Source of the DNA: Amphiscolops sp. MND2022
Lineage: Eukaryota
Direction of reading: 5' to 3'
Length of the DNA: 64,000 nucleotides
NCBI GenBank assembly: GCA_964187785.1
Contig: OZ076409.1
Coordinates: 53,446,001-53,510,000 of the forward strand
Positions 1-64,000 of this stretch are shown one piece after another. Under the pieces are notes generated by a model. The model was not told the origin of the DNA. It saw only the letters and a program-made list of their open reading frames with translations, and made no database searches. Both the position numbers and the translations under genes were made by a program. Positions within the stretch are counted from its first letter, which is position 1; the number at the start of each line of letters is the position of its first letter.

Positions 1-924
1 TTTTTCGTGGAATTCTTGCATGACTGAACTGATTTCATATATAAGCATAATTGACTTTTCCAATATGTTTTCCAAACTGAGAACAACTCGAGCTACCGTG
101 AACTTCTTTGATTGATCCTAGATGATATTGACGGTAATTATGTGTCAGTAATGCATGTTCATTCAAAAACATCTTCCATGTTTACTCTTAAAACTAGATT
201 TAGTATGATTAAAAATCCATGGTAATAGTCAGTCCTATTAAGTCCTAATAGTTAGCCCTATCAAAAATCCATGCGGAAAACCACGGAGGGTTAACATAGG
301 TCCAACATATATAAAACTATTGAAAAGCCCACTCCATTTTAAATCCTTTGATCTTCATTGTCGGGAATTCAGAACCTTTTTGGTTGGAAATGTTTGAAAT
401 TTCACCACGGTTTTTGACAACTGGAAATGTACCAGTCTGGTAATTGATGATACTGTCTCAGATTTGCTTATCGAGTTAATATTTCGCAAAAATACCCGTG
501 TAGGTTGAAAAGTCCTTATATTCAAGTCTGAAATGATTGGTTTAAAAACGTAGAACGGTAAAAACCAACTAAAAATTTATTTAACTGTGGAATCAGGCAA
601 ACTAATACAAGTCTTTTCCCTTTACCTTTACCTTTACCAAAAGATGTTCGGTTTTCTTTCATTGTGTAAGTTCGCTTTGATAGTTGAGGCTTCAGCTGCC
701 AGTGACCATGTCTTGCAATTGTTATTTTTTTGTTAAAAGGTGCTTTGGACAGCGGAGCAATTTGAAACTTTTCGATGGATATTCTGGGTATCGTGATACG
801 TTAACTCTGAACCTGAATTGAAAGCTGTTTTATGGACTTTATTCAAATCTGATTGTCCTTTACATCAAAAAATCTTGTTACCAGTCGTTTTTCTATATTT
901 CTTGCTTCTTCCGAACTTCTAACT

Positions 925-3900
925 ATGAAATTATTCTCGCTATTTACTTTATTTCTCCAATTCCAAATTTGCCAAACTCGTCGAGTTCACGAAGTCAGCA
1001 AAATGTTGGATTTTCTGGTCGGAGACTCAGAAGGGTCGCCCAAATACGACAAAACCCTGCGACCAAACTTCGGGGGTCCGCCTTTAATAGTGGGTGTCAC
1101 TATCAACGTGGATTCTTTGGGCCCTATTGACGAAGTGAAAATGAACTTCCGGCTGGATCTTTCGTTCCGACAGTTTTGGAAAGATACAAGACTTGATTTC
1201 AGGGATGTCCAAATTATGATTAAAAGGCTCAAAATTTATGGTTATTGTTAAAATATGGTCATTTATTTGAACTTGAAAACATGACAAAATCAAAAACATT
1301 TGCCAGCACATTTTCCCCTGAATCTGAGAAATGTCTGCACGGAAATTTTCTGCAATGGTTACAACTTGCAAGACCTAAACTCTTTCTAAAGAGAAAAAAT
1401 TTATATTCATTGAAGAAATATAAATTCATAACACTTCTAATTTGGACATACCTTTTTGTACCTTCAGCCAATACCCTGGTCCAGACACTTATGACAGTGA
1501 GTTATAAACATTGATGCATTTAATCAAACTTTAGGATTCAAGACTGGAATGAAATGGAAACCAGTCTCAGTGATGTTGTAAAAGACTGAAAATTCATATC
1601 ATTTTCTCGATTCTTGAGAAAATTCCCGGTAACGATGGGATTTTGAGCCGAAAAGGCGCCGTAAAACCTAACTTGTGCAAAGCGGTGGGGCGGTATCCAT
1701 TTCATCTTCGCGCTCTAAGCTTCCATATTGATACCATAAATTTCCAGAAAAGAGAAGCGTTATTGATGGTGTGCGAAAATGTCATAATCGTTTATTCTAT
1801 TCTGCCGTTCCTCTAAAAGTAATGACAACAGGGTGTTGACGAATAACGACCTTCGCGCAATCAAAATAAAAGAGTTAGATAGCAAGTGTAATTTATGATT
1901 TATGGCAAAATGACATGGTTTGACACTTGAGTTCAATTTGGCACTTTGTTAGCAATTAAGTAATTTATTTCACACCAAAATACTTTTTTTCACACCTGTC
2001 ATCAAGCTCTATCACACAGGGTATCCATGTTTTTAATTGGATCTGAGCGTGAATTGGATTCCATTGTGCGAGATGAGATTGTGCAGTGGATGTTTGAAAA
2101 TGAGAGAACATTGAAATCTTTACTATTTTTTCTGCAAGATATTCTGATCTGGCTTTTTGGAAAATTTAACAGTAATTATTACACTGAGCACCAGTGACAA
2201 AAGTACTCAGCTGACAAAAGTAAAAATCCGAAATAATCGCAAATATTCAGTAATGAGAATTATTTTCGAAATTGTCTTCATAAAACTTCAGAGATGGTAA
2301 AACTAGAGCGTGTTTAACCAGATCTTTTCAAAATGCTTACTGAAAAACCTAAAGCTTTATATGGTCCGCTTCTATTGTCCATAATAATATTTTAAAGTAC
2401 ATAACGAAAGTGCATCAGATAACTTACTCTGTTTCAGAGAACTTGACTCTGTCCCACGACTTTCTGAAGCGTATCTGGGTGCCCGATACTTACTTCCCCG
2501 ACTCATTGTCGTCATCGAAGCAAGATGTCATGGTCCCAAATGTCCTCATTCGTCTATCACCCGATGGCTCCATTCTATACAGGCAAGTTCACTCAATATG
2601 AATCCGTTCGTCTCTGGTTGCCTACCAAAGTAGCTGAAGATTATAAAATTAGTTCTGTTTGATCATTTATCAGAAGTGAAAAAAATTGCTACGAAGTTTG
2701 TGGCCAGAAACATGCTTTTTTCTGGTGGGAAAGATTGAGAAGCGCCAAAAAAAACCACGCCCTATCTGGCATTGTTCAATAATTTAACACGTTTTCGATT
2801 TAGGTTGCATCTTTCTATGATTTGATTGAGCGTAAATGACACCCACAGTGCAATAAATATTCCATGAATTTTGCCCTAATTAAAACATCGACGTTTTATT
2901 TGCAGCAGCCGAACAACAGTAATTGCGAAATGTCCAATGGATCTCGAAGTTTTTCCCATGGACACTCAAGAATGTCGCTTATTGGTGGAATGCTATGGAT
3001 ACACAGCCAATGAGATCCATCTGCAGTGGCACGTAGGAAACAAGAGTGTTGACCTGCCTGAGAACATACCACTAGCACAGTTTGGGGTCATAGGTCACTT
3101 CCTTCTAAATTATACTCTCCACTTTTCAACAGGATCGTTCTCTGACCTCGAGGTCAAGTTTCTCTTCAAGCGTGACCTCTTGTACTTCATTTTACAGAGC
3201 TATGTGCCCAGTACATTCATTGTCATGTGCTCCATGGTAAGCATGAAACCATTTTTTAGCAAAAAAAATTCGTCCAAGGTTGAATTTCAGGGACGAGCGA
3301 TTACACCTAGTTTCCTTGTTTGTTTACACCTTGTGTTTTGTTTTATTGTTTTTGAGTTTGAGTTTGAGGTAATCATGTAACAATCAAAAAGGCGTCTAAT
3401 TAGATGCATTTGAAAAATAATTAAAGGAAATTAAACGGAAATGAGATTTTTATTGTAACAAGATTTGTGATGAAACATATCAGGATTACTCTTATCTAAT
3501 ATGTTTGCAATTCCATTTCATTGGATATGGTATGGCTCTCTCCTTGAGCGATACTTGGCATTTATTCATGCAAAAAAAACAATAAGTTGACTGTCTTTTA
3601 CTGTTTCTGAATATAGCCTTCGATTCAGCTAAATAAACTCAAATTTATTGGTCTGGATTCAAGCATATCAAGGCATTCAGTTTTGCCGATTTTCATTGAC
3701 ATCCAGACTGGAAAACATTTGCAGCCTGAAGGCCACAATATTGAATTTTGATACGCTTGTAAAACGCTCATTTCGTTTGTAATGTTCAGGATTTTTTAAA
3801 CAAAAATAGTCCGGCGAAGTTATTTCTTTGCCTGAAAACATGAAAAATACTAACGTTTTGAGATATGATTGAAACAAAAGTTCTTTTGAATTCAAAAAAC

Positions 3901-6900
3901 ATGAATGTGAATTGATCATGAACTGATGCGACCGAAAATACGAACGTTTCCGGCTTGCAAAGTTAAATATAATTGACTTTGATTTGTGACAATTATTTTG
4001 ATCGATCCTAGTTCCAAAGCATGGTTCTTTTATTTGTTTGTTCATCTCAAAGTTTCGAATTGAGAAATCTTTGAGTGTCTTCATTTCTTTCCTTCCAGGT
4101 GGCGTTTTGGATCAACAGAGAGGGCATCCCGGGACGGGCGTGCCTGTCTATCACGACAGTGCTTAGTCTGATCACTCTGATTGGTTCTACCAACTCCAAA
4201 CTTCCTAACGTCTCGGCAGTCAAAGCCCTGGATGTCTATTTCGGACTCTGCTTCGTGTATGTTTTCGGGGGGCTGTTCGAATTCGCCACTGTCATTTACC
4301 TAAGTTGGTATCTTTCTGCAACAATGGTTTCAGAATGATGTTTGCTCTGTTTTGGAGACAAGTTTTCTGAAAATGTATTTTATCCACGTAAACTTCAATC
4401 ATTGGCTCATGAATCGTAATGCCATGGACCATTGAATGGAGCCCATAGAGCTACAATGAATCATGGATAATCATTATTCGTGAAATCATTTTTACAATTT
4501 TGGGCGTGTTACAGTTTATGGATTATCAAATTATGATCAAAAAAGCTAGGATCCTCCATGATTTTATGGACTACAGCTGATTATAACTTGTGTTTTCACC
4601 AAGAAAACTGCAATCATTTCATTCTAAAAGGCCACTTAAAAACGAGTTCTCGCCTTGTTGAACGTTTTCATTATTCTAATTTATGAAGTCTTTCGAAAAT
4701 TTGACAAAAAATGAATGAAATTGTAAAAAAAACGAATGAAATTGTAAAATTGTAAAATCAAAGTTTTGATATTTCGGTCCAATGTGAGGCCTTTTTCTAA
4801 TAAAAATCTGCTTTTTACTTCAAAGAATCCTCGTGGACAGCGATATTTTTCCTGACTGGACGTTTTAAACATTCTAACTGTTGTATACCAATGGAATAAA
4901 GAAGTTTGGGAATGTAATACTGTATTGTACGTAAGATTAAGTTATAGTGTCCACTATATCGTACTACAGATGACATTAAAGTTACTAGCAGGTATGTTAT
5001 GTAATTAACATAAAAGGTCATAGAGTAAGTAAGAATTATGTAACATTGCGTTACTATTGACCTTCAACTGTATTCATGTCACATTCCCCCCTGGTAGGAA
5101 GTTATCTAGTATAATTGATAACTGTATTTTATAACACAAATTTAGATTACATGTATAAACAAAAAGGTTGTATCAACTCAATTGTTGATAATGAGTCCGT
5201 TCAGTTTCTTGTTTAAGATTTGACGGTGCTTCTCGCCTCGATACCATGTTACTGGTTTCTTCACGTTCCTCCTGTTTTCTCTTCCGGTCCTCCTCAGTCT
5301 GATTGTGTGTTTCCGCTGGCTTGGCTGTTTATTCGTTTAACGGTGTTTCCTGTAAATATCAGAATGTTACTGGATTTCCGTATCTTATTATCGGATTATT
5401 TGTTCTTATTCTAGAAGATTTTCTAGTTTGTATGTTTGTATTGTTTGTTTCAATTGTATCTGGTAACTCCGTTATTTCAGTTTTTATTTGGTTTTGATTG
5501 TTTTGGTTTTGATTTTCGTTACCGTTGTTGTCGACGATGGTGATTGTTGTCGGGTCCTCGGCTATTGCCTCCATTGCTTGCTCTAGTTGTTCTTCACTCA
5601 TTCTGTCCACGTGGAGTTTTAGGTTGTTTTCTCCCGGGTTTTTTTTCCTTGGTTGTCTTCTTTCTTCCTCTTCCGATTTGTATCGGTGGTGTGAAATCAA
5701 AGCTGGTTTCCATCCCCTCTACTGATGTTTCTGCCGTTGGAGTACTTGCTCGTCTTTCATCGGTCTCGGTTTGTGTTTCTTCTTCTTCCTCTTCTTCGTC
5801 TTCTGAGTCTGATTGTATGGATGTCTGGACAAATCTTCCGTCTCTGCCTCGACGGTTTCCTCCTCTTCTTGATAGGGGGTTCTGAAATGAGTTTGGTAAT
5901 GGCTTACTTATCCGTTTCTTGTGTCTTATTTTATTTGTATCCGTCGTTATTGTGTGTTTGGTTTCAGCTACTGCTGTTTGTGGATTTGTATCGTATTCAC
6001 TTTCAAATTTGTTTTTATTTTGTTTTTTCTCTAGGAATTTGTATGGAAGGTTATTACTAACATCGCATTTCAGCTTTCGAGGGGTTTTCATGATGAGTTG
6101 ATCATATCCTCCTCGCCCGTTGTTGAACGAGTAGACTTGTAGGGTCTCCGGTTGTGCTGAAACATAATTATTTTTGTCCGTTGGTAAGTTTAAGTAGCTG
6201 GTTAATTCCGTTCGTGGCTTTCGACCATAATGTCTTTCGAACGGTGTTTCTTTAGTTTTTGAGTGGATGGTCGTTCGCATTATCATCAGGGACTGGTATA
6301 GAGCATCATTTAAGTTGCATTTGTCTTCTAAATTAGTTCTCATTAAATCTTTCAGTGTTTTTATTCCCCTTTCTCCTAGTCCCGTAGCTGTGTGTATATA
6401 TGGTGTGCCATATATTAGTTTAATGTGTAGGTTTTTACACTTTTGTCTAAACTCTTTTCCGGTAAAGGCGGTACCTTTATCTGTTCTAATTACTTGTGGG
6501 ATACCGTTCAGTAGTATGTACTGTTGTAGAAAAAATTTCGCTGTTTTGCCTGTAGGAGCTTCACATATGCAGGCTGCCGGCCATCTGCTATACCGGTCAA
6601 TAGATATCAGTATGTAAAATCGCCGGTGTTTGAATCTTATTGGTCCGATGAAATCAAATTGGATTTCCTCGTTTGGTTTTTCTACCGGAGGTAAGTAATT
6701 TATCTCCGTCATTGGTATTTGTGGTTTTATACTCTTACCTGACATTTTGCAGGGAATGCACTCGTTGCATTTCGTCTGAATGTCCTTGTTGAGTTTTGGC
6801 CACCAGAAGGGTTTGGCTGCATGTGTCATCTTGTTGATGGCGGGGTGGCCTTTGTGTAGTAATAAGATGACTGTTTTTCGTAGTGGTTTCGGGATTACTA

Positions 6901-9900
6901 TTTTGTCATTATAGAACACTACTCCAAATCGTGTCGACATGTTTTTGTGGTGTTCCTTGTATTCGTCTGGTATTTGTTCGTAACTTCTCCTCTCCAGGCA
7001 TACCAGTGTTTTGATTAATTTTTCGTCGTTTGTTGTTTCGTCTGCAATTGTTCTTAAATCGGTTGAAAACTTTTGTTCGGCCTGACGAATGGTTTCTTCT
7101 AAGTCCCATTCTTCGTTGTATTGCACTTTGCTCGCCGTTCCCATTTGTATGTATCGTACACTGGTCGCCCCCAGGTATCTCTTGAAGTTGATCGCCGGTA
7201 CAGCGATTGTTTGGTCGGAGTCCGACGACATTGTTTCTATTTCGTCTTGTTCTTGTGATTGTTGTGTGTTACTGCTTGTCCCGGTGTCGTCCCTTTTTGG
7301 CTTCGCTCTGATTTTTTCGATAACTCTATGGAATTCTCTTTTTCTCTCTAGTTCTTCTTCTGTCTCTCTGCTGTTATTTTCCATTCGTTTCCATAACAAT
7401 CTGTTTCTTTTCTGCCACAGCTCAACTTCGATTCGTTTCTGTTCTGCCCGCAGTGCTCTGGATGGGATGTATTTTTTCCATTGTCCCTGCGTGAATCTGT
7501 AGTCGCCTGGTTTTGTTATCTCCTTCCATCTTGTTGTTAATCTCAGTGTTTCTTCCGATGGGTCGTCCTTTTCGATAGATTCGATTGTTTTAATATCCAT
7601 TCTGTTTTCTACGGTTTGGTTTGTGTCAGCTGTATTTGAACGTACTTTGCTTTTTGAAGATTTCAATGACCACTGTTTGTCTTGTTCGTACTCGCTGAGT
7701 TGTATTTTGTTCACGCTTCTTGTTTGTGATTGGTTGTTTGCTGACGCTGCTACTTCGTCCGTTTGTGCTTCTACTTTCCTTTCATTGGTGATGCTACCGT
7801 GTGTGTTGATGAACTCCAGTAAGGGTATCACGCAATTAATTACGTATTCTTCGTCGTAATTCTCAATTGGCTCCGGCTTTGAAATCGGGTTTCTACTCAA
7901 ATAATCCGTCAATTTTAGATGCTTGCCAGCAATGTGCTTTATGTTTATATCAAAGTGTGCTAATCGATCCAACCATCTTGTTAATCTTGCGCTATAAGTT
8001 TTATTTGATCTGTTTCGTTTAATTAGTGGTTCCAGCGCTTGGTGATCGGTTAGTAGCTCAATTGATTTTCCATAAACATATAAGCGAAAATGTTCCAGTC
8101 CCCACACTACTGCTAGTAGCTCTAGCTCGTTTATCGCATATTTTTTTTCGGTGTCCGATAAAAATCTGCTTGCAAAGCCAACCGGCTTCAGATTTCCGTC
8201 TTTTTGTTTTTGCCACAGTGTAGCGCCTAGTCCCTTTGTACTTGCGTCGGATGTTAGGATATTTTCTTTATTCGAGTTGTAGTGCGCTAGACATGGCAAT
8301 TGGGTGATTAATTTCTTTAAGTTGTTGAATGCTTCTGTGTGTTCTTCTGTCCAGATCCATTCGTTTTGTTTTTTCAGTAGTTTTCTGAGTATATCTGTCT
8401 GTGCTGATAGATTTTTGATGTATTTTGACAGATATTGTATTGCTCCCAGGAAGGATTTTAGTTCTTTTTCGTTTTTTGGTATGTTTATTTTTGTTATTGC
8501 TTCCAATTTGTCTTGTAGTGGTCTGATGCCGTCTTGGTTTATTTGGTGTCCCACCCATTCAGCCTCTTTCTTGAAAAATTCGCATTTTTTCGGGTGTAGT
8601 CTATATCCTGCTTCGTCTAATTTTTTCATTGTTTCTTTTACTTCCGACTCGTGTTTCTCTATTGTTCCTTTGGTTACGATTATGATGTCATCTAGCCAAG
8701 CGGGGTGTTTGAATTCCAGTGTTCTGTCTATCCGTTCCTGGAAAATTGTTGGGATGTCCGCCAGTCCGTAAAAGCCTTTCAAGAAACGGTAGTATCCCGT
8801 AAATTCTCCGCCTGTAACGGTGAAAATACATAGATTTCTTGTATTTTCGTTCAATTTGATTTGACCGTAAGCATAATCGAAATCTAGTTTTGTTATCCAT
8901 ATTTCTCCTTCTTGTTCTTCCGATATCTTCCGTGATATTCTGGATATTAGCTCTTCCATGTTCGGCATTTGTGCTTTCTTTTTAATTGTTGCTTCGTTTA
9001 ATTTTCTTGAATCCAGTGCAATTTTTATTGATTTGTCTTTCTTCACCGTGATGACTGCCGGGCTCACGAAACAATCTTCGGTTATTTCTGTGGCCCTTTC
9101 CAAGTATCCGTTCTTGATTAGTCTTTTTATTTCTTCCGCTACTTGATTTTGAAGGTGAATTGGTACTGGTCTTCCCTTTTGTTGTATTATTTTTGCGTCT
9201 TCTTTCAGGTCGATTTTTACTTCCAAATCTTTTATTTCCGTGTTGTTGTAAAATAGATCTTTAAATTCCTTCTTCAGTTTGAGGATCTTCTTTTCAGTTT
9301 CGTCCATTTTGATGTTGTGTATTTTGATATCGTCAGTTGTTGTGTTTACTGTTATTCCAAGCCGTTTCATCCAGTCTAGTCCCATTAACGGTGTAATGTT
9401 TGTTTTGGTAATTAATAGTGGCAGTTGGAGTGTTGTACTGTTGGTTTTCACCAGTGCTTTTGTTTGTCCCAGGAAATCGATTTTGTTGTCGTTTACGTCT
9501 TTGTAATTGGTTTTGAGTTCTTCCACTTCGGTAATTTTGTTAAATAAGCGTTGTGGTATCAAAGTTACTGGGGACCCGCTGTCTATTATAAATTTTATTG
9601 GTGCGTTGTTAACCAATAGTGTTGCGTGTAGATACTCTCCGTTCTTTTTGTTGTTATTTATTCTTTGTATTTTATTGTAGTCCCAGTTGTCTTCTTCTGC
9701 TGATGATGATACTTTGTCCACATGTTGTATTCTTTTCGGAAGTCTACACATTTTTTCGTAATGCCCCCTCTTTTTACAATTTCTGCAATCTACCGATTTG
9801 GCTGGGCATATGTGTTGTCTGGACCAGTTAGGTGCTCCGCATTGTCCGCACCGGTTATCTTTGTATCTTGGTTTTTGGTACTCCGGTCGTTTTTTGTTTT

Positions 9901-12315
9901 TGTCGTAACTGGTCCTCTGACCATTTTCTTTTTTTCGACCTTTCTTGTACATGTTTTATGTTCCTTCCGTCATTGGAATTGTTTGAGTCGTTTAACCGGT
10001 CATACATATATTCATGTATTAGATCGGTTATCGTTTCATTGGTCATGTTGCTTTTCCGGATTTTCTTTTTGAGTTCGTAGTCTCCCGTTGATCTCCCGAT
10101 TAGGGATAGGAATTTCGATGCAATAAGTTCGGCTGGGGTAACGTTGTCAAATTCGCAGTTTTTCTCGGTCTGCAATATTCGTGTCCAAACGTCTTCAGCC
10201 GTTTCGTTCGGTTCTCTCGTTATTCCGAAGAAATCTGCCCGGCTGTGGAATTTGTTTCTTTCTGGTATAAAGTGGAGGCGGAATAATATGTAGAGTTGGT
10301 TGATGTTCATTTTGTTTGGATCGTTGTCTCTCACCGTTTTTGTCATTTCTGTAACGGCTTCTTCTCCCAATGCCCAGATAAAAATGTCTTTTATTTTTAT
10401 CTCCAATTCTTCACGATATTCTTCCAATATCTCTTTGTCTGTTGTCATTGTATTCAAGTCTATTTTCTGGGTCATTTTGACATACTGAGTAAATCGTCGC
10501 CACCATAGCTTCGCTTCTTGTATGGTTTTCTTCTCGAATATTGGTAGTGTTATTTTTTGGTGTGTTGTTGTCCGTCCTTTTTTGTCTCCAGATTCTTCAA
10601 TTGAAGAGTTTCTGCTATTGGATTCCGCGGAGTTGTTTTCGTTCTTTTGACTCATTCTGACTGCGCCATGTTGTATACCAATGGAATAAAGAAGTTTGGG
10701 AATGTAATACTGTATTGTACGTAAGATTAAGTTATAGTGTCCACTATATCGTACTACAGATGACATTAAAGTTACTAGCAGGTATGTTATGTAATTAACA
10801 TAAAAGGTCATAGAGTAAGTAAGAATTATGTAACATTGCGTTACTATTGACCTTCAACTGTATTCATGTCACACTAACCTACCAAGTCTATCGAAAATAT
10901 GACAAAAATTGCAGAAAATTGTAAAAAATCGGAAATTTTTGATATTTTTGTTAATTTAGGTCTCAATGTGAGGCATTTTTCTACTGAAAATCTGCCTTTT
11001 CTTTTCAAAGAAGCTCCTGGACAAGGAATTCTTTCATTGTTGAACGTTTTTAACATTCTAAGCCACCAAGTCTATCGAAAATTTGACAAAAATTGCTCAA
11101 AAACGTAAAAAAAATTGGAAAAATTTTGCAAATTTTCACATTTTTGGGTCCTTCTAGGGTCCTTGGGGTCAACGAGAAAAGTTCAAAAATCTTCACAAAT
11201 ACATATCGCATGGAGCCAAATTCATGTGAGTTGAAATCTACGGGTGACACCATTTAAATTGAATATAAATTTGGTGCTTGTCGGAAATGGAATATGGGGG
11301 AAAACAATAAAGCTAAGGAAACAAGAAAGTTCATGAATTCTGGGAAAGATTTGATAGTTCTGTGAGGGTCATGAACGCCATTATAACTTGCAGGCAGCAA
11401 AGAGAAGAAGATGTATGCGGTGATGAATGAGAGGAAGAAAAAGAAAGAGGAGTATTGGAACAAGCTGTTGCAAACGAGGGAGTCCAATCTCCTGTCTGAC
11501 CTGGACCTCTATCTCATCTCCAACGTGGTGGATGACTCAGTCGACAAGTACATAGAGGCCGAGTAAGAACAGCCTTTGATGCTTTGGATTTGAAGCATAA
11601 AAGTATTAGAGGGAGAAAAAGTTATGAAAATGAATAACGGGTAAAAACGTAAATACTAATAATTCGATGCGTAAATAATTCTACGATGATGAAAACAATA
11701 TTGCAACAATAAAAAATCAAGTGTTGGAATACACTAAGTCACTATTTTGAAACCTCATCAAAATCTTCGTAAAATGTCAATGGAGAAGTTGAAATATAGC
11801 ATCAAAACAATCTGATATCGTGTTTGTCATAGAAGTGAGTCAAACTTTGCATCGAGAACTTTCAAAAATATGCTAAAACATTTGGGACAATTTCAATTAT
11901 CCCCTAAAACGAACTATAACCTTAAAAAACTGAACAAAAACTTGCGATAAAAAGTAAAAAAAATGGAATGAACTAAGGATTGTTCAACGTGGAAATGGGA
12001 AGCAACTATTTTTTTCACAGAAAACGTGGAATAACCGGTCAAGAATTCATCCAACGAAACGGACTGACATCTTGTGTGAAATCGTCCTCGCAGCAAGAAG
12101 CACTGGTGAGCATTGCATCTGAGATTAGACGAGCCTCCATGGCTGTCCAAGCAATCCTTCCCCAAGTAGACAAACCCAAGAAACCCAGAATCACAGCCAG
12201 CCGCATAGAAGTGTGTGCACGCATCTGCTTTCCAACATCCTTTCTCATTTTCGTCACCATTTACTGGATGTACTACTTGTACCTGTCAAAGTTACAGATG
12301 AAGCCCCGTGAATAA
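925..12315 (+). CDS. Cys-loop ligand-gated ion channel subunit, anion-selective type (GABA-A/glycine/GluCl-like), 6 exons
   Basis: Exons: 925-~1240 (donor uncertain), 2438-2582, 2906-3236, 4099-4303, 11394-11562 (absent from ORF track), 12021-12315. Motifs: signal-peptide-like N-terminus, YDKTLRP, FRQFWKDTRL, IWVPDTYF, Cys-loop CPMDLEVFPMDTQEC, loop B ECYGY, M1 YFILQSYVPS, M2 PGRACLSITTVLSLITL, M3 VKALDVY..EFATV, M4 SRIEVCARICFPTSFLIFVTIYW. Splice phases agree from exon 2 onward. Confidence 0.93.
5359..9920 (-). CDS. pol: Gag C-terminus plus Pol (two CCHC knuckles, protease, RT, RNase H, integrase); second frameshift near 5640
   Basis: CGQCG..H.C and CRNCKKRGHYEKMC; IIDSGS protease; LDFDYAYGQ..WLDD RT; TSDAS..ELELLAVVW..TDHQ..DYLSR RNase H; H..GH..C..C and D,D,E integrase; tail RKSSRIRTNNPIIRYG lies in the shifted frame 5359-5700. 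Confidence 0.92.
9855..10655 (-). CDS. gag: Gag N-terminal part of intronic Gypsy element (frameshifted before the zinc knuckles)
   Basis: ATG at 10655, 13 nt after the LTR; WWRRFTQYV and FFGITREPNETAEDVWTRILQTEKNCEF capsid-like motifs. Confidence 0.85.
   Translation of the reverse strand: MSQKNENNSAESNSRNSSIEESGDKKGRTTTHQKITLPIFEKKTIQEAKLWWRRFTQYVKMTQKIDLNTMTTDKEILEEYREELEIKIKDIFIWALGEEAVTEMTKTVRDNDPNKMNINQLYILFRLHFIPERNKFHSRADFFGITREPNETAEDVWTRILQTEKNCEFDNVTPAELIASKFLSLIGRSTGDYELKKKIRKSNMTNETITDLIHEYMYDRLNDSNNSNDGRNIKHVQERSKKRKWSEDQLRQKQKTTGVPKTKIQR
10874..11257. repeat. Non-autonomous DNA-transposon-like repeat hosting the Gypsy insertion (continues at ~4630-4878); related inverted copy at ~25826-26225
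   Basis: Internal repeats ttgaacgtttt..cattctaa; terminus gggtgacaccatttaa matches ttaaagggtgtcaccc at 25826; TTAA followed by purines resembles Kolobok ends. Confidence 0.45.
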
Positions 12316-12404
12316 CAAGTAGAAACAAGCGGGAAAATTAGCTATGTTTGAATGAATCAATACTATATAAATCCTTCGTGATAAATTGATAGAATGTCCT
12401 ATTC

Positions 12405-12410
12405 AATAAA
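12405..12410 (+). promoter_or_regulatory. Candidate polyadenylation signal of the ion channel gene
   Basis: AATAAA 90 nt after the stop codon. Confidence 0.5.
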
Positions 12411-12547
12411 AATTGCTTGAAGTTTAGTTTTACCGCTTGAAGCTCTTTTCAAATTTTGACGGCCTGACTGTTATTGTAAAAAAGTCGAACTTTGTGGTGC
12501 ACAACTGTTTCTGACGCATAAGTAATTTTTTAACTGTGCTTAAGGAA

Positions 12548-13083
12548 ACAAGACGGGAACGTCCCAAGTCGGCGCCATATCTTAGGCTCAAAAATATTCA
12601 AGGAACAACTATTGGAAAAATTTGGAAAAATTTTTTTTTCAAAAAAATTTTGATTTTTTTTCCGAAAAAAAAGTATTTTTTAGGTCGCACAATGCCGAAC
12701 AACTCAAAAAGAGGCCATTCAGGCTCATTCAACGTTTTCTACAAACCGAAAACTTCAAAAAACTTCAAGTGGGTACCCTTTGATAAATTTCGAAAATTTT
12801 CGAAAAAAGTCGCATATTGCCGAAAAAAACCCAAAGGGGGGACCCTTTGGTATCACCTGTACTTTTGGAAGCATTAAAAAATTTATGGTTTAGTGCGAGA
12901 ATCGAACCCACGCTCTCCGGCTGGGTCGAAGATGGAAGATGAACGAATATGAAAGATGAACAAAAATTGTAAGAAAAGTGGACCACTCAGAGTCAGATTG
13001 TCAACTGAAAAAAAAACAAAAAAAAACTACTCACTGTAAGAGTCGGGCTTTTTTCCTTAAGGGAAAAGGCGCCGACTAAAAAA
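12548..13083 (-). mobile_element. Helentron-associated non-autonomous element (HINE/DINE-1-like)
   Basis: SubTIRs GTCGGCGCC/GGCGCCGAC; GGGA-ACG-TCCC stem-loop beside one subTIR; partial inverted repeat plus A/T run at the other end; internal AAGGGGGGACCCTT motif; nearly identical ends at 17511-17898. Confidence 0.65.
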
Positions 13084-13111
13084 CAGGTCAAACTTTTCCC
13101 AACAGCTACTT

Positions 13112-13590
13112 TTATTTCATAAAACGAAGGGGAAACAAATAGCCCGGTTTTTCCAAATTCTGCAAATAGCTAGCTATTGAACGCTGGTGGATTGCTAGCA
13201 AGGTATTTTCATTCGGCCTATAAATTACCCGAAGTTTCTCTGCCTGTTGATGGGCCTGGAAAACAGAAATATGTAGATTCTCATCTAGTTTCTCCGACAT
13301 CTGGCTGACCAACTCTACATTCAGAAGTCTAGCAGTTTCTGTTGTTTTTTCGCTAGTTTCTCTACTGTTTGAATTCAAAAGTGATCTAAACTCCTCTCCA
13401 TTCATATTTCTACAAGCTTATAGCTCACTCGACCCTAAATCCGCTTCTATCTCTGTTTCTTCAGAGTTACTTTCTTAATCATTTTCAGAGAAACTCCCAT
13501 CATCAATTTCATATCTTCCAAATCAGACATCACGTCCGAATGGCGAGATCGCTTTTCTTTGGGTTTCTGCTGTTTAGTTAAGGGCATTAC
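13112..13590 (-). pseudogene. Degenerate retroelement gag-like N-terminal remnant
   Basis: Broken frames MPLTKQQKPKEKRSRHSDVMSDLE.. and ..GEEFRSLLNSNSRETSEKTTETARLLN; basic start then helical stretch, similar in style to 57716-58280. Confidence 0.4.
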
Positions 13591-13723
13591 AAAATGCGAA
13601 TTATCTCTAACAGTGAATTTGGTCATGAAAAGTTATTAAACAACTCAGAACAAGACACCCGGTAAGCACCGGGATATTTTCCGCCGTCTTCGCCTTCAAC
13701 AACTGAGCCATAGCTATTTTGGG

Positions 13724-13868
13724 AGGGGGAAATAGGATTTAAAGTATAAGATCTAAAATTTAGTGATTTCAGATCTTATTCCCGATAGATATTATTCCCG
13801 TCCTGAAATTTTAGATCTTATTCCTTTTAGATCTTTTTCCCACTTTTACTATAGATATTATTCCCCCC
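13724..13868. repeat. Small MITE-like element with inverted AGATCTTATTCCC motifs
   Basis: gggggaaatagga at left, tattattcccccc at right, several internal agatcttattcc copies. Confidence 0.4.
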
Positions 13869-16700
13869 ATTAAACTGTTTTAGTTACTTGACTATTTTAG
13901 TTACTGGAAACTAAAATAGTCAAGCAGCTACATAAAACAGTCAAGTAGTGAAGTCGATTGAAGTCCTCGGAGGAGATTTGGCAGAATTTGGAAAAAAACG
14001 CAACACAGATCATGATTTTCTTCCCCCATTATATGTGGGCGGAAAATCACAAAAAAGAAAACAGTAAATCAGGCAAATGTCTGGCAGTGTATCTCGATGT
14101 AGTGCAATTTGATTGAATGTCCTCTGTGACTTGGTTGAGGAATATGTTCATTTTCCCCAGCGTGACACTCCAAATTATGGGGTGTCATGTTCTAGAAACA
14201 AATGTTTTGTCACCGTTATGTCACTGAAGAGCCTAACTCTATAAATAGTAGCAATCAATACTACATAATATTATCATAAGTTTACATTGAAAAATATTTA
14301 GGCAAATTTAGAATAATTATATAAAAGGTCAACAGGATAAACTTCTCTCATCATTTACTTAGGTGTTCGTTTGCATGGCAACTAACATTAACAGTAGAAG
14401 TAGCACAAAATGGACATTGAGTCCACTGGACTATACTAAGAAGTAAGCAATGAAGCAATCTGATAGGGTAAAGGGAATTTTGGACAGCGAGGTAATGATA
14501 TTAGTACGTGGGACCTATGGGACGCGTTTACTTCACCTCCTACAGTTACTCAATACGTATAAAAATTAGCACCGGCATAATAATTCAGCAAACAACTGCA
14601 ACTGGTATACACTAGTTCGTACCTTGAACAATCACATGTATAATGTTATAAATATAAATACAAGCATTTTCAAATTTTAAGGACCAGCAAGTTTAAACGG
14701 AAGTTGTAGTCGAAAGTACTTGAGGTCCATTATATTGGGTAGTACTCCTGGAAGGCGCGGAACATTGTCGCTTCTCGAGGAAATGTCAAAGAAAAGTTTC
14801 CGTCGCAGCCGACAGACTGGGACAGTCCCCTTCAAAATTTTTTGATTTTGGCAACTCTGAAGCGTCTTGCGAGATCAGAGAGAGTCTCTGAGTTGTTCAA
14901 AACTTTGCGACTTAGATTTTCAATTTTTTTTGTCCGGAAACTTTGGATTTTCTGTAATTGATGTTTTTGAATGAAGAAATTCTTTTTCAACTCTCAGGGA
15001 TGATCTCTTCAGTTCCTTTTTGCGTGGGGTTTGATCAGTAAGATTTTAGTATGTATGCTGGAACGTTTTCGAAAAACTGGGGTTCCCGGGTTAGTTTCTT
15101 TTAGGGAAGATCGTTTGGCAAACTTGAAAGGTCCACCTTCTGCTTTTCGGTTTCCTTTGAAAACAATTTTTGAAAATCAAAAAATCACAAATTTGTTGTG
15201 TGTCGAGTAAGGAAAAAGACCAAACTTTCTAGTTGGCCGAAGTTCTAAAGTGCATCCAGCGGCTCCAAAGGGATGCTTTTGATTTTCCAAGGCAACTGTT
15301 TTAACACTTGAACAAGACCAACCGAGCAAAAGTTTTTTCAAGAGTTTGAACTACTGATGTTTTCAGTTGACGAAAATCATTTTTCGAGTTTCAGGGGTGA
15401 TCTCTTCAGTTATTTTCCCTCACCTCGTGTGGTAGTAACAATTGTCATCTTTCAAACTGTTTTCCAGTAATGTCAAAAGATTCAAGTGTGCATCAACTAA
15501 AACCAGCCGGATTATTTTTGCGACTTCGAGCTAATTTCTCGGAACCAGATGTTTTCGCTAAAAGATGCACAAGACCCCAAGCCACAATTACAAATATTCA
15601 AAAAACTTCGAATATATGCGTTTTTGCGAAGATTTGATCTGTTTTGATTAGACGCATTTTTAGACTGTTTGATACCTTTGAATACTCAGTCCATGGTTTC
15701 GTGAATTGTTCGATAATTTTGTAGGCTACATTTTAGCCTGAAAATGACGACAAAAGTTTTTTTCATGCTTAGTACTTTCTGGGTAAAAAGGTTGAAAAAA
15801 TATCTGAATTTTTTCCCATTAGTAGCACATTTTTCCCAAAACGGAAAATATATACGGAAACCAATCTCCCTCAGAAAGTACGACAAAGGTATGGTCTAGT
15901 TTTTTACCATCAGAACTTTTTACCAGACGTAGGTTCCAGAAAAAGCACTCCCATGTGGCCTAACACGCTATATCTGAAATTTTGAAGCGTTTTCCGAGCA
16001 CGAAAGGCACCCTTTGGGTGCTTCGACACTTTTTTGTGAGTTTTTCAATAAAAAAGTGTGTGCATCACTTTAAAAGCTTGAATCTTTGAGCCTTAAATGT
16101 AGCGCCGACTTCAGACCTTTCCTTCTCGTTTGTTTCATTGTACACCTTTCTAGTTCTTTTTTGACAAGTACCCAAAAGAGTGAGTTTGTATCTATTCAGT
16201 GTATATTCAATACCCAAATTGATGACGGTAACCGATGTTTTTTTCGAAAGCGAACATGATTTGACCTAAGTATGGTGAGATAGAGTCTGAAAGTTGTCAA
16301 AAACTTAATTGCTTCGATTTGATTATCAAAATTACTGGTTCCGTAACGTTCAATTGATAAAAACCCTATATCTTATTCATTAACGTTAATCCCGCATTAC
16401 ATTAAGTCATGCCAAAAAGAAGGTATGATGGATACTTTTTCTCAAAATGCCTTCTCGAAACTCTACATGGAACCAAGTAGTTTCAGATCAGGATTGATTT
16501 GTTGAGACTAACTTCATTCGCAGTTTTTCTTGTCAAACAAGTGAAGTCGCAAAGTGTCTGATCTTTGATCAACCTTTGGAACAGCCAGCCTACTGAAATC
16601 AAAACTGAACCAAGTCGCAGTGCAACAATTAAACAAAGACTGAAAGCCTATTTTTGATGAGAACCTAAAAGGACCATTCTAATACCAGCTACAGGTATGA

Positions 16701-17432
16701 ACAAGCCGGGACTGGCCCAAGTCGGTGCCCCGCTGAAGTTTCTGAAAAATGCAAAGGACACTATTTTCAAACTTTCGCCAATTTCTCAGTTCTAAAATAT
16801 ACCCCAATTACTTTTTAAAAATGTATCGGTTAAGTCGCATAGTGCCGAAAACCCTAAGGAGTATTCTATGCTCCTAAAACCTTTGGTTTCTAGGAAAAAT
16901 CAAAAGGGGCTCAAATACAAACTAGAAGATGGTCGCATAGTACCGGAAAAACGTCGGTCCTAAAAAAACGTTCGGATAGTATTGAAAAAAATTATTGGTG
17001 GATATGTTTTGATTGAACCTAATATCAGACGAAAAATGAGAATTTTGAACAGTCTCACACTGCCAAAAAATGTGAAAAAGGGGACCATTTGAGATTTTTT
17101 AACATCCATTCTATTGAAAAATATCAAAAAAAAATGAAAAGGGGAGACAATAAAAAAGTGCCTTTTGGAGAAATTAAAAAAGTATCGACAAAAATCTCAC
17201 AAAACTGAAAGAAGGGGAGTCGCGTCGTGCCGAAAAAAAAGGAAAGGGGACCCTTCAGCTTTGGAGTGGTTTTGTATTTCAGGTTAGAGGCTTTGGATGC
17301 GTTCAAAATCAAGTACTAAGTACTTATGGTAAAGTGCACAGAGCACAAAAAGTGGACCGATTGCGTTGAACTAACGAAAAAATCTAGCCACTTGAGAGTC
17401 GTGCTTTTTCTTCGAAAACACCGACTAAAAAA
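16701..17432 (-). mobile_element. HINE/DINE-1-like element (diverged)
   Basis: acaagccgggactggcccaagtcggtgcc start; gtcgtgc..caccgactaaaaaa end; GGGGACC motifs. Confidence 0.55.
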
Positions 17433-17510
17433 CCACTTGCAGCCATGTCAATCATATCTAACTACTTTTGATTCGTTGATTCCGTAATGTTTTAGTATCA
17501 TGAGAGATCA

Positions 17511-17898
17511 ACAAGACGGGAACGTCCCAAGTCGGCGCCATATCTTAGGCTCAAAAATATTCAAGGAACAACTATTGTAAAAATTTGGAAAAAAAAATTT
17601 TTCAAAAAAATTATTTTTGAATTTTTTTTTCGAAAAAAAGTATTTTTTAAGTCGCAAAATGCCGAAAAAAATCCAAAGGGGGGACCCTTTGGGCACGTCC
17701 GGTTGTGTATGTTTCCTTGAAAAAGTAAAAACTGAAAGGGGGACCCTTTGGAGTAAAGTTTGCCTTCTGCGCAGAATTGCAGAATTGTAAGAAAAGTGGA
17801 CCACTCAGAGTGAGATTGTCAACTGAAAAAAACAAAAAAAAACTACTCACTGTAAGAGTCGGGCTTTTTTCCTTAAGGGAAAAGGCGCCGACTAAAAA
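17511..17898 (-). mobile_element. HINE/DINE-1-like element
   Basis: Both termini nearly identical to 12548-13083. Confidence 0.65.
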
Positions 17899-18004
17899 GA
17901 GGATGGCATCCCAATAATTTGACAAAAATTTGGAAATATTCATGACGAAAGTCCTTTCTGATCTGAAAACAGGTTCAAGCATTTATCTATTAGGAGATCC
18001 GGGC

Positions 18005-18095
18005 TGTTATTTAAAACCGTTATCGTTTTGCGTTTCTAGCAAAACCGTTATAACGTGAACTAAACAAATGGTTATGGGGCGTTTTCCTCGTTACA
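18005..18095. mobile_element. Possible 91-bp mini solo LTR with 3-bp TSD
   Basis: TGTTAT...CGTTACA flanked by GGC (18002-18004, 18096-18098); right end matches the CGTTACA end of the 3-bp-TSD family. Confidence 0.4.
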
Positions 18096-18107
18096 GGCTC
18101 TAGCGAC

Positions 18108-21100
18108 TGTTAAGATCTCTTGGTTGGTTTTAAAATAATGTTCATGACAAAGAATTCTTTCAACTATCTCGTATCAAAGTATACTATTGTAATGAAATCT
18201 GCCTGTAGCAACATAAATGAGACAGAAATCAATTAGAGTTTGTTTGTAAATGTATTCAAGCAACTCTATGTCTAAAGTAATTTAGTCTATGTGAATTGGT
18301 TTGACCTCTACATTCCATATTCCCCCTCCTCCGGGTGGATTCGGTTTCAGGCGGTTGTTTTGGCTGGTGGTCCCGAAATAATCGGGTAAAGTTTTTGTGC
18401 TCCAGTGTTTTCCGTATCTCACGGTTAATTGTTCGTATTTCACGGTTGTTTCTTTCTTCATTCTTTCTGTTGTTGGTTCGGTTTGCTGGTTTGGCTTTCC
18501 TGTAACACATAATTATTATTTATTTTCTTTTTATTGTTATTTGTGAAATAAGGAATACCGCCTAGATATTCGATTTGTTTCGCGTTAGGTATTCTTTTCA
18601 CCTTTCTCACCGATTGGTGGGGTTCGTTGGGTAATGAATTCGTTTTTATACCTGTTTCGGGAGTTAGGTTTGTCTCATTTGACAGCAATTGCAGTTCATC
18701 GTCTACGTACGTCGGCGTGAACGGGTTTTCCTTCGCTAGTCTTGTAGCATTGGAACTCGTTGTCAGATACCATGCTTAAATCAAGGTCCATTGGTTTCCC
18801 TGCCGACTTGTTGGGAATTGTGAACTGGCCTCTTTCGTTGCGTGGTTGTTCTTTCCTCTTAAGCCAGTCCGCACTGCTTTCTGTGTTTTCTGGTTTTAAA
18901 GTTTCTTTTCTGCGGTATGCGCAGATATTCTCCGCTATCTTTGAACAGGATGGCTTGTCAGCTGTTGTAGTCAGTCTGGTGCTGATACTCTTCGTTGGCG
19001 TTGCTGTCGCCTGAAAGGGTATCGGATTAGATATTAATTTCCTGTGTAGGGTTTTGTTCTTGTCGGTGGTTACCGTGTGTTTAGTCCCCGAGACCGCGAT
19101 TAGCGGTTTATTTTTGAATTTGCTTCCAAGCGAGCGCTTTGTATGTGCTTTTTCAAAGAAAGTGAACGTGTAGTTAGTATTTTTCTCATTACTTACCGTC
19201 TTTGACGGTTTTTGTTTTTGGGTGAAAGTCATTGCCCTCCGGTCTTTCGGGTAGTTGGTTTTCTTCTTTGACATCACCAGATGATCGGTGATCTCGCCGG
19301 CAGAGTTGCGGGCAATAGAGACTGATAGGACCTTGGAGTCATCTGAAATAGCTTTTTTCAGGTTAGATAATTTTGTTACAGGTTCTCGTCTGAAATGTAA
19401 TTCGAACGGAGTTTTCTTTGTTTCAGAGTGTATGAGAAACCGGAGGACATATAGTGCTTTATTTAGGCTCTCGCGTAGATTTTGTTTTTCTTTTAAATTA
19501 GTTTTTGTTAGATGATTGGATGGTTTTTTCAACCAATCCCGTACCGATATGCAGATTTGGCGTACCGTATCTACGGATTATATTGTATTCTTTGCAAAAG
19601 CTTTTATATTCTGTTGAGATAAAAACACTACCGTTATCCAATTCAACTGTTTTCGGTACTCCATATACGTTTATGTATTCCCGTAGGAATGGTTAAAACC
19701 GTTTCTTTCGTGGTTTGTATTTTCGCAAATTTTTGCCACTGGTCAAAGTCTATTTTTGTCTACGGCAACTAATATAAAAGGGGATGAGTCTAAATGTTTG
19801 CTGTTCAGATTTCTGGTGAAATCAATTTGGATTTCTTCTCCTGGGTTTTTTGGCGGTTCAAGTTTTGATTTTTCGGTGTTATGTAATTGGGTTTTTAACT
19901 TCTTACCGGCATTTAAGCATGCGGAGCAGGTTTTTGCCTTCTTCTGGATATTTGCCCGCATATTTAGCCACCAGAAGATAACTGCGCGTTGCACATCTTG
20001 TTTTTTCCTGTATGGACAAAATGTAGTGCGTTAAGTGCGGCGTAGCGTAGACTTTTGGGGATAATAATGCGGTCGTCTACATTTGTTATTCCCCAGCGGT
20101 GTGTCAATTTCTTCGCCACCTGTTTGTGTTTTTCCGGGATTGCTTGGGTGTTGTTGTCCTCAATACAACATTGGACTTCGATCAAGTCTGGGTCGGCTGC
20201 TGTCTCTTTGATCAGCGTTTCCTGGTCGAGCATGAAGTCGAGCACCGCGGATCTAAAGTTGTCTTCTTGCTGGCGGTTTCTCGTGGCTTTTGTTTTGATG
20301 ACCTTATGTATTCGTACGTAATGTACGGCTATCTCTTCAATCGGGCCATCGCGATATTCTTGGACAGGGATTGCTGGGTGTGTCCCTGGCTCTTCCGTTA
20401 TAATCAGTTCTTCTGTTGTTGAGGAGATCGTAGATTCGGTGTCTAGTGCGGATTTCTGAATGCTGATTGCTTCCGGGTTGTTTTCTGTTGACGTGCCGGG
20501 TGTTTGTGGGTTTTCGTCCCCGAAAATTTGAAATAACCGCCACTGATATGCGTGACTCAGTTTTCTTCTTTTCTTCGGAGACGAATATCGAATCGTTTTA
20601 CCTCCTTCTGTCCACGTCGTCCGGTCGTCTTGGGAGGAGTATTTCTCTCTCGAGCTTCTTGTGCCAGTGATGGCGCATGTGGCCTGGTTTTGTCGGTTCG
20701 GTCCTCCTTTCGACTAGTTCTTGTGTCTCCGGTGAATTATTTCTCCCGTTTATAATCTTCATGATTTCATCGTCAGCTCCCCAGTGGTATTTCAGTTTGT
20801 CATTTACAGCGAATCGGTCCAGAATGTGTCGGTTGTTATTGTTGTTGTACATTGTTAATTTGGTGTATAATTTACAATCGCTGTGAGTGGTATTGTTAAT
20901 CTGATTAGCGGTCAATTTCAAATTGGAATGGTTTGTGTTTGTTTTGCGGCAGCGCGTACCAGTCCGCGTGTGCGTATCATGCATGTTTGCCGTGTTAGTG
21001 TTCTCTGATTGGTCGAAAATCCGCCCAATTCTGCCGTTTACCGTTGCGAGTTGCGCGATGGCGTTGATAACAAATTCTTCTTTGTAATTTTCTTCAGGGT

Positions 21101-24079
21101 CGGCAATTTCCGTTGGGTTACGGCTAAAGAAACCGGTGAATTTGATTTCTTTTCCGGCAGTGTATTTGAGTGATATGTCGAAGTGGTTTAGTCTGTCTAG
21201 CCACCGTGTTAGTCGGGCACTGTATTGTTTATTGATTTTGTTTCTCTTCAGTATCGGTTCCAGTGCTTGGTGATCCGAAAAAAATTGGACCTGTTTCCCG
21301 TATAGGTGAAATCTGAACTGTTAGAGGCCCCAAACTACGGCTAATAATTCTAGTTCGCCGACGGATTTTTTTTCCTGCGTCGTTAAGATAGCGGCCTCCG
21401 TATGCGGTTGCTTTCAATTCGCCGTTGTTTTGTCGTTGCCATAACGCTATTCCTAGTCCGGTGTTGCACGCGTCGGTTGTGACGATATTTTCATATTTTC
21501 TTTGTTGCCGTAGTAATGTGCTAACATGGTTGTGTTGTCAATTCTTTTTTCATGTTGTTGAAATTTGTGTCTCGGTCTTCTGTCCATTCCCATTTTACTC
21601 CTTTTTTCAGCAATTGTCTCATATTGTCCGTCTTTTTGGATAGATTCGGTATGAAAATTGCAAAATATTGTATTGCTCCAAGGAATGATTTTAGAGTTTT
21701 TGTGTTTGTCGGTGGGTTCAATTTGTTGATTGCATCTGTTTTCTCTTTATTCGGTCTCATTCCGTCTTGTGAGATGGTATGTCTCAGCCATACCGTTTCC
21801 TTTTGATAAAATTTTGACTTTTTACTGGCTTTATAGCCTTCGTTTTCCAATTTTGTTAGGACTGATTCTAATTTTTGTGTGCGTTGTTCCTTTGTTCATC
21901 GTGTCACAATTAATATATCGTCCTGTCATACTGGTATTTGGTGGCCGACAGGTCGGTCTATTTTCTCCTGAAAAATAGTGGGTATGTCGGCTGGTCCGTA
22001 AAAACCCTTGAGGAATCGATAGTATCCGTTGATTTTCTCTCTAGTATTTGCGAAGTTGCGTGTTTGCTTGTTTCCGGTGATAATCTCATTTGTCCGTAAG
22101 CATAGTCCAAGTCTATGACTGATATCCAGATTGGGTCTAGCTCGTTTTTTGATAGTTCGGAAGAAAGTTGGTTTAACCGTTCGTCCATTTTGGCATGTGT
22201 GATCTTTTCTTTATGCAGCTGTCATTTAGTTTTTGGGCAACGAGTGCAATTTTGACTGTTTTGTCCTTTTTTAGCGTAAATACAACGGGAGATACGAAAC
22301 AGTCTTCTTCGATTGTTTCTAATCTTTCCAAATGTCCGGATTTTATTAGTCGGTCTAGTTCGTTCTTTACATCGTCTTGCAAGTGGTACGGTTTATGTCG
22401 TGCTTTTTGTTGTATTGGGTAGCATCCCGGTTTTATCTGTATATTCACTTCCGTATTCTTGATGGTGTGATTCGTTTCGAATAATTTCTTGAATTCCGTG
22501 TGTATCTTTGTTGTTTCTGATTGGTTAGTGTTGTTGTCCAATGAGATTTTGTTGATAGTAATTGGCAGTTGTTTTAACCAGTTTACTCCAGTAGAGGTGT
22601 GATGTCAGCTCTTTTTGTAATTAGAAGTGGTAGTTTGATATGTTTCCTGTTGTATTCAACGTCTACCCATATTTTCCCCAGGAATGTTTTTTCGTTTTTG
22701 TTTTGGTCTTGATACCACTCTTTCAGCGGTTGGATATCCTCTGGATTGTATAGAGTGGGATTGTTTGGCATGATGGTGACCAGAGAGCCGGTGTCAATCA
22801 TGAACTTTTGGCTTTTTCCGTTTGTTTTTATTTCGACACCGTAATGGCCATTGTTGTCCGGTGTTATTTTGTTTATTTGTGTGATTTGAAGTATTCGCTG
22901 TCTTCATTGTCTTCTTCGGAGGTCATATCTCCCAGGTAATTGATTCTTTTTGTTTTAGTTGGTTTCGTACGGCATACCCGGGCGAAGTGTCCTGTTTTTT
23001 GACAATTACTGCATTTTATCGTTTTAGCCGGGCAAGAGTGTTGGGGTGTCCAATTTGGTTGTCCGCAGAATCCACAATTGTTTTTCTTCTGTTTTTGTTT
23101 TTCTCGGAATTGTTTTGTTTGGATTTTCTGGATGGGTTCTTGTTTTATCTCCTTGTCTTTCGTCAGTGCAGGTGGTATGGTAGATTGTTTGTGTCGGCGA
23201 TCATAGCTGTCTTGTGTGATAAGTTCTATGGTGGTTTTCAAGTTAAGAGTTTTTTCGCGGATCAGTTTTTCCCGAAGTTTGTTGTCGGTTATGCTTGTGA
23301 TGAATTTCGATATGAGTAGGTCTTCTTGCTTGATGTCTTTGAATTCGCATGTTCTTTCTAATGTTATCAGTTTTTTTCCAAGGTTCCTCGGGCGTTTCAT
23401 TTTCTTTTGTTTGGCCCAGAAAAAATCTCCACAGCTGTGATATGTATTTCTTTTGGGCATGTAGTATTCCCGGAATAGTTGGATTAACTTGTCGGTTTTG
23501 ATTGTGTCGGGGTCCGTGTTAAATTCTCCTTTTGTGATAATTTCGATTGCTGACGGTCCGGCGCGCCAGATGAAATCTTGTCTGATTTCCGGTTCTTTTC
23601 TGTCCCATGGGTCACCGGTAGGTACCGTATCATCAGTTAATATCGGTTTAATGTCTATATTGTGGATTCTTTTTATGTAATGTCGGAATCTTTCGGTCCA
23701 TTCTTTTGGTGTGTATATTTTCTTCCCGTCGAGTCCGGTGTCTTCAAAATATGGTAGTTGTACCTTTGTAGACACGACCATTTTCTGATAGTTATTGGTT
23801 GGTAAAATATTTCGTGCTGTGGTAAGAAAGTTCGATAAAAAAATTAATATCTTGCTGACTGCGCCATGTTAAGATCTCTTGGTTGGTTTAAAATAATATT
23901 CATGACAAAGAATTCTCTTTCCACTATCTCGTATCAAAGTATACTATTGTAATGAAATCTGGGTGTAGCAATATATATGAGACAGAAATCAATTAGAGTT
24001 TGTTTGTAAATGTATTCAAGCAACTCTCTGTCTGAAGTAATTTAGTCTATGTGAAATGGTTTGACCTCTACATTCCACA
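18108..24079 (-). mobile_element. Degenerate full-length Gypsy/Ty3 (Mag-like) LTR retrotransposon
   Basis: LTRs 18108-18319 and 23867-24079 (about 5% different by eye); 5-bp TSD GCGAC (18103-18107, 24080-24084); PBS TGGCGCAGTCAGCAAGAT (tRNA-Ser-like); PPT AGGAGGGGGAA. Confidence 0.95.
18460..23781 (-). pseudogene. Disrupted gag-pol of the second Mag-like element
   Basis: Gag 22873-23781 with two CCHC motifs; MIDTGS protease; DLDYAYGQ RT; FLGAIQY; ALHFVH..CSAC integrase; many stops and frameshifts. Confidence 0.9.
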
Positions 24080-24128
24080 GCGACAAAAAAATAGTGTTGC
24101 TCATCTCGTAAATATCTAAAGTTATAAC

Positions 24129-24186
24129 TCGTGGGGTTCGACTCAGATCAGAGAGTGTACTCTCTGATCTGAGTTGAACCCCACGA
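24129..24186. repeat. 58-bp near-perfect palindrome
   Basis: TCGTGGGGTTCGACTCAGATCAGAGAGT-GT-ACTCTCTGATCTGAGTTGAACCCCACGA, one G.T wobble. Confidence 0.9.
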
Positions 24187-24585
24187 TCATCCTGGAAAAA
24201 CGTGAAATCATACGGCAATGGCGTCAAAAGTTTGGACGTTGCATGTTGGTATGTTGTTTGTTCATGTTGAAAAATTTAGTCAAAATTAAGTCATATCACA
24301 AGACGGAACTGATAAATTTCATTTTGAAAGACTACAGACTTTGACGCTTTAGGTAGAATTAGTTGGCGGAAATCAACTTCGAAAAATTCCTACCAATCGT
24401 AAACCCCAAAGAAACCCTTTTCTATTTTTTTCTATGCGAAAGCCTCAAAAAACAAAAATAAAATTCTTTAAAGTGTGACGATATTTGATTTTCATTTTCA
24501 ATATATGCATAAGAATATGCATGGAGAGTATGCAATGCAAATCTTGCAAGGGTCTTACAAGATCCTTATAGAAAGCACACTACTT

Positions 24586-24912
24586 ACCAGATCTTAGAAG
24601 GAAATGTTTTCCGTGAAAGATCTTGCAAGGAAATGGCTTCCTTGAAAGATCTTGCAAGGAAATGTATTCCTTGAAATATCTTACAAGGAAATGTTTTCCT
24701 TGAAAGATCTTGCAAGGAAATGTCTTCCTTGAAAGATCTTGCAAGGAAATGTATTCCTTGAAATATCTTACAAGGAAATGTTTTCCTTGAAAGATCTTGC
24801 AAGGATATGTTTTCCTTGAAAGATCTTGCAAGGAAATGCTTTCCTAGAAAGACCTTGCAAGGAAATGCTTTCCTTGAAAGATCTTGCAAGGAAATGCTTT
24901 CCTTGCAAGATT
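24586..24912. repeat. 29-bp minisatellite, about 11 copies, quasi-palindromic unit
   Basis: Unit GAAAGATCTTGCAAGGAAATGTTTTCCTT in head-to-tail copies without spacers. Confidence 0.92.
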
Positions 24913-26225
24913 CTTGAATTCAACGGATTTCGTACTGTGAAATTATAATAACGTAGTCGTGAGTTGAGTAAAAGGTCAAAAACGTTAATAAACATTGTTT
25001 CAAAAGAGCACTTTAACTAATTGAAATATAATTTCAATCAATAAATTATCCACAGCCTACTTTTAAATCATTAGCCATAACACAGTACTTAACACCATTG
25101 ATCTGAAAACATTTTCAAATACTTTGGAACTGTATTTTAAATGTTCCGTCACTGAAATGTAGTCACTCTGTGATCTGAAATTTAGATGCTCAACATTTTT
25201 CAGGTATTGGGTCAAATTCGCCAACGAAGTTTTCTTTTTCAAAAAACGAAAGAAACATCGAGTTATCAGGATTCGTATACAAAAGAACTTTCACAGAACA
25301 GTTTATGAAATTCAATCCGAAAAAAAAACGAAGACTACTAAAAAATTTAATGAACAATTTTTCAGTCGATGCAAAACGCTTCTTTGCAAATTGGTCGAAG
25401 AAACATCGTATTTGAGACTTTTTATACAACAAAAAGCACAGAAACCAGGATGAGATATCTATGAAAAAAAATCGAACAATTGAATTTCTTTCAAGTGACA
25501 AAAAATGCTGAAATCTGGACTTTTTCGTAGCTTATTGGCAGTTTGCTTCAGTTTTAGTTCTTTAACACAAGAAATACGAAGACAACTAAAAGTTTATCGG
25601 CAATGGATTTCGAAAACGGATGAGCGGGACATACTATAACCGCAAACTTCATCACCAGCTAAATTATATTAATTTTATCTAACATTTCCTCAAACTCATA
25701 ATATACTTCAGAATAGACCAAATATATTCAATAATATTTTCATCCCATATTCCATGAGAAAGGAAATTTTTTTTATTCAGCCGTGTTTTTTGAACAGTTT
25801 GTCATGTTCCAAACTGATATTCAAATTAAAGGGTGTCACCCATAGATATCAAATCACATCAATTTAGCTCCGTAGGTGTATTTGTGGAGATTTTTGAACT
25901 TTATTAGATATGGCCAAAATGACCCCAGAATGACCCAAAATGACCTCAAAAACAACAAAAATTCCAAAACTTCACGATTTTCACCTATTTTATGGAATTT
26001 TTGTCAACGTTCCGACAGGTTTCGTGGATTACAATTTAGAATGTTGAAAAGGGTCAACACGGAAAAAAATTGTTGTCCAGTAGCCTTGGTGAAATGATAA
26101 AGGCCTTTTTTCAAGAGAAAAATGTCTCGAGTTGACACCGAAAATGACAAAAGTTCCAAAATTTTCTATTTTTTTCATTTTTTGTGAAAATTTCGATAGA
26201 TTTTATGGATTAGAATGTTGAGACT

Positions 26226-27808
26226 GTCATGCCTGATCTATGAAAATACAAACAATGATGTGGATAACCATCCTACATACCAATGACGAAAAGTAAACCG
26301 ACAAACAGCGAACGAATATTAACGAAGAAAAAGGATGTGAAGAACCAAACCACATCATAAAACTTGAACTCCAATTTGCCAAACGCATCATTTTTATTCA
26401 ATTCCCAAATAACCTTGTTCTATTCACTCATATTTCATACGTTTGCTACATATACCCTGTAAACCAAATTCGCGACATTCTAGTTGGCTGTGAAAGTAAT
26501 ATGGATGATACACCATCATTAGGTTTTCGCTTCAAAATTATTAGTCCTGTGATCAGTATATATAGTAACCATTTACTCATATGATGCTAGTAGTGTAACC
26601 ACATCATAATACCAAGTTTTGAGTCATGTAACCTTAGCAACGCAATTGCATTTTATTCCTGTGCTATAACTAAACCAAACCGAAATTGCGCAATTACTAA
26701 CCAAGGTGTGAATGGACGCAGTGATATGATTGGTTGATGTAGTCACGTGACAAACGTCGCCATAATTGACAACAGACAATATAGTACAACCAGTAGATTT
26801 TGAAAAGTTACAACGTGCAGTTGCTTACCACATTAGTATCTTGATATCACAAATTTCGACAATTTCAACTTATTACTTTCAATAAACAATAAGTCCTTAA
26901 ACTACTACGTTTTCTTTTATAGTTAACACTAGATCTAGAACAGGTAGAAATACTTATTCGGATATGTATGGGACAGACAGGTACAGCGATGCTGAAAGCG
27001 AAAGTAGTATTCCCGGGCCTGAAGTTCTCACGAAAGAACAAATGAATGAGTTCGACAACGGGAATATATTGGACTACAGAAGTGAATCAGAACGCCATAC
27101 GGTACACCAACGGTTCAACGAAATGATCAAGCAGATTAGCGAGCTAACAAATCTAGTTCTCGCATTAACTGAAAAAATATCCTCCAGCGATAAGATATCC
27201 TCTAGCAATAGAGAAGGGAACGACCTTAACACGTCTCACTTGGACATGAGACCCGTTCAGACATGGTGACAGGAGCCCCAACAGCCACCCATCTGACGAA
27301 CCCGAACCCAACACACCAATCCACCTCGCGATACCCTCAGCCACCCGCCAACCAGTTCGATGACATCGTCAACGAAATTCACCACCTGAGGGACACGATG
27401 ACGGATACAGTGCAACATCCCAAAATCTTGCACACACAAGTCCCGCTTTTCTGAGGAAACCGGGAAATATATAATGAAATTGAGCACTTGCTGCTTAACC
27501 AGCTCAGACCGCACCAACACAAATTATCAGAAGAGCAGAAACTGACATATTTCCAGAGCCTGCTGCGAGATGACGCCATTGAATTTTGGCAATCGCTGAA
27601 GATAACAAACCAGACGACACTAGCGCAAGTCTTGCGTTACTTCAAGAATGAATACGCAAAAGAAGATTTGAAAGAAGTGGCCAAATACAAGTTTGACCAG
27701 ATGCGCTACGACCCTTCAGCTGAGACCTTTAATGACTTCCTCAACAAGTTCGAAAAGGTAGCGAAACAAGCATTTGGGGACAAGTCCAGTGACATAACAG
27801 ACATCATT
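26226..27808 (+). mobile_element. 3'-truncated Gypsy-like LTR element (putative LTR ~26226-27263, PBS, gag remnant)
   Basis: TGTCAT start interrupts a host repeat; ..CAGACA|TGGTGACAGGAG resembles an LTR end plus tRNA-Leu PBS (TGGTGTCAGGAG); gag motifs QVPLF.GN, KLTYFQSLLRDDAIEFWQ, KYKFDQMRYDPSAETFNDFL. Only one LTR is present, so its boundaries are inferred. Confidence 0.7.
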
Positions 27809-28789
27809 GTCCCAATTTTGGACACTTTCCGAGTGTTTCCGTTAGTTAAAAAGTCCAAAGGCTCTGAATTGAAACGCGTAGCTACCGCAAGTGTTTCAAA
27901 AAAAGGTTCGGACAAATTTATTTGCAGGATTTTTTGACAAATTTTTTCTCAAAAACGTAAACAAAACACTTCAATCTCATTTGTCAAGTTTTTTTAGCAA
28001 TAGGCTTCAAGCTAAATCGCTAGTTCTAGCTGATTTCGACTTGAGAAAAAGTAAAAAGACGCAGGTTCTATGGAAATTTCCCAAAAGTAAGTTTAAAAAA
28101 GACTTTGTTTGTTTCCAGTTGGGTAAATAGTGGTTTCTGAGTCTCAGGTGTGTTTCATTGGATGTTTTTCAGATTTCTGAATTGGATAAAAGTTTGAAAT
28201 GAATTGGTCTCGTTTGTAAAGTCAAGAAACATGGGCAGGCCGCCGACTTGGTCCAGCTTACATTTTTGCACAAATTGTCACTGAAATGTCAAAAAAAAAT
28301 TTTCGCTCTTTCCCACAATCATTAAGAAAACTCAACAGTTCCTCAGGACCAAAACACAACAAATTGGGAATCATATTTCCTCTACAAAAAACTCGAAAAC
28401 CTAAAAATTGCAAAAAACATATTGCTCTCGTAAAACTTTTTCAAAAACTTCATAACTCTGTCAGTCGCACTGAGCCAAAAAACGACCAGTGACCAGCTAT
28501 GCTTGCAAAACTCTGTTGTTTCTACGGAAAATTGAGGGAGAAGGGAATTTTTGTTTGTAAATAAAATCTGCAAAAAGTCGCATAGTGCCGAAAACTCGAA
28601 AGGGGGCACTTTGGTCTCCCCCATTTTTGCGAACTATTAAAAACTTCGGTCCAATGCGAGACTCGAACCTACGTACACCTGCTTCTCATTCCGCGTTAAC
28701 CACTAGGTCAAGTGGCAGTGAGAAGTTACTAGAAAAGTTGAAGAACTTTTGGAAGAATTTTTCCGACAGATCAGGTGTATCGGAACAAA

Positions 28790-29518
28790 AGTTACGAAAA
28801 GCCATGAGTCATGCTTTTTTTGGTTCTTGCCATTTTTTGATACGACCTAAACTTTGAATAGTAGAAACGTTTTCAGATTCCAACTCTAAAATTATGGCGG
28901 GCAATTCTTCGAAAAGTCTCTCAATTTTGGTAAGAGCGCCTGGAACTGTGGGATCGCTAGCGGCAGCAAAAGCTTTTGTCACAAGAACACCCTCTCGTTC
29001 AAATCCGAAGATAATTTTTCTGACCAAATCCCAATTTTTTGAATACCACAATACCGCATTTACCCAAGTGCCCCATCGGTCGAAAATGATCAGCTGTCAA
29101 CATTGCAGATAAATTTCCTGAAGATGACCCGGCACCTGCGCTCAAACGTTGTTTGTGTTGCTGACTTGACCGGTGATGTTCATAGTTGAAGGCTTTTTCA
29201 CAACCAACTTCTTTTTCGCATAACTTGCACAATAGAATGCCTCCGGGAATAGTTCTGAACTCGCTAGATTTCTCAGCTGCGTCCCGAGCTTTGTTGGCGG
29301 CAGATTTGGGTGTTTTTGGCATTGTAAACTGTAATAACTTTCAAAATGTCTGAAATATGACCGTATTTTCATAAGCAAGCAAAATATGACCTATCAATAA
29401 CTTTATGCTGAGTGCAAAACACGCGCGCAATCTGCGTGGTGGTTTATTTGAACAGCAAACAATGAATAAGACCTATAGGAACAATATGACAAACATGAAA
29501 TTGATCCGCCCTAGCCCT
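28790..29518 (-). pseudogene. Internally deleted hAT/CGGBP1-like transposase remnant (BED-type zinc finger)
   Basis: MPK..LLCKLCEKEVGCEKAFNYEHHRSSQQHK joined to a C-terminal-like block LPAIILELESENVS; repeated AATATGAC motifs upstream. Confidence 0.6.
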
Positions 29519-30111
29519 GACTATAGTCGCTTTTTTCTAAAGAAAGGTGCCAACTAAAAATTTGGCATGTTAGGTACTGGTATCCGCATTGTTCAAAATC
29601 AAAACAATCAGGTACTTAGCGTGTTTGTAAATTAGGTGTTTTGTTTTAAAATGGGCTAAGATGAGTCAAAACTTCTTTGCACTTTCATAGTGCATTGGCT
29701 ACTTTTGAGCCTCAATTTCTTGTCGTTTGGGACGGAAATAATCTCGTTTGTCACAACACTCGCGTCTTGTATCTAAAAGTCATTACAAAAGCGAAAAGAT
29801 TAAAAACTGTCACCTAATGCTTGGTGTTGCATGGGACTAAGAGACCGTGACAGTCAGACTCTGGCTTTCAAAATTGAGGGACAACTATTTGCATGCAAGA
29901 AGGAATTTGCTGGGGATGAAATTTTCGTTCTCAAAAAAAAAACAAAAAGTGAAAAAAAAATCAGCACGAGTATAACGTATATAATGATCAAACTAATGAC
30001 TGCTAGTGAAAACTACAAAGCAGCATAAATACTGGAAAAGAATGTTTCGAATGCTTTTGTTAATTGTTCCTCCCCTTTCAACTATTTGAAACCTACGACT
30101 GGAACAGCGAA

Positions 30112-33100
30112 TGTAACGGCAAGCGCTAAGCGTTTGTGACCTGACAAAAGAGTGACGGAACTGGTATCATGGATATGGTCCAGGACAAACCACCATGACA
30201 TCAGCTCATTTCAGCCTCCTAAGGGTTGTCAGTCCCGAGGACAGGGAACCGTCTTGAAGGTTGCTCTCCTGTCTGTTCCAGTCTGTAACTACTGAGAATA
30301 ACGGGCATTATGCTTTTTCTCTTCACAACCACCGTTTAGACAGCCTTTGAAAACAATGATAAGGATAAACAGTGTAAATTTCCAATTCCAGTGTAAAATT
30401 CCAGGGTGACATACGATTGAGGTCTAAAATGGGAAATATTATCTAAACCGCCAAAACTAACGCTCGAGCTAGCTAAAACCAGTGAAAATACATGAAAACA
30501 GGCACGAAAATGGCAAACCACACAGCTACAAGTTGGGGCGCAGGGACTCCAAGCACCAAACAAGGATAATTAAGCGAAAAGACTCATTTTCCCGCTTCTT
30601 GCTACATTGTGTAGCATAATACTGAAAATCGGTAAAAACCGGGGTTAGCACCTCAAAAAAGTCTTTTTAATGATTTCTCTAGTTCTCTAAGCGCTCAAGC
30701 TTCTTCAAATTCCGTGTTCCTGCTCGGTCGTCTTCACGGGCGACTTGCCTTGTCTTCTGAACTGCTTTTTGACAGGTACTTTGGCCGAAACATGCTCAAT
30801 TTGCCATGTGCGATTCGAACTAATTTTCGGTCGAGTCTTTTTTTATCTCGTTGTACCAAAGGGTCCCGTTTTATCACTCCCCGGTCCTTAGGCATGACTT
30901 CCCTCTCATGCGGAGAAGCTGGAAACGAAAGAAACCAAAAATTGCCGTTACCAAACATTTTAATTCAACTTGAATAAAACTAGAAACAAAAATGTCGCAA
31001 CGTACGTTTACATTTTTTTTTAGAATTTAGAAGATTTTAGAAATAAAGCTGCAAAAACGACAACTCGAAAAAGAACGTTGCGAGGTGTCCAATACCAAAC
31101 GTAGCGATATCCTCTGGGCGTTGTCCAATAGAGTTGTGGAATGAAGGGGTGTTATTATCCTCCACTGGGGCTCTCGGGGCCTTACCTGACTCCCCGGGCC
31201 TTAGTTGTTGAGCATCCTCCTTGATATGATGATAGCAGGACAGAAGATAATGCCCAACACGCAAAATTCAGAAAGATATATTGGGTCTTGGACACGATCT
31301 GGGACAGTTATTCGGAGGCGGCCAGGCCTATGTCCTTTCGGTCGGTGTGAACATGGTAGTAGAAGGGTTTCCATGGCTGACAGTGGTGGACGACCGCGAC
31401 GACGTCCATCATAAAAGGAAAGCAGCGCTTTTTGCGATGAGTGTCACCAGAAGTGCGCGGTGGTCGACCAGGTCTATGTCCAGCTGGTCGAGTTTTAGCT
31501 GAACCACCAGGCAACCAAGTGATGAATATTGGTGGCTCTGCTAAAATAAAATCCTGCATACCATGTTTAGCAGAACGTGGCCCTATAGATTTTTTCAACA
31601 AATCCGGCAGCAACTTCGAAATTGATAATGGGGACTATGTTCTCGGGAAGTGAGTGTTGCAAACTGACTCCATTGGTGTTGCCCTGGAGCAACCCATAGT
31701 CAGCGGTTTGATAAAAGAGTGACGTATCAGCAGTAACCATGGTTAGAGTGTCCAAAATTGTTTCCTTTATAGGCGATGTCAGTGGTTCTACTTGGGCGTC
31801 GTTTGGAATATTGATAGTAGCACTTTCGAAGTGTACTGCTGCACTTATCGACTTCAATTGCGCTAGCGCTCAAGGTAGCAATTGCTCTCTGCGTAGATCG
31901 CTTTGTGTCAACAAGACTGATATCTCATCCATCTGCTGCTCTAGGGTCTCCAGCTTTTGATTCTGTGCCTGATAAGTCTGAATACTGGTTTCAAAGAGAG
32001 AAGACACTCTAGACAACGTTACTGAACTAGGACTGCAAGCCTTTTGATCCTCTCTGGCTCGATAACGGGCGAGTTACCTGGCATCGAGTCTAAAAAGTCA
32101 GATACAACATTGACACTGTTACCCAAAGGCCAGTCTTCCACATTCAGATCCTCTAATTTCGTTGACCAGTCATGTTCATCAACCATTTGGTTTTCAATTT
32201 CTGCTTTCAAAACTGGTTCAATAATTAATTGAGCTGCCTTGACACCCTCACCCCTTGAAAAAGGAGCTGAGGCGGTCTTAGAACTTCGTCAAATTCATTT
32301 CAGCTTCAGGTAGGTTCAAACTGCTTCACTAGAATTTTTTTGTACCCAAAATTAGTCTCACAGTCAAGATGAGTTCTAGTGGTCACAACGTGCTGAAAGT
32401 TGCTCCATTTATTCCACCCTATGCGTCGGGCTGTAAAATTGTGCGCTCGAGCACAATGCTACTGTAGTGTTGGACAATTCACACAAACAAACTGGTCAAA
32501 CTTTTGTCGTTAGGAGGTGACTCCTCTCAAAATTTCGTAACATTGGGTAAACCGGATCTCTCATGGTCGTTTCTGGATATTCAAAACCCTGTTTGGGCGC
32601 ACAACGTAACGCCTAGAGGTGTTCTTTTCAAAAAGAGTTCAATCCGAAGTGCGTCGGAGATTGAGACTTTATCAGAATCAAACTCCAAAGTACCAGTGGA
32701 GTTAAAAATTATGACAACAGACGGCAATTTTTGCGACCTGTAGGGTTTGCCTGGTTTGCACCCAGGAAGGCCTACCAGGTCCCTTCGGTTAAAAAATACG
32801 AGACTTTGGTCTCTGTCTTCCGTACAACGAAAGTTTTAAGGTTTTATGTTTTTGTTTTTCTGACGGTGTTTCAGGAGTTTGGCCCAAATGCGTGTCTGAG
32901 TACAGTCAAATTCAGTTCTATCTACCATACCGGGCAAAAAACTACGCAACACGTTTTGTCAGTCACTCAGTCTTCAATACAGGCCTCATGAAGCTGATAA
33001 ATAACTCCAGCTACAAGCTAGACGCCGTTTCACCGATTTTTTGAATCTTCAAACATTTTGGAAAAACACTCAAGTTGCACCTAAGAACACTGGAAACGTA

Positions 33101-36100
33101 AAATTGTGCTCACAACTAGCCACGCGATTCCACGTGTAGCCACATACACTGCAAAAGGCACCAGTTGGAGTTGAGACTATTGAATGAAATCCAGATACGG
33201 TACAAGAGTTCCGTATCACCGTGTCTCAACTGACACGATTTTTCACATGCAGTCAAAAACTCTCGTCCACAGAACTGAGCTCTCAAAGTCACTTTTCCAA
33301 CAACGGTGCACCACAAGACACTGAAAACAATAGTGCAAACCAATATAGTCCCAACTTTGCGCCAATAAGGTGCGCCGATAATTCCCAAAAATGGTCGATT
33401 CGTTACAATACACAGGATATCAAGACAGTAAGTAACAAAATGCTATTTGTCAGCAAAGCAGCACACTCGAGACTGGCCACAATTCGCACGTACAGCAACG
33501 AATTCACGAACAGCCGTTCACACGAGGGGTTTTCCACAAGTTTCAAACACGTAAAGCTGGGTTTTCCCGCTTTCCGAGTTTTCGTCTGGGTGAAAGCTGA
33601 AGTCAGAATCACGATATGCACGTCTCGAAAGGGTCGAAATTACTTCTAGCTCGTAGCGAGCTTTGATTTACTCAAGCAGTTGGTATTCCCACAAGCTCAG
33701 AAAATGAGTTTGGTTCAGAGCTACAAGTTCTATTAGACAAGCACGAGGCGTTCACAACAAATTATGAAAAAAAAACATTTTCTCGAAAAGTACAAAAAAA
33801 AACAAAAGTGGCTCGTAGTCATCACTGAAAAATCGGATCCGGCACAAAATTGGCCCAAGGATCTTGCTTTTACGTAGGTACACGGAACTGAGCACCTGTT
33901 GGGGCTCTGAATCCTGTACATTGTTTCACATTGATACAGACGTGTGGAACACCTATGTATCAGTAGGAGCCAAATTGCACACTCATCATACAAATTTCAA
34001 GCTCCGGTATGAGTTAGCGGTCTGATTGTTTCGCTAACAGTGCGCCAACTAGCACAAGATACGTCAGTTGGCTGCAATTTGTCCTCACTTATCGGCTAAG
34101 GTGTTAAGGCACTTCCAAATGTTTGCCATTTCGCACCTCTTTTTGTGCAGTACGTTTTTGACAATTTTTCGACAAACTTTGCATCGATCGGCACGAATCT
34201 TGGTAGGCCTTGCCAGTGAGCACTCACAATGCTGTTTCAACGGTCCTATGGAAGCCCCAGAGTTTTCCTAGGATTCCGACTGTAATTTGTTTACAGATAC
34301 GTATATTTACAGACACTATCTTGGCAAAAGCAGTCTTTTTTGACACTTTTTTCACAAATTGGCTGAAAGGGTCGACACTACAATTGTTACGGAGGGCAAA
34401 ATAGGCTCAACGTGTTGCATCACTGGTCACAGCTCACAGCACTGCCGCAAGCCCTCGATTAGCCGTGCCTGTTATGTATAAGGCACTGTCGGTCTTACAG
34501 TTTTAGTTTTTTTGGCTCTTTTAGCACTGGCTATTTTCTGATGTGAAAAGGTCAGAGAGCTTTTCTCAACTTTGGTTAGCGCTAGGCTCATCAAATTTTT
34601 GGCACTGATGTTTATTTTAATGATGAATACGAAAATGCAACCACTTTTTAGTTAGGGTTTGGGAATCAATGACCCAATCCTAACTATAAGACAGTCCGGT
34701 TTTGTGGAAATTTGATCAAATTCAGAGCAAATTTCCATATTTCTCAAATTTCTCAGCACTGATGGGATTTTTTACATGCAGTTTCTACATCAAGTTGTAA
34801 TGATGCACTCTGGCATTCCTGAATCTGGCTAAAAATCAAGGTTTTTCGACCTGTTATCCCTACGATACGTTACAAACGCTTCTAAATCCTATCTTTGGTA
34901 CTATGGAGTCTGTCCCAAACTAATAGCAGCATGGGAGAAGTAATTACATCACAATCCAGCACTCTCCTTGTACCTTTTCATGGTGGTTTTCTGCTAAATT
35001 CCAAAAAAATTGTGTTTTTTCATACCAAATCCGTCTCAAAAAGGACTTCGAAAAAGCCAAAAAGGACGTATTGCTAGCGAGAGAGAAACCGTTTGGACCA
35101 TAGGCAACGTCCGCTCATGTTCTACCTTTCAATCAAATCCCATCTGTTTATGACGTCTGTAGCAGAAATGGGGAAAAGAAAGTCGGGAACACTCGATTCA
35201 GCTCATCTATCGGTAGGATGGAGTATGGCGCAACCATCAACTGAATACCTCGTACATGGCCAAAAACGCTCAAAAAAGCTGCAAAACACCTGTTACGACA
35301 TGTGTAATGGCTTTCTAGTGATTCGCTAAGCCATTACAAAGGTACCCGATGATTGGAACGTGCAATTTTAGACCTCACCTGTCAACAAAGAACTTACTAC
35401 AGGTACTTGGAAAAATCCCCCGAAATACAGAAAAAATACCAGCAAACAGTATCATATCATCTAAGAAAAAGAAAAACTCTGGGTAAACATCTCCTGTCAG
35501 AGCCAAATCGTTTTTGGCGTCAAACACCAGAGGGCGGGAAACTTTAAAACGTTGAATTAGCTTCCCAAGACGATCCCTCTGTGGTCGCCAAAAAATGAGG
35601 TTCTATGTAACGGCAAGTGCTAAGCGTTTGTGACGTGACATTAGAGTTGAGGAACTGGTACCATGTATATGGTCCGGGACAAACCACCATGACATCAGCT
35701 CATTTTAGCCTCCTAAGGTTTGCCGGTCTCGAACCACTTTAAAGGATGCTCTTCGGTCAATCCAGTCTGTAACTGCTGAGAATAACGGGCATTATGCTTT
35801 TTCTCTTCACAACCACCGTTTACACAGCCTTTAGAAATAAAGATAAGGATAAACAATTTAAATTTCCAATTCCAGGGTGACATGGGAATAAGGTCTAAAA
35901 AGGGGAATAGTATCTAAACTGCCAAAACTAGCGCTCGAGGTAGCTAAAACCAGCGAAAATACATGAAAACAGGCACGAATATCGCAAACCACACAGCTAC
36001 AAGCTGGGGGGGCAGGGACTCCAAGCACCAAACAAGGATAATTAAGCGAAAAGACTCATTTTCCCGCTTCTTGCTACATTGGGTAGCATAATTCTGAAAA

Positions 36101-36346
36101 TCGGTAAAAACCGGGATTAGCACCTCAAAAAGAGTCCTTTTTATGACTTGTCAGTTCTCTAAGCGCTCAGACTTCTTCACACTCCGTGTTCCCGCTCGGT
36201 CGTCTTCGCGGGCGTCTTGACTCGTCTTCTGAACTGCTTTTTGACAAGTACTTTGGTCAAATCATGCTCAATTTGCCACGTCAGATTTGAACGAATTTTT
36301 GGTCGATTTTTTTTGAAATCTCGTTGTACCACAGGGTCCCGTTACA
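30112..36346 (-). mobile_element. Non-autonomous LTR element of the 3-bp-TSD (Troyka-like) group
   Basis: Diverged LTRs 30112-30873 and 35606-36346 (TGTAACG..CGTTACA); TSD GAA (30109-30111, 36347-36349); PBS TGGCGACCACAGAGGGATC (tRNA-Arg-like) 15 nt from the LTR; no RT or integrase recognised; decayed unknown ORF at ~31040-32250. Confidence 0.88.
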
Positions 36347-36910
36347 GAAGTTCTACGTTTGCCCTAAGTTGCTTTTAAAACGGTATACAGAGAGGAAGTT
36401 TAGGAAATATAACTACATGCGTTTTGCAATTAATGCATACCACTAATCATGATAGCAAAACCAGTTTCCATTTAAAAGTTACGTATCCGGGAATAAAAAA
36501 TTGAGAGCCAGGTTGTTTTTAAAACGCCTAGAGACTATGCTTTCCTTTCTACCGAGAAGATTTAGAACTGGTAACGAGGTTAAAGGTTACCATTCTTATA
36601 CCTTCTAAACCTGAGCATCAAGATTTAACGGAGGTACCAGATACTATAATTTTCGGTTGCTCTTTTAATCTCTTATTCATGTATTCATGGTCATTGTGTG
36701 TGTTTTGCCAGCGCTTTCTGAACGATATATATTCTACGTGCAATGTTTACAGCTCTCAAATCGAGCCAGCACTGAAAAATATAAGAACGCACGCGCAGTA
36801 AAATCGGACCGCGTACCAAGAAAATGGTGATATATATTTTTGAACAAAAAAAACATATTTTGATTTGTAGTTTCGTCGAAAATTGTTATTTTTGTATTTG
36901 AATGTTGACA

Positions 36911-39899
36911 ATGTGTACTTCCACAACTGAGACAGGAATGCCGATTGGACTCTACGCCAAGTATTACTCAGAAGTACCTCAAATTACGAGGAAGAAGGCT
37001 GTTCCAGGCCGAAGAGAGTAAGTACCCGGGTTCGATTCCCACTAAGGAATCGTTGTTCTTTTAGTTACTGGCTATTGATGCGCGTTGATAATCAGTAGCT
37101 TTTAAAATTTAGCAATTTTATGCATTTTTCTGAAATCAGAGAAATTTTACAATATTTATGTTTGAAACAGTTCATTTTGAAAACTGATTGATGGATATAA
37201 ACTAAAAATCCTTGACCAAAAAAGCGATTGTCTCTTTCTCTATTGTTTCGCATTGGCTAGTACTTACTCACATCAAGAACACATCTTTTTGTGAGTCGAG
37301 TAGTTCTATTGAAGGTGGGAGGTAAATCTCAGTCTTGTATTGACAAGTGTTCGTCTTTGTTTAATGAAAGTTGCACCGCAAGAATCCCCAACACAAAGAG
37401 AACGAAATGTTGTCAAGTGTCTAAAACCGAATTGTACTTTTAGCGCACCTTTCATTATCTTTTGATCTTTGAACTCATAACATGTTTTATAACTAGATGT
37501 ACTTTACATGTAGTTCAAGTTCTTTTGTTACTCCTGAAAATGCTTGTTTCATTTTTATGACCACTTCTTGAGAAGTAATACATCAGTTTGAAGGTAAAAC
37601 TTCTCATCAATCTTGCTTCTTTGATAACCTCAATGTTTTGTGCGGAAGCTTTCCGAGTAGAAAATGGTAATTTACAGTCATTGCAATTACTTCCTTTGAT
37701 TCGTATTTTATAAAATCACAAAAAAAATTGAGGGGGGGGGTCAAAAATGAGCTTAATGTTGAATCACTTCATAACGAAGCCATCAAGCTTCATGTAATTC
37801 ACGTTTCCAAATAGCCTAAAATTTGTACCATCTTTGGCAAAATTAAAAAGATTCAAGTTAAGTTCAAACATGTTTTTAAGTTTTGACATAATTCAACAGT
37901 TTCAATGTTTTTGTCAGTATGTAAATATCATCATATTATTGTGAACTTGAAGATTTAATCAGAGCGTTAAATATGTTTAAACAATGTTACAAAACATTTT
38001 ATTCAAACATCCGGCATTGGAAGCTACACCAAACTCATCGTGAGCGTTGAACTTCAGGGTTGACAGCTACCGAGTGTTGATGGAACCCGACATCACTAAA
38101 ACCCCGGCCGCCCACAGGAAGGAAAAGTTTCCCCACAATTACGACACAAAACCAAATAAATCGGAACTTCCCTTCATCGAACCCACCCAGCCTTACCCCG
38201 GCCTCACTTTTGACAACTTCTTGAACAACCCACAGCCTCGAAAAGTTGATTTTCTTCGACAAAATTATCGTTTTCTGAACGAACCTGTTGCAAAAGTTAC
38301 GTGTGAGAAGTATAAAAATGAGGAGTCACAATGGTGGAAGTGGGATAGGGTTCAGAGTCACCCTGGTAAAGGGGCGTATACTTTGGATTCAACCTTCCGC
38401 GACACGTATAAGCCGGTGGATAGGATATCTGCGCCCGCGGGGAGACATACTAGTAACCCTGGCGTTGATGCAGCTGTTGGAATTGGTAAGTGCATGTAAA
38501 CTTTTTCTCAAGTCATTTTAAAGAACCCCTAGTTGCAACAAAGTTAGCAGATTGTTCGCCCGAGATACTGGATTTCAGAGCATTATTCTATCAAGATCGT
38601 GGTAATTTCTGCTTGATCTTGAAAGATGTCAAGTTTTGTCTGATCTTATAGAAATCTTGCTAATTTTCAACTGGTCTTGCAAGATAACGGTATTTACAGC
38701 TCTGAATTTGAGCAAGAAAAAGTCTGCATTTGAGCGTTGATGACAAATATCATCTGATTGGCTAGAGCCGAGAGTGGAATCCCCGACAAGCGAGTTTTTC
38801 ATTTCAATATTGCTTTGCATTGAGTAAAGAAACTTTTTTCTGCATCTTACTTTTCAAGTTTCATATTTGGAACAACATCCGATTTTCGTGATTCACGATC
38901 ATAAACAGGCTAATGGGGATGAAAACTGGCTTATAGAAAACTAAAAATTAGTTCCTACTTTGCTTCGTGTTAAAAATCTAGAATGTTTTCAGTTCCTGTG
39001 ACGGATTTGAGACCGAAGGGGCCTATTTTGTTGAAAGAAAAACAGTCTTTTCAACACATTTATGACTCACGAATACCCAAAAATTACCCGGACATCGGCA
39101 AGGTGGGTTCACATTATAGTGCATTTCTTCAGCCACTTTTACTTGTAGGGTTATTAAAGTCACTGGTATTTTTAATTCTAATGGTTTAACTTGATTTTGT
39201 TATAAACAAAATAACCCGTTAATAATTATTCTGTCAAACTCCTAAAACTATAATTTTTGTCCCGATTAAAAAACTTTCGCATTAGCCTCAAAAATTGAAC
39301 TAGGTAATAATTTTGGGCGAAAGACCAATTCACAAATCAGAGTGTTTCGTACTTTTCGTTGATATAGGACATTACAGTTAAATGATTTACCATAGTCCAC
39401 CTCTGCAGAGACCACTATGTCCTCATCATGAGTATTTCCTAATTTAATAACTCAATAACTCAACTCACGTTATTTTCTTTACAACCGTGTTAAAATAATT
39501 ACCTAGCCAATGTTGCTATTGGAAACAAAAAACAGTACTTTAACACATATGGGTTACCATATGGACACAGTTTTGCTTTTAGCGTCGTATAATGTAATTT
39601 CAACTTGGTAGCAAAGTTTTAGCATATATTGAAGACTGCTCGTTTTGTTTCAAACCGCCAAAATGCAAACTAAAAGTTTTTACTCTAATAATTGAACTTT
39701 ATAGTATACTGGATTTAGATTCCAACTTTCAATTATCAGTTTTTCCATGGTCTTCAAATGAATTCCCTTTTTTCAGAGACAAGGTGCCTTTGTGTGGCAG
39801 TGCACGGCTCCTCTTCCATCACCATATAAGGAAGAATATATGAAGATGGTGCCTTCAGCTGGGTTACCTGGGGCAAAGCCAGACCAAACCACTGATTGA
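36911..39899 (+). CDS. C2orf73/CIMIP6-like ciliary microtubule inner protein, ~255 aa, 4 exons
   Basis: Exons 36911-37017, 38058-38485, 38993-39102, 39777-39899; all GT-AG, phases agree, total 768 nt. Motifs NYRFLNEPV, QWW, DSTFRDTY, GIVP, KQSFQHIYDSR, GKRQGAFVW recall the C2orf73 family (from memory, not searched). Confidence 0.78.
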
Positions 39900-41093
39900 G
39901 ACCAGATCGATATCAATTGGAGCATGATTCAAAATATTGAAAGATGTCAATTGAAAGATTTTAGTATTGATTAATGTAATTAATAACGTGCTAGGAAAAA
40001 AAGAATTGAAGTTATGACCGAATCACTCTGCTTTGAGGAATAATTATCTTCGCTAAACTCACACCAAATTGCTAATCTTGGTATTAAGTAGCAGGAGCTT
40101 TTCCTTCTGTCCTCTCATTTCACTCAAAACTATTTTTTTAGTCCAAATCAGTAGGTCGGTATTTCTGTCGCATTGCATTCCTAGATATTTTTGGGCTATT
40201 ATTAGTGAAATAAGACTTCAGTGCGGACCAAATCCGCTTTTCTCCAATTTCCGAATCATTAAAAGCCTTTTATTTAGCAAAGCTACCTCAGCTCACTCAG
40301 AAGTATTTTACACATTTCTCTGGTATATGATAAGTTTACATTCCTCAGCCTATTCCTCAGAAATAAAAATTTCAAAATTTTGATTAGATTTTGAATGTTG
40401 GTCGTTTCGCAAATCAAACTGAGTTCCTACTAGCGCATAGCTGCTCACGGTTCATCTGAAGTTACATTACGGAGAAAGTTTAAAACTCGACATTTCTTGA
40501 AGATTTTGGCACATCTAAAATATGGGTTCAACGTTTATCGAGAGGTTTACAGCAATTGGTGGGTGCATGCAACGTTCAAATCACATTAAACAGCGCCCAC
40601 AGAATAAGAACCACGCCAAATCAGTTGCTTGCCATAGTCGAAATAGCTCCAGCCCTCAGGGTTCGAACCTCCTATCTGCGGGGCGGATACGCTACAAACT
40701 GTGCCAGTGTGACTAAAATATCCTCATACTAAATGAACTAATAATGAAGTGGAGATTTGGCAGACGTTGAGAAAACACGCTACACAGATGGTGGTTTTCC
40801 TCCCTGTAGACTAAACATTGAAACATTGTGGGGGCGGAAAATGATAAAGCTCTCAAGAAGCTCAAGAAAAAAAGTAACTCGCAAAACAAACCTAATTACT
40901 TTTACAATTACTTTGCTACCACTCCCAACGCCTAATAAATTGGATGTTTTTGGAGAAAGCAATGTGGCAGTGCCAACTATTCTTTTCAGACTACATCAAC
41001 ATTGACTGGGACTGTGCGGAATTCCAAAATTATTGAACTAGTTTTCTGAAGCGATTGTATTTTCCGCATTTATATGATGATTGCATAATGGTA

Positions 41094-44000
41094 TGTAACG
41101 TCAGGCAAGGGACGTTGCAGAAGTTTTTGAAAATTTCGATCAAAAATTCGAAAAGTGCGGTATCAAACAAGCACATTCAAGATGGCTGACCCGGCAAGTA
41201 CGAAAACCGTAGAGGAAGCAAAAAAAGGCAAAAGCAGACCCACCCCCGACCCAAGAACGTGAATGTCCTAGATGTCATCACCCAGAAGGCGAGAGAATAA
41301 GAATTGTGCCATCTGACAGCAAAAAGACAGGGTTTCGGCAGAAAAATGCCAAATGAGACCATTGTGCCCTGAAGATGAGGAATGATGCCAGAGGCCAGAC
41401 TGACGACCAACCCTGAACTGTAATGTTATTGGGGCTTATCCCCGTGTTTTGTCACCGTTTACAGAGTATTTGGATGATGTTTGATCTACTAGATCTTCAT
41501 TTTATTCCTTATTCCCAAAAAATAATGTATTTCAGTTAAATAACTTTTTGGACCTCGGAGGTATGTAGGAGTCGCGTGAACACGCTAGAAACCTTAGGAC
41601 TCGTTTTTACAGGCTTGTCGGGCGTGTCCGGATTTTGAGAGTGCCGGCGCGTTGCCTCGGAGCTCTAACTAGAGGAGCCTCCTTTGACGAAAGAAAAGGC
41701 TCCCTAGGAGACTATTTTGGGAACAAAAACGGGTTTTTAGGGATGTAGTAAGACAACGGTCTCCTGTTTAAGCACCCTAGGCTATTTCCCTCTTCCTAGA
41801 TGTGCGCCGCCAGCCGGACGTTACATCTTGAATAGTTTTTATGGCGACCACAGAGGGATCTTCTTCTTTTTCACGTCCAACTAGGAGCAACTCCTGCTTT
41901 CCGGCCCCGGAGGGTCCAGATCTAGGAAGACTTACGGGAAAGTCCTAGATTATTTTTATTGCCTCTTTTGAGCCCACTAGGCTATCTTCTAGCTGAATTC
42001 TTGCGTTTCTTTGTATTTCCGAGGTCTGGAATGAGAAATGACTGATTTTCGGCAAAGTACCGTTTTGACACCGTTTATCGAGAAAATTACCCACTGGGTA
42101 TTCCGATTGTTTTTGAAAAATTATAGCGAGTTAGCTATAACACCTGATAAAGCTCGATTTTCAACTTGGTTAGTCTCAAAAGCCAAAATTTTTCAGAAGA
42201 GGGTACGGCCAATGGGAATACGATAAAAGCGTTCCAATAGACCTGTTAGGTCAGGAACAGGAAAAATTGTTCGGCTAAAGTGTTGAAACATTGAAAAATT
42301 TAGCGATTTTTGTTGAAAAAACATCAACTTTGACATAAAAGACCAAAATTGGTGAGCGCGAAGCCTCGGGCATTTGTTCCCAAGCTCTTAGATTAGCCCA
42401 AAAACATTTTTCCCGAGCTTGGTAGTATGAAGCACTACTGCCAAGACATTTTGTAGCATCCCCCAATGAAAATTGAAACTCAAACTTTTGATTTTCTTTG
42501 ATATGCATAGACCGGCGAAAAGGACCCCATAGACCTGAGAGTTATAACATTAAAAATAACCATTGAAACAACACCAGTCAATTGAATAAAGTTATTACAT
42601 CTTATTATGTTGTGTTTAGAACTATCCCGAACATCTGGGAACCGGGAAATAAAAAGTTCCTAGGGAGAATACGTATTTTTGACATTGTTCCCAGAGTGTA
42701 AAAGGTGTAACTTGAAAACATTTTGAGAGACCTTTTTTGGAACCTGCAAAGTTTTGCTCGCCTATTTTTTGTTAGTATAAAGTTTACCGTTGCTAACGCA
42801 GAAAACCGCGAGTAATTTCGAACAGTGGTTGCAGAAAAATAGTCAAAAATGTGTTTTTTTCCCGACGTTTTGGGAATTCGGCAACCACGTTTTTTTGACA
42901 TGTCGAAATCTCTCCTAGTAGGAAAAGCCAAAAACGGATTGCACCATCGTGTAGAACGCAAACGGTTACGCTAGTAGCGTGATTTTGATGGCGCTACTGT
43001 CAATACTCGTGGAAAAACCTTAGCCGCAGTTTTGCTCAGAAAGTGCACTAAATTGCCGAAAAAACGGAATTTTAGTTGAGCCCAGTGCGATATCCCCAAA
43101 GTATCCCAGCACATAATTTCGCATATTGTCGAGGACATGGTACCAAATCACGACAATTTGTGCAGTTTGAGCAGCCAGTGGCCAGCCAAAGCCGAGAAAT
43201 TGACATTTTTGTGTATTTTGACTCAAAAAAGTGGTACCTCAGGTACATCAAGGTTTTGTCACACCGAATCGCCAGGTGTTGATCCAGGCACCTTGCCGCC
43301 GTATCTTTCTGTTACATGGGCAAAATTTACGCTCGCATACAAAACCTCAGGTAGCTAGGACGCCTAGAAGACGAGTTTGACCAACTTTTGTGAATTTCAC
43401 GACAGAGTCAATTTTTCAGTGAACATTGTTAAGTGAACGTAACACTCACAGAGTCGTTTATGGCGCAATTGGAGGTTAAATCCCCACAATTCAATTAGTT
43501 TAGTAAACAGTGTGAAACTTTCAGGTCGCTAGCAGCGCTAGAACTGAATTTCATTTTCCCCGGAGGTGCCTGTTCACAAAAAAAAATGCTGCTTTTGCAA
43601 TTTTGTGAGACAAAGCGCACACTTTTTGTCAGTGTACGTGCCAGTGAGGGCCCAAACGACATCGAAAGTATAACAGGCACTCTAAACACGTCCTGTCCTG
43701 TTGGACTGCTTCGATTAATGCTAAACTGACCCTAAGATCGCGGGTCTCTGAGAAAATGGTCTACGAGACATAGATGTGAAAAACCAAAAATCGAAATTCG
43801 CCACCTGAATGCTATCAAAGTCACCTAAGTGCAAGTTATCCGTTGTGAACACGCTTGCTTGGTGCCCTGTGTACCCTGTGGGTGCTGGAGCTTGTTTATA
43901 GGCACTTTTAGATGTTCAGTCTTTGAACGCAGTGCTTCTCAAAACAGAAGAACAAGTACAGTAGTGACAACCATAGTTGAAAAGGAACGCTTTTTCTGAT

Positions 44001-45907
44001 CGTACTACAATCGTAATGCAAGAAAGCCTTTCAAACTCAGTGTCCTTCCTCTTACTCACCCCCAAGGCATATTCCGAGTCTCTGGTCACTTTTACGTTCT
44101 TACTTGTGCTCTCCAGAGACAGGGCAGCATGTGTGACAAACGGACTTTTCAGACAATCTAGCATCTGTAGCTAAGCAGGCTTCTCAAAAAATCAGTGTTC
44201 GTTGCTCGATTCATGCGTGAGGTGTACCTCGGTTCGCGGTACCACAGTTGTGTAAACCATGTCGATTTGAAAACACGGAACAAGAAATTGGCCGGGGAGT
44301 ACCCGTACTCTCCCGAGAGAAATCAACACCAATCATGATGAAACACCTAGAGCTTCGAAGCTCTTAGAACTGCTTCGGCAGCGGAAGTGCTTCTAAAACT
44401 CGAGTGAGTGCTCTGGAACTTGTTTTTTTATGATTATGTCAAAGACTGTTTTATGATATAAAATGCCTGATTTTAAACTTTTATTGGTTCTGCTCTATCA
44501 TCGCTATTGACATTGTCATCCTCTTGAGAAGCAGTTTATTTCCATCTCTTGCGAATACACTGGTGATTGTACTACCTAGACGATACTTTCATCAGAACGT
44601 ACACTGTTGACACAATAGACTGAATGGGTCCTCACGTTTTTTGGTGATATTTTAAATTTTGAGCTCTGTTTCCCCATTGGTGATATTTTTGTGCAGTTTC
44701 TGTTGGCCATGAACCACGACCCTTTTGCAAGACCACAGCTGTTACTTTTTTCGCTTTCCAAGTTGTATCGTGCATTTTGTAAAACCTAACCTATCAGGTG
44801 GGCACCCGGCCAATGCCAAATCTGTTCTGATGAGTGCTTTTTATAGTTATCCAGATTCGGTAACACAAAGTGATAGTAATTTTGGTGCGAAATTAAACGT
44901 TTGAAAGCGTTTTGAGAACAATGCTAAGTGTCTATGTCTAAAGTTGCTAATATTATTCCAGTGCTAGGACTCAGTGGGTGTGGAATCCAAGGAAGCCTGC
45001 TAGGCTTGCAAAAACTCATGTTTTCGGGCAGTAACATGTTTTTGGGCAATGACTTCCATTTAGATTCCTGACGTACCATGTTCCAGCAGTATCACCGGAT
45101 CACTGGATGGTGGCAGCCAAGATGTGAACGTCTTCTCTCGTTTGTCAAGGACGACAAACTACGGCCCGGGCAAGATGTAACGTCAGGCAAGGGGCGTTGC
45201 AGAAGTTTTTGAAAATTTCGATCAGAAATTCGAAATGTGCGGTATCAAACAAGCACATTCAAGATGGCCGACCCGGCAAGTACGAAAACCGCAGAGGAAG
45301 CAAAAAAAGGCAAATGCAGACCCACCCCGACCCAAGAACGTGAATGTCCTAGATGTCATCACGCAGAAGGCGAGAGAATTAGGAATTGTGCCATCTGACA
45401 GCAAAAAGACAGGGTTTCGGCAGAAAAATGCCAAATGAGACCATTGTGCCCCGAAGATGAGGAATGATGCCAGAGGCCAGACTGACGACCAACCCTGAAC
45501 TGTAATGTTATTGGGGCTTATCCCCGTGTTTTGTCACCGTTTACAGAGTATTTGGATGATGTTTGATCTACTAGATCTTCATTTTATTCCTTATTCCCAA
45601 AAAATAATGTATTTCAGTTAAATACCTTTTTGGACCTCGGAGGTATGTAGGAGTCGCGGGAACACGCTAGAAACTTTAGGATTCGTTTTTACAGGCTTGT
45701 CGGGCGTGTCCGGATTTTGAGAGTGCCGGTGCGTTGCCTCGGAGCTCTAACTAGAGGAGCCTCCTCTGACGAAAGAAAAGGCTCCCTAGGAGACCATTTT
45801 GGGAACAAAAACTAGTGTTTAGGGATGTAGTAAGACAACGGTCTCCTGTTCAAGCACCCCAGGCATTTTCCCTCTTCCTAGATGTGCGCCGCTAGCCGGA
45901 CGTTCCA
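41094..45907 (+). mobile_element. Non-coding (LARD-like) LTR element of the 3-bp-TSD group
   Basis: 732-bp LTRs 41094-41825 and 45176-45907 (about 3-4% different by eye); TSD GTA (41091-41093, 45908-45910); PBS TGGCGACCACAGAGGGATC at 41842; interior colinear with 59562-~62200; no retroelement ORF. Confidence 0.93.
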
Positions 45908-46068
45908 GTAACTGGAATTGGCGGAAAAATAGTGAATATGCGCGAAGGCAACAGAAATCTTCGTTGCTTTTTGAAGTTTATTCCAAGTTATTGCAAGTAA
46001 CAACAAATGCCACTGAGACAAAAACGATACCAAAACAAACAAACGTTCCAAAAATTGCGGTCTCGAGT

Positions 46069-46532
46069 CAAGGCTGGCAGTTATTCACGTGTAATTTGCG
46101 TGTAATCGTTTGATTGGTTAATTCCGTGACGCGCTGCATGTGATTGATCAACTTGTTCGATGAAGCGCGTGTGATTGGTCAATTTGTTCACTCAAAAATC
46201 AAGAAGTTTCGAAACAAATTTGAATGCGAATGAAATTGAAATAAAGAACTTTGAAAATGAGTTTTGGCGAATGTTGAGCGAGTAATTTCGCACTTCAACA
46301 ATGTTCTGTCAGACGACAGGCGATCTTCTGATGAAGAAAATTAAGAACAAACGTTGTTTTCATACTCTAACGTCGAAAAATTATAAGTTTGTGTTTTGTT
46401 TTCTCCGTGAAATAGTGAAATAGCCGTGTAATCAAGTTAATTCCGTGAAAATGAGCGTGTAAATGCTTTAAAAATTCCGTGAAATAGCGCGTGTAATTTT
46501 AGATATTTTTCCGTGAAATACTGTCAGCCTTG
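46069..46532. mobile_element. hAT-family MITE
   Basis: TIR CAAGGCTG(G/A)CAGT; 8-bp TSD TCTCGAGT (46061-46068, 46533-46540); subterminal CCGTGAAA repeats. Confidence 0.92.
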
Positions 46533-48148
46533 TCTCGAGTACGTGTATCATTCTTTTATGTGTTAGTTGGAAGACAACACGAAAAGTTGACAATCAAGAC
46601 TTCAAAGCTTTTCTGGTAGCCTAAACAGCTGCTACAATTTAAAAACGCTGCTTAGGCTGCAGTTCGCGACTCTTGGATTGATTTTTGTCACTTTTGATAG
46701 GTTTTCTTTCGAAGTTTTCAGCAAGATCGGACAAGGTCCTTACAAATTTTCATCAAGGTTTTCACACAGAAGCGAGTTAGATTCTTGCCAAGGTTTCAAC
46801 GGATTTTCACACTGGGTCAATTTCATTATGCGTATTATGACTGGTTCAAATAGAGGCGGAACAACTCAACGCGAACATTGCGGAAGCACATGTGAATGTA
46901 CAAAAGGGTCGCTTTTGAGTGGGGTGTTTTTGTAGTGGGCGCCTTTTGTCCAAGTTGCTTTTGTCTGTATACGCTTCACTGAAACCAGTGATACACAGTC
47001 TGATTTGGTAACATCACGCTCACTGAGCGCTGCAAAGGTTTCAAAATTGAACTATTTTACATGGTTTGCGAAAACATGGTTTGCGGGCTTAAGTATACCA
47101 CCAAAACTACTGATTTTCCACGGTAAGTTCGAAAACTTTCACACTTCCTACCTGTTTCAGGGCAATTTTATGCACTTTTTTCCAACAAACCTTCTAAATT
47201 GTTCAATGTATGATACTTAACAAGCCGAGAAATGCGCGTTAAAAGGGGGACCTGTAACGGCTGCTTGCCCTTATCCTGCGCTGAGGCTTGACAAGCTTTA
47301 CGCCGCCCTGATCCGTTGCTTAGTGCTGTGGACCGTCACTAAACAATTCCTGGTTTTCTTGTTTAAAGGACTGTATCTTTTGACTGGTGGGTCCGATGTG
47401 ACCCGCGGAATCTCCTGCAATTCCGCTTTGCACTGAATTGGATCCGATGTGATCCTGCACACACTTCCCTCACTGTATCTTCACGCGCTCCGGCTCTCCA
47501 ACTATGAGAGTAGCTACTTAGTCGCTCTGACTCTAGCGAAAAGTTGTGAAGGTTGAGAAGTAGATTAATTAGTCTCGCGGTCCTGAGACCCAACTTGACT
47601 ATAGCTATTCAGTGGAGAAAATCTCTATCTAATAATGGTATACATATGGTTTACAATTCTACAGTAAATATAAGCAAATATCAGTTGAAATATGTTGTAT
47701 AAATAAATGACATTTAAAGCTTAAAATGAAGTTATTGACTAAGTAAACAAAGAATGTGGTGGTTTTGGCATGTTGGTTAGGTGGGTTAGGAAGTATGTTT
47801 ACACAATGTAAATATCATTAATTTCAACAGAGATGATTTTCCTTCAAGGCCATATGAGAAAATCACATAATAATTAATATATCAAAATTGGGATTTCAGG
47901 GGGTCCGACCTAGGTCACTTTGGGTGTTAATTGCTCGGAACCCAGGGGAGATACGGGGTAGGTTGTTAAGAGTGAAAAGTTAGTGTATCACCACCACTAT
48001 ATGCGTGCCAAGTTTCAAGGTGATTGAATCAGTGGTTTTCCGGGACGGGGGGTGGTGTTTTTTTACATAGGGTCATTTTTGCTTAGACTTGTATTTTTCC
48101 ATCTAAAATCTTGATAAGCTTTCTAAGTGTTTTGAGTTGTAAGTTTCA

Positions 48149-51100
48149 TCAGTCACGTTCGAATTTGAGTTTCTGATCTCGCAATTGACTGGCGCCAACA
48201 TTGCCGGCCCTGTTTTTCTCCTGAAAAACACTTTCGTAGAACATGGGTGCCAGTTTCACTGCTGGTCGTTTCAATTTTCCATCTTCAGTTTTCACCAGCG
48301 CTGATCTCACTCGCCCATCGCTTCCATGGTAGACTTCCAACACTCTACTCATCTTGTAGAGTGCTCTTTTTACATTCTCATCCACTATCCAAACCAAATC
48401 ATTGACTTCTAGTTGTCTAACTTCTTCGTTTTTCCATTTTCCAAAGAATTCAAGTTGCATCATCATTTCTTCCCGTGATACAGCCGGCCCTATGAAAGGC
48501 CCACTTTCCGAACTTGTTGTTGTTTGTGCTTTTGAAGAACCCAATCGCGTTTCCATTAGCGATATTTCATCTGCAAATTCATCTATCACAATCTTTGCAT
48601 ATAGGATGCCAGTTGTATTCAACTGAGCGCTTTCGTTCCTTCCATGTAATCGAATTGAGATAGGTTCAAACTTCCAAGCTCGTTTCTCGAATTGCTTGCT
48701 CTGGCCAGTGCTCAGTTGAGTGTGCACATTAGGGTTAGCTTGTGCCACTGCATCCATTCCTGAGTTTCCATTACCTAACCAGTTGTTACAATTTTCACTG
48801 TCGCTTGGAATAATTTTGTCCAGCAGATTTTCTTTCAGCTCAACATCATGTTTTCTCCAAAATGACATCTTTACGGCTTTTGTTCCATCACTTGCGTTGT
48901 CTTTAGACGGTTGGTTGTGTTCCAACAAATCACTGGAGTGTCTTTGATAAATCGGTTTTCCTCTTGAATCATCATGAAGTTCAATTTGACACTCCTTCAC
49001 GAATCCAACAACTTTTTCCAATTGAGAACACTTTCTTCCCTCTTCCAGTGTTAAGGTGTTGACAGCAAGCTTCACGGCTTGCATTTGAGTTGGTTGCTTT
49101 TCTTTCACATGCTGTCGTACAGAGGCTACATTCATATTCTCTTTCAGCAAATCAAGCTTCACAATAAATTCTTCCAAGGTTCGGATGTTTGATTTAATTG
49201 CAAAACTTTCATGTCCATTATTTTCTTCTGTAAATGAGAAACCCATATTTTTGTCTTGTTTGACTACCACATGGTCACCCACAGCTAGGTGCATATCGTC
49301 TTGCCAAATTTGCTTGATTTCCAAGTGGAGGGATTTAGTACTGACGTCCTGCCAGTTTCTTTCTACAACGAATATGTTTGGTGAGTTCTCAGAATATTCC
49401 TTGGACATTTCGGATACGCTGCAGTGGGAAGTATACGATTCCATGCCCCACCGAGTTTTCATCTGATCCATCAATGGATCCACATCTGCAAAAACCAAAC
49501 TTTCATTGTCGAGCTTCGCAGTTTCTTGGTGAGGCAAGGGTCCACTAAGCATCCACCCCAATTTTGTCAGTACGGCCCAAGGTTTTGACTTTCCACATTT
49601 TCTATACCCAATGGCTCTATGCAAGTGGTAACAATCTTGTCCCAAGATGACTTTTACATCTTTCAGGTTGATGGTAGAATCTTTCAGCACTGACAGGTGT
49701 GGATATTCTTCCTTCAATTTCTTGAGGTTGTACGTTCGATTTCCTGCATTTACGTCGGGATGACTATAGGCCATGATATCTTCTTTGACTTTTCCTTGTT
49801 GATCGCCAATCCTTACCCTTAGTCGTTTGCTACTAATATCTGACGCACCATGAATCCCTGCAACATTCAAATCCACTGGCTGTCCCATCAGATTTAGCGC
49901 TTTCATCAGGCTCTCGTCCACAAAGGACAGGCTTGCTCCAGGGTCGCACAAAGCGAACGTTTTCACAGTTTTGCTCCCACTCCCTATCGATACTGGAATG
50001 ACTGGAAGCACTCCACTGCTTCTCATTGAGGACAGGTTAGAGACCTCATCAATATTTTCAACATTTTGCTTCTGGTCCTCGTTCTTGTAAGGTCGGTGTA
50101 GCAATCGGTGATGAGGTTTTCCGCAACCATTGACGTCGCAGAGTCTACCAGAGCAATTTCTCATCTGATGTGCGTCTGACAAGCATTTGAAGCACAGCTT
50201 CAGTTCTTTCGCCTTTTGTCCTCTTTCTTCGACGTTCATCTTCTTGAATTTCTCACATTTCCATATCGGATGTTTGCCATCTTTCAACGCACACTCTCGC
50301 TGGTATTTTGAGTTGTCACTGGCTGTGTCTGGTGCTGATGTTGCAAACGTAGAACCTTCGGCCTTTTCCTTGTAGCTCGTCTTTGCGCGATCAGCATTTA
50401 GATTCGAATACAATAGCAATTCATCTTGAACATCTGCTATATCATTGAGCCACTCACTGAGCACAGCGAGTCCCGGTTGATACAGGTTCATTTGCTTCAC
50501 ATAAGTGAGCCACTTCGTTTTCATGTCCAGTGTTAACTTCCTTGTGGCACTGCCCAGAACTCCTTCTGAGTTTAGGTCTCCCACGTAGTTGAATTGTGTC
50601 AAAACATTCACGCAACTCGACACTATTCTCGCAAACTTGATCAATGCGGCTCCATCATAAGGTTTCATCGGTGGAAAGGAGTAAATTCTCTTTAGTTGAG
50701 CATTCACAACCATTTGAGGTTTTCCAAAGTTTCGAACTAGAACGTTCCACGCCACATTGTACATCTCCGCGGTGTACCCAAGGCCAGCAATCGCCTCTTT
50801 GGCTTTGCCCGTGACCATTGTTTTCAGGTGATTCATCTTTACACTGTCGTCCATGTTTGCTGCGTGGACGGTTGCTTGAAACAGTTGTGACCACTCTGGC
50901 CACTCCAATGGGTCACCTGAAAACTCTGCCAGTTTCAATTTTGGCAAGCTGGATCTGATGAAATAGTCATCTCTCGCATTTGACACTATGTTATGCCCTT
51001 GACGAGGCAGATACGGCTTCTGCGTGTTCTCAAGCTGTGGCACTTGAAATGCACCACTCGGGATGCCTCCTGACGTAGGCGGTAACCCATTCTGGTCTGC

Positions 51101-52489
51101 CATAAGGGTCATAGACGGCTTCGTCGAGGCGAACTTCACTTCTGGTTGTGCTGTTACTCTTTGACTGTCATCACGTATGACAGTCTTTGTTCCGTCCTTT
51201 CCAATATCTCGCACAGCGGCTTCTGTGGACATGACCGGTTTCAATGAGGACTTCAAGTCCCTCACTTGCGCGGAGCGTTGTCCTCCTTGCATCGATTGTC
51301 CTGTAGTCACTGGTGCTGAGACGGACGTTTGCTGGTATACAGATGGCACGTTAATCGGCGATGCCACGTTTTCAGCTTCTTCGGTCTTGTCCATCCAATC
51401 TGAGACTTTCGTCAGATTGTCGTCTGGAGTCTCGACTGGTGAGATGCTTCTCAAGCTAGAACCACGACTGCTCGACACTTTCGCTCTTTCTATTTCCTTT
51501 TCAGCTATTCTAGCTTTGCGAGCCAACTCTTCTTGCAGGTCAGCTATCTCCTTTTGTTTCAGTTCCGTCAGGCGAGCTTGCAGTTTTTCTTGCTCTTTCA
51601 AAGCTTTTATCTCTAGATCAAGAACTCGTCTTGCACTTGATGTTTTTGAAATCACAGACGTTTTGTTGCTTTTGGCTCTTTCACTTCGCGAATGTATGCT
51701 CAATTCTTCTATTGGCAATGATCTAGCTCCATTTCTTGGCTCTTGGCTGTCTTCCGCGTTGTGACTATCACGTTCCTTTTGCTCATCGTCTGGTTGCAGC
51801 TCCTTTTGTGGTGATGTGCCATTTTTACTTGATTTGTCTGCGGCTACGCTTGCGCGAACGTCTGCTAGTCTTTGTTCGGCGTCTTCAAGACTTCGCAAAA
51901 TGGCTCCAGTTTCTCCTGACTTCAGGAGAGCTTCAATTTTCAGTTTGAGGTCAGACCTCTCTTGAAGCAATTCCTGACATGCTACTGCATAATCTTCTTC
52001 GGCGTCCTCGCCGTTTTCAATTCGTTCGTCGCGCAACTTTTCGTTGTGGGCAATTCTTTCATCAATAGCACGTTTCTTCTCTTCAAGATCCAAATAGTTT
52101 AGTATATGATTTTCATCTTGCAATGCTGACATCAGTATTATCACCCTTACAGTGTTAGAGTCTTGTCGCTGCAACTCCACAAATCGGCTCTTCATCGCTT
52201 GGATCACTGTTGAGAACATTTCGGGTATCTGGGGTTGGTACTTGATTTTGATTGCATTTTGGATTGCCTTAAAGAGTCGTTCTCGCCTTTTTATGACAAC
52301 TATTCGTCGTAACAGTAGCTCTGCTATCTGTTTGTTGTCATCATTCCTAGCTAGGTTTTCATCAATTGCTCTGATCGTCTTGCCGTGCTCGCAAGCTGCA
52401 TTCCAATGACTCACAATTTGGGCCGCGTCTGCAGAGTTCTTCAGAAAGTTTTCAACTTTGTTGATATCAAACCGTTTTGGTTGAGCCAT
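48149..52489 (-). CDS. Intact 1446-aa BEL/Pao Gag-protease ORF fused to the BEL integrase C-terminal (DUF5641-like) domain
   Basis: LPKLKLAEFSGDPLEWPEW (DUF1759-like), triple Cys/His knuckles, ALCDPGAS protease, TKLGWMLSGP, C-terminal KW..LEVNDLVWIVD..GSDGRVRSALVKT..KRPAVKLAP; ORF ends inside the 3' LTR. Confidence 0.92.
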   Translation of the reverse strand: MAQPKRFDINKVENFLKNSADAAQIVSHWNAACEHGKTIRAIDENLARNDDNKQIAELLLRRIVVIKRRERLFKAIQNAIKIKYQPQIPEMFSTVIQAMKSRFVELQRQDSNTVRVIILMSALQDENHILNYLDLEEKKRAIDERIAHNEKLRDERIENGEDAEEDYAVACQELLQERSDLKLKIEALLKSGETGAILRSLEDAEQRLADVRASVAADKSSKNGTSPQKELQPDDEQKERDSHNAEDSQEPRNGARSLPIEELSIHSRSERAKSNKTSVISKTSSARRVLDLEIKALKEQEKLQARLTELKQKEIADLQEELARKARIAEKEIERAKVSSSRGSSLRSISPVETPDDNLTKVSDWMDKTEEAENVASPINVPSVYQQTSVSAPVTTGQSMQGGQRSAQVRDLKSSLKPVMSTEAAVRDIGKDGTKTVIRDDSQRVTAQPEVKFASTKPSMTLMADQNGLPPTSGGIPSGAFQVPQLENTQKPYLPRQGHNIVSNARDDYFIRSSLPKLKLAEFSGDPLEWPEWSQLFQATVHAANMDDSVKMNHLKTMVTGKAKEAIAGLGYTAEMYNVAWNVLVRNFGKPQMVVNAQLKRIYSFPPMKPYDGAALIKFARIVSSCVNVLTQFNYVGDLNSEGVLGSATRKLTLDMKTKWLTYVKQMNLYQPGLAVLSEWLNDIADVQDELLLYSNLNADRAKTSYKEKAEGSTFATSAPDTASDNSKYQRECALKDGKHPIWKCEKFKKMNVEERGQKAKELKLCFKCLSDAHQMRNCSGRLCDVNGCGKPHHRLLHRPYKNEDQKQNVENIDEVSNLSSMRSSGVLPVIPVSIGSGSKTVKTFALCDPGASLSFVDESLMKALNLMGQPVDLNVAGIHGASDISSKRLRVRIGDQQGKVKEDIMAYSHPDVNAGNRTYNLKKLKEEYPHLSVLKDSTINLKDVKVILGQDCYHLHRAIGYRKCGKSKPWAVLTKLGWMLSGPLPHQETAKLDNESLVFADVDPLMDQMKTRWGMESYTSHCSVSEMSKEYSENSPNIFVVERNWQDVSTKSLHLEIKQIWQDDMHLAVGDHVVVKQDKNMGFSFTEENNGHESFAIKSNIRTLEEFIVKLDLLKENMNVASVRQHVKEKQPTQMQAVKLAVNTLTLEEGRKCSQLEKVVGFVKECQIELHDDSRGKPIYQRHSSDLLEHNQPSKDNASDGTKAVKMSFWRKHDVELKENLLDKIIPSDSENCNNWLGNGNSGMDAVAQANPNVHTQLSTGQSKQFEKRAWKFEPISIRLHGRNESAQLNTTGILYAKIVIDEFADEISLMETRLGSSKAQTTTSSESGPFIGPAVSREEMMMQLEFFGKWKNEEVRQLEVNDLVWIVDENVKRALYKMSRVLEVYHGSDGRVRSALVKTEDGKLKRPAVKLAPMFYESVFQEKNRAGNVGASQLRDQKLKFERD

Positions 52490-52524
52490 TTCTTCTCTTC
52501 TTGATTGAACTCAGTTCCCAAAGT

Positions 52525-52740
52525 CACAATAGCCCAAACTCCCAGAGACACAATAGCCCAATCTCCCAGAGACACAGTAGCCGAATCTCCCAGAGACACA
52601 ATAGCCCAATCTCCCAGAGACACAGTAGCCCAATCTCCCAGAGACACAATAGCCCAATCTCCCAGAGACACAGTAGCCCAATCTCCCAGAGACACAATAG
52701 CCCAATCTCCCAGAGACACAGTAGCCCAATCTCCCAGAGA
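52525..52740. repeat. 24-bp tandem array x9 in the BEL 5' UTR
   Basis: CACA(A/G)TAGCCCAATCTCCCAGAGA x9; A/G alternates from unit 2 onward. Confidence 0.97.
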
Positions 52741-53843
52741 CACAAAATCAGCAACTCCAAGTTCCAGACACTTGTTCTTCTTGGGCAATCTTCTCAGTTG
52801 TCCACCAACGAGTCGTCTTCTTCTAGTCCGGGTCGTCCACCAACGAGTTGTCCGGGTCGGCGGACCAACGAGCGTCCGGGTCGGCGGACCAAATGTAACG
52901 GCTGCTTGCCCTTATCCTGCGCTGAGGCTTGACAAGCTTTACGCCGCCCTGATCCGTTGCTTAGTGCTGTGGACCGTCACTAAACAATTCCTGGTTTTCT
53001 TGTTTAAAGGACTGTATCTTTTGACTGGTGGGTCCGATGTGACCCGCGGAATCTCCTGCAATTCCGCTTTGCACTGAATTGGATCCGATGTGATCCTGCA
53101 CACACTTCCCTCACTGTATCTTCACGCGCTCCGGCTCTCCAACTATGAGAGTAGCTACTTAGTCGCTCTGACTCTAGCGAAAAGTTGTGAAGATTGAGAA
53201 GTAGATTAATTAGTCTCGCGGTCCTGAGACCCAACTTGACTATAGCTATTCAGTGGAGAAAATCTCTATCTAATAATGGTATACATATGGTTTACAATTC
53301 TACAGTAAATATAAGCAAATATCAGTTGAAATATGTTGTATAAATAAATGACATTTAAAGCTTAAAATGAAGTTATTGACTAAGTAAACAAAGAATGTGG
53401 TGGTTTTGGCATGTTGGTTAGGTGGGTTAGGAGGTATGTTTACACAATGTAAAAATCATTAATTTCAACAGAGATGAATTTCCTTCAAGGTCATATGAGA
53501 AAATCACATAATAATTAATATATCAAAATTGGGATTTCAGGGGGTTCGACCTAGGTCACTTTGGGTGTTAATTGCTCGGAACCCAGGGGAGATACGGGGT
53601 AGGTTGTTAAGAGTGAAAAGTTAGTGTATCACCACCACTATATGTGTGCCAAGTTTCAAGGTGATTGAATCAGTGGTTTTCCGGGACGGGGGGGTGGTGT
53701 TTTTTTACATAGGGTCATTTTTTGCTTAGACTTGTATTTTTCCATCTAAAATCTTGATAAATTTTCTAAGTGTTTTGAGTTGTAAGTTTCATCAGTCACG
53801 TTCGAATTTGAGTTTCTGATCTCGCAATTGACTGGCGCCAACA

Positions 53844-54709
53844 GGACCCTTTCTGATTTTTTGACATCCATTGTTGCAAAACATCACAAAATAGAAGGGG
53901 GACCCTTTGGGGAAACAAAATTTTCAACAAAAAGTCTCAATGCCAAAAAAAACTAAAAGGGGGCCCTTTGGGAGTTTGAAATATCCATTCTGTCGCCAAA
54001 CATCAAAAAAGTGATGTAACGACAAGCTCTCACCATTGTCGCCGTAACCATAAGAGTTAGAGGAACACATGATATGGGTATTTGCCCGGGACAGGCGCCC
54101 ATGACCATGAGCTCATTTTGCCTTTCGGGTAAAACCTGTCCCGTCAGAGGATGATTCCGCTTCTTGTGAAGTGCTGGCCGGCCTGATCTTTAATTGTTAT
54201 CAGTAGCGCGAATTACGCTTTTTCTTCGAAACCATCACTTAGAAAGCCTTTAAAAACGTTCGCTCTTGTTGTCGAAGTACCTGCCAATTTTGTTGAAACA
54301 GCGAAAAGAGCAATCACATGCTGTGTGCCACGTCAAACATCGAATTAGAATTTTTCAGAAATTTTCTGAACATGTTCAAATCCAAAATTCCAATATCGAC
54401 TAATTTTGCTGTCTCAGAGGGTGCCGTTACATGAAGGGGGACCCTTTGAGGAAAATTGTTTTCAAAAAAAGTCTCACAATGCCAAAAAACTGAAATGGGG
54501 GACCCTTTAGTCTCGCCCGGTACTGTATGTTACGCGGAAAAAGAGAAAAAAAAAACATTTTCGGTTCAGTTCGCTAGCCCAAATGGTTCAATTTGGCACC
54601 ATAAAACTTCGTAGAACTTTGTAGAACTATTTTGGTCAGTTAGTGTGGATTGGAAAAAAAAGAGTCACTATAATAGTCGCGTTTCACTTCTTGAAGCGCC
54701 GACTGAAAA
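53844..54709 (-). mobile_element. HINE/DINE-1-like element (starts at ~47220) hosting the BEL element and a solo LTR
   Basis: Tandem GGGGGACCCTTT motifs; end gtcgcgtttca..tgaagcgccgactgaaaa. Confidence 0.6.
54015..54431 (-). mobile_element. Solo LTR of the 3-bp-TSD group
   Basis: TGTAACG..CGTTACA; blocks homologous to the LTRs of 30112-36346; TSD TGA (54012-54014, 54432-54434); removing it restores host motif aaaaaagtgaagggggaccc. Confidence 0.88.
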
Positions 54710-55092
54710 TTATAATAAGGACCTGATTTTTCTGTTGCTGATCTCTATGGATATTCATAACCGCAAAAACATGCATAAATTGTATGAGACTTGGTCTTTG
54801 TCTGGCATACTGGGATATTTGAGGTACTTCAAGTATAGTATTCCACCTTTTTTTCGAAAAAGTTAAAAAAACATCTCCATAAAGCCACATGCTAGGAACC
54901 TAATCTTTTGCCGTTAAATCTTGTGAAAGAAATATTCAGTCGCTTAATTTTTTTTTCTGATGCATATTTTGACCCGGTTATGACATTTTTCAAATTTCTA
55001 ATTATGAACTATACATCTGGAATCATATCATTTTGTATGGATATCAAAGAAAAGTAACGTGCTAAATTCAACTAAATTTATTCAGCAAAATG

Positions 55093-56236
55093 TTATCTTC
55101 CATCATAGTAATAAGGCATTAAAGATGTTAGAGCACCAAGGTTGATAATTAAAAACAGAAAAGCGAACAATCGATCTACACATCGAAGAATAAAGAACCA
55201 AACTTCTCGATTAACTTCTGCCATGGTGTCACTGGATAATGTACGAAACAAAATGGCTTCCAGAAGGACCAAACTTTCAGCTAATTCTCCAATCTTTCGC
55301 TCCAAGATTTTGTCTCCCTCATCTTGCGTAGTAGCTTCACAAGTAGTTTCGGTCAAATTGTTTATGGTACTTTTTGGTCTATTTTCAAACATTTCGGTTA
55401 TTACGTGATCCAGTTTTGGGCACTCCAAAAACAAGAATGGAGAAATTGTTTCACAGAACTTGAACACGCATTTTTGGAAGGTTTCATTGAAAAGATAAAA
55501 TAATGAAGAGTTTCCTAGACTCAGAGTTGTCACGGAGATACAAAGGGATAGACAAACGGCGAAGATGGAGAAGAGACAGTACTTGCTGATTACCGGTAGT
55601 TGCATAGAGTTGACGGGTACAAATTGGCTGATGCAGAGAATATTGAAAGCTTGGGCCACGAAAACTGTCACTGATAGTCCTACTTTTTCTTGACATCCGT
55701 GTGGAAGAAAGAAGACCAGGATTGACAGAATTCTGATAACAAGATACTGAATTTCAGTTTTTAGAAAACTGGGATTCAACAAGCATGGAAAAATAATCGC
55801 AATGCACCAAAACAGTTTCAGCAGATCTTTTTTGATTTTTCAGCTCATGCATTTATAGTCAAGGGAATTAAAAATCACCCTGAAATTTCAATAGGAGGTA
55901 CTTCAAAATCAAGCGTTATGAGTACTTGGGCTAAAAACGTTTCGAGAGAAAAACATTTTCTGCAAACCCTTATCATCTATGCAAATTATAAACAACCCGT
56001 CAACAATTAGGAAGTATTGGAGAATTTAAATATTCAGTATGTATGTGTAAGCACTTACGATATGAGAACAGTAGGAAGAATGATGACTCGTGTGTAGAAA
56101 CCTGATCTCCGCACCAGCGTGAGTGTGTATCTCACTTCAGAAAATACTAGAGTCGTATCTTGGCGTCTAGTCGTGTTCAACACTCGGTTTTCGCAATCCA
56201 CTGTTCTAAGTATCCATTCCGAGTTGGGCGTGAATT
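55093..56236 (-). CDS. Nicotinic acetylcholine receptor-like (cation-type Cys-loop) subunit, non-alpha; last two exons
   Basis: Exons 56236-56059 (FTPNSEW..FSEVRYTLTLVRRSGFYTRVIILPTVLIS) and 55732-55093 (LVFFLP..EKVGLSVTV, VP.NS..LPVISKY, W..ILRCVDRLF); phase-2 GT-AG intron; upstream exons not found in the window. Confidence 0.9.
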
Positions 56237-56361
56237 CTTGAAAATAAAATATTGATATTGAAATTAGGACTTTTCAATTTTAAAGTAGTTAATTTAATTA
56301 CGCTAAAAGCATTAATGATAGTTATTTAGATCATAACAATTTTTCGTTGTTATATACAACA

Positions 56362-57233
56362 ACAAGACGGGAACGTCTAAAATCGGCGCCATATCTAAGG
56401 CTCAAAGAGCTCAAATTTTTTGAAATTGTAAAGGGGGACCCTTTGGGTTTTTTGAAAATCCAATTTGTTGCGGGGTGTAACGTCTCAAACTTCGGATATA
56501 GCGTGCTGGCCCAAATGGAAGCGCTTTTTGAACCTCCGCCTCCTCCTTGGTAAAACGGAATATAATTCGGATATAACGTCAAAAATTCGGATATAGAGCT
56601 TTACTCAGGATATTACGTCCAAGTTTCGGATAGTTTTGGAAAAATTATTGGTAAATATATACTGAGAAAACCTAATTTCAGACGAAAAATGACAATTTTG
56701 AACAGTCTCATAGTGCCAAAAAATCTAAAATAGGGGGACCCTTTGGGATTGTTTAATATCTATTATGTTACAAAATATTTAAAAAATTGAAGTGGGACCC
56801 TTTCAAGACATTAAAAAAATGTTCCAGAAAAAAAACGAAAAATCGAAAAATAAGAATTTTGCGCCATTCTCATGGTGCCAAAAAACTTGAAAGGGGAGAC
56901 ACTTTGGGCTTTTTGAATCTTCAATTTGCTGTAAAATATCAAAAAACTTGAAGGGGTCTCCCTTTGGAGACAAAAAAAATTTCGAAACAAAAGTCGCACA
57001 GTGTCGAAAAAACTCAAAGGGGGGACCCTATAGTCTCGTCCGGTCTTGTATCTTACGATAAAAATGGAGTAACTGAAAGGGGGACCCTTTGCACTATCCT
57101 AAATGCGCTCCCCGTTTACCGGCAGTTGAACGTTGATTTTCACGTTCGTCGCTTCGTCGCTTCGAGTCTGTCTTCAAAAAACGAGTGACTGTAATAGTTG
57201 GGCTCTTTTATTAATAAAAGCGCAGATTAAAAA
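56362..57233 (-). mobile_element. HINE/DINE-1-like element in the nAChR-like intron
   Basis: acaagacgggaacgtctaaaatcggcgcc start; GGGGACCC motifs; degenerate terminal IR plus A run. Confidence 0.6.
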
Positions 57234-57297
57234 CACGGTTCAAGGACCGTTTTCATTGCCGTATTAACATTTGAAAAGGAGAAATTCATTCACATTT

Positions 57298-57561
57298 ACG
57301 ATTAGAAAACAACGTGGTAACCCTCAGAACTTTTGAAGCCTCCCGGGATTCTAATTCAAGAGTGTAAGGACTTACAATAGTGTAAGAAATAAATTGAACC
57401 TTTAATGTAAAAAACGAATTGGACCCAAACAAAACTAGCTCTGATTTCTGCTATCATCAAAGGTATTTGAAAATCAAACAAACAAACATTCTAAAGTTTT
57501 GTTGGGCTCTTGAAATGTAGGTTAACCAAATTCTGAGGGTTACCACATTGACTTCTATTCG
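57298..57561. mobile_element. MITE with ~30-bp TIRs
   Basis: caacgtggtaaccctcagaa / ttctgagggttaccacattg inverted pair; no TSD identified. Confidence 0.6.
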
Positions 57562-57715
57562 TTGACTTCTATTCTATTAACTCTACCACGTTGACTTCTA
57601 TTCTATTTGCAAATTTGCAAATAATGAATAAACTTCCTAATTTCATTTTTCATTGATTGTATTTACTACTGAATTGGCATGTGGGACATCATTTTAGACA
57701 ATTTTGCAACACTTG

Positions 57716-58280
57716 TGTGATAATCCTCTCCTGTGTGGTCCTAATTCATGACCGCAGAGTCAATTAAATCGGTGTTTTGTATATTCAAAGGCTGCATCGG
57801 CGTTCCAAGTTCACTCATGTTCGATGGCCTGAAAAGATTATCCTGTATTTCGTTTTCTTGATCTTCTGGTTCAGATGCGTTTGCTTCATCGTTTCTGCTA
57901 TTTGTGTTTTTTGAGCTTCCTACTTAATGGGTGTTTTGCTCTTGATATCTTCTACTTGGCACAGATTGTTCTCTCCTGCTATTTTTCATCTCTTTCAACA
58001 TTTTCTCGAATTTTTCATTCATTTCTTTCCTCAGGTCTGATACTTCCTTATTTGTTTTTCCAGTTATTCTTTGTGTCCATACTTGTATTTCGTCATGGTT
58101 CTGCGAACCACTTGCAAATGCTGTTTCTCCTTTCCTAACCGAACAAACATTACCAAAATTACTAAAAGTTTCAATATTAGTTTCATTACATTGTGATGTT
58201 CCTACTTCAGGTGCGCTCAATTCTCTCTCAAATGAGGGTGATTGTGCTTGTCTGGATCTTCTTTTTCTTTTATTTCCCAT
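57716..58280 (-). pseudogene. Gag-like N-terminal remnant ending at TATCACA (possible solo LTR that contains the gag start)
   Basis: MGNKRKRRSR..LRKEMNEKFEKMLKEMK..DHTGEDYH, with coding character ending at a CA dinucleotide. Confidence 0.5.
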
Positions 58281-58823
58281 CTCAGTTAGGTGAAAATGTT
58301 GATTGTTGGAGAGAAGAATTTTAATTAGGTTTAAAGATGAAATAAGACAGAGTTGAATATAGGGTTGAAGAAGATGTACATAACATCAAATTATCAAGAT
58401 CAGACAAAGATTGAGAAGTGAGAAAATGAGTCTGAACAGTTCAGTGGTTTTTTTCTGGAATGAATTTTTATGGGCTCTTAGCTCTCCTTTTCTTTGGGTC
58501 TAATTTTAGCAACATGTCAACCATTTCTTGTAGTGTCATGCTTACATCATAAACACGTAATAACCAAAATTAGCGCCCCATTTATTAATTTAGGACAAAA
58601 ATAGGTTTAAATATTACGTCAACCTTATAAATATTTTCTTATATGACAAGTGTTATCCTGCATTCTGATTGGCTATCGATCTCAGCGTATTAACGGTACC
58701 AATCTGTGCGACGGTAATGAAATTCGTAGTAGCATGTAGTATGAGTCATACTTAGCACAAGTATTAACTTCAGCATAATACTGCACATGCAATTAGATCG
58801 ATATCATGAGTCATATTTCTAAA

Positions 58824-61800
58824 TGTAACGTCCAGCAAAAGTCGTTATATCAATTTTTGAAAATTTCGTTCAAATTCAAAAAGTGTGCGATATCAAATAA
58901 GAGCATTCAAAATGGCTGACCTAGCAGGTCCCCAAAAAAAGGACAAAAAAGAGCCGAAAAAAGCCCGAGAACCCCGAAAAAACCTTGAAATCCCAGAGGA
59001 CAGTGCCAGAGACCCCAGAAGAACTGAGAACTGCCACAAAAACGCGGTTTTGTGCCATCTATCCCAGAAAATGACCCAGAAGAAAGAAGTATCTTTTCGA
59101 AGGTTGCCCAAAGAACCCTGAAGACTGGATACAAACCCCGAATGTGATAAATTCAGTTTATTTAGATGTTTTTGATGTTGTTTAGCAGATTTGCGATGAT
59201 AGTGGATCTACTAGATCCCTATTTTGGTGGATTTAGAACTTATTCCCCCAATAAAATGTGTTTCAGCTAGACCCTGTTTTTGGACCTCGGAGGTATGTAG
59301 GAACACGCAGGAACATTAGGAATTGTTTTTACAGGCTTGTGGGACGTGTCCGGACTTGGAGTGTGCCGGCACGTCGCCACGGAGCTCTAATATGAGGAGT
59401 CTCCACGGCGTTTTGGAAAAGTCCCTACTGAGACCATTTTGGGACTAAAAACTGATGTTTAGGTTGTAGTAAGGCACTGGTCTCTTGTTCAAGCAACCTG
59501 GGCATTGTCCCAGTTCTAGAATGTAGCTGTTAGCTTGACGTTACATCTAGGATAGTTTTTATGGCGCCCCACAAGGGACCTTTTCCATCTTTTCGCCATA
59601 ATTAGGAGTTTTTCCTGCTTTCCGGCCCTGTTAGGTCCGGACCTAGGAGATTTGCTGGTGAGTCCTAGATTGTTTTTATTGCCTTATTCTAGCCCTGTGG
59701 GCCTTGTACTAGTGTTTTTCCTGCGTTTCCTGCGTATTTCCGAGGTCTGGAACCGAAAATCGACGATTTCAGACGGTGTACCCCTTGTATTTTGAGAATA
59801 CCTATTGAAAAAGTGAATCCGGCCTATCCGGAACTGGTTTTAAAGGGTTTTGTAGCTCTATTTCAGTAAATTGGCAATGTATGGGGACCAGGAGGACGGT
59901 TCGTGAAGGCCCCAGCTAGCTGAGTGACAGACGTCAGGTACTTCACGTCATAGCCTCTACCTCCCTCCCTGCTGCCGATTCTACGACGATAGCTGGGTTA
60001 TTTCGTTCCCCTTGTATTTAGCAGCCCAAACAGCATTTTCCCAGGCCTATTCCCACATAAACTAACTGAGAAAAATACCCAGCGGGTGTTCGGACCGGTT
60101 TTTAAAAAAAATTTGAGTGCGAAAACCTTGAAAATAACACTCTATATAGCTCAAATATCGATTTTACAGTTTTAAAAAGTCAAAATTTTGTAGAACTGTG
60201 TACGGCCAGTGGGAATACGATAAAAACGTTCCATCAGACCTGGTAGGTCAGGAACAGAAAAATTTGTTTGGCTAAATTACTGAAACATCAAAAAATTTAG
60301 CGATTTTTATTGAGAAAACATCAAATTTGGCCAAAAATACCAAATTTGGTGAGGGCGAAGCCTTGGGCGCTTGTTCCCAAGCTTTTAGACCGCCCCAAAA
60401 ACGTTGTTCCCGAGCTTGGTGGTACGAGACATTACTGCCAAGACAATTTTTAGCAGCCCCCAATATAAATTAAAACTTTAACCCCTGATTTTCTTTTGTT
60501 ATACATAGACCTGAGTAGAGGACCCCATAGACCTGAGAGTTATAACATCAAAAGTAATAATTGAAAGAACCCCAGTCCCCTAAATAAAGTAGTTACACCT
60601 TCCTACTGTACTATTAAAATCATCCCGAACCTCTGGGAACCGAAGAATAAAAAGTTCCTAGGGAAAATACGTGTTTTTCATAAGTGTTCCCAGAGTGTCA
60701 AAGGTGTAACTTAAAGTCAATTTTGAGAGACCTTATTTGGAACCTGCCAGGTTTCGCTTGCCTATTTTCTATTAATATAGAGCATAACGTTGCCAGCGCA
60801 GAAAACCGCGAGTGATTCCAACCAGTAGTTGTCGAGATATAGCCAAAAACGTGTTATTTTTGCGACATTATCGGAACACTGGAGTAGTGTCCCCAAGACA
60901 GGTCGAAATCTCTCCTAGCAGGAGTAACCCAAAACGGATTGCACCATCGTGTAGACCGCAAAAAGTTACATTAGTGGTGTAAATTTCGTAGCGCTACCAT
61001 TACTAGTGATTGAGAAATCTTAGCCGCAGTTTTGCTCGAAAATCGTATGAAAATGTCGAAAAAACCGAATTTTAGTTGAGCATAGTGCAATACCTTGCAG
61101 GTATCCCAGCACTAAAATTCTTGCATTTTCGTATATACGGCGCTAGATCCCGACGATTTGTGCATTTTGAGCAGCTTGCTACTGTCCAACTTGGAGAAAT
61201 TGACAATTTTGTGAATTTTGACCCCTGAAAGTGACATATAGGGTACATCATAGTTTTGTCGACTCGGATTGCGGAATATTGACCTGGGCACCCTGCTAAC
61301 TTATTTTTCTGTTACGTGGGCATAATTCACGCCCGCATACAAAATTTCAGGTAGCTAGGAAGCCTAGAAGGCGAGTTTGACAGACTTGTGTGAATTTCAC
61401 AACATTGTAAAATTTTGCAATAACATTGGTGAGCGACCCTGAGTCACGAGGAAACAAATTTGGCGCAATCGGCGGTTAGTTTCCCACGATTTAGCCACTG
61501 TAGTATACCGTGTTAAATTTTCAGGTCGCTACTAGCCCTAGAAGTGATTTCCACCATCCCCAGGCGTGCACTTTGGTGAAAAAATTGCCGATTTTGAGGA
61601 ATTTTGCGAAAATTCGCATAATTTTCGTAAGTGTAGTTGCGAGTGAGGGCTCAAAAGACCCTAATTCTACACCAGGCACCCATAGCACGTCCTGCCGAGG
61701 CAATCAGTATAGGGCTAGCTCAACCCTAAGATCTTGGGTTCGTGGAAAAATTGTCTACGAGACTTAGAAGTGAAAAACCACAGAATCGTGTTTTCTCTAC

Positions 61801-64000
61801 CAACAGCCACCAGAGTCACCTAAGTGCGAACTGATAGTTATTGCCGCGCACACTTCGACTGAGAGGCAGCGTGTGAGAGCCAGAACGCATTTAAGAGTTT
61901 CCTAGGAGACTAAGACTTTGGACGCGCTGCGTCTCGCAAAAGAACATCAAGTACAGTAGCATCTGAAAGTGTGAAGAACTGTGTTTCCATTGATTGTGCT
62001 ACGATCAGATTAGTACAACTCTCTTGTTGGCTAGTGTCCTAGCACCTACTCACCCTCAAGGTCTATTCCCTGAGTTCCCTTTTTGTAGTAACCCTACTTG
62101 TGCTCTCCTCATAAAGGGCAGTGCGAGTGACATAGAGTGCGCTCACAGAATAAAGTGCGGAGATTTCTTGAATAAATCTCCATAAAGCTCTGTTAGCGTG
62201 CCAAAATCTTTCTGTTCATTCCAACCGCATAGCCTGTGGCTGGATAAAGCGTAGTTTAGTGTGAGTAACCTCTAATAGTACTTCAAAAAAAAAAACAAAA
62301 AAAAAACTTAAAAGACTCATCTTTAACTTTTCGTAGGATAACTATCTCCAGTTAGTGGGGTAGCAAACCTTTCTGTTCTGATTAGTGGTGACTAGCACCA
62401 GTGCATGTAATCTGAAGATTGTAGTTTGCAGGCCAACTTCATTCTACGTAGAACCTAGTAGGCAATTGCGAGCTGCAAGCTCAAGAACGTAGTGGTCCCA
62501 TAGTTTAGTTTAAACCATAGTGAGGAAGCACATTAAAAACTTCCTATTTTTATTTGTCTTGCGCTTGACTTTGCACAAAGAAGGATAGGGTGAGTAATGA
62601 AAAAAGCCAAAGCCCTGTTCAAAAGCTGGGTTACCAGAGGAAACAGTAGTCAGAGCAGTCCATCGAGCATGAAATCAGGCGAGATTGAGTATCTGAAGTC
62701 TTTGAATGAGTCGAACAGGCAGTCTAGTGGCTTCCACGCTACGAATCCATTTGCAAGCGATGTGGAGGAGTTATCTAGGCTTAGTGCACGTGCTGAGATA
62801 GCAGCGGATGACATGATTGCAAACATGTTTTTATACGACGTCATGTCGGATAATGTGTCCATCGCTGATCAAAACTCGCAAATGGCATACTTCAGCCAAC
62901 TAAACCACTCTCGGGCATCTTCCGATAGCGCTAACTTTGTAAATGGCACTGCCATGAACTGTGGTAACGTCTGGCCTCCCATGAACAACTCTGCGATTGA
63001 TTGGGGAGATTGGCCAAATTCGAATGGAGAACAAGCTAAAAGCTCGGACATCAGTAAATGGGTAGAGAACATGAATGCAGGCACGGCCTTCGGAGAGATT
63101 ACACCACAAATGAGTCTGGATGTGGACCCGCTGGGTTCCGGAGTTCCTGTGTTTGCTGCTAGTAGAAACGCCGTTGCTAACAAGACGGAAGGGTACATCA
63201 ATCAGGACAAAACGGAAACCTCAATCACATCAGTCAAGAGTTTAACTGAAAAGCTCATATCGGAAATGACTGCGATAATGGCGCAAAGAGATCAACAAGC
63301 CGATGAACGACTGACGCTCATTTCCGAAACTATGCATCGCAGAGACTTAGATGTCGACAAGCGCATGGTGGACCTCATGACTACAGTTCAAGAGTTGACC
63401 CTAGGGGTAAAAGCTGTAGTGGCGACGATACCAAGTCGTCCTTCACCTGTGCCGGTGGCACTAAATCCTGCGAACGCACCATCTGATAATGCATCTTCAA
63501 TTCAGCAACCCACCAATAGAGAAATAGTTCAGCGCCAGAGCAGGACGAAGCTCGACCAAAGAAACTTGAATCCAGAGACAGTAGAAGAGGCTGCAAAAGG
63601 CAATACACCGAACACAATACATGGGCAAATGTTAGCCGAAGCGATAACAACCGCGATGTCCAAAGGTTTGGAACCATTGCTAGCAGCAAAAGAAGCCAAA
63701 AATACACCAACCAAATACCGCGGTACGCGCGACGGGATAATAGATGGTTGGCTAATGCTCATGAAACGTTATCTGGAAAAAGCCCACTCAAAGGATACTT
63801 CGCTGGACAGAGCATGGACCATCGTGGAATTCTTAGAGAATGAGGCACAAGACTACATCATGAACAAATCCGAGGCTGAGCGCGACACGGATGAAAAAGT
63901 CTTTGCGCTACTAGCGCGTCGATTTGGAACCGGATCTAGTAAGTTCCAAATACAACAGCAGTTCCGTACACGCAATCAGTCCGACAACGAAGACTATATG
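58824..64000 (+). mobile_element. LTR retrotransposon of the same group as 41094-45907, 5' part (candidate autonomous member)
   Basis: 5' LTR 58824-59545 homologous to 41094-41825; 16-nt spacer; PBS TGGCGCCCCACAAGGGAC at 59562; ~3-kb leader; gag ORF runs off the window. Confidence 0.9.
62597..64000 (+). CDS. gag: Gag (open for 468 codons to the window end; absent from the ORF track because it has no stop)
   Basis: MKKAKALFKSW.. read by hand with no stop; capsid-like block PTKYRGTRDGIIDGWLMLMKRYL..IVEFLENEAQDYI..LLARRFG..QQFRTRNQSDNED. Confidence 0.88.
   Translation, partial: MKKAKALFKSWVTRGNSSQSSPSSMKSGEIEYLKSLNESNRQSSGFHATNPFASDVEELSRLSARAEIAADDMIANMFLYDVMSDNVSIADQNSQMAYFSQLNHSRASSDSANFVNGTAMNCGNVWPPMNNSAIDWGDWPNSNGEQAKSSDISKWVENMNAGTAFGEITPQMSLDVDPLGSGVPVFAASRNAVANKTEGYINQDKTETSITSVKSLTEKLISEMTAIMAQRDQQADERLTLISETMHRRDLDVDKRMVDLMTTVQELTLGVKAVVATIPSRPSPVPVALNPANAPSDNASSIQQPTNREIVQRQSRTKLDQRNLNPETVEEAAKGNTPNTIHGQMLAEAITTAMSKGLEPLLAAKEAKNTPTKYRGTRDGIIDGWLMLMKRYLEKAHSKDTSLDRAWTIVEFLENEAQDYIMNKSEAERDTDEKVFALLARRFGTGSSKFQIQQQFRTRNQSDNEDYM

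Follow-up and report, generated by a model that had tools for sequence, protein, structure and literature searches.

We identified a lineage of Ty3/Gypsy LTR retrotransposons flanked by target-site duplications (TSDs) of 3 bp, and the sequences make it probable that these duplications come from a 3-base integrase stagger, likely reached from a 4-bp ancestor and independently of Troyka. Within the 64-kb window, that is, the whole stretch of DNA analyzed here, three insertions carried the exact duplications noted in the preliminary description: GAA-TG..CA-GAA, GTA-TG..CA-GTA, and TGA-TG..CA-TGA.

The first of these, a non-autonomous member of family C (30112..36346, minus strand; no pol; LTRs 86% identical), was bounded by GAA copies (TTC in the sense of the element) at 30109..30111 and 36347..36349. 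It comprised, all on the minus strand, a 741-bp 5′ LTR (35606..36346), a 15-nt spacer (35591..35605), a primer-binding site (PBS; 35573..35590) complementary at 18/18 positions to host tRNA-Arg(UCG) plus CCA, and a polypurine tract (30874..30886) adjoining the 3′ LTR (30112..30873). The internal region also held what is left, in broken form, of the E-family polyprotein's N-terminal part (31318..32261, minus strand); tblastn recovered it in four pieces, with 47-59% identity to the family D ORF. Family C has its LTR and leader in common with the autonomous families E and G. An antisense accessory ORF considered for families C and D was dropped because the 30112 element and the solo LTR at 54015 both had to be corrected to the minus strand and the ORF was a piece of the E polyprotein.

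The second insertion, from non-autonomous family B, a relative of the autonomous families F and A, spanned 41094..45907 on the plus strand between GTA copies at 41091..41093 and 45908..45910. Its LTRs (41094-41825 and 45176-45907) were 96% identical, with a 16-nt spacer (41826-41841) and a tRNA-Arg(UCG) PBS (41842-41859) together occupying 41826..41859 (plus strand), and a degenerate polypurine tract at 45163..45175 (plus strand). The third was a family D solo LTR (54015..54431, minus strand) inside a dispersed host repeat, with TGA copies at 54012..54014 and 54432..54434, and internally deleted to 417 bp from about 773 bp. The claim that this repeat preserves an empty site held in part: two of the four spanning matches, the closest among them, favored a single triplet, the other two being uninformative, but the comparison was with a diverged repeat family (~72-83% identity) and not with an allele. 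Finally, autonomous element A began within the window (58824..64000, plus strand) after an AAA copy at 58821..58823. Its right end, predicted to lie beyond base 64000 as CA followed by AAA, was found at window-equivalent 73599 (G000:C1:53519599), making the element 14,776 bp long with its right TSD copy past the window end. A 5′ LTR (58824-59545, plus strand; the two LTRs 100% identical) was followed at 59546..59579 (plus strand) by a 16-nt spacer (59546-59561) and a PBS (59562-59579) complementary at 18/18 positions to host tRNA-Lys(UUU) plus CCA, and 62597..64000 (plus strand) encoded the start of a single 2998-aa Gag-PR-RT-RH-IN polyprotein. Clean 5-bp TSDs, noted in the preliminary description for Mag-like and BEL elements, flanked three other LTR elements of the same window, all on the minus strand, specifically an unrelated Gypsy element labeled Mag-like in that description (4879..10873, CTAAC), a second Gypsy-type element (18108..24079, GCGAC), and a BEL-type element (47253..53843, GGACC).

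The 3-bp duplication proved general across genomic copies. Pooling seven related families, with RTs as little as 73% identical, exact 3-bp TSDs flanked 98 of the 117 insertions for which both host flanks could be read, so that 4-6 bp was not the majority, and 12 more had a 3-bp TSD with one mismatch; shuffled flank pairings gave 4.15 matches on average and at most 13 in 5000. Before row removal, the raw 3-bp counts were 61/78, 7/10, 19/20, and 9/15. Exact 4-bp TSDs occurred twice, once in poly-A and once as a real event (L247). A single insertion in a GA microsatellite also fit 5 and 7 bp, and no true 5-6-bp TSD was present among the 117. The flanks differed at two or more bases in 7/117 cases, some with 100% identical LTRs. 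Paralogous empty sites collapsed to one triplet in seven of nine comparisons. The copies were the top-scoring matches in this single genome, and the sample therefore leans young. Taken with the 5-bp TSDs of the host's other elements and the empty-site collapse, the 98/117 count suggests that the stagger is set by the element and not by the host, as had been proposed.

All seven families ended in TGTAACG..CGTTACA, with LTRs of about 710-780 bp, and they formed, as anticipated, one lineage with autonomous (A, E, F, and G; 14.8-19.6 kb), non-autonomous (B, C, and D), and solo members. The lineage was large, young, and abundant in this genome, with many intact, nearly identical copies. Its PBS, an 18-nt match to host tRNA-Arg(UCG) or tRNA-Lys(UUU), lay 15-17 nt from the LTR in 56/56 elements versus 0-3 nt in 18/18 relatives, and a polypurine tract was present. 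Athila and Tf1 may also have wide gaps between LTR and PBS, of up to about 10 nt; our literature search gave no confirmation of this. Between the direct LTRs with their TG..CA ends, Pfam domains followed the order PR-RT-RH-IN; the PR-RT spacer had no Pfam match. The RT motif was YIDD in this genome's lineage and YVDD in most clade members, and a CX2CX4HX4C zinc knuckle was found in F, G, and L153, being degenerate in A. At the C-terminus of the element A polyprotein was a putative macrodomain-like module, for which family A itself gave no direct Pfam or PDB match and only an Atlas lead (0.83); the assignment draws on a Pfam Macro match in P0135 (E 1.4e-4) together with a profile built from six relatives (E 1.2e-15, search size 1000). 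Long members carried an extra SGNH-like ORF. Clade member P0055 matched Lipase_GDSL_2 below the cutoff (E 8.8e-7), P0373 had no match to that family, and BLASTP showed no similarity between the extra ORFs in family F and those in L153. In L153, L263, and L264, which are clade members of other hosts, neither an LTR pair nor a clear PBS was present, and no ends were readable. The viral contigs searched contained a single weak locus.

Their sequences assign these elements to Ty3/Gypsy, where they form a distinct clade among relatives that make 4-bp TSDs. The best PDB match was Ty3 Gag-Pol (E 2e-108), and the integrase aligned with that of Ty3 (E 1.6e-30) up to and including the GPY/F region, the WRGPH of A, E, F, and G falling on the Ty3 GPF motif. 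In an RT-RH tree whose taxa included neither Troyka nor named Gypsy references, the neighbors being judged Gypsy by sequence and structure, the clade (100/100) was nested in a supported group of Gypsy relatives (95.7/96) that included five elements with 4-bp TSDs and one with a 5-bp TSD. Its branch was long (0.49 substitutions per site) and its nearest sister weakly resolved (81.5/92 and 36/62). Among 18 readable relatives, 12 had an exact 4-bp TSD and none a 3-bp TSD; RT identity between the 4-bp relatives and the clade was about 40%. Ty3 (PDB 7q5b, 4ol8) and the 4-bp elements L169-L315 share with the lineage the order of domains, TG..CA ends, priming by a tRNA, a polypurine tract, Ty3-type RT-RH, and an HHCC-DDE-SH3 integrase with a GPY/F region. 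The 4-6-bp TSD, typical but not defining for Ty3/Gypsy, is lacking here: compared with Ty3 and L169-L315, the lineage has 3-bp instead of 4-5-bp TSDs, a PBS 15-17 nt and not 0-3 nt off, a shorter integrase C-terminal hairpin, the C-terminal macrodomain-like module, and the long branch.

The suggestion that the lineage is Troyka-like did not survive comparison. Troyka elements, like the lineage, are animal LTR elements with 3-bp and, rarely, 4-bp TSDs, Gag-Pol in a single ORF, PR-RT-RH-IN order, and non-autonomous members. Troyka, however, is described as having CG..CG ends (CGCCA..TGGCG), LTRs of 100-400 bp, an internal part of 1.5-7.7 kb, a CX2CX8-10HX4C zinc finger, and an integrase without a GPF/Y motif (PMC12440569), and Kuafuorterviruses have an IADD/VADD/LADD RT motif (PMC11673190). 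The lineage departs from all six of these published features (ends, LTR length, internal length, zinc finger, GPY/F-type motif, and RT motif), which speak strongly against Troyka membership and leave TSD length as the only one of the published features in common. Instead it has TG..CA ends, 710-780-bp LTRs, YIDD, CX2CX4HX4C (no X8-10 match in 5/5 elements scanned), a GPY/F-type motif, and an RT within Gypsy. That a divergent Troyka (Kuafuortervirus) reverted to TG..CA ends, or that a Gypsy element captured a Troyka integrase, is hardly credible given that the integrase aligns lengthwise with Ty3 and the 4-bp relatives and that RT-RH is nested among 4-bp Gypsy elements. Since the Troyka hallmarks fail, the 3-bp trait likely had a second origin, by way of an altered integrase. 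It is unlikely, too, that such a lineage has already been described, whether as a Repbase entry or among the kin of Juno/Vesta. The latter, from bdelloid rotifers, are deep-branching with TG..CA LTRs, a present or reduced GPY/F, GDSL or DEDDy third ORFs, and a dUTPase between PR and RT (PMC5408684); by description, they resemble the lineage as Gypsy-type elements that branch deeply and have TG..CA ends, and may also do so in their third ORFs (GDSL/SGNH or DEDDy). The rotifer LTRs are shorter, at 159-551 bp, and PMC5408684 gives neither TSD nor PBS and does not mention "macro". Moreover, Kojima 2025 assigns 4-6-bp TSDs to LTR retrotransposons other than Troyka (PMC12440569), our literature search, with Repbase and the original Juno/Vesta paper outside its scope, found no report of a 3-bp Gypsy lineage, and the clade proteins bore no organism names except generic metagenome labels.

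A further reading is that the integrase cuts with the usual stagger of 4 or 5 bp and bases are then lost to end processing or to host repair, such that the 3-bp TSD is only apparent. The odd U5 end with its 15-16-nt spacer, from which it follows that end processing must be unusual, and the one true 4-bp event (L247) are compatible with this, but the target sites themselves make it very unlikely. The 98 exact-TSD sites formed a palindrome with A at -4 in 54/98 and T at +4 in 57/98, and the central TSD base was A/T in 86/98. The best symmetry axis was the middle base (0.311, versus at most 0.115 elsewhere); a 4-bp stagger would center the palindrome between bases, where half-integer axes scored below zero. 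A 5-bp stagger borrowing the terminal T and A requires A and T at -2 and +2, and both positions were uniform in composition. Shifted registers of either kind were thus rejected on flank composition and symmetry axis. Additionally, TG and CA were intact at both LTR ends, and other elements in the same host yielded 5 bp. There was no YR-step enrichment at the site center (central steps were YR in 20 and 24 of 98), so the simple "sharper bend" model from retroviruses (PMC4422553) does not fit.

Under the preferred reading of a true 3-base stagger, the integrase would attach both ends of the element to target bonds spaced by three bases, and host repair would fill the 3-nt gaps. Past the right-hand CA, the cDNA would have a 15-16-bp tail, to be removed ahead of joining either through integrase cleavage or by trimming, and autonomous A, E, F, and G would mobilize B, C, and D. 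The 3-bp geometry would have evolved from that of a 4-bp ancestor and separately from Troyka; speculatively, the stagger may be set by integrase changes peculiar to the clade, for instance the shorter C-terminal hairpin. Other candidate residues include a two-residue insertion and a Gly-to-Ala change that occurred in the families of this genome alone. As precedent, IS3-family TSDs are 3, 4, or 5 bp depending on subgroup (PMC10045372), and a DDE integrase-like fold can therefore adopt a 3-bp stagger, as some of these bacterial subgroups with integrase-like DDE enzymes do; unlike the lineage, they are DNA transposons and lack RT, LTRs, and an HHCC domain. More tentatively, and with somewhat less than even confidence, we propose a Gypsy clade in several hosts with a re-tooled intasome, combining a 3-bp stagger from a 4-bp ancestor with cutting of a 15-16-bp U5 tail in place of about two bases.

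The 2025 Troyka review treats a 3-bp TSD with CG ends as a classifier and 4-6 bp as the rule elsewhere; given a lineage with 3-bp TSDs that lacks the Troyka features, a 3-bp TSD alone is not diagnostic of Troyka. LTR finders that demand a 4-6-bp TSD or an LTR-adjacent PBS probably miss or mis-bound such elements. Debate on what determines integrase stagger still relies on a handful of retroviral structures (PMC4422553). Troyka is too distant for comparison at the level of residues, whereas the 4-bp relatives of this clade stand at about 40% RT identity to it. If the proposed mechanism is true, LTR elements would have a second known origin of 3-bp integration, the first for which close 4-bp relatives can serve as a comparison.

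Each of the triplets GAA, GTA, and TGA, reported in the preliminary description as target-site duplications of 3 bp (TSDs), was present on both sides of the TG..CA ends of its insertion, these being the family C element (30112-36346), the family B element (41094-45907), and the family D solo LTR (54015-54431). The first and last of these are on the minus strand, as judged from primer site and polypurine tract. The family A element that starts at 58824 and runs beyond the window end had been predicted to finish in CA followed by AAA, and it does; it is 14,776 bp long and its two LTRs are 100% identical. Neighboring elements in the window, namely two other Gypsy-type elements and one BEL-type element, gave 5-bp TSDs as described. 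The window also contained a 24-bp tandem array within the BEL element (52468-52803), a tandem array with a 29-bp unit and additional matches to its own reverse complement (24525-24959), and host coding pieces of a CMIP6-like ciliary protein (38044-38496) and ligand-gated ion channels (2880-3377 and 55093-55836).

Genomic copies were collected by LTR searches of five families, with the best 30 loci retained per family and extra full-length copies taken by position; being top-scoring matches, the sampled copies are skewed to young insertions. Before row removal, exact 3-bp TSDs were present in 61/78, 7/10, 19/20, and 9/15 rows of four batches. From the pooled count we left out partnerless LTRs, four false solo LTRs (L009, L098, L108, and L127), a truncated copy, a tandem copy, and four rows of family D in which the partner end fell inside the element; the window's solo LTR and two further copies were put in. 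Tabulated in this manner, as the preliminary description had proposed, 3 bp prevailed across the seven families, with exact duplications in 98 of 117 insertions (A, 14/17; B, 15/18; C, 16/21; D, 17/20; E, 13/15; F, 20/22; G, 3/4). Another 12 had one mismatch and 7 had two or more, including one true 4-bp TSD. Flank pairings shuffled 5000 times yielded a mean of 4.15 exact 3-bp matches and a maximum of 13.

Among fetched loci, uninterrupted paralogous sites were found for 9 of 71 insertions tested, the best of which was shorter by three bases in seven cases and by four in two (L247 and L128). The four-base collapse at L128 falls in poly-A, and L247 is a real 4-bp event, in which a young family E solo LTR inside a family C LTR is flanked by GTCT, backed by 35 of 37 empty copies. 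When positions were counted from the middle base, A occupied -4 at 54 of the 98 exact sites and T occupied +4 at 57; the central base was A or T at 86. Their best symmetry axis was the middle base and composition at -2 and +2 was uniform, a pattern that fits a symmetric 3-bp stagger and speaks against a hidden 4- or 5-bp stagger. Central flexible YR steps were not enriched at these sites (20/98 and 24/98), unlike in retroviruses with short TSDs (PMC4422553).

An RT-RH tree was inferred under LG+G4 from 409 columns and 40 sequences, other than Troyka and named Gypsy references, with the second Gypsy element of the window as root, and was accompanied by larger FastTree runs. In the 40-sequence tree, the lineage and eleven relatives formed one clade (support 100/100, stem 0.49), nested in a supported group (95.7/96) with five 4-bp-TSD elements and one 5-bp element. 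Three clade members probably come from other hosts, since their match to this genome is no better than 55%, 38%, and 39%. Both ends were readable by eye in 18 of 161 public-contig loci, with exact 4-bp TSDs in 12, a mismatched 4-bp TSD in 1, 5-bp TSDs in 2, none in 3, and a 3-bp TSD in 0/18. Several complete eukaryotic Gypsy elements on contigs of GTDB 'bacterial' MAGs (L265-L338), presumably contamination, served as outgroups.

The best solved relative of the element A polyprotein was Ty3 Gag-Pol (E 2e-108), and the lineage's integrase aligned to that of Ty3 through the GPY/F region. Four families are autonomous (A, E, F, and G; 14.8-19.6 kb), with RT identities of 92% between A and F and 73-75% for E and G to A. 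Families B, C, and D are without pol; LTR and leader are common to B and F/A, to C and G/E, and to D and E. A macrodomain-like module closes the polyprotein across the clade (L131:8570-9091; P0135, P0306, P0293, P0274, and P0035); Pfam Macro matched the clade relative P0135 at E 1.4e-4, and a six-relative profile matched family A. The 19-kb members had a second ORF (~1400 aa) 3' of pol (L151:5671-9879, encoding P0373; also L140-145, L148-149, and L351-353) that is SGNH-like by eye, with no convincing Pfam match, and that element A lacks. A clade member on a metagenome contig had an 1808-aa third ORF (L153:14852-20275) in which stretches resembling SGNH and DEDD-exonuclease sequences were recognized by eye, neither convincingly supported by Pfam. 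In its extra ORFs the clade is like rotifer Juno/Vesta, for which the accessible portion of PMC5408684 gives no TSD. LTRs flanked on either side by element interior, marking tandem elements with a common LTR, occurred at L243, L244, and L262 (C1:34.07-34.10 Mb) and at L079.

The primer binding site (PBS) matched host tRNA-Lys(UUU) over 18 nt in family A and host tRNA-Arg(UCG) over 18 nt in the others. Its spacing from the LTR was 15 nt in 14/56, 16 nt in 41/56, and 17 nt in 1/56; in the relatives outside the clade it was 0-3 nt (18/18). Spacer sequence varies among families and length is kept, the 16 nt being unchanged despite the tRNA switch between family A (59562-59579) and family B (41842-41859). 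Athila and Tf1 may also have longer LTR-PBS gaps. In standard reverse transcription such a spacer gets copied, so that a 15-16-bp tail would extend beyond the right-hand CA and would need removal before joining, either by an internal integrase cut or through trimming by another nuclease. Long tandem arrays match the end of tRNA-Arg(UCG) (G000:C9:57.54-57.58 Mb; 254 genome-wide matches, ARAGORN-confirmed in three loci) and that of tRNA-Lys(UUU) (C7:5.22-5.26 Mb; 612 genome-wide matches).

From the sequences, we consider it likely that the 3-bp TSDs reflect an integrase of a Ty3/Gypsy lineage that cuts with a 3-bp stagger. By-eye reading of an alignment of 23 clade and 18 outgroup integrases revealed a C-terminal hairpin ~3-6 residues shorter in the clade, and absence from the clade of the Gly-Pro that follows the first catalytic Asp in most outgroups; in this genome's families alone, two residues are inserted and the second Asp is followed by Ala in place of Gly. 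These changes are candidate stagger determinants only. The C-terminal SH3 domain of Ty3 touches the target minor groove (PMC8632968).

The preliminary description had placed these elements in a Troyka-like lineage, a placement that did not survive comparison. Troyka elements have 3-bp TSDs, CG..CG ends, LTRs of 100-400 bp, internal regions reaching 7.7 kb, and a CX2CX8-10HX4C zinc finger, and lack the GPF/Y motif (PMC12440569); their RT motif is IADD/VADD/LADD (PMC11673190). TSD length alone agrees, while ends, LTR length, internal size, finger, GPF/Y, and RT motif differ, and on these six features we rejected membership: the lineage shares its stagger with Troyka yet does not belong to that group. 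According to PMC12440569, other LTR retrotransposons have 4-6-bp TSDs, and a survey of plant LTR elements, made with a finder that sought TSDs, gave 4, 5, or 6 bp (PMC6317226); 3-bp TSDs are known from some IS3 subgroups (PMC10045372). The portions of PMC12859917 and PMC10886601 consulted added nothing on 3-bp TSDs, and a 3-bp Gypsy lineage was not found in literature listings and abstract openings that covered neither Repbase nor most subscription papers. The 3-bp stagger here is probably a second origin. The lineage is a real, well-sampled break from the 4-6-bp rule within Ty3/Gypsy, in which an unusually distant primer site goes along with the 3-bp TSD.

Follow-up and report, generated by a model that had tools for sequence, protein, structure and literature searches.

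Periodic An/Tn clusters (PATCs) of C. elegans have a Helitron-minisatellite origin (PMC4947018; bioRxiv 10.64898/2026.08.08.743475). In the cited portions of these sources, PATCs, located in host introns or a coding region, are proposed to resist silencing, and it is speculated that active elements keep them (L1 ORF2); their reported effect on nucleosomes is depletion rather than phasing (bioRxiv 10.64898/2026.08.08.743475). The term "LTR" is absent from the main text of that preprint. Leaders of the Drosophila LTR elements gypsy, ZAM, accord, and Tirant are described as DNA elements made of repeats, these tandem-repeat 5' UTRs carrying a 13-bp motif bound by host proteins; the word "nucleosome" is absent from this publication (PMC8872304, cited in part). 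For BARE1/BARE2 of barley, separate RNAs for translation and copying were established by experiment, with two TATA starts and splicing (PMC3735527, cited in part), and retrotransposon-derived satellites contain tandem units from the non-coding regions of LTR elements (PMC7004042, PMC3648361, both cited in part).

The leaders described here resemble PATCs in being transcribed (as deduced from their depletion of AUGs) extended non-coding DNA with A/T tracts phased at ~10 bp that goes back to tandem repeats, now degenerate, in a mobile element. They differ from PATCs as described in the cited portions in that the tracts are clustered and show, in addition, a nucleosome-length period in register with the LTR, and in that they are the likely 5' UTR of an LTR family with young copies, purged of AUGs. 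Their units are degenerate and have composition and spacing in common, unlike the Drosophila repeats with their shared motif. A nucleosome-length periodic or AUG-purged LTR leader was not found described in the literature searched, with subscription journals, Repbase Reports, and preprint supplements outside the scope and 5'-UTR terms poorly covered.

Three related elements in the window

The window (64,000 nucleotides of contig OZ076409.1 from Amphiscolops sp. MND2022) contains three related LTR retrotransposons of the Ty3/gypsy type, A, B, and C, which are the source of the leaders named in the original prediction. Genome-wide, 2,832 matches to the LTR end plus primer-binding site (PBS) were obtained. 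LTRs of these elements are about 710-790 bp long (712-786 bp measured) with ends TGTAAC..GTTACA, and their non-coding leaders span 2.4-4.8 kb.

41091-41093 and 45908-45910: 3-bp target duplication of element A, GTA
41094..41825, + strand: 5' LTR of A, 732 bp, TG..CA
41826..44138, + strand: leader of A, homologous to the B leader (72-73%)
41842..41858, + strand: PBS of A, 16 nt past the LTR
42965..42983, + strand: conserved G-U-tolerant hairpin, copy in A
45176..45907, + strand: 3' LTR of A, 96.3% identical to the 5' LTR
58824..59545, + strand: 5' LTR of element B, 722 bp; 3-bp target duplication AAA
59546..62596, + strand: leader of B, 3,051 nt
59562, + strand: variant PBS of B, differing from that of A and C
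60096..61945, + strand: phased array in B, about ten units of ~181 bp (limits approximate)
60965..60983, + strand: conserved G-U-tolerant 8-bp hairpin in B
62597..64000, + strand: start of the B gag-pol frame, a single frame of 2,998 codons that continues past the window
35606..36346, - strand: 5' LTR of element C; 3-bp target duplication TTC
35574..35590, - strand: PBS of C, the same as in A
32300..35605, - strand: leader of C (left limit approximate)
30112..30870, - strand: 3' LTR of C, 86% identical to the 5' LTR

The 5' LTR of B is identical to its 3' LTR, which lies beyond the window, and the 13.3-kb internal region of B encodes protease, reverse transcriptase (RT), RNase H, integrase, and a long C-terminal extension in the gag-pol frame. 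The internal region of A has no match to the B polyprotein. Element C is an old copy from a sister lineage, and its leader has a module repeat of ~724 bp.

The leaders of A and B had been described as colinear at an offset of about 18 kb, and they are (17,997-18,000 over 42178-43832); similarity stops at about 44,138 / 62,132, and ~270 nt of B (59,782-60,068) are without counterpart in A. The motifs named for the two leaders occur at 42966/60966, 42595/42702, 60591/60701, and 43355/61355, as do the stem motifs at 42634/42687 and 60632/60686. Short blocks had also been described as kept in order in the element at 30112-36346; three blocks do occur in order, on the minus strand, with homology detected for TCGCTA..CTAGAA only (profile E 2.4e-6), while GACTCCATAG and TACAGTAGCAT gave no profile hit. 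The leader had further been said to hold no credible ORF. This applies to B, which has no stop-free frame of at least 110 codons on either strand; A has one antisense frame of 121 codons.

Two periodicities, the longer one locked to the LTR end

In 15 of 16 leaders, the spectrum of A/T tracts has its peak at 179-188 bp, and 14 of the 16 exceed every one of 60 shuffles, which holds for none of the 10 ORF chunks and 13 other chunks of the window that were compared. A comparable peak was found in one of 49 flank chunks. In the adjoining ORF, the 181-bp signal is weak (2/9 exceed all 40 synonymous shuffles). The leader of A has A/T-tract clusters with a peak period of 181, and each unit of the phased array in B has at its start 60-70 bp of clustered A/T tracts in 10-bp phase; the C leader has retained the 10-bp signal, its 181-bp signal being weaker with a peak at 244.

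Periodic An/Tn tracts of ~10 bp extend over kilobases of leader, as measured by our own spectrum and not by the published PATC score. The AA/TT power at 9.8-10.6 bp is 2.8-4.7 in six of six leaders, versus 1.3-1.4 when shuffled, and its peak lies at 10.1-10.6, not at 11. The LTRs likewise carry ~10-bp power; the signal in flanking DNA is faint (0.03 vs. 0.15 in leaders).

Measured from the LTR end, the 181-bp component has a phase of 23-49 nt in all but one of the 16 analysed leader windows, which represent four groups. Homologous blocks in young copies of two lineages, the only deep replicates, are offset by -3 or +178-183 nt. Duplications inside leaders measure 180-182, 360-370, and 716-739 nt, leader length grows by 181, 362, and 724 bp, and one motif is present one to three times at a spacing of 180-181 nt. 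Among 65 duplication offsets, which come from related leaders and amount to about six events by our count, 43 deviate by at most 10 nt from a multiple of 181 (7.5 expected). What recurs from unit to unit is tract composition; a sequence motif common to all units was not seen. Retrotransposon-derived satellites, as far as the cited portions describe them, likewise consist of tandem units within non-coding regions of LTR elements, but the first 100 of 1,659 motif matches included no long free array and have one to three copies at each site. Both periodicities and the depletion of AUGs are strong signals that the original prediction had overlooked.

Depletion of AUG and translation

On the sense strand, the leaders contain 40 ATG compared to 313 CAT (25 vs. 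164 in 11.0 kb of the A/B lineage, 15 vs. 149 in 13.1 kb of the C lineage), and the depletion holds in all flanking contexts. The LTRs together with the B 3' non-coding region show no ATG depletion (32 vs. 16). In the leader of B, six ATG are found where 40 are expected, CAT being present 47 times; in that of A, AUGs have been partly regained (23 seen vs. 32 expected), and decayed copies have twice the ATG density with CAT unchanged. Overall, the 2.4-kb group is only mildly AUG-poor (p 0.06-0.17 in 4/5 copies), and young A/B leaders retain 6-13 short upstream frames.

This depletion points to a scanned 5' UTR and not to an intron or an internal ribosome entry site (IRES) next to gag. The latter had been predicted and is disfavoured, as the purge of AUGs reaches as far as 3 kb upstream of gag. 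We consider it likely that the leader is the scanned 5' UTR of the gag-pol mRNA, its transcription being deduced from the purge itself, a role that would account for the purge. Translation would start no further downstream than the position from which AUGs are missing, about +750 in A/B and about +1,000 in C. The simplest route would be a second, internal start site, leaving the full-length RNA for copying. Separate RNA pools, as described for BARE in the cited portion of PMC3735527, would explain why C-lineage leaders have AUGs in the first kilobase and almost none after; unlike the experimentally established starts of BARE, the second start is here predicted from the sequence, between 0.7 and 1 kb past the LTR. 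The leader yielded neither a conserved splice site nor a conserved start site. A branch-point-plus-AG acceptor near +1,090 is common to only 4 of 12 C-lineage copies and was rejected as a general feature. A UTR of 1.5-3 kb free of AUG would put ribosome scanning to an extreme test in nature.

Constraint and exchange between families

A long, non-coding leader under constraint had been proposed, and the comparison of copies supports this. In 11 within-lineage pairs, leader divergence is 0.07-0.28 with a net length change of at most 9 nt, whereas fourfold-degenerate pol sites have diverged by 0.54-0.73. The phase lock to the LTR end persists across lineages in which synonymous sites are saturated. 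Rates are more heterogeneous in a set of 15 subfamily representatives (alpha 0.87) than in decayed copies (1.6 and 2.7), and tract positions evolve barely slower than others (0.90 vs. 1.01). As the leaders are mosaics (B vs. L093 varies from 0.68 to 0.97 along the core), their low divergence partly reflects exchange rather than selection. The leader was also said to be kept in elements that lack genes: among 14 short copies chosen by PBS alone, 10 retain nearly all of it, three retain part, and one has lost it.

A possible nucleosome-spacing leader and its alternatives

We favour the interpretation that the leader is a DNA-level chromatin element that spaces nucleosomes and is also transcribed as UTR, similar to PATCs; judged from sequence data, we regard this as about equally likely to be right or wrong. 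The leader would be an ancient array of ~181-bp units, now degenerate and indexed to the LTR end, that sets the spacing of successive nucleosomes along the integrated element. The value of 181 bp would correspond to the host nucleosome repeat, and the tract clusters would mark linkers or nucleosome edges. The resulting chromatin state may keep the element transcribed through a PATC-like resistance to silencing, in which case gene-less copies would need the leader too. Points against this interpretation are the relatedness and mosaic structure of the leaders, the barely reduced rate at tract positions, the ~10-bp power of the LTRs, the rhythm of rare mutations in old copies, which is weak in one set and absent in two, and the nucleosome depletion reported for PATCs. 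More tentatively, the lineage may carry its own chromatin template of 8-20 LTR-indexed units, a module swapped between families and AUG-purged for scanning, which would shield it from silencing and help to explain its thousands of copies. A leader of this kind would address both to what extent DNA sequence sets nucleosome spacing and how transposons evade silencing. Thousands of natural copies are at hand in which the unit number varies in whole steps with the phase fixed to a landmark, and old versus young copies form a built-in decay series.

The pattern could instead be a footprint without function, which we consider unlikely, yet the most serious of the alternatives. A tandem-duplicated leader would have been covered by positioned nucleosomes past the promoter, the pattern would stem from linker/core mutation bias and from duplications of nucleosome size, template switching would have carried it from family to family, and the AUG purge alone would have been selected. 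The mosaic identity of the leaders and the faint 10-bp signal of flanking DNA agree with this, as does a weak rhythm of rare mutations at 178-181 bp in old A-like copies (n=39; p 0.048), highest in the tract zone; two other copy sets gave p 0.26 and 0.13. A transcription-coupled mutation bias that makes 10-bp periodicity from minisatellites is described in the cited portion of the PATC preprint (bioRxiv 10.64898/2026.08.08.743475). Points against a footprint are a length held to a few nt over 1.4 kb despite 15-27% divergence, a phase lock that survives between lineages without significant first-kilobase alignment beyond the PBS, retention of the leader after gene loss, and the weak signal in the adjoining ORF.

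Less probable still is an array of sites bound by proteins and acting as insulator or enhancer, like the repeat-structured 5' UTRs known from Drosophila gypsy and ZAM. The spacing would then serve a bound protein of host or element, possibly through the element's own RGRP motifs, candidate AT-hooks, reading the A/T tracts. RGRP is found in the tail of the B polyprotein and in 12 related proteins of the database, and the ORF of a gene-less C-lineage family has three copies; Pfam gave no hit, and the RGRP-bearing ORF has a dN/dS of 0.77-1.4. A 430-codon ORF of a gene-less family was rejected as a selected protein (dN/dS near 1). Spaced palindromes are conserved in a strand-symmetric manner, positions predicted to pair being slightly more conserved on both strands (0.68 vs. 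0.63), and the tandem repeats of the ZAM 5' UTR are an insulator with a shared 13-bp motif that binds RpL22 (PMC8872304, cited in part). Against such an array, the leader units share tract composition, and no motif was seen in every unit.

The original prediction was a multi-domain structured RNA of 2.3-3 kb serving packaging, dimerisation, or IRES-like initiation, which we now consider very improbable. Six alignments revealed no helix-level covariation: the best canonical pair has E 1.8 in the 60-copy core and E 0.85 in the C-lineage sets, where 3-24 hits are expected if there are 400 true pairs, at a per-pair power of 0.7-6%. Within the first 630 nt, E is 0.03 or lower for three canonical pairs; their non-canonical partners are just as strong and stacked neighbours are missing, which is the mark of inherited blocks. 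Differences between the leaders had been reported often to preserve pairing, a trend that does not exceed chance. Among 12 subfamily representatives, changed pairs are still paired in 33.9% of cases on the sense strand (null 30.6%) and in 34.6% on the antisense strand (null 31.9%), and a single A/B change leaves a pair with an unchanged partner intact 29% of the time. Hairpins chosen from two related copies thus look compensatory by chance in ~30% per change.

Seven conserved local stems of at least 7 bp were found on the sense strand (1.8 expected, p 0.015), but the antisense strand likewise has five (1.1 expected). There is no G-U bias (0.51 vs. 0.49), consensus-fold conservation is only 0-0.52 and alike on both strands, and the only Rfam hit over 41000-64000 was sub-threshold and did not lie in a leader. 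On either strand, RNAalifold gave low z-scores against single-column shuffles; these were not used, as this null breaks neighbour composition, a flaw shared by a second single-column null. A helical periodicity of ~10 bp is a property of double-stranded DNA, and its presence argues against an RNA fold. Retention of the leader by gene-less copies would suit a structured RNA as well.

The stem TCTGGGAAC/GTTCCCAGA, which had been called invariant, is paired at two positions in only 39/60 and 35/60 copies. CTAGG/CCTAG is paired in 55-57 of 60. The hairpin at 60966-60982 keeps all seven pairs in 53-57 of 58-59 copies through G-U intermediates (nominally significant at p about 0.02, with thresholds set after looking); at 60965-60983, it is the one RNA-type structure with nominal statistical support. 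Since per-pair power is low, the leader may contain small local structures, including a packaging signal.

An intron or a protein gene in decay is a scarcely credible reading of the leader: some copies have scattered stop-free frames of 110-200 codons, a few of which recur at similar antisense positions in the C lineage, but site rates lack 3-nt (codon) periodicity (maximum 2.4 vs. a null threshold of 6.5), one-base indels separate young families, B is devoid of such frames, and an intron would not need an AUG purge.

Classification of the elements

Element B has the Ty3/gypsy domain order protease-RT-RNase H-integrase (Pfam), and its best solved relative is Ty3 Gag-Pol (E 3e-108). The elements share with this group the TG..CA LTRs and, in A and C, a host-tRNA PBS complementary to the 3' end of tRNA-Arg(UCG); no tRNA was assigned to the variant PBS of B, and one guessed tRNA pattern that was searched gave no match. 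Among 16 copies with both ends, 13 have a target duplication of 3 bp, one is ambiguous in poly-A, one has 4 bp, and one has no duplication. This differs from the 4-6 bp stated for Ty3/gypsy in the cited portion of PMC12440569, and LTR finders set to that rule may miss elements with 3-bp duplications and TG..CA ends.

Duplications of 3 bp are shared with Troyka elements, which according to the same portion of PMC12440569 lack the GPF/Y motif, end in CG..CG, and have LTRs of 100-400 bp and internal regions of at most 7.7 kb. The elements described here differ in their TG..CA ends, LTRs of ~710-790 bp, and the 13.3-kb internal region of B, and WRGPH in the B integrase tail is a GPH variant of the GPF/Y motif. 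Membership in Troyka was rejected on the termini (TGTAAC..GTTACA vs. CG..CG). A metagenome scan for relatives in other hosts found none. A family at ~56% RT identity is present in the protein collection; its gag piece matches this genome at only 33-37%.

Structure of the elements and their family

Self-comparison of the window revealed three related LTR elements (A and B on the plus strand, C on the minus strand), which are Ty3/gypsy-like as judged from their domains and ends. Element A has no match to the polyprotein of B.

Elements and target-site duplications in the window
41094-45907, plus strand: element A, LTRs 96% alike
30112-36346, minus strand: element C, LTRs 86% alike
41091-41093/45908-45910; 58821-58823; 30109-30111/36347-36349: target-site duplications

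Copies from the same genome were gathered in two ways, by leader similarity and by the primer-binding site (PBS) alone, and form an A/B-like and a C-like lineage. The non-coding leader ahead of gag-pol measures about 2.4, 2.7, 3.0, or 3.9-4.1 kb in the fetched copies; that of a gene-less family is 4.6-4.8 kb long. Thus, a long leader is a trait of the family. In two other LTR elements of the window, the LTR is followed by the first frame after no more than about 20 nt and about 420 nt, respectively.

An LTR end followed at 12-22 nt by the PBS occurs as an exact match 2,832 times across the 1.07-Gb genome, and the reversed pattern is absent. The PBS is matched by host tRNA-Arg(UCG), for which the gene pattern has 255 matches genome-wide, including a tandem array with a spacing of 172-174 bp (G000:C9:57537789-57576392; L177, L178). 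A gap between LTR and PBS usually measures a few nucleotides; here, it is 15-18 nt among the matches listed (window 41826-41841, 59546-59561, 35591-35605), and the spacer sequence marks subfamilies. The PBS of element B is altered (TGGCGCCCCACAAGGGAC, 59562-59579) and presumably resembles that for tRNA-Lys. A minority group in the leader alignment carries linked changes at the same columns, which, together with the alteration in B, suggests a primer switch.

TG..CA termini with 3-bp target-site duplications were found in 13 of 16 copies (A, B, C, and 13 fetched), which places them outside the rule of 4-6 bp. In PMC12440569, a 3-bp duplication is treated as a peculiarity of Troyka elements; these have it in common with the present family but end in CG..CG.

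The polyprotein of B extends about 750 residues beyond the integrase and contains an RGRP motif (L031:5400-7593). Its last domain is probably macrodomain-like, according to a high-scoring Atlas lead, and has no Pfam or PDB match. A young gene-less C-lineage family (L081:5604-6893; L058, L060, L073, L083) retains an AUG-poor leader of 4.6-4.8 kb and has an open frame in which three RGRPP motifs occur along about 430 codons. The dN/dS of this frame is near 1, and its openness, rather than the protein sequence, seems to be kept. C-lineage elements also occur head-to-tail at a spacing of about 14.04 kb (G000:C1:34035024-34099402).

Two periods in the leader

Shared 6-mers in the leaders recur at distances of 10-11, 21-22, 181, 362, and 722 nt. 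When leaders are laid out in rows of 181 nt, a 60-70 nt cluster of A/T tracts opens most rows. In 15 of 16 leaders (all but the old copy C), the A/T-tract spectrum has its peak at 179-188, and the 181-bp signal exceeds all 60 shuffles in 14 of the 16. None of 10 ORF chunks and none of 13 other window chunks exceed all shuffles; four ORF chunks peak weakly within the band, and a comparable peak was found in 1 of 49 flank chunks. Little of the signal is present in the ORF. The short period (10.1-10.6 bp) lies above all 40 shuffles in each of six leaders; it is strongest within the tract clusters and is also carried by the LTRs.

Counted from the LTR end, the phase of the 181 component is 23-49 in 15 of 16 windows (+748 to +2,558, four groups). 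Between the two lineages, the first kilobase shows no significant alignment apart from the PBS, and homology beyond it is remote (E 1e-5 to 3e-7). Duplications within leaders measure 180-182, 360-370, and 716-739 nt. Their offsets lie near a multiple of 181 in 43 of 65 cases (7.5 expected), the 65 reducing to about six events; steps of 200, 403, and 1,180 nt are single-copy exceptions.

Depletion of AUG

ATG is the rarest triplet of the B leader (6 vs. 40 expected, p 2e-11; CAT 47). Depleted zones contain 25 ATG vs. 164 CAT in four A/B leaders and 15 vs. 149 in five C leaders. The A/B lineage is depleted from about +750 onward and the C lineage from about +1,000; the first kilobase of the latter has a normal ATG level, as do the LTRs and the 3' non-coding region. 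In the 2.4-kb leader group depletion is mild, and it is not significant in A itself. ATG climbs from 3.1 to 5.6-5.9 per kb in decayed copies while CAT is steady. A strand-specific purge of exactly AUG is what scanning initiation predicts.

In the A/B lineage, a cluster of TGACGTCA-like sites occurs at 59915-59950, about +370 to +405 of the B leader, in a stretch lost by A. It is a candidate internal promoter.

Tests for an RNA fold

The original prediction was a structured RNA of 2.3-3 kb. All motifs that it named are located where it placed them. The leaders of A and B are 72-73% identical and their LTRs 74-78%; since the leaders are no more alike than the LTRs, their likeness by itself indicates kinship only. 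From three blocks said to be shared with C, one was recovered (profile from 60 copies, E 2.4e-6), and two have no profile match.

Covariation was scored by G-test under average-product correction, with 20 alignments simulated along the tree as the null. The core alignment comprised 60 sequences (96 extracted cores minus 36 that were at least 97% identical; 1,431 columns, tree length 5.3). Two pairs exceeded all nulls, both non-canonical, and the lowest E among canonical pairs was 1.8. For the C lineage, alignments of 48 and 56 sequences reached canonical E 3.7 and 0.85 at best. In the first 560-630 nt, three alignments (73, 67, and 28 sequences) yielded three canonical pairs with E no higher than 0.03; every one of these has a non-canonical partner of equal strength and lacks a stacked neighbour. 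Covariation at the level of helices was absent from all six alignments. The detection rate for simulated true pairs was 0.7-6%, by which 400 true pairs would yield 3-24 matches.

Preservation of pairing by the differences does not exceed chance: where a pair predicted from any one of 12 subfamily representatives has changed, it is still paired in 33.9% of cases on the sense strand (null 30.6%) and in 34.6% on the antisense strand (null 31.9%), and there is no preference for G-U over A-C (0.51 vs. 0.49). Consensus-fold conservation in 22 windows is 0-0.52 sense and 0.03-0.43 antisense. Under block shuffling, conserved helices of at least 6 bp number 68 vs. 53+-9 (sense) and 44 vs. 37+-9 (antisense). 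The TCTGGGAAC stem, described as invariant, has two positions at which 35-42% of copies are unpaired. In favour of the prediction, the hairpin at 60965-60983 keeps its pairing via G-U intermediates (p about 0.02, post hoc). These results lend no support to a giant RNA fold across the leader; hairpins of small size may exist.

Constraint and exchange

Leader cores of 11 pairs taken within a lineage differ by 0.07-0.28, with few and balanced indels, and the pol fourfold sites of these pairs differ by 0.54-0.73. The two rates are similar in three closer pairs (0.14-0.22 vs. 0.19-0.29). Identity along the leader varies blockwise, which indicates that exchange between families contributes. Among the short copies examined, 27 of 29 have no match to the B polyprotein. 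Retention of the leader after gene loss was borne out by 14 short copies chosen by PBS alone, several of them kin: the leader is nearly whole in 10, partial in 3, and absent in 1.

In old copies of the leader alignments, CpG positions mutate at nearly the same rate as other C/G positions (0.031 vs. 0.036; 0.034 vs. 0.035), which suggests that germline CpG methylation is absent from the elements.

Interpretation

A pitch of about 10.2 bp and a unit of 181 bp (147 + 34) are dimensions of nucleosomal DNA and not of single-stranded RNA. We thus take the leader to be a DNA element. On the integrated copy, it may set a row of nucleosomes; being transcribed ahead of gag, it would have to remain AUG-free. 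By analogy with PATCs (periodic An/Tn clusters of C. elegans), the benefit might be sustained transcription despite host silencing.

Rare mutations served as an indirect in-vivo check of the nucleosome row: 39 old A-like copies show a peak at period 178 (p 0.048), and sets of 29 B-like and 40 C-like copies show none. The chief competing explanation is a mutation footprint that recombination has spread, followed by an array of protein-binding sites. Neither an intron nor the proposed IRES beside gag would need an AUG purge kilobases upstream.

No account of such an LTR leader was found in literature searches, those resting on 5'-UTR terms being partly blind. The DNA element proposed here would work similarly to PATCs, yet it is not a PATC by definition (PMC4947018; bioRxiv 10.64898/2026.08.08.743475), and similarly to the tandem-repeat 5' UTR of the Drosophila element ZAM, yet it lies outside that definition (PMC8872304).

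Other features of the window

4879-10873 (-), 18108-24077 (-), 47253-53843 (-): two more gypsy-type elements and one BEL/Pao-type element, the latter with 950-bp LTRs and a short leader containing a 24-bp tandem repeat
38044-38499 (+), 55093-55839 (-): host exons with matches to CMIP6 and to a ligand-gated ion channel
24589-24916: palindromic tandem repeat

Follow-up and report, generated by a model that had tools for sequence, protein, structure and literature searches.

In three of the six LTR elements found in the window (the whole 64-kb stretch of DNA analysed), the primer-binding site (PBS) lies 15 or 16 nt away from the terminal CA of the LTR. This displaced PBS was confirmed as a real and conserved feature of the three elements, designated A, B and C. 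The textbook position of the PBS is 0-3 nt from the LTR, since integrase needs the CA near a free end. The explanation that we favour, with a probability of about 0.6, is that a tRNA would prime reverse transcription on a folded platform similar to the U5-IR stem of avian retroviruses, and that the 15-16 bp extension so produced would be cut by integrase at the CA.

LTR ends, target duplications and spacers

Elements A, B and C have TGTAACG...CGTTACA ends. Their limits are listed below.

41094-45907, plus strand: element A, from 5′ LTR to 3′ LTR
41094..41825, plus strand: 5′ LTR of A (TGTAACG...CGTTACA), 732 bp, 96.6% identical to the 3′ LTR of A
45176..45907, plus strand: 3′ LTR of A, which stops at CA without a spacer after it
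45908..45910, plus strand: 3-bp target duplication GTA of A, partner at 41091-41093
45171..45175, plus strand: CAAGA ahead of the 3′ LTR of A, complement of the first 5 bases of the spacer, in A only
36346-30112, minus strand: element B, from 5′ LTR to 3′ LTR
35606..36346, minus strand: 5′ LTR of B, 741 bp
30112..30875, minus strand: 3′ LTR of B, start degraded, 90.1% identical to the 5′ LTR of B
30109-30111, minus strand: 3-bp target duplication TTC of B, partner at 36347-36349
58824..59545, plus strand: 5′ LTR of C, 722 bp

The LTRs of all three elements have TGTAAC as their start and GTTACA as their end, with GTTCCA at the end of the 3′ copy of A and a degraded start in the 3′ copy of B. 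The 5′ LTRs measure 722-741 bp, and the range over all LTRs of A, B and C is 722-764 bp. Element C runs past the end of the window and its 3′ LTR lies outside, so that the target duplication could be assessed in A and B only. Among the duplication lengths checked, from 2 to 8, only 3 fits both elements (GTA in A, TTC in B), with a joint chance of about 0.018 × 0.020 as computed from base frequencies. Elements D, E1 and E2, the other three of the window, have 5-bp target duplications. The LTR ends of these two elements are fixed by their 3′ LTRs, each of which terminates at the same CA, with the 3-bp duplication right behind it. Neither insertion is fresh, as indicated by LTR-pair identities of 96.6% (A) and 90.1% (B).

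The three spacers were found exactly at the positions given in an earlier note on this DNA.

41826-41841, plus strand: spacer of A, TCTTGAATAGTTTTTA, 16 nt; TGG begins at 41842
59546-59561, plus strand: spacer of C, TCTAGGATAGTTTTTA, 16 nt, from terminal CA to PBS
35605-35591, minus strand: spacer of B, TAGAACCTCATTTTT, 15 nt, from terminal CA to PBS

The gap between CA and TGG is 16 nt in A, 16 nt in C and 15 nt in B. It is 0 nt in E1, 0 nt in E2 and 2 nt in D, within the 0-2 nt that the same note had reported for Mag-like and BEL elements. E1 has a Gypsy-type pol, and D has Pfam domains of the BEL type. Only 4-5 spacer positions are common between elements, A and B matching at 5. The sample consists of three junctions (A, B and C), two of them independent, A and C being close relatives. 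The outward extension of the inverted repeat by 5 nt beyond TG/CA (CAAGA-TG ... CA-TCTTG), also reported previously, was found again in A; it is seen in this element only and is absent in B.

Further junctions were searched for. A pattern combining LTR end and PBS gave 0 matches in metagenome contigs, and none was confirmed in viral contigs searched with gag and pol queries. An RNase H motif of the clade to which the relatives of C belong (see below) identified 15 metagenome loci and 1 locus in a genome collection, all from distant relatives; in the fetched flanks of these 16 loci, neither paired LTRs nor a junction of LTR and PBS was present. A tally of PBS-minus-LTR offsets was made from part of the published tables of PMC13524379, whose LTR ends are approximate, having been called by BLAST. 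It comprised 62 rows, namely 32 PBS-bearing ones among 44 rows from part of supplement file 4 and 30 of the 50 ‘Arg’ rows of file 2. Offsets of at least 12 were present in 5 of the 62 rows (12, 13, 13, 27 and 29), and none was 15-16. In the full-text literature, a scope outside which most subscription journals, Repbase and GyDB fall, no such spacer was described, and no element combining TG...CA ends with a 3-bp duplication.

The PBS block and the predicted folds

The PBS blocks following the spacers are the following.

41842..41859, plus strand: PBS of A, 18 nt, tRNA-Arg(UCG/UCU)-like, 18/18 identical to that of B
35573..35590, minus strand: PBS of B, 18 nt, same sequence as the PBS of A
59562..59579, plus strand: PBS of C, 18 nt, 6/18 positions unlike A/B, same tRNA register

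Between A and B the PBS is identical at 18/18 positions and only 12 of the following 30 nt match; in a blastn comparison of the two elements, the PBS is the only clear match (E 1e-6). Over its first 17 nt, the A/B PBS is exactly complementary to a tRNA-Arg(UCU) gene at its 3′ end, in agreement with the earlier claim of a tRNA-complementary TGG block. Searched against viral contigs, this stretch gave 4 exact hits, and 2 of them correspond to tRNA gene 3′ ends, Arg(UCU) and Trp(CCA), which are phage tRNA ends. Against the animal tRNA ends in the available part of the supplement of PMC13524379, the A/B PBS scored 11/12 with the Arg UCG/UCU end, and the PBS of C 10/12 with the Lys-CUU end and 10/12 with the Arg-CCU end. 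The block of C (Lys-CUU-like or Arg-CCU-like) corresponds to a different tRNA end from the Arg-like block of A and B. No exact match to the PBS of C was found in viral contigs. Despite the changes at 6 of its 18 positions, the TGG-C-G, the GGA at positions 15-17 and the length are unchanged, the surrounding region being 74% identical to A. By tRNA numbering, the conserved positions lie opposite the CCA, the discriminator base and the T-arm. A set of six changes that leaves the register intact is the expected outcome of copying from a different tRNA. These comparisons support the TGG block as a probable tRNA-complementary site, and point to real tRNA priming, with a putative switch of primer in C. 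An ARAGORN scan of the window was negative for tRNAs. A self-encoded tRNA-like primer was rejected, as the best sense-strand complement had at least 7 mismatches in 18 in any element, over the parts lying in the window.

Two candidate helices associate the spacer with U5. The distal one, P1, involves the U5 stretch at -100/-101 and the 3′ half of the spacer; it was missed by the earlier note.

41725..41730, plus strand: U5 strand of P1 in the 5′ LTR copy of A, 6 bp with the spacer 3′ half
45807..45814, plus strand: U5 strand of P1 in the 3′ LTR copy of A, 8 Watson-Crick pairs with spacer +8..+15, from -101
59446..59454, plus strand: U5 strand of P1 in C, 8 Watson-Crick pairs and 1 G-U, from -100
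35699..35706, minus strand: U5 strand of P1 in B, 8 Watson-Crick pairs with spacer +7..+14, from -101

Relative to A/C, B has three double, compensatory changes in P1, and U5 and spacer form 8 bp within their own group (A/C or B) versus 5 bp across groups. In B, which was held out, 106 of 20,000 shuffles of the spacer and 25 of 20,000 shuffles of U5 attained P1, within a search window that had been set after inspection of A and C. No spacer-LTR helix of at least 7 bp other than P1 exists in C, and there is one more in B and in the 3′ copy of A; a second copy of the P1 8-mer is present in the LTR of B, at -457. The ensemble probability of P1 is 0.00-0.41 for an RNA beginning upstream of -110, and 0.24-0.76 for one beginning at -104. 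A covariance model made from C alone found A and missed B at E values up to 10, with or without structure, and Rfam gave no match across 35000-64000. A third duplex is possible between U5 and nt 11-18 of the PBS, where it would overlap the tRNA site, with predicted energies of -11.9, -9.4 and -9.6 kcal/mol. A 10-bp match of the A spacer to U3 (41176 region) was discarded, being lost in C and within chance.

The proximal hairpin, P3, involves the 5′ half of the spacer.

41794..41803, plus strand: U5 strand of P3 in A, pairing with the terminal ACA and the spacer 5′ half, 8/10 positions, core probability 0.90-0.98
59514..59524, plus strand: U5 strand of P3 in C, 10/10 positions pair, core probability 0.71-0.91
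35638..35645, minus strand: U5 strand of P3 in B, 7 pairs, one bulged A, probability 0.13-0.90

In 3/3 elements, P3 pairs a U5 ATGT, located 22-36 nt upstream (about 20-40), with the ACA that ends the LTR and with the opening bases of the spacer. The bulged A is common to C and B, and two double changes distinguish these two elements. The local RNA hairpin was reached by 9/200 dinucleotide shuffles in A, 1/200 in C and 18/200 in B, and shuffles of the spacer reached the observed pairing in 11/1000, 16/1000 and 76/1000 cases in the three elements. The best duplex anywhere in the LTR was reached by 35/300 (A), 16/300 (C) and 216/300 (B) shuffles, the 150-nt folds of the three elements had z values of 0.10, -2.09 and -1.04, and the fold-back of the U5 end as single-stranded DNA was reached by 8/200 (A), 3/200 (C) and 133/200 (B). 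The fold-back on U5 announced by the earlier note exists (in C, 59514-59527 with 59540-59552), and P3, as a predicted fold, is only modestly above chance. P1 is better supported than P3.

Kinship and comparison with known systems

No gag or pol remnant was found in A and B. The coding information comes from C and its relatives.

62594..64000, plus strand: gag frame of C, open, running off the window, about 3 kb past the PBS

With the gag of C as a query, 18 longer relatives of 70-99% identity were found among 2630 candidates. The order gag then PR-RT-RH-IN was observed in relatives 76-91% identical to the gag of C and in P0063, and IN comes after RH in P0063, P0082 and P0111. One relative of C, P0015, has a CX2CX4HX4C knuckle (Pfam zf-CCHC); the knuckle of C itself is beyond the window. 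For the RT of the relatives, the best PDB match was the Ty3 RT-RH (E 5e-76), with caulimovirus and retrovirus RTs ranking below it. A tree built on RT-RH from 32 rows grouped 18 unnamed ones in a clade at 100/100, apart from the named fish, pseudoscorpion and algal rows (34-40% identity), a separateness that is relative to the rows included, reference sequences of Osvaldo, 412/mdg1, Mag, CsRn1 and Gmr1 not being among them. The relatives of C would belong to an unnamed Gypsy-type clade, unplaced among the named Gypsy clades. P0063 contains at residue 2396 a W-x-G-P-H stretch, which we take to be GPY/F-like. No chromodomain is listed for P0063, P0082 and P0111, and the protein atlas returned generic RT clusters only. 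A and C are 74-78% identical at the DNA level. B is linked to them by its termini, its 3-bp duplication, its PBS, one motif in the LTR and a weak match in the leader, which suggests that it is kin to them.

The earlier note had proposed a comparison with Troyka. In the part of PMC12440569 consulted, Troyka elements are described with CG...CG termini (CGCCA / TGGCG), LTRs of 100-400 bp, 3-bp duplications, a Gag knuckle of the CX2CX8-10HX4C form and an integrase without GPF/Y motif; the PBS has 0 mentions in that part of the Troyka paper. Our elements are similar by the 3-bp duplications (A and B), the PR-RT-RH-IN order (relatives of C) and their animal hosts, but they differ by TG...CA ends, LTRs of 722-764 bp (A, B and C) and the CX2CX4HX4C knuckle of C's relative; Troyka identity is ruled out by termini, LTR length and zinc knuckle. 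With Ty3/Gypsy elements (Metaviridae), they have in common the TG...CA ends, LTRs of around 700 bp, an 18-nt tRNA PBS and, in the relatives of C, gag followed by PR-RT-RH-IN, the CX2CX4HX4C knuckle and a Ty3-type RT, whereas the distance of 15-16 nt from LTR to PBS (A, B and C) and the 3-bp duplication (A and B) are different. The duplication, 3 bp in 2/2 assessable elements, is outside the 4-6 bp given as a usual trait of Ty3/Gypsy in the part of PMC12440569 consulted.

The TGTAACG / CGTTACA ends fit the terminal motifs TGTNANR / CGTNACA of rGmr1 (Table 3, PMC3601003), a group closest to Osvaldo/Ulysses by description (PMC3601003). In rGmr1, however, IN is ahead of RT, and it is behind RT in the relatives of C. 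As in the ‘pretzel’ of Tf1/sushi elements (Schizosaccharomyces Tf1, Tf2 and Tj1), bases just past the LTR pair with a stretch lying further upstream within it, and two further flanking duplexes are possible; unlike them, A, B and C have a full tRNA site, their pairing begins 7-9 nt past the CA, and no chromodomain is listed. In avian retroviruses, the U5-IR stem is formed by the LTR end folded onto U5 just upstream of the tRNA PBS. A, B and C resemble this arrangement, except that the retroviral PBS is 2-3 nt from the CA and the folded part is inside the LTR, whereas in our elements 15-16 nt of the folded part are outside the LTR and are lost from the 3′ end at integration.

Proposed mechanism and alternatives

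In the standard model of reverse transcription, the 5′ end of the minus strand, together with the tRNA, is the template for the LTR-spacer-PBS join of the progeny. A tRNA placed at +16 therefore leaves, under this model, a linear cDNA whose right end carries the entire spacer, and the extension of about 15 nt predicted in the earlier note follows, at 15-16 bp past the CA. The integrated 3′ LTRs of A and B end at CA, so that the spacer is gone after integration.

We propose that a host tRNA would prime reverse transcription at the 18-nt block, and that the spacer would belong to the platform on which priming occurs, with P3 engaging its 5′ half along with the terminal ACA, and P1 its 3′ half. 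P1 would close a junction ending 0-1 nt from the expected tRNA 3′ end, like the avian U5-IR stem. The DNA copy would then end 15-16 bp past the CA, and a single endonucleolytic cut by integrase 3′ of the CA, possibly aided because the A/T-rich terminal 5-6 bp fray, would release a 15-16-mer, the 5′ flap being removed afterwards by host repair. The 3-bp duplication would reflect another, distinct property of this integrase. For the link between gap and 3-bp duplication that had been suggested earlier, we found nothing beyond the involvement of integrase in both, the duplication length being set on the target side.

The single cut is the weakest step, since the end could be shortened beforehand by another nuclease; it needs an activity that is not shown for any enzyme in the reports consulted. 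Retroviral integrases commonly trim two or three nucleotides (PMC2615609), and processing by the HIV-1 enzyme is poor once more than 2 nt separate the CA from the end (PMC1905944; PMC13332604), although a tetramer can cut internally at the palindromic 2-LTR junction. Well-studied retroviral integrases remove a tail this long poorly, and it is likely that the integrase of these elements must cut it off.

The position and covariation of P1 could also be read as a sign of Tf1-like self-priming. The RNA would start at about -101, and its first 8-9 nt would pair with the spacer 3′ half (P1) and be cut off as primer; the tRNA site would come second, as a helper or as a recently abandoned site, and the extension would be 6-7 bp. 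P1 starts at a constant distance from the LTR end in 3/3 elements and is most probable with an RNA start at -104 (0.24-0.76), an A-run preceded by a pyrimidine is found in 3/3, and the flanking duplexes P3 and U5-PBS are possible, as in the three-duplex description of Tf1, whose central duplex P1 resembles in its geometry (bioRxiv 2022.12.06.519325; PMC4600332). We nevertheless consider this unlikely. An intact 18-nt tRNA-complementary block in 3/3 elements, with a register-keeping switch in C, is unexpected under self-priming, and self-priming clades are without tRNA sites (PMC6317226). No promoter-like motif was found near -101: the sequence scan of the A/B/C LTRs gave no TATA-like or AATAAA motif at -130 to -70, and the candidate promoter/poly(A) motifs of A and C are near -285 to -320 (relative to the LTR end). 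Moreover, 6-7 nt would remain, whereas the PBS of Tf1 adjoins the LTR directly (PMC11042837, in part), and no chromodomain is listed for P0063, P0082 and P0111. A composite scheme, in which the 5′ end of the RNA would pair with the spacer immediately next to the 3′ end of the bound tRNA, so that tRNA and self-primer would be stacked on one template, either of them starting DNA synthesis, and in which the integrase of an abundant unnamed Gypsy lineage would, as a transposase does, cut the donor 6-16 bp inward of its end and join with a 3-bp stagger, seems to us quite improbable.

Integrase would be spared the long cut if the tRNA primed at +16 and the tail was shortened before integrase acted, by a plus-strand stop at the T-run or fold-back or by a host or RT-linked nuclease, so that only the usual few bases were left to trim. 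Known integrases favour a subterminal CA, and the ends of Tf1 cDNA often carry long single-stranded copies of the primer, which do not prevent integration (PMC11042837). The U5 end folds as single-stranded DNA in A and C (8/200 and 3/200), and the 5-nt extension of the inverted repeat of A would fit 5-nt ends. We hold this scenario to be quite unlikely, however, as the sequence gave no signal for a fixed stop, the DNA fold-back of B is no better than shuffles (133/200), and the 5-nt extension is absent in B. That the gap is accidental, due to an old passive insertion between LTR and PBS or to a misplaced LTR end, with pairings arising by chance in A/T-rich sequence, would agree with the whole-LTR duplex tests, which are not significant in A (35/300) and B (216/300), with the 150-nt fold z values (0.10, -2.09, -1.04), with the second 8-mer of B at -457, and with the 5 of 62 published rows having offsets of at least 12, read from the part of PMC13524379 tallied and from approximate, BLAST-called LTR ends. 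This appears very unlikely, given that the 3′ copies and the duplications define where the LTRs end, that the length stays at 15-16 though the spacers agree at 4-5 positions only, and that P1 keeps its position and covaries; a passive insertion must, besides, still traverse the cDNA end at every cycle.

A spacer of 15-16 nt kept under structural constraint would mean either that integrase cuts deep in the donor, as in the tRNA-primed mechanism that we favour, or that a trimming step or a primer is undescribed. The association of TG...CA ends with 3-bp duplications breaks the rule of thumb by which 3-bp duplications designate Troyka, and annotation settings that expect duplications of 4-6 bp and an adjacent PBS would miss such elements.

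Primer sites and LTR block in the Gypsy-type elements A and C

Comparison of the two related elements concerned the following features:
41842-41859, plus strand: PBS (primer-binding block) of A
59562-59579, plus strand: PBS of C
41508-41612, plus strand: conserved LTR block of A
59239-59334, plus strand: conserved LTR block of C

Despite the roughly 75% identity between A and C, the PBSs of the two elements agree at 12 of 18 positions, with the register kept. The different tRNA ends point to an apparent primer switch inside one family. The LTR block contains CTTATTCCC in both elements (the related element B has CTTATTCCC too, at -287), together with AATAAT/AATAAA and TCAGTT/TCAGCT; the latter is followed by splice-donor-like and splice-acceptor-like motifs with 35-45 nt between them. 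The block may mark a small intron as well as the promoter and the poly(A) site.

Leaders, coding content and the tract before the 3′ LTR

41826-45175, plus strand: leader/internal region of A
59546-62593, plus strand: leader/internal region of C
30876-35605, minus strand: leader/internal region of B
45157-45175, plus strand: tract preceding the 3′ LTR of A
30876-30895, minus strand: tract preceding the 3′ LTR of B

The non-coding leader of C is very long, extending about 3 kb ahead of gag, and is 75% identical to A across 1.67 kb. A 48-nt match between C and B (E 6e-4) lies at a nearly equal offset in both. No gag or pol remnant was found in A or B, which look non-autonomous. The tract before the 3′ LTR of A is not a clean polypurine run, since it includes GGCCCGGG; this leaves uncertainty about where the plus-strand primer ends and about the left-end overhang.

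Distant relatives in other contigs

Six loci in metagenome contigs (L006, L008, L010, L012, L013 and L017) are more distant, very large relatives. Their pol frames, counted where complete, have 2150-2725 codons, and a third frame is up to 1340-1655 codons long; no Pfam match was obtained for this third frame in L013 or L008. The L013 pol ends with a Macro domain (E 7e-5). An RT-RH of C's clade, 53% to the relative P0063, is encoded on L020:1-1947, a contig of 1.9 kb that belongs to a Bacteroidota MAG and is likely eukaryotic contamination.

Other features of the window

47253-53843, minus strand: BEL-type element D (second interval given, 52468-52803)
24525-24959: tandem array, 29-nt unit
55096-55839, minus strand: frame encoding a transmembrane domain of the neurotransmitter-gated ion-channel type

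A tandem array of a 24-nt unit begins at the PBS of D. The 1453-codon frame of D contains DUF1759 and DUF5641 and gave no match to RT; D is likely an internally deleted copy. The 29-nt array is also self-complementary (inverted match, 77% over 292 nt). The ion-channel domain (E 4e-14) is in line with an animal host.
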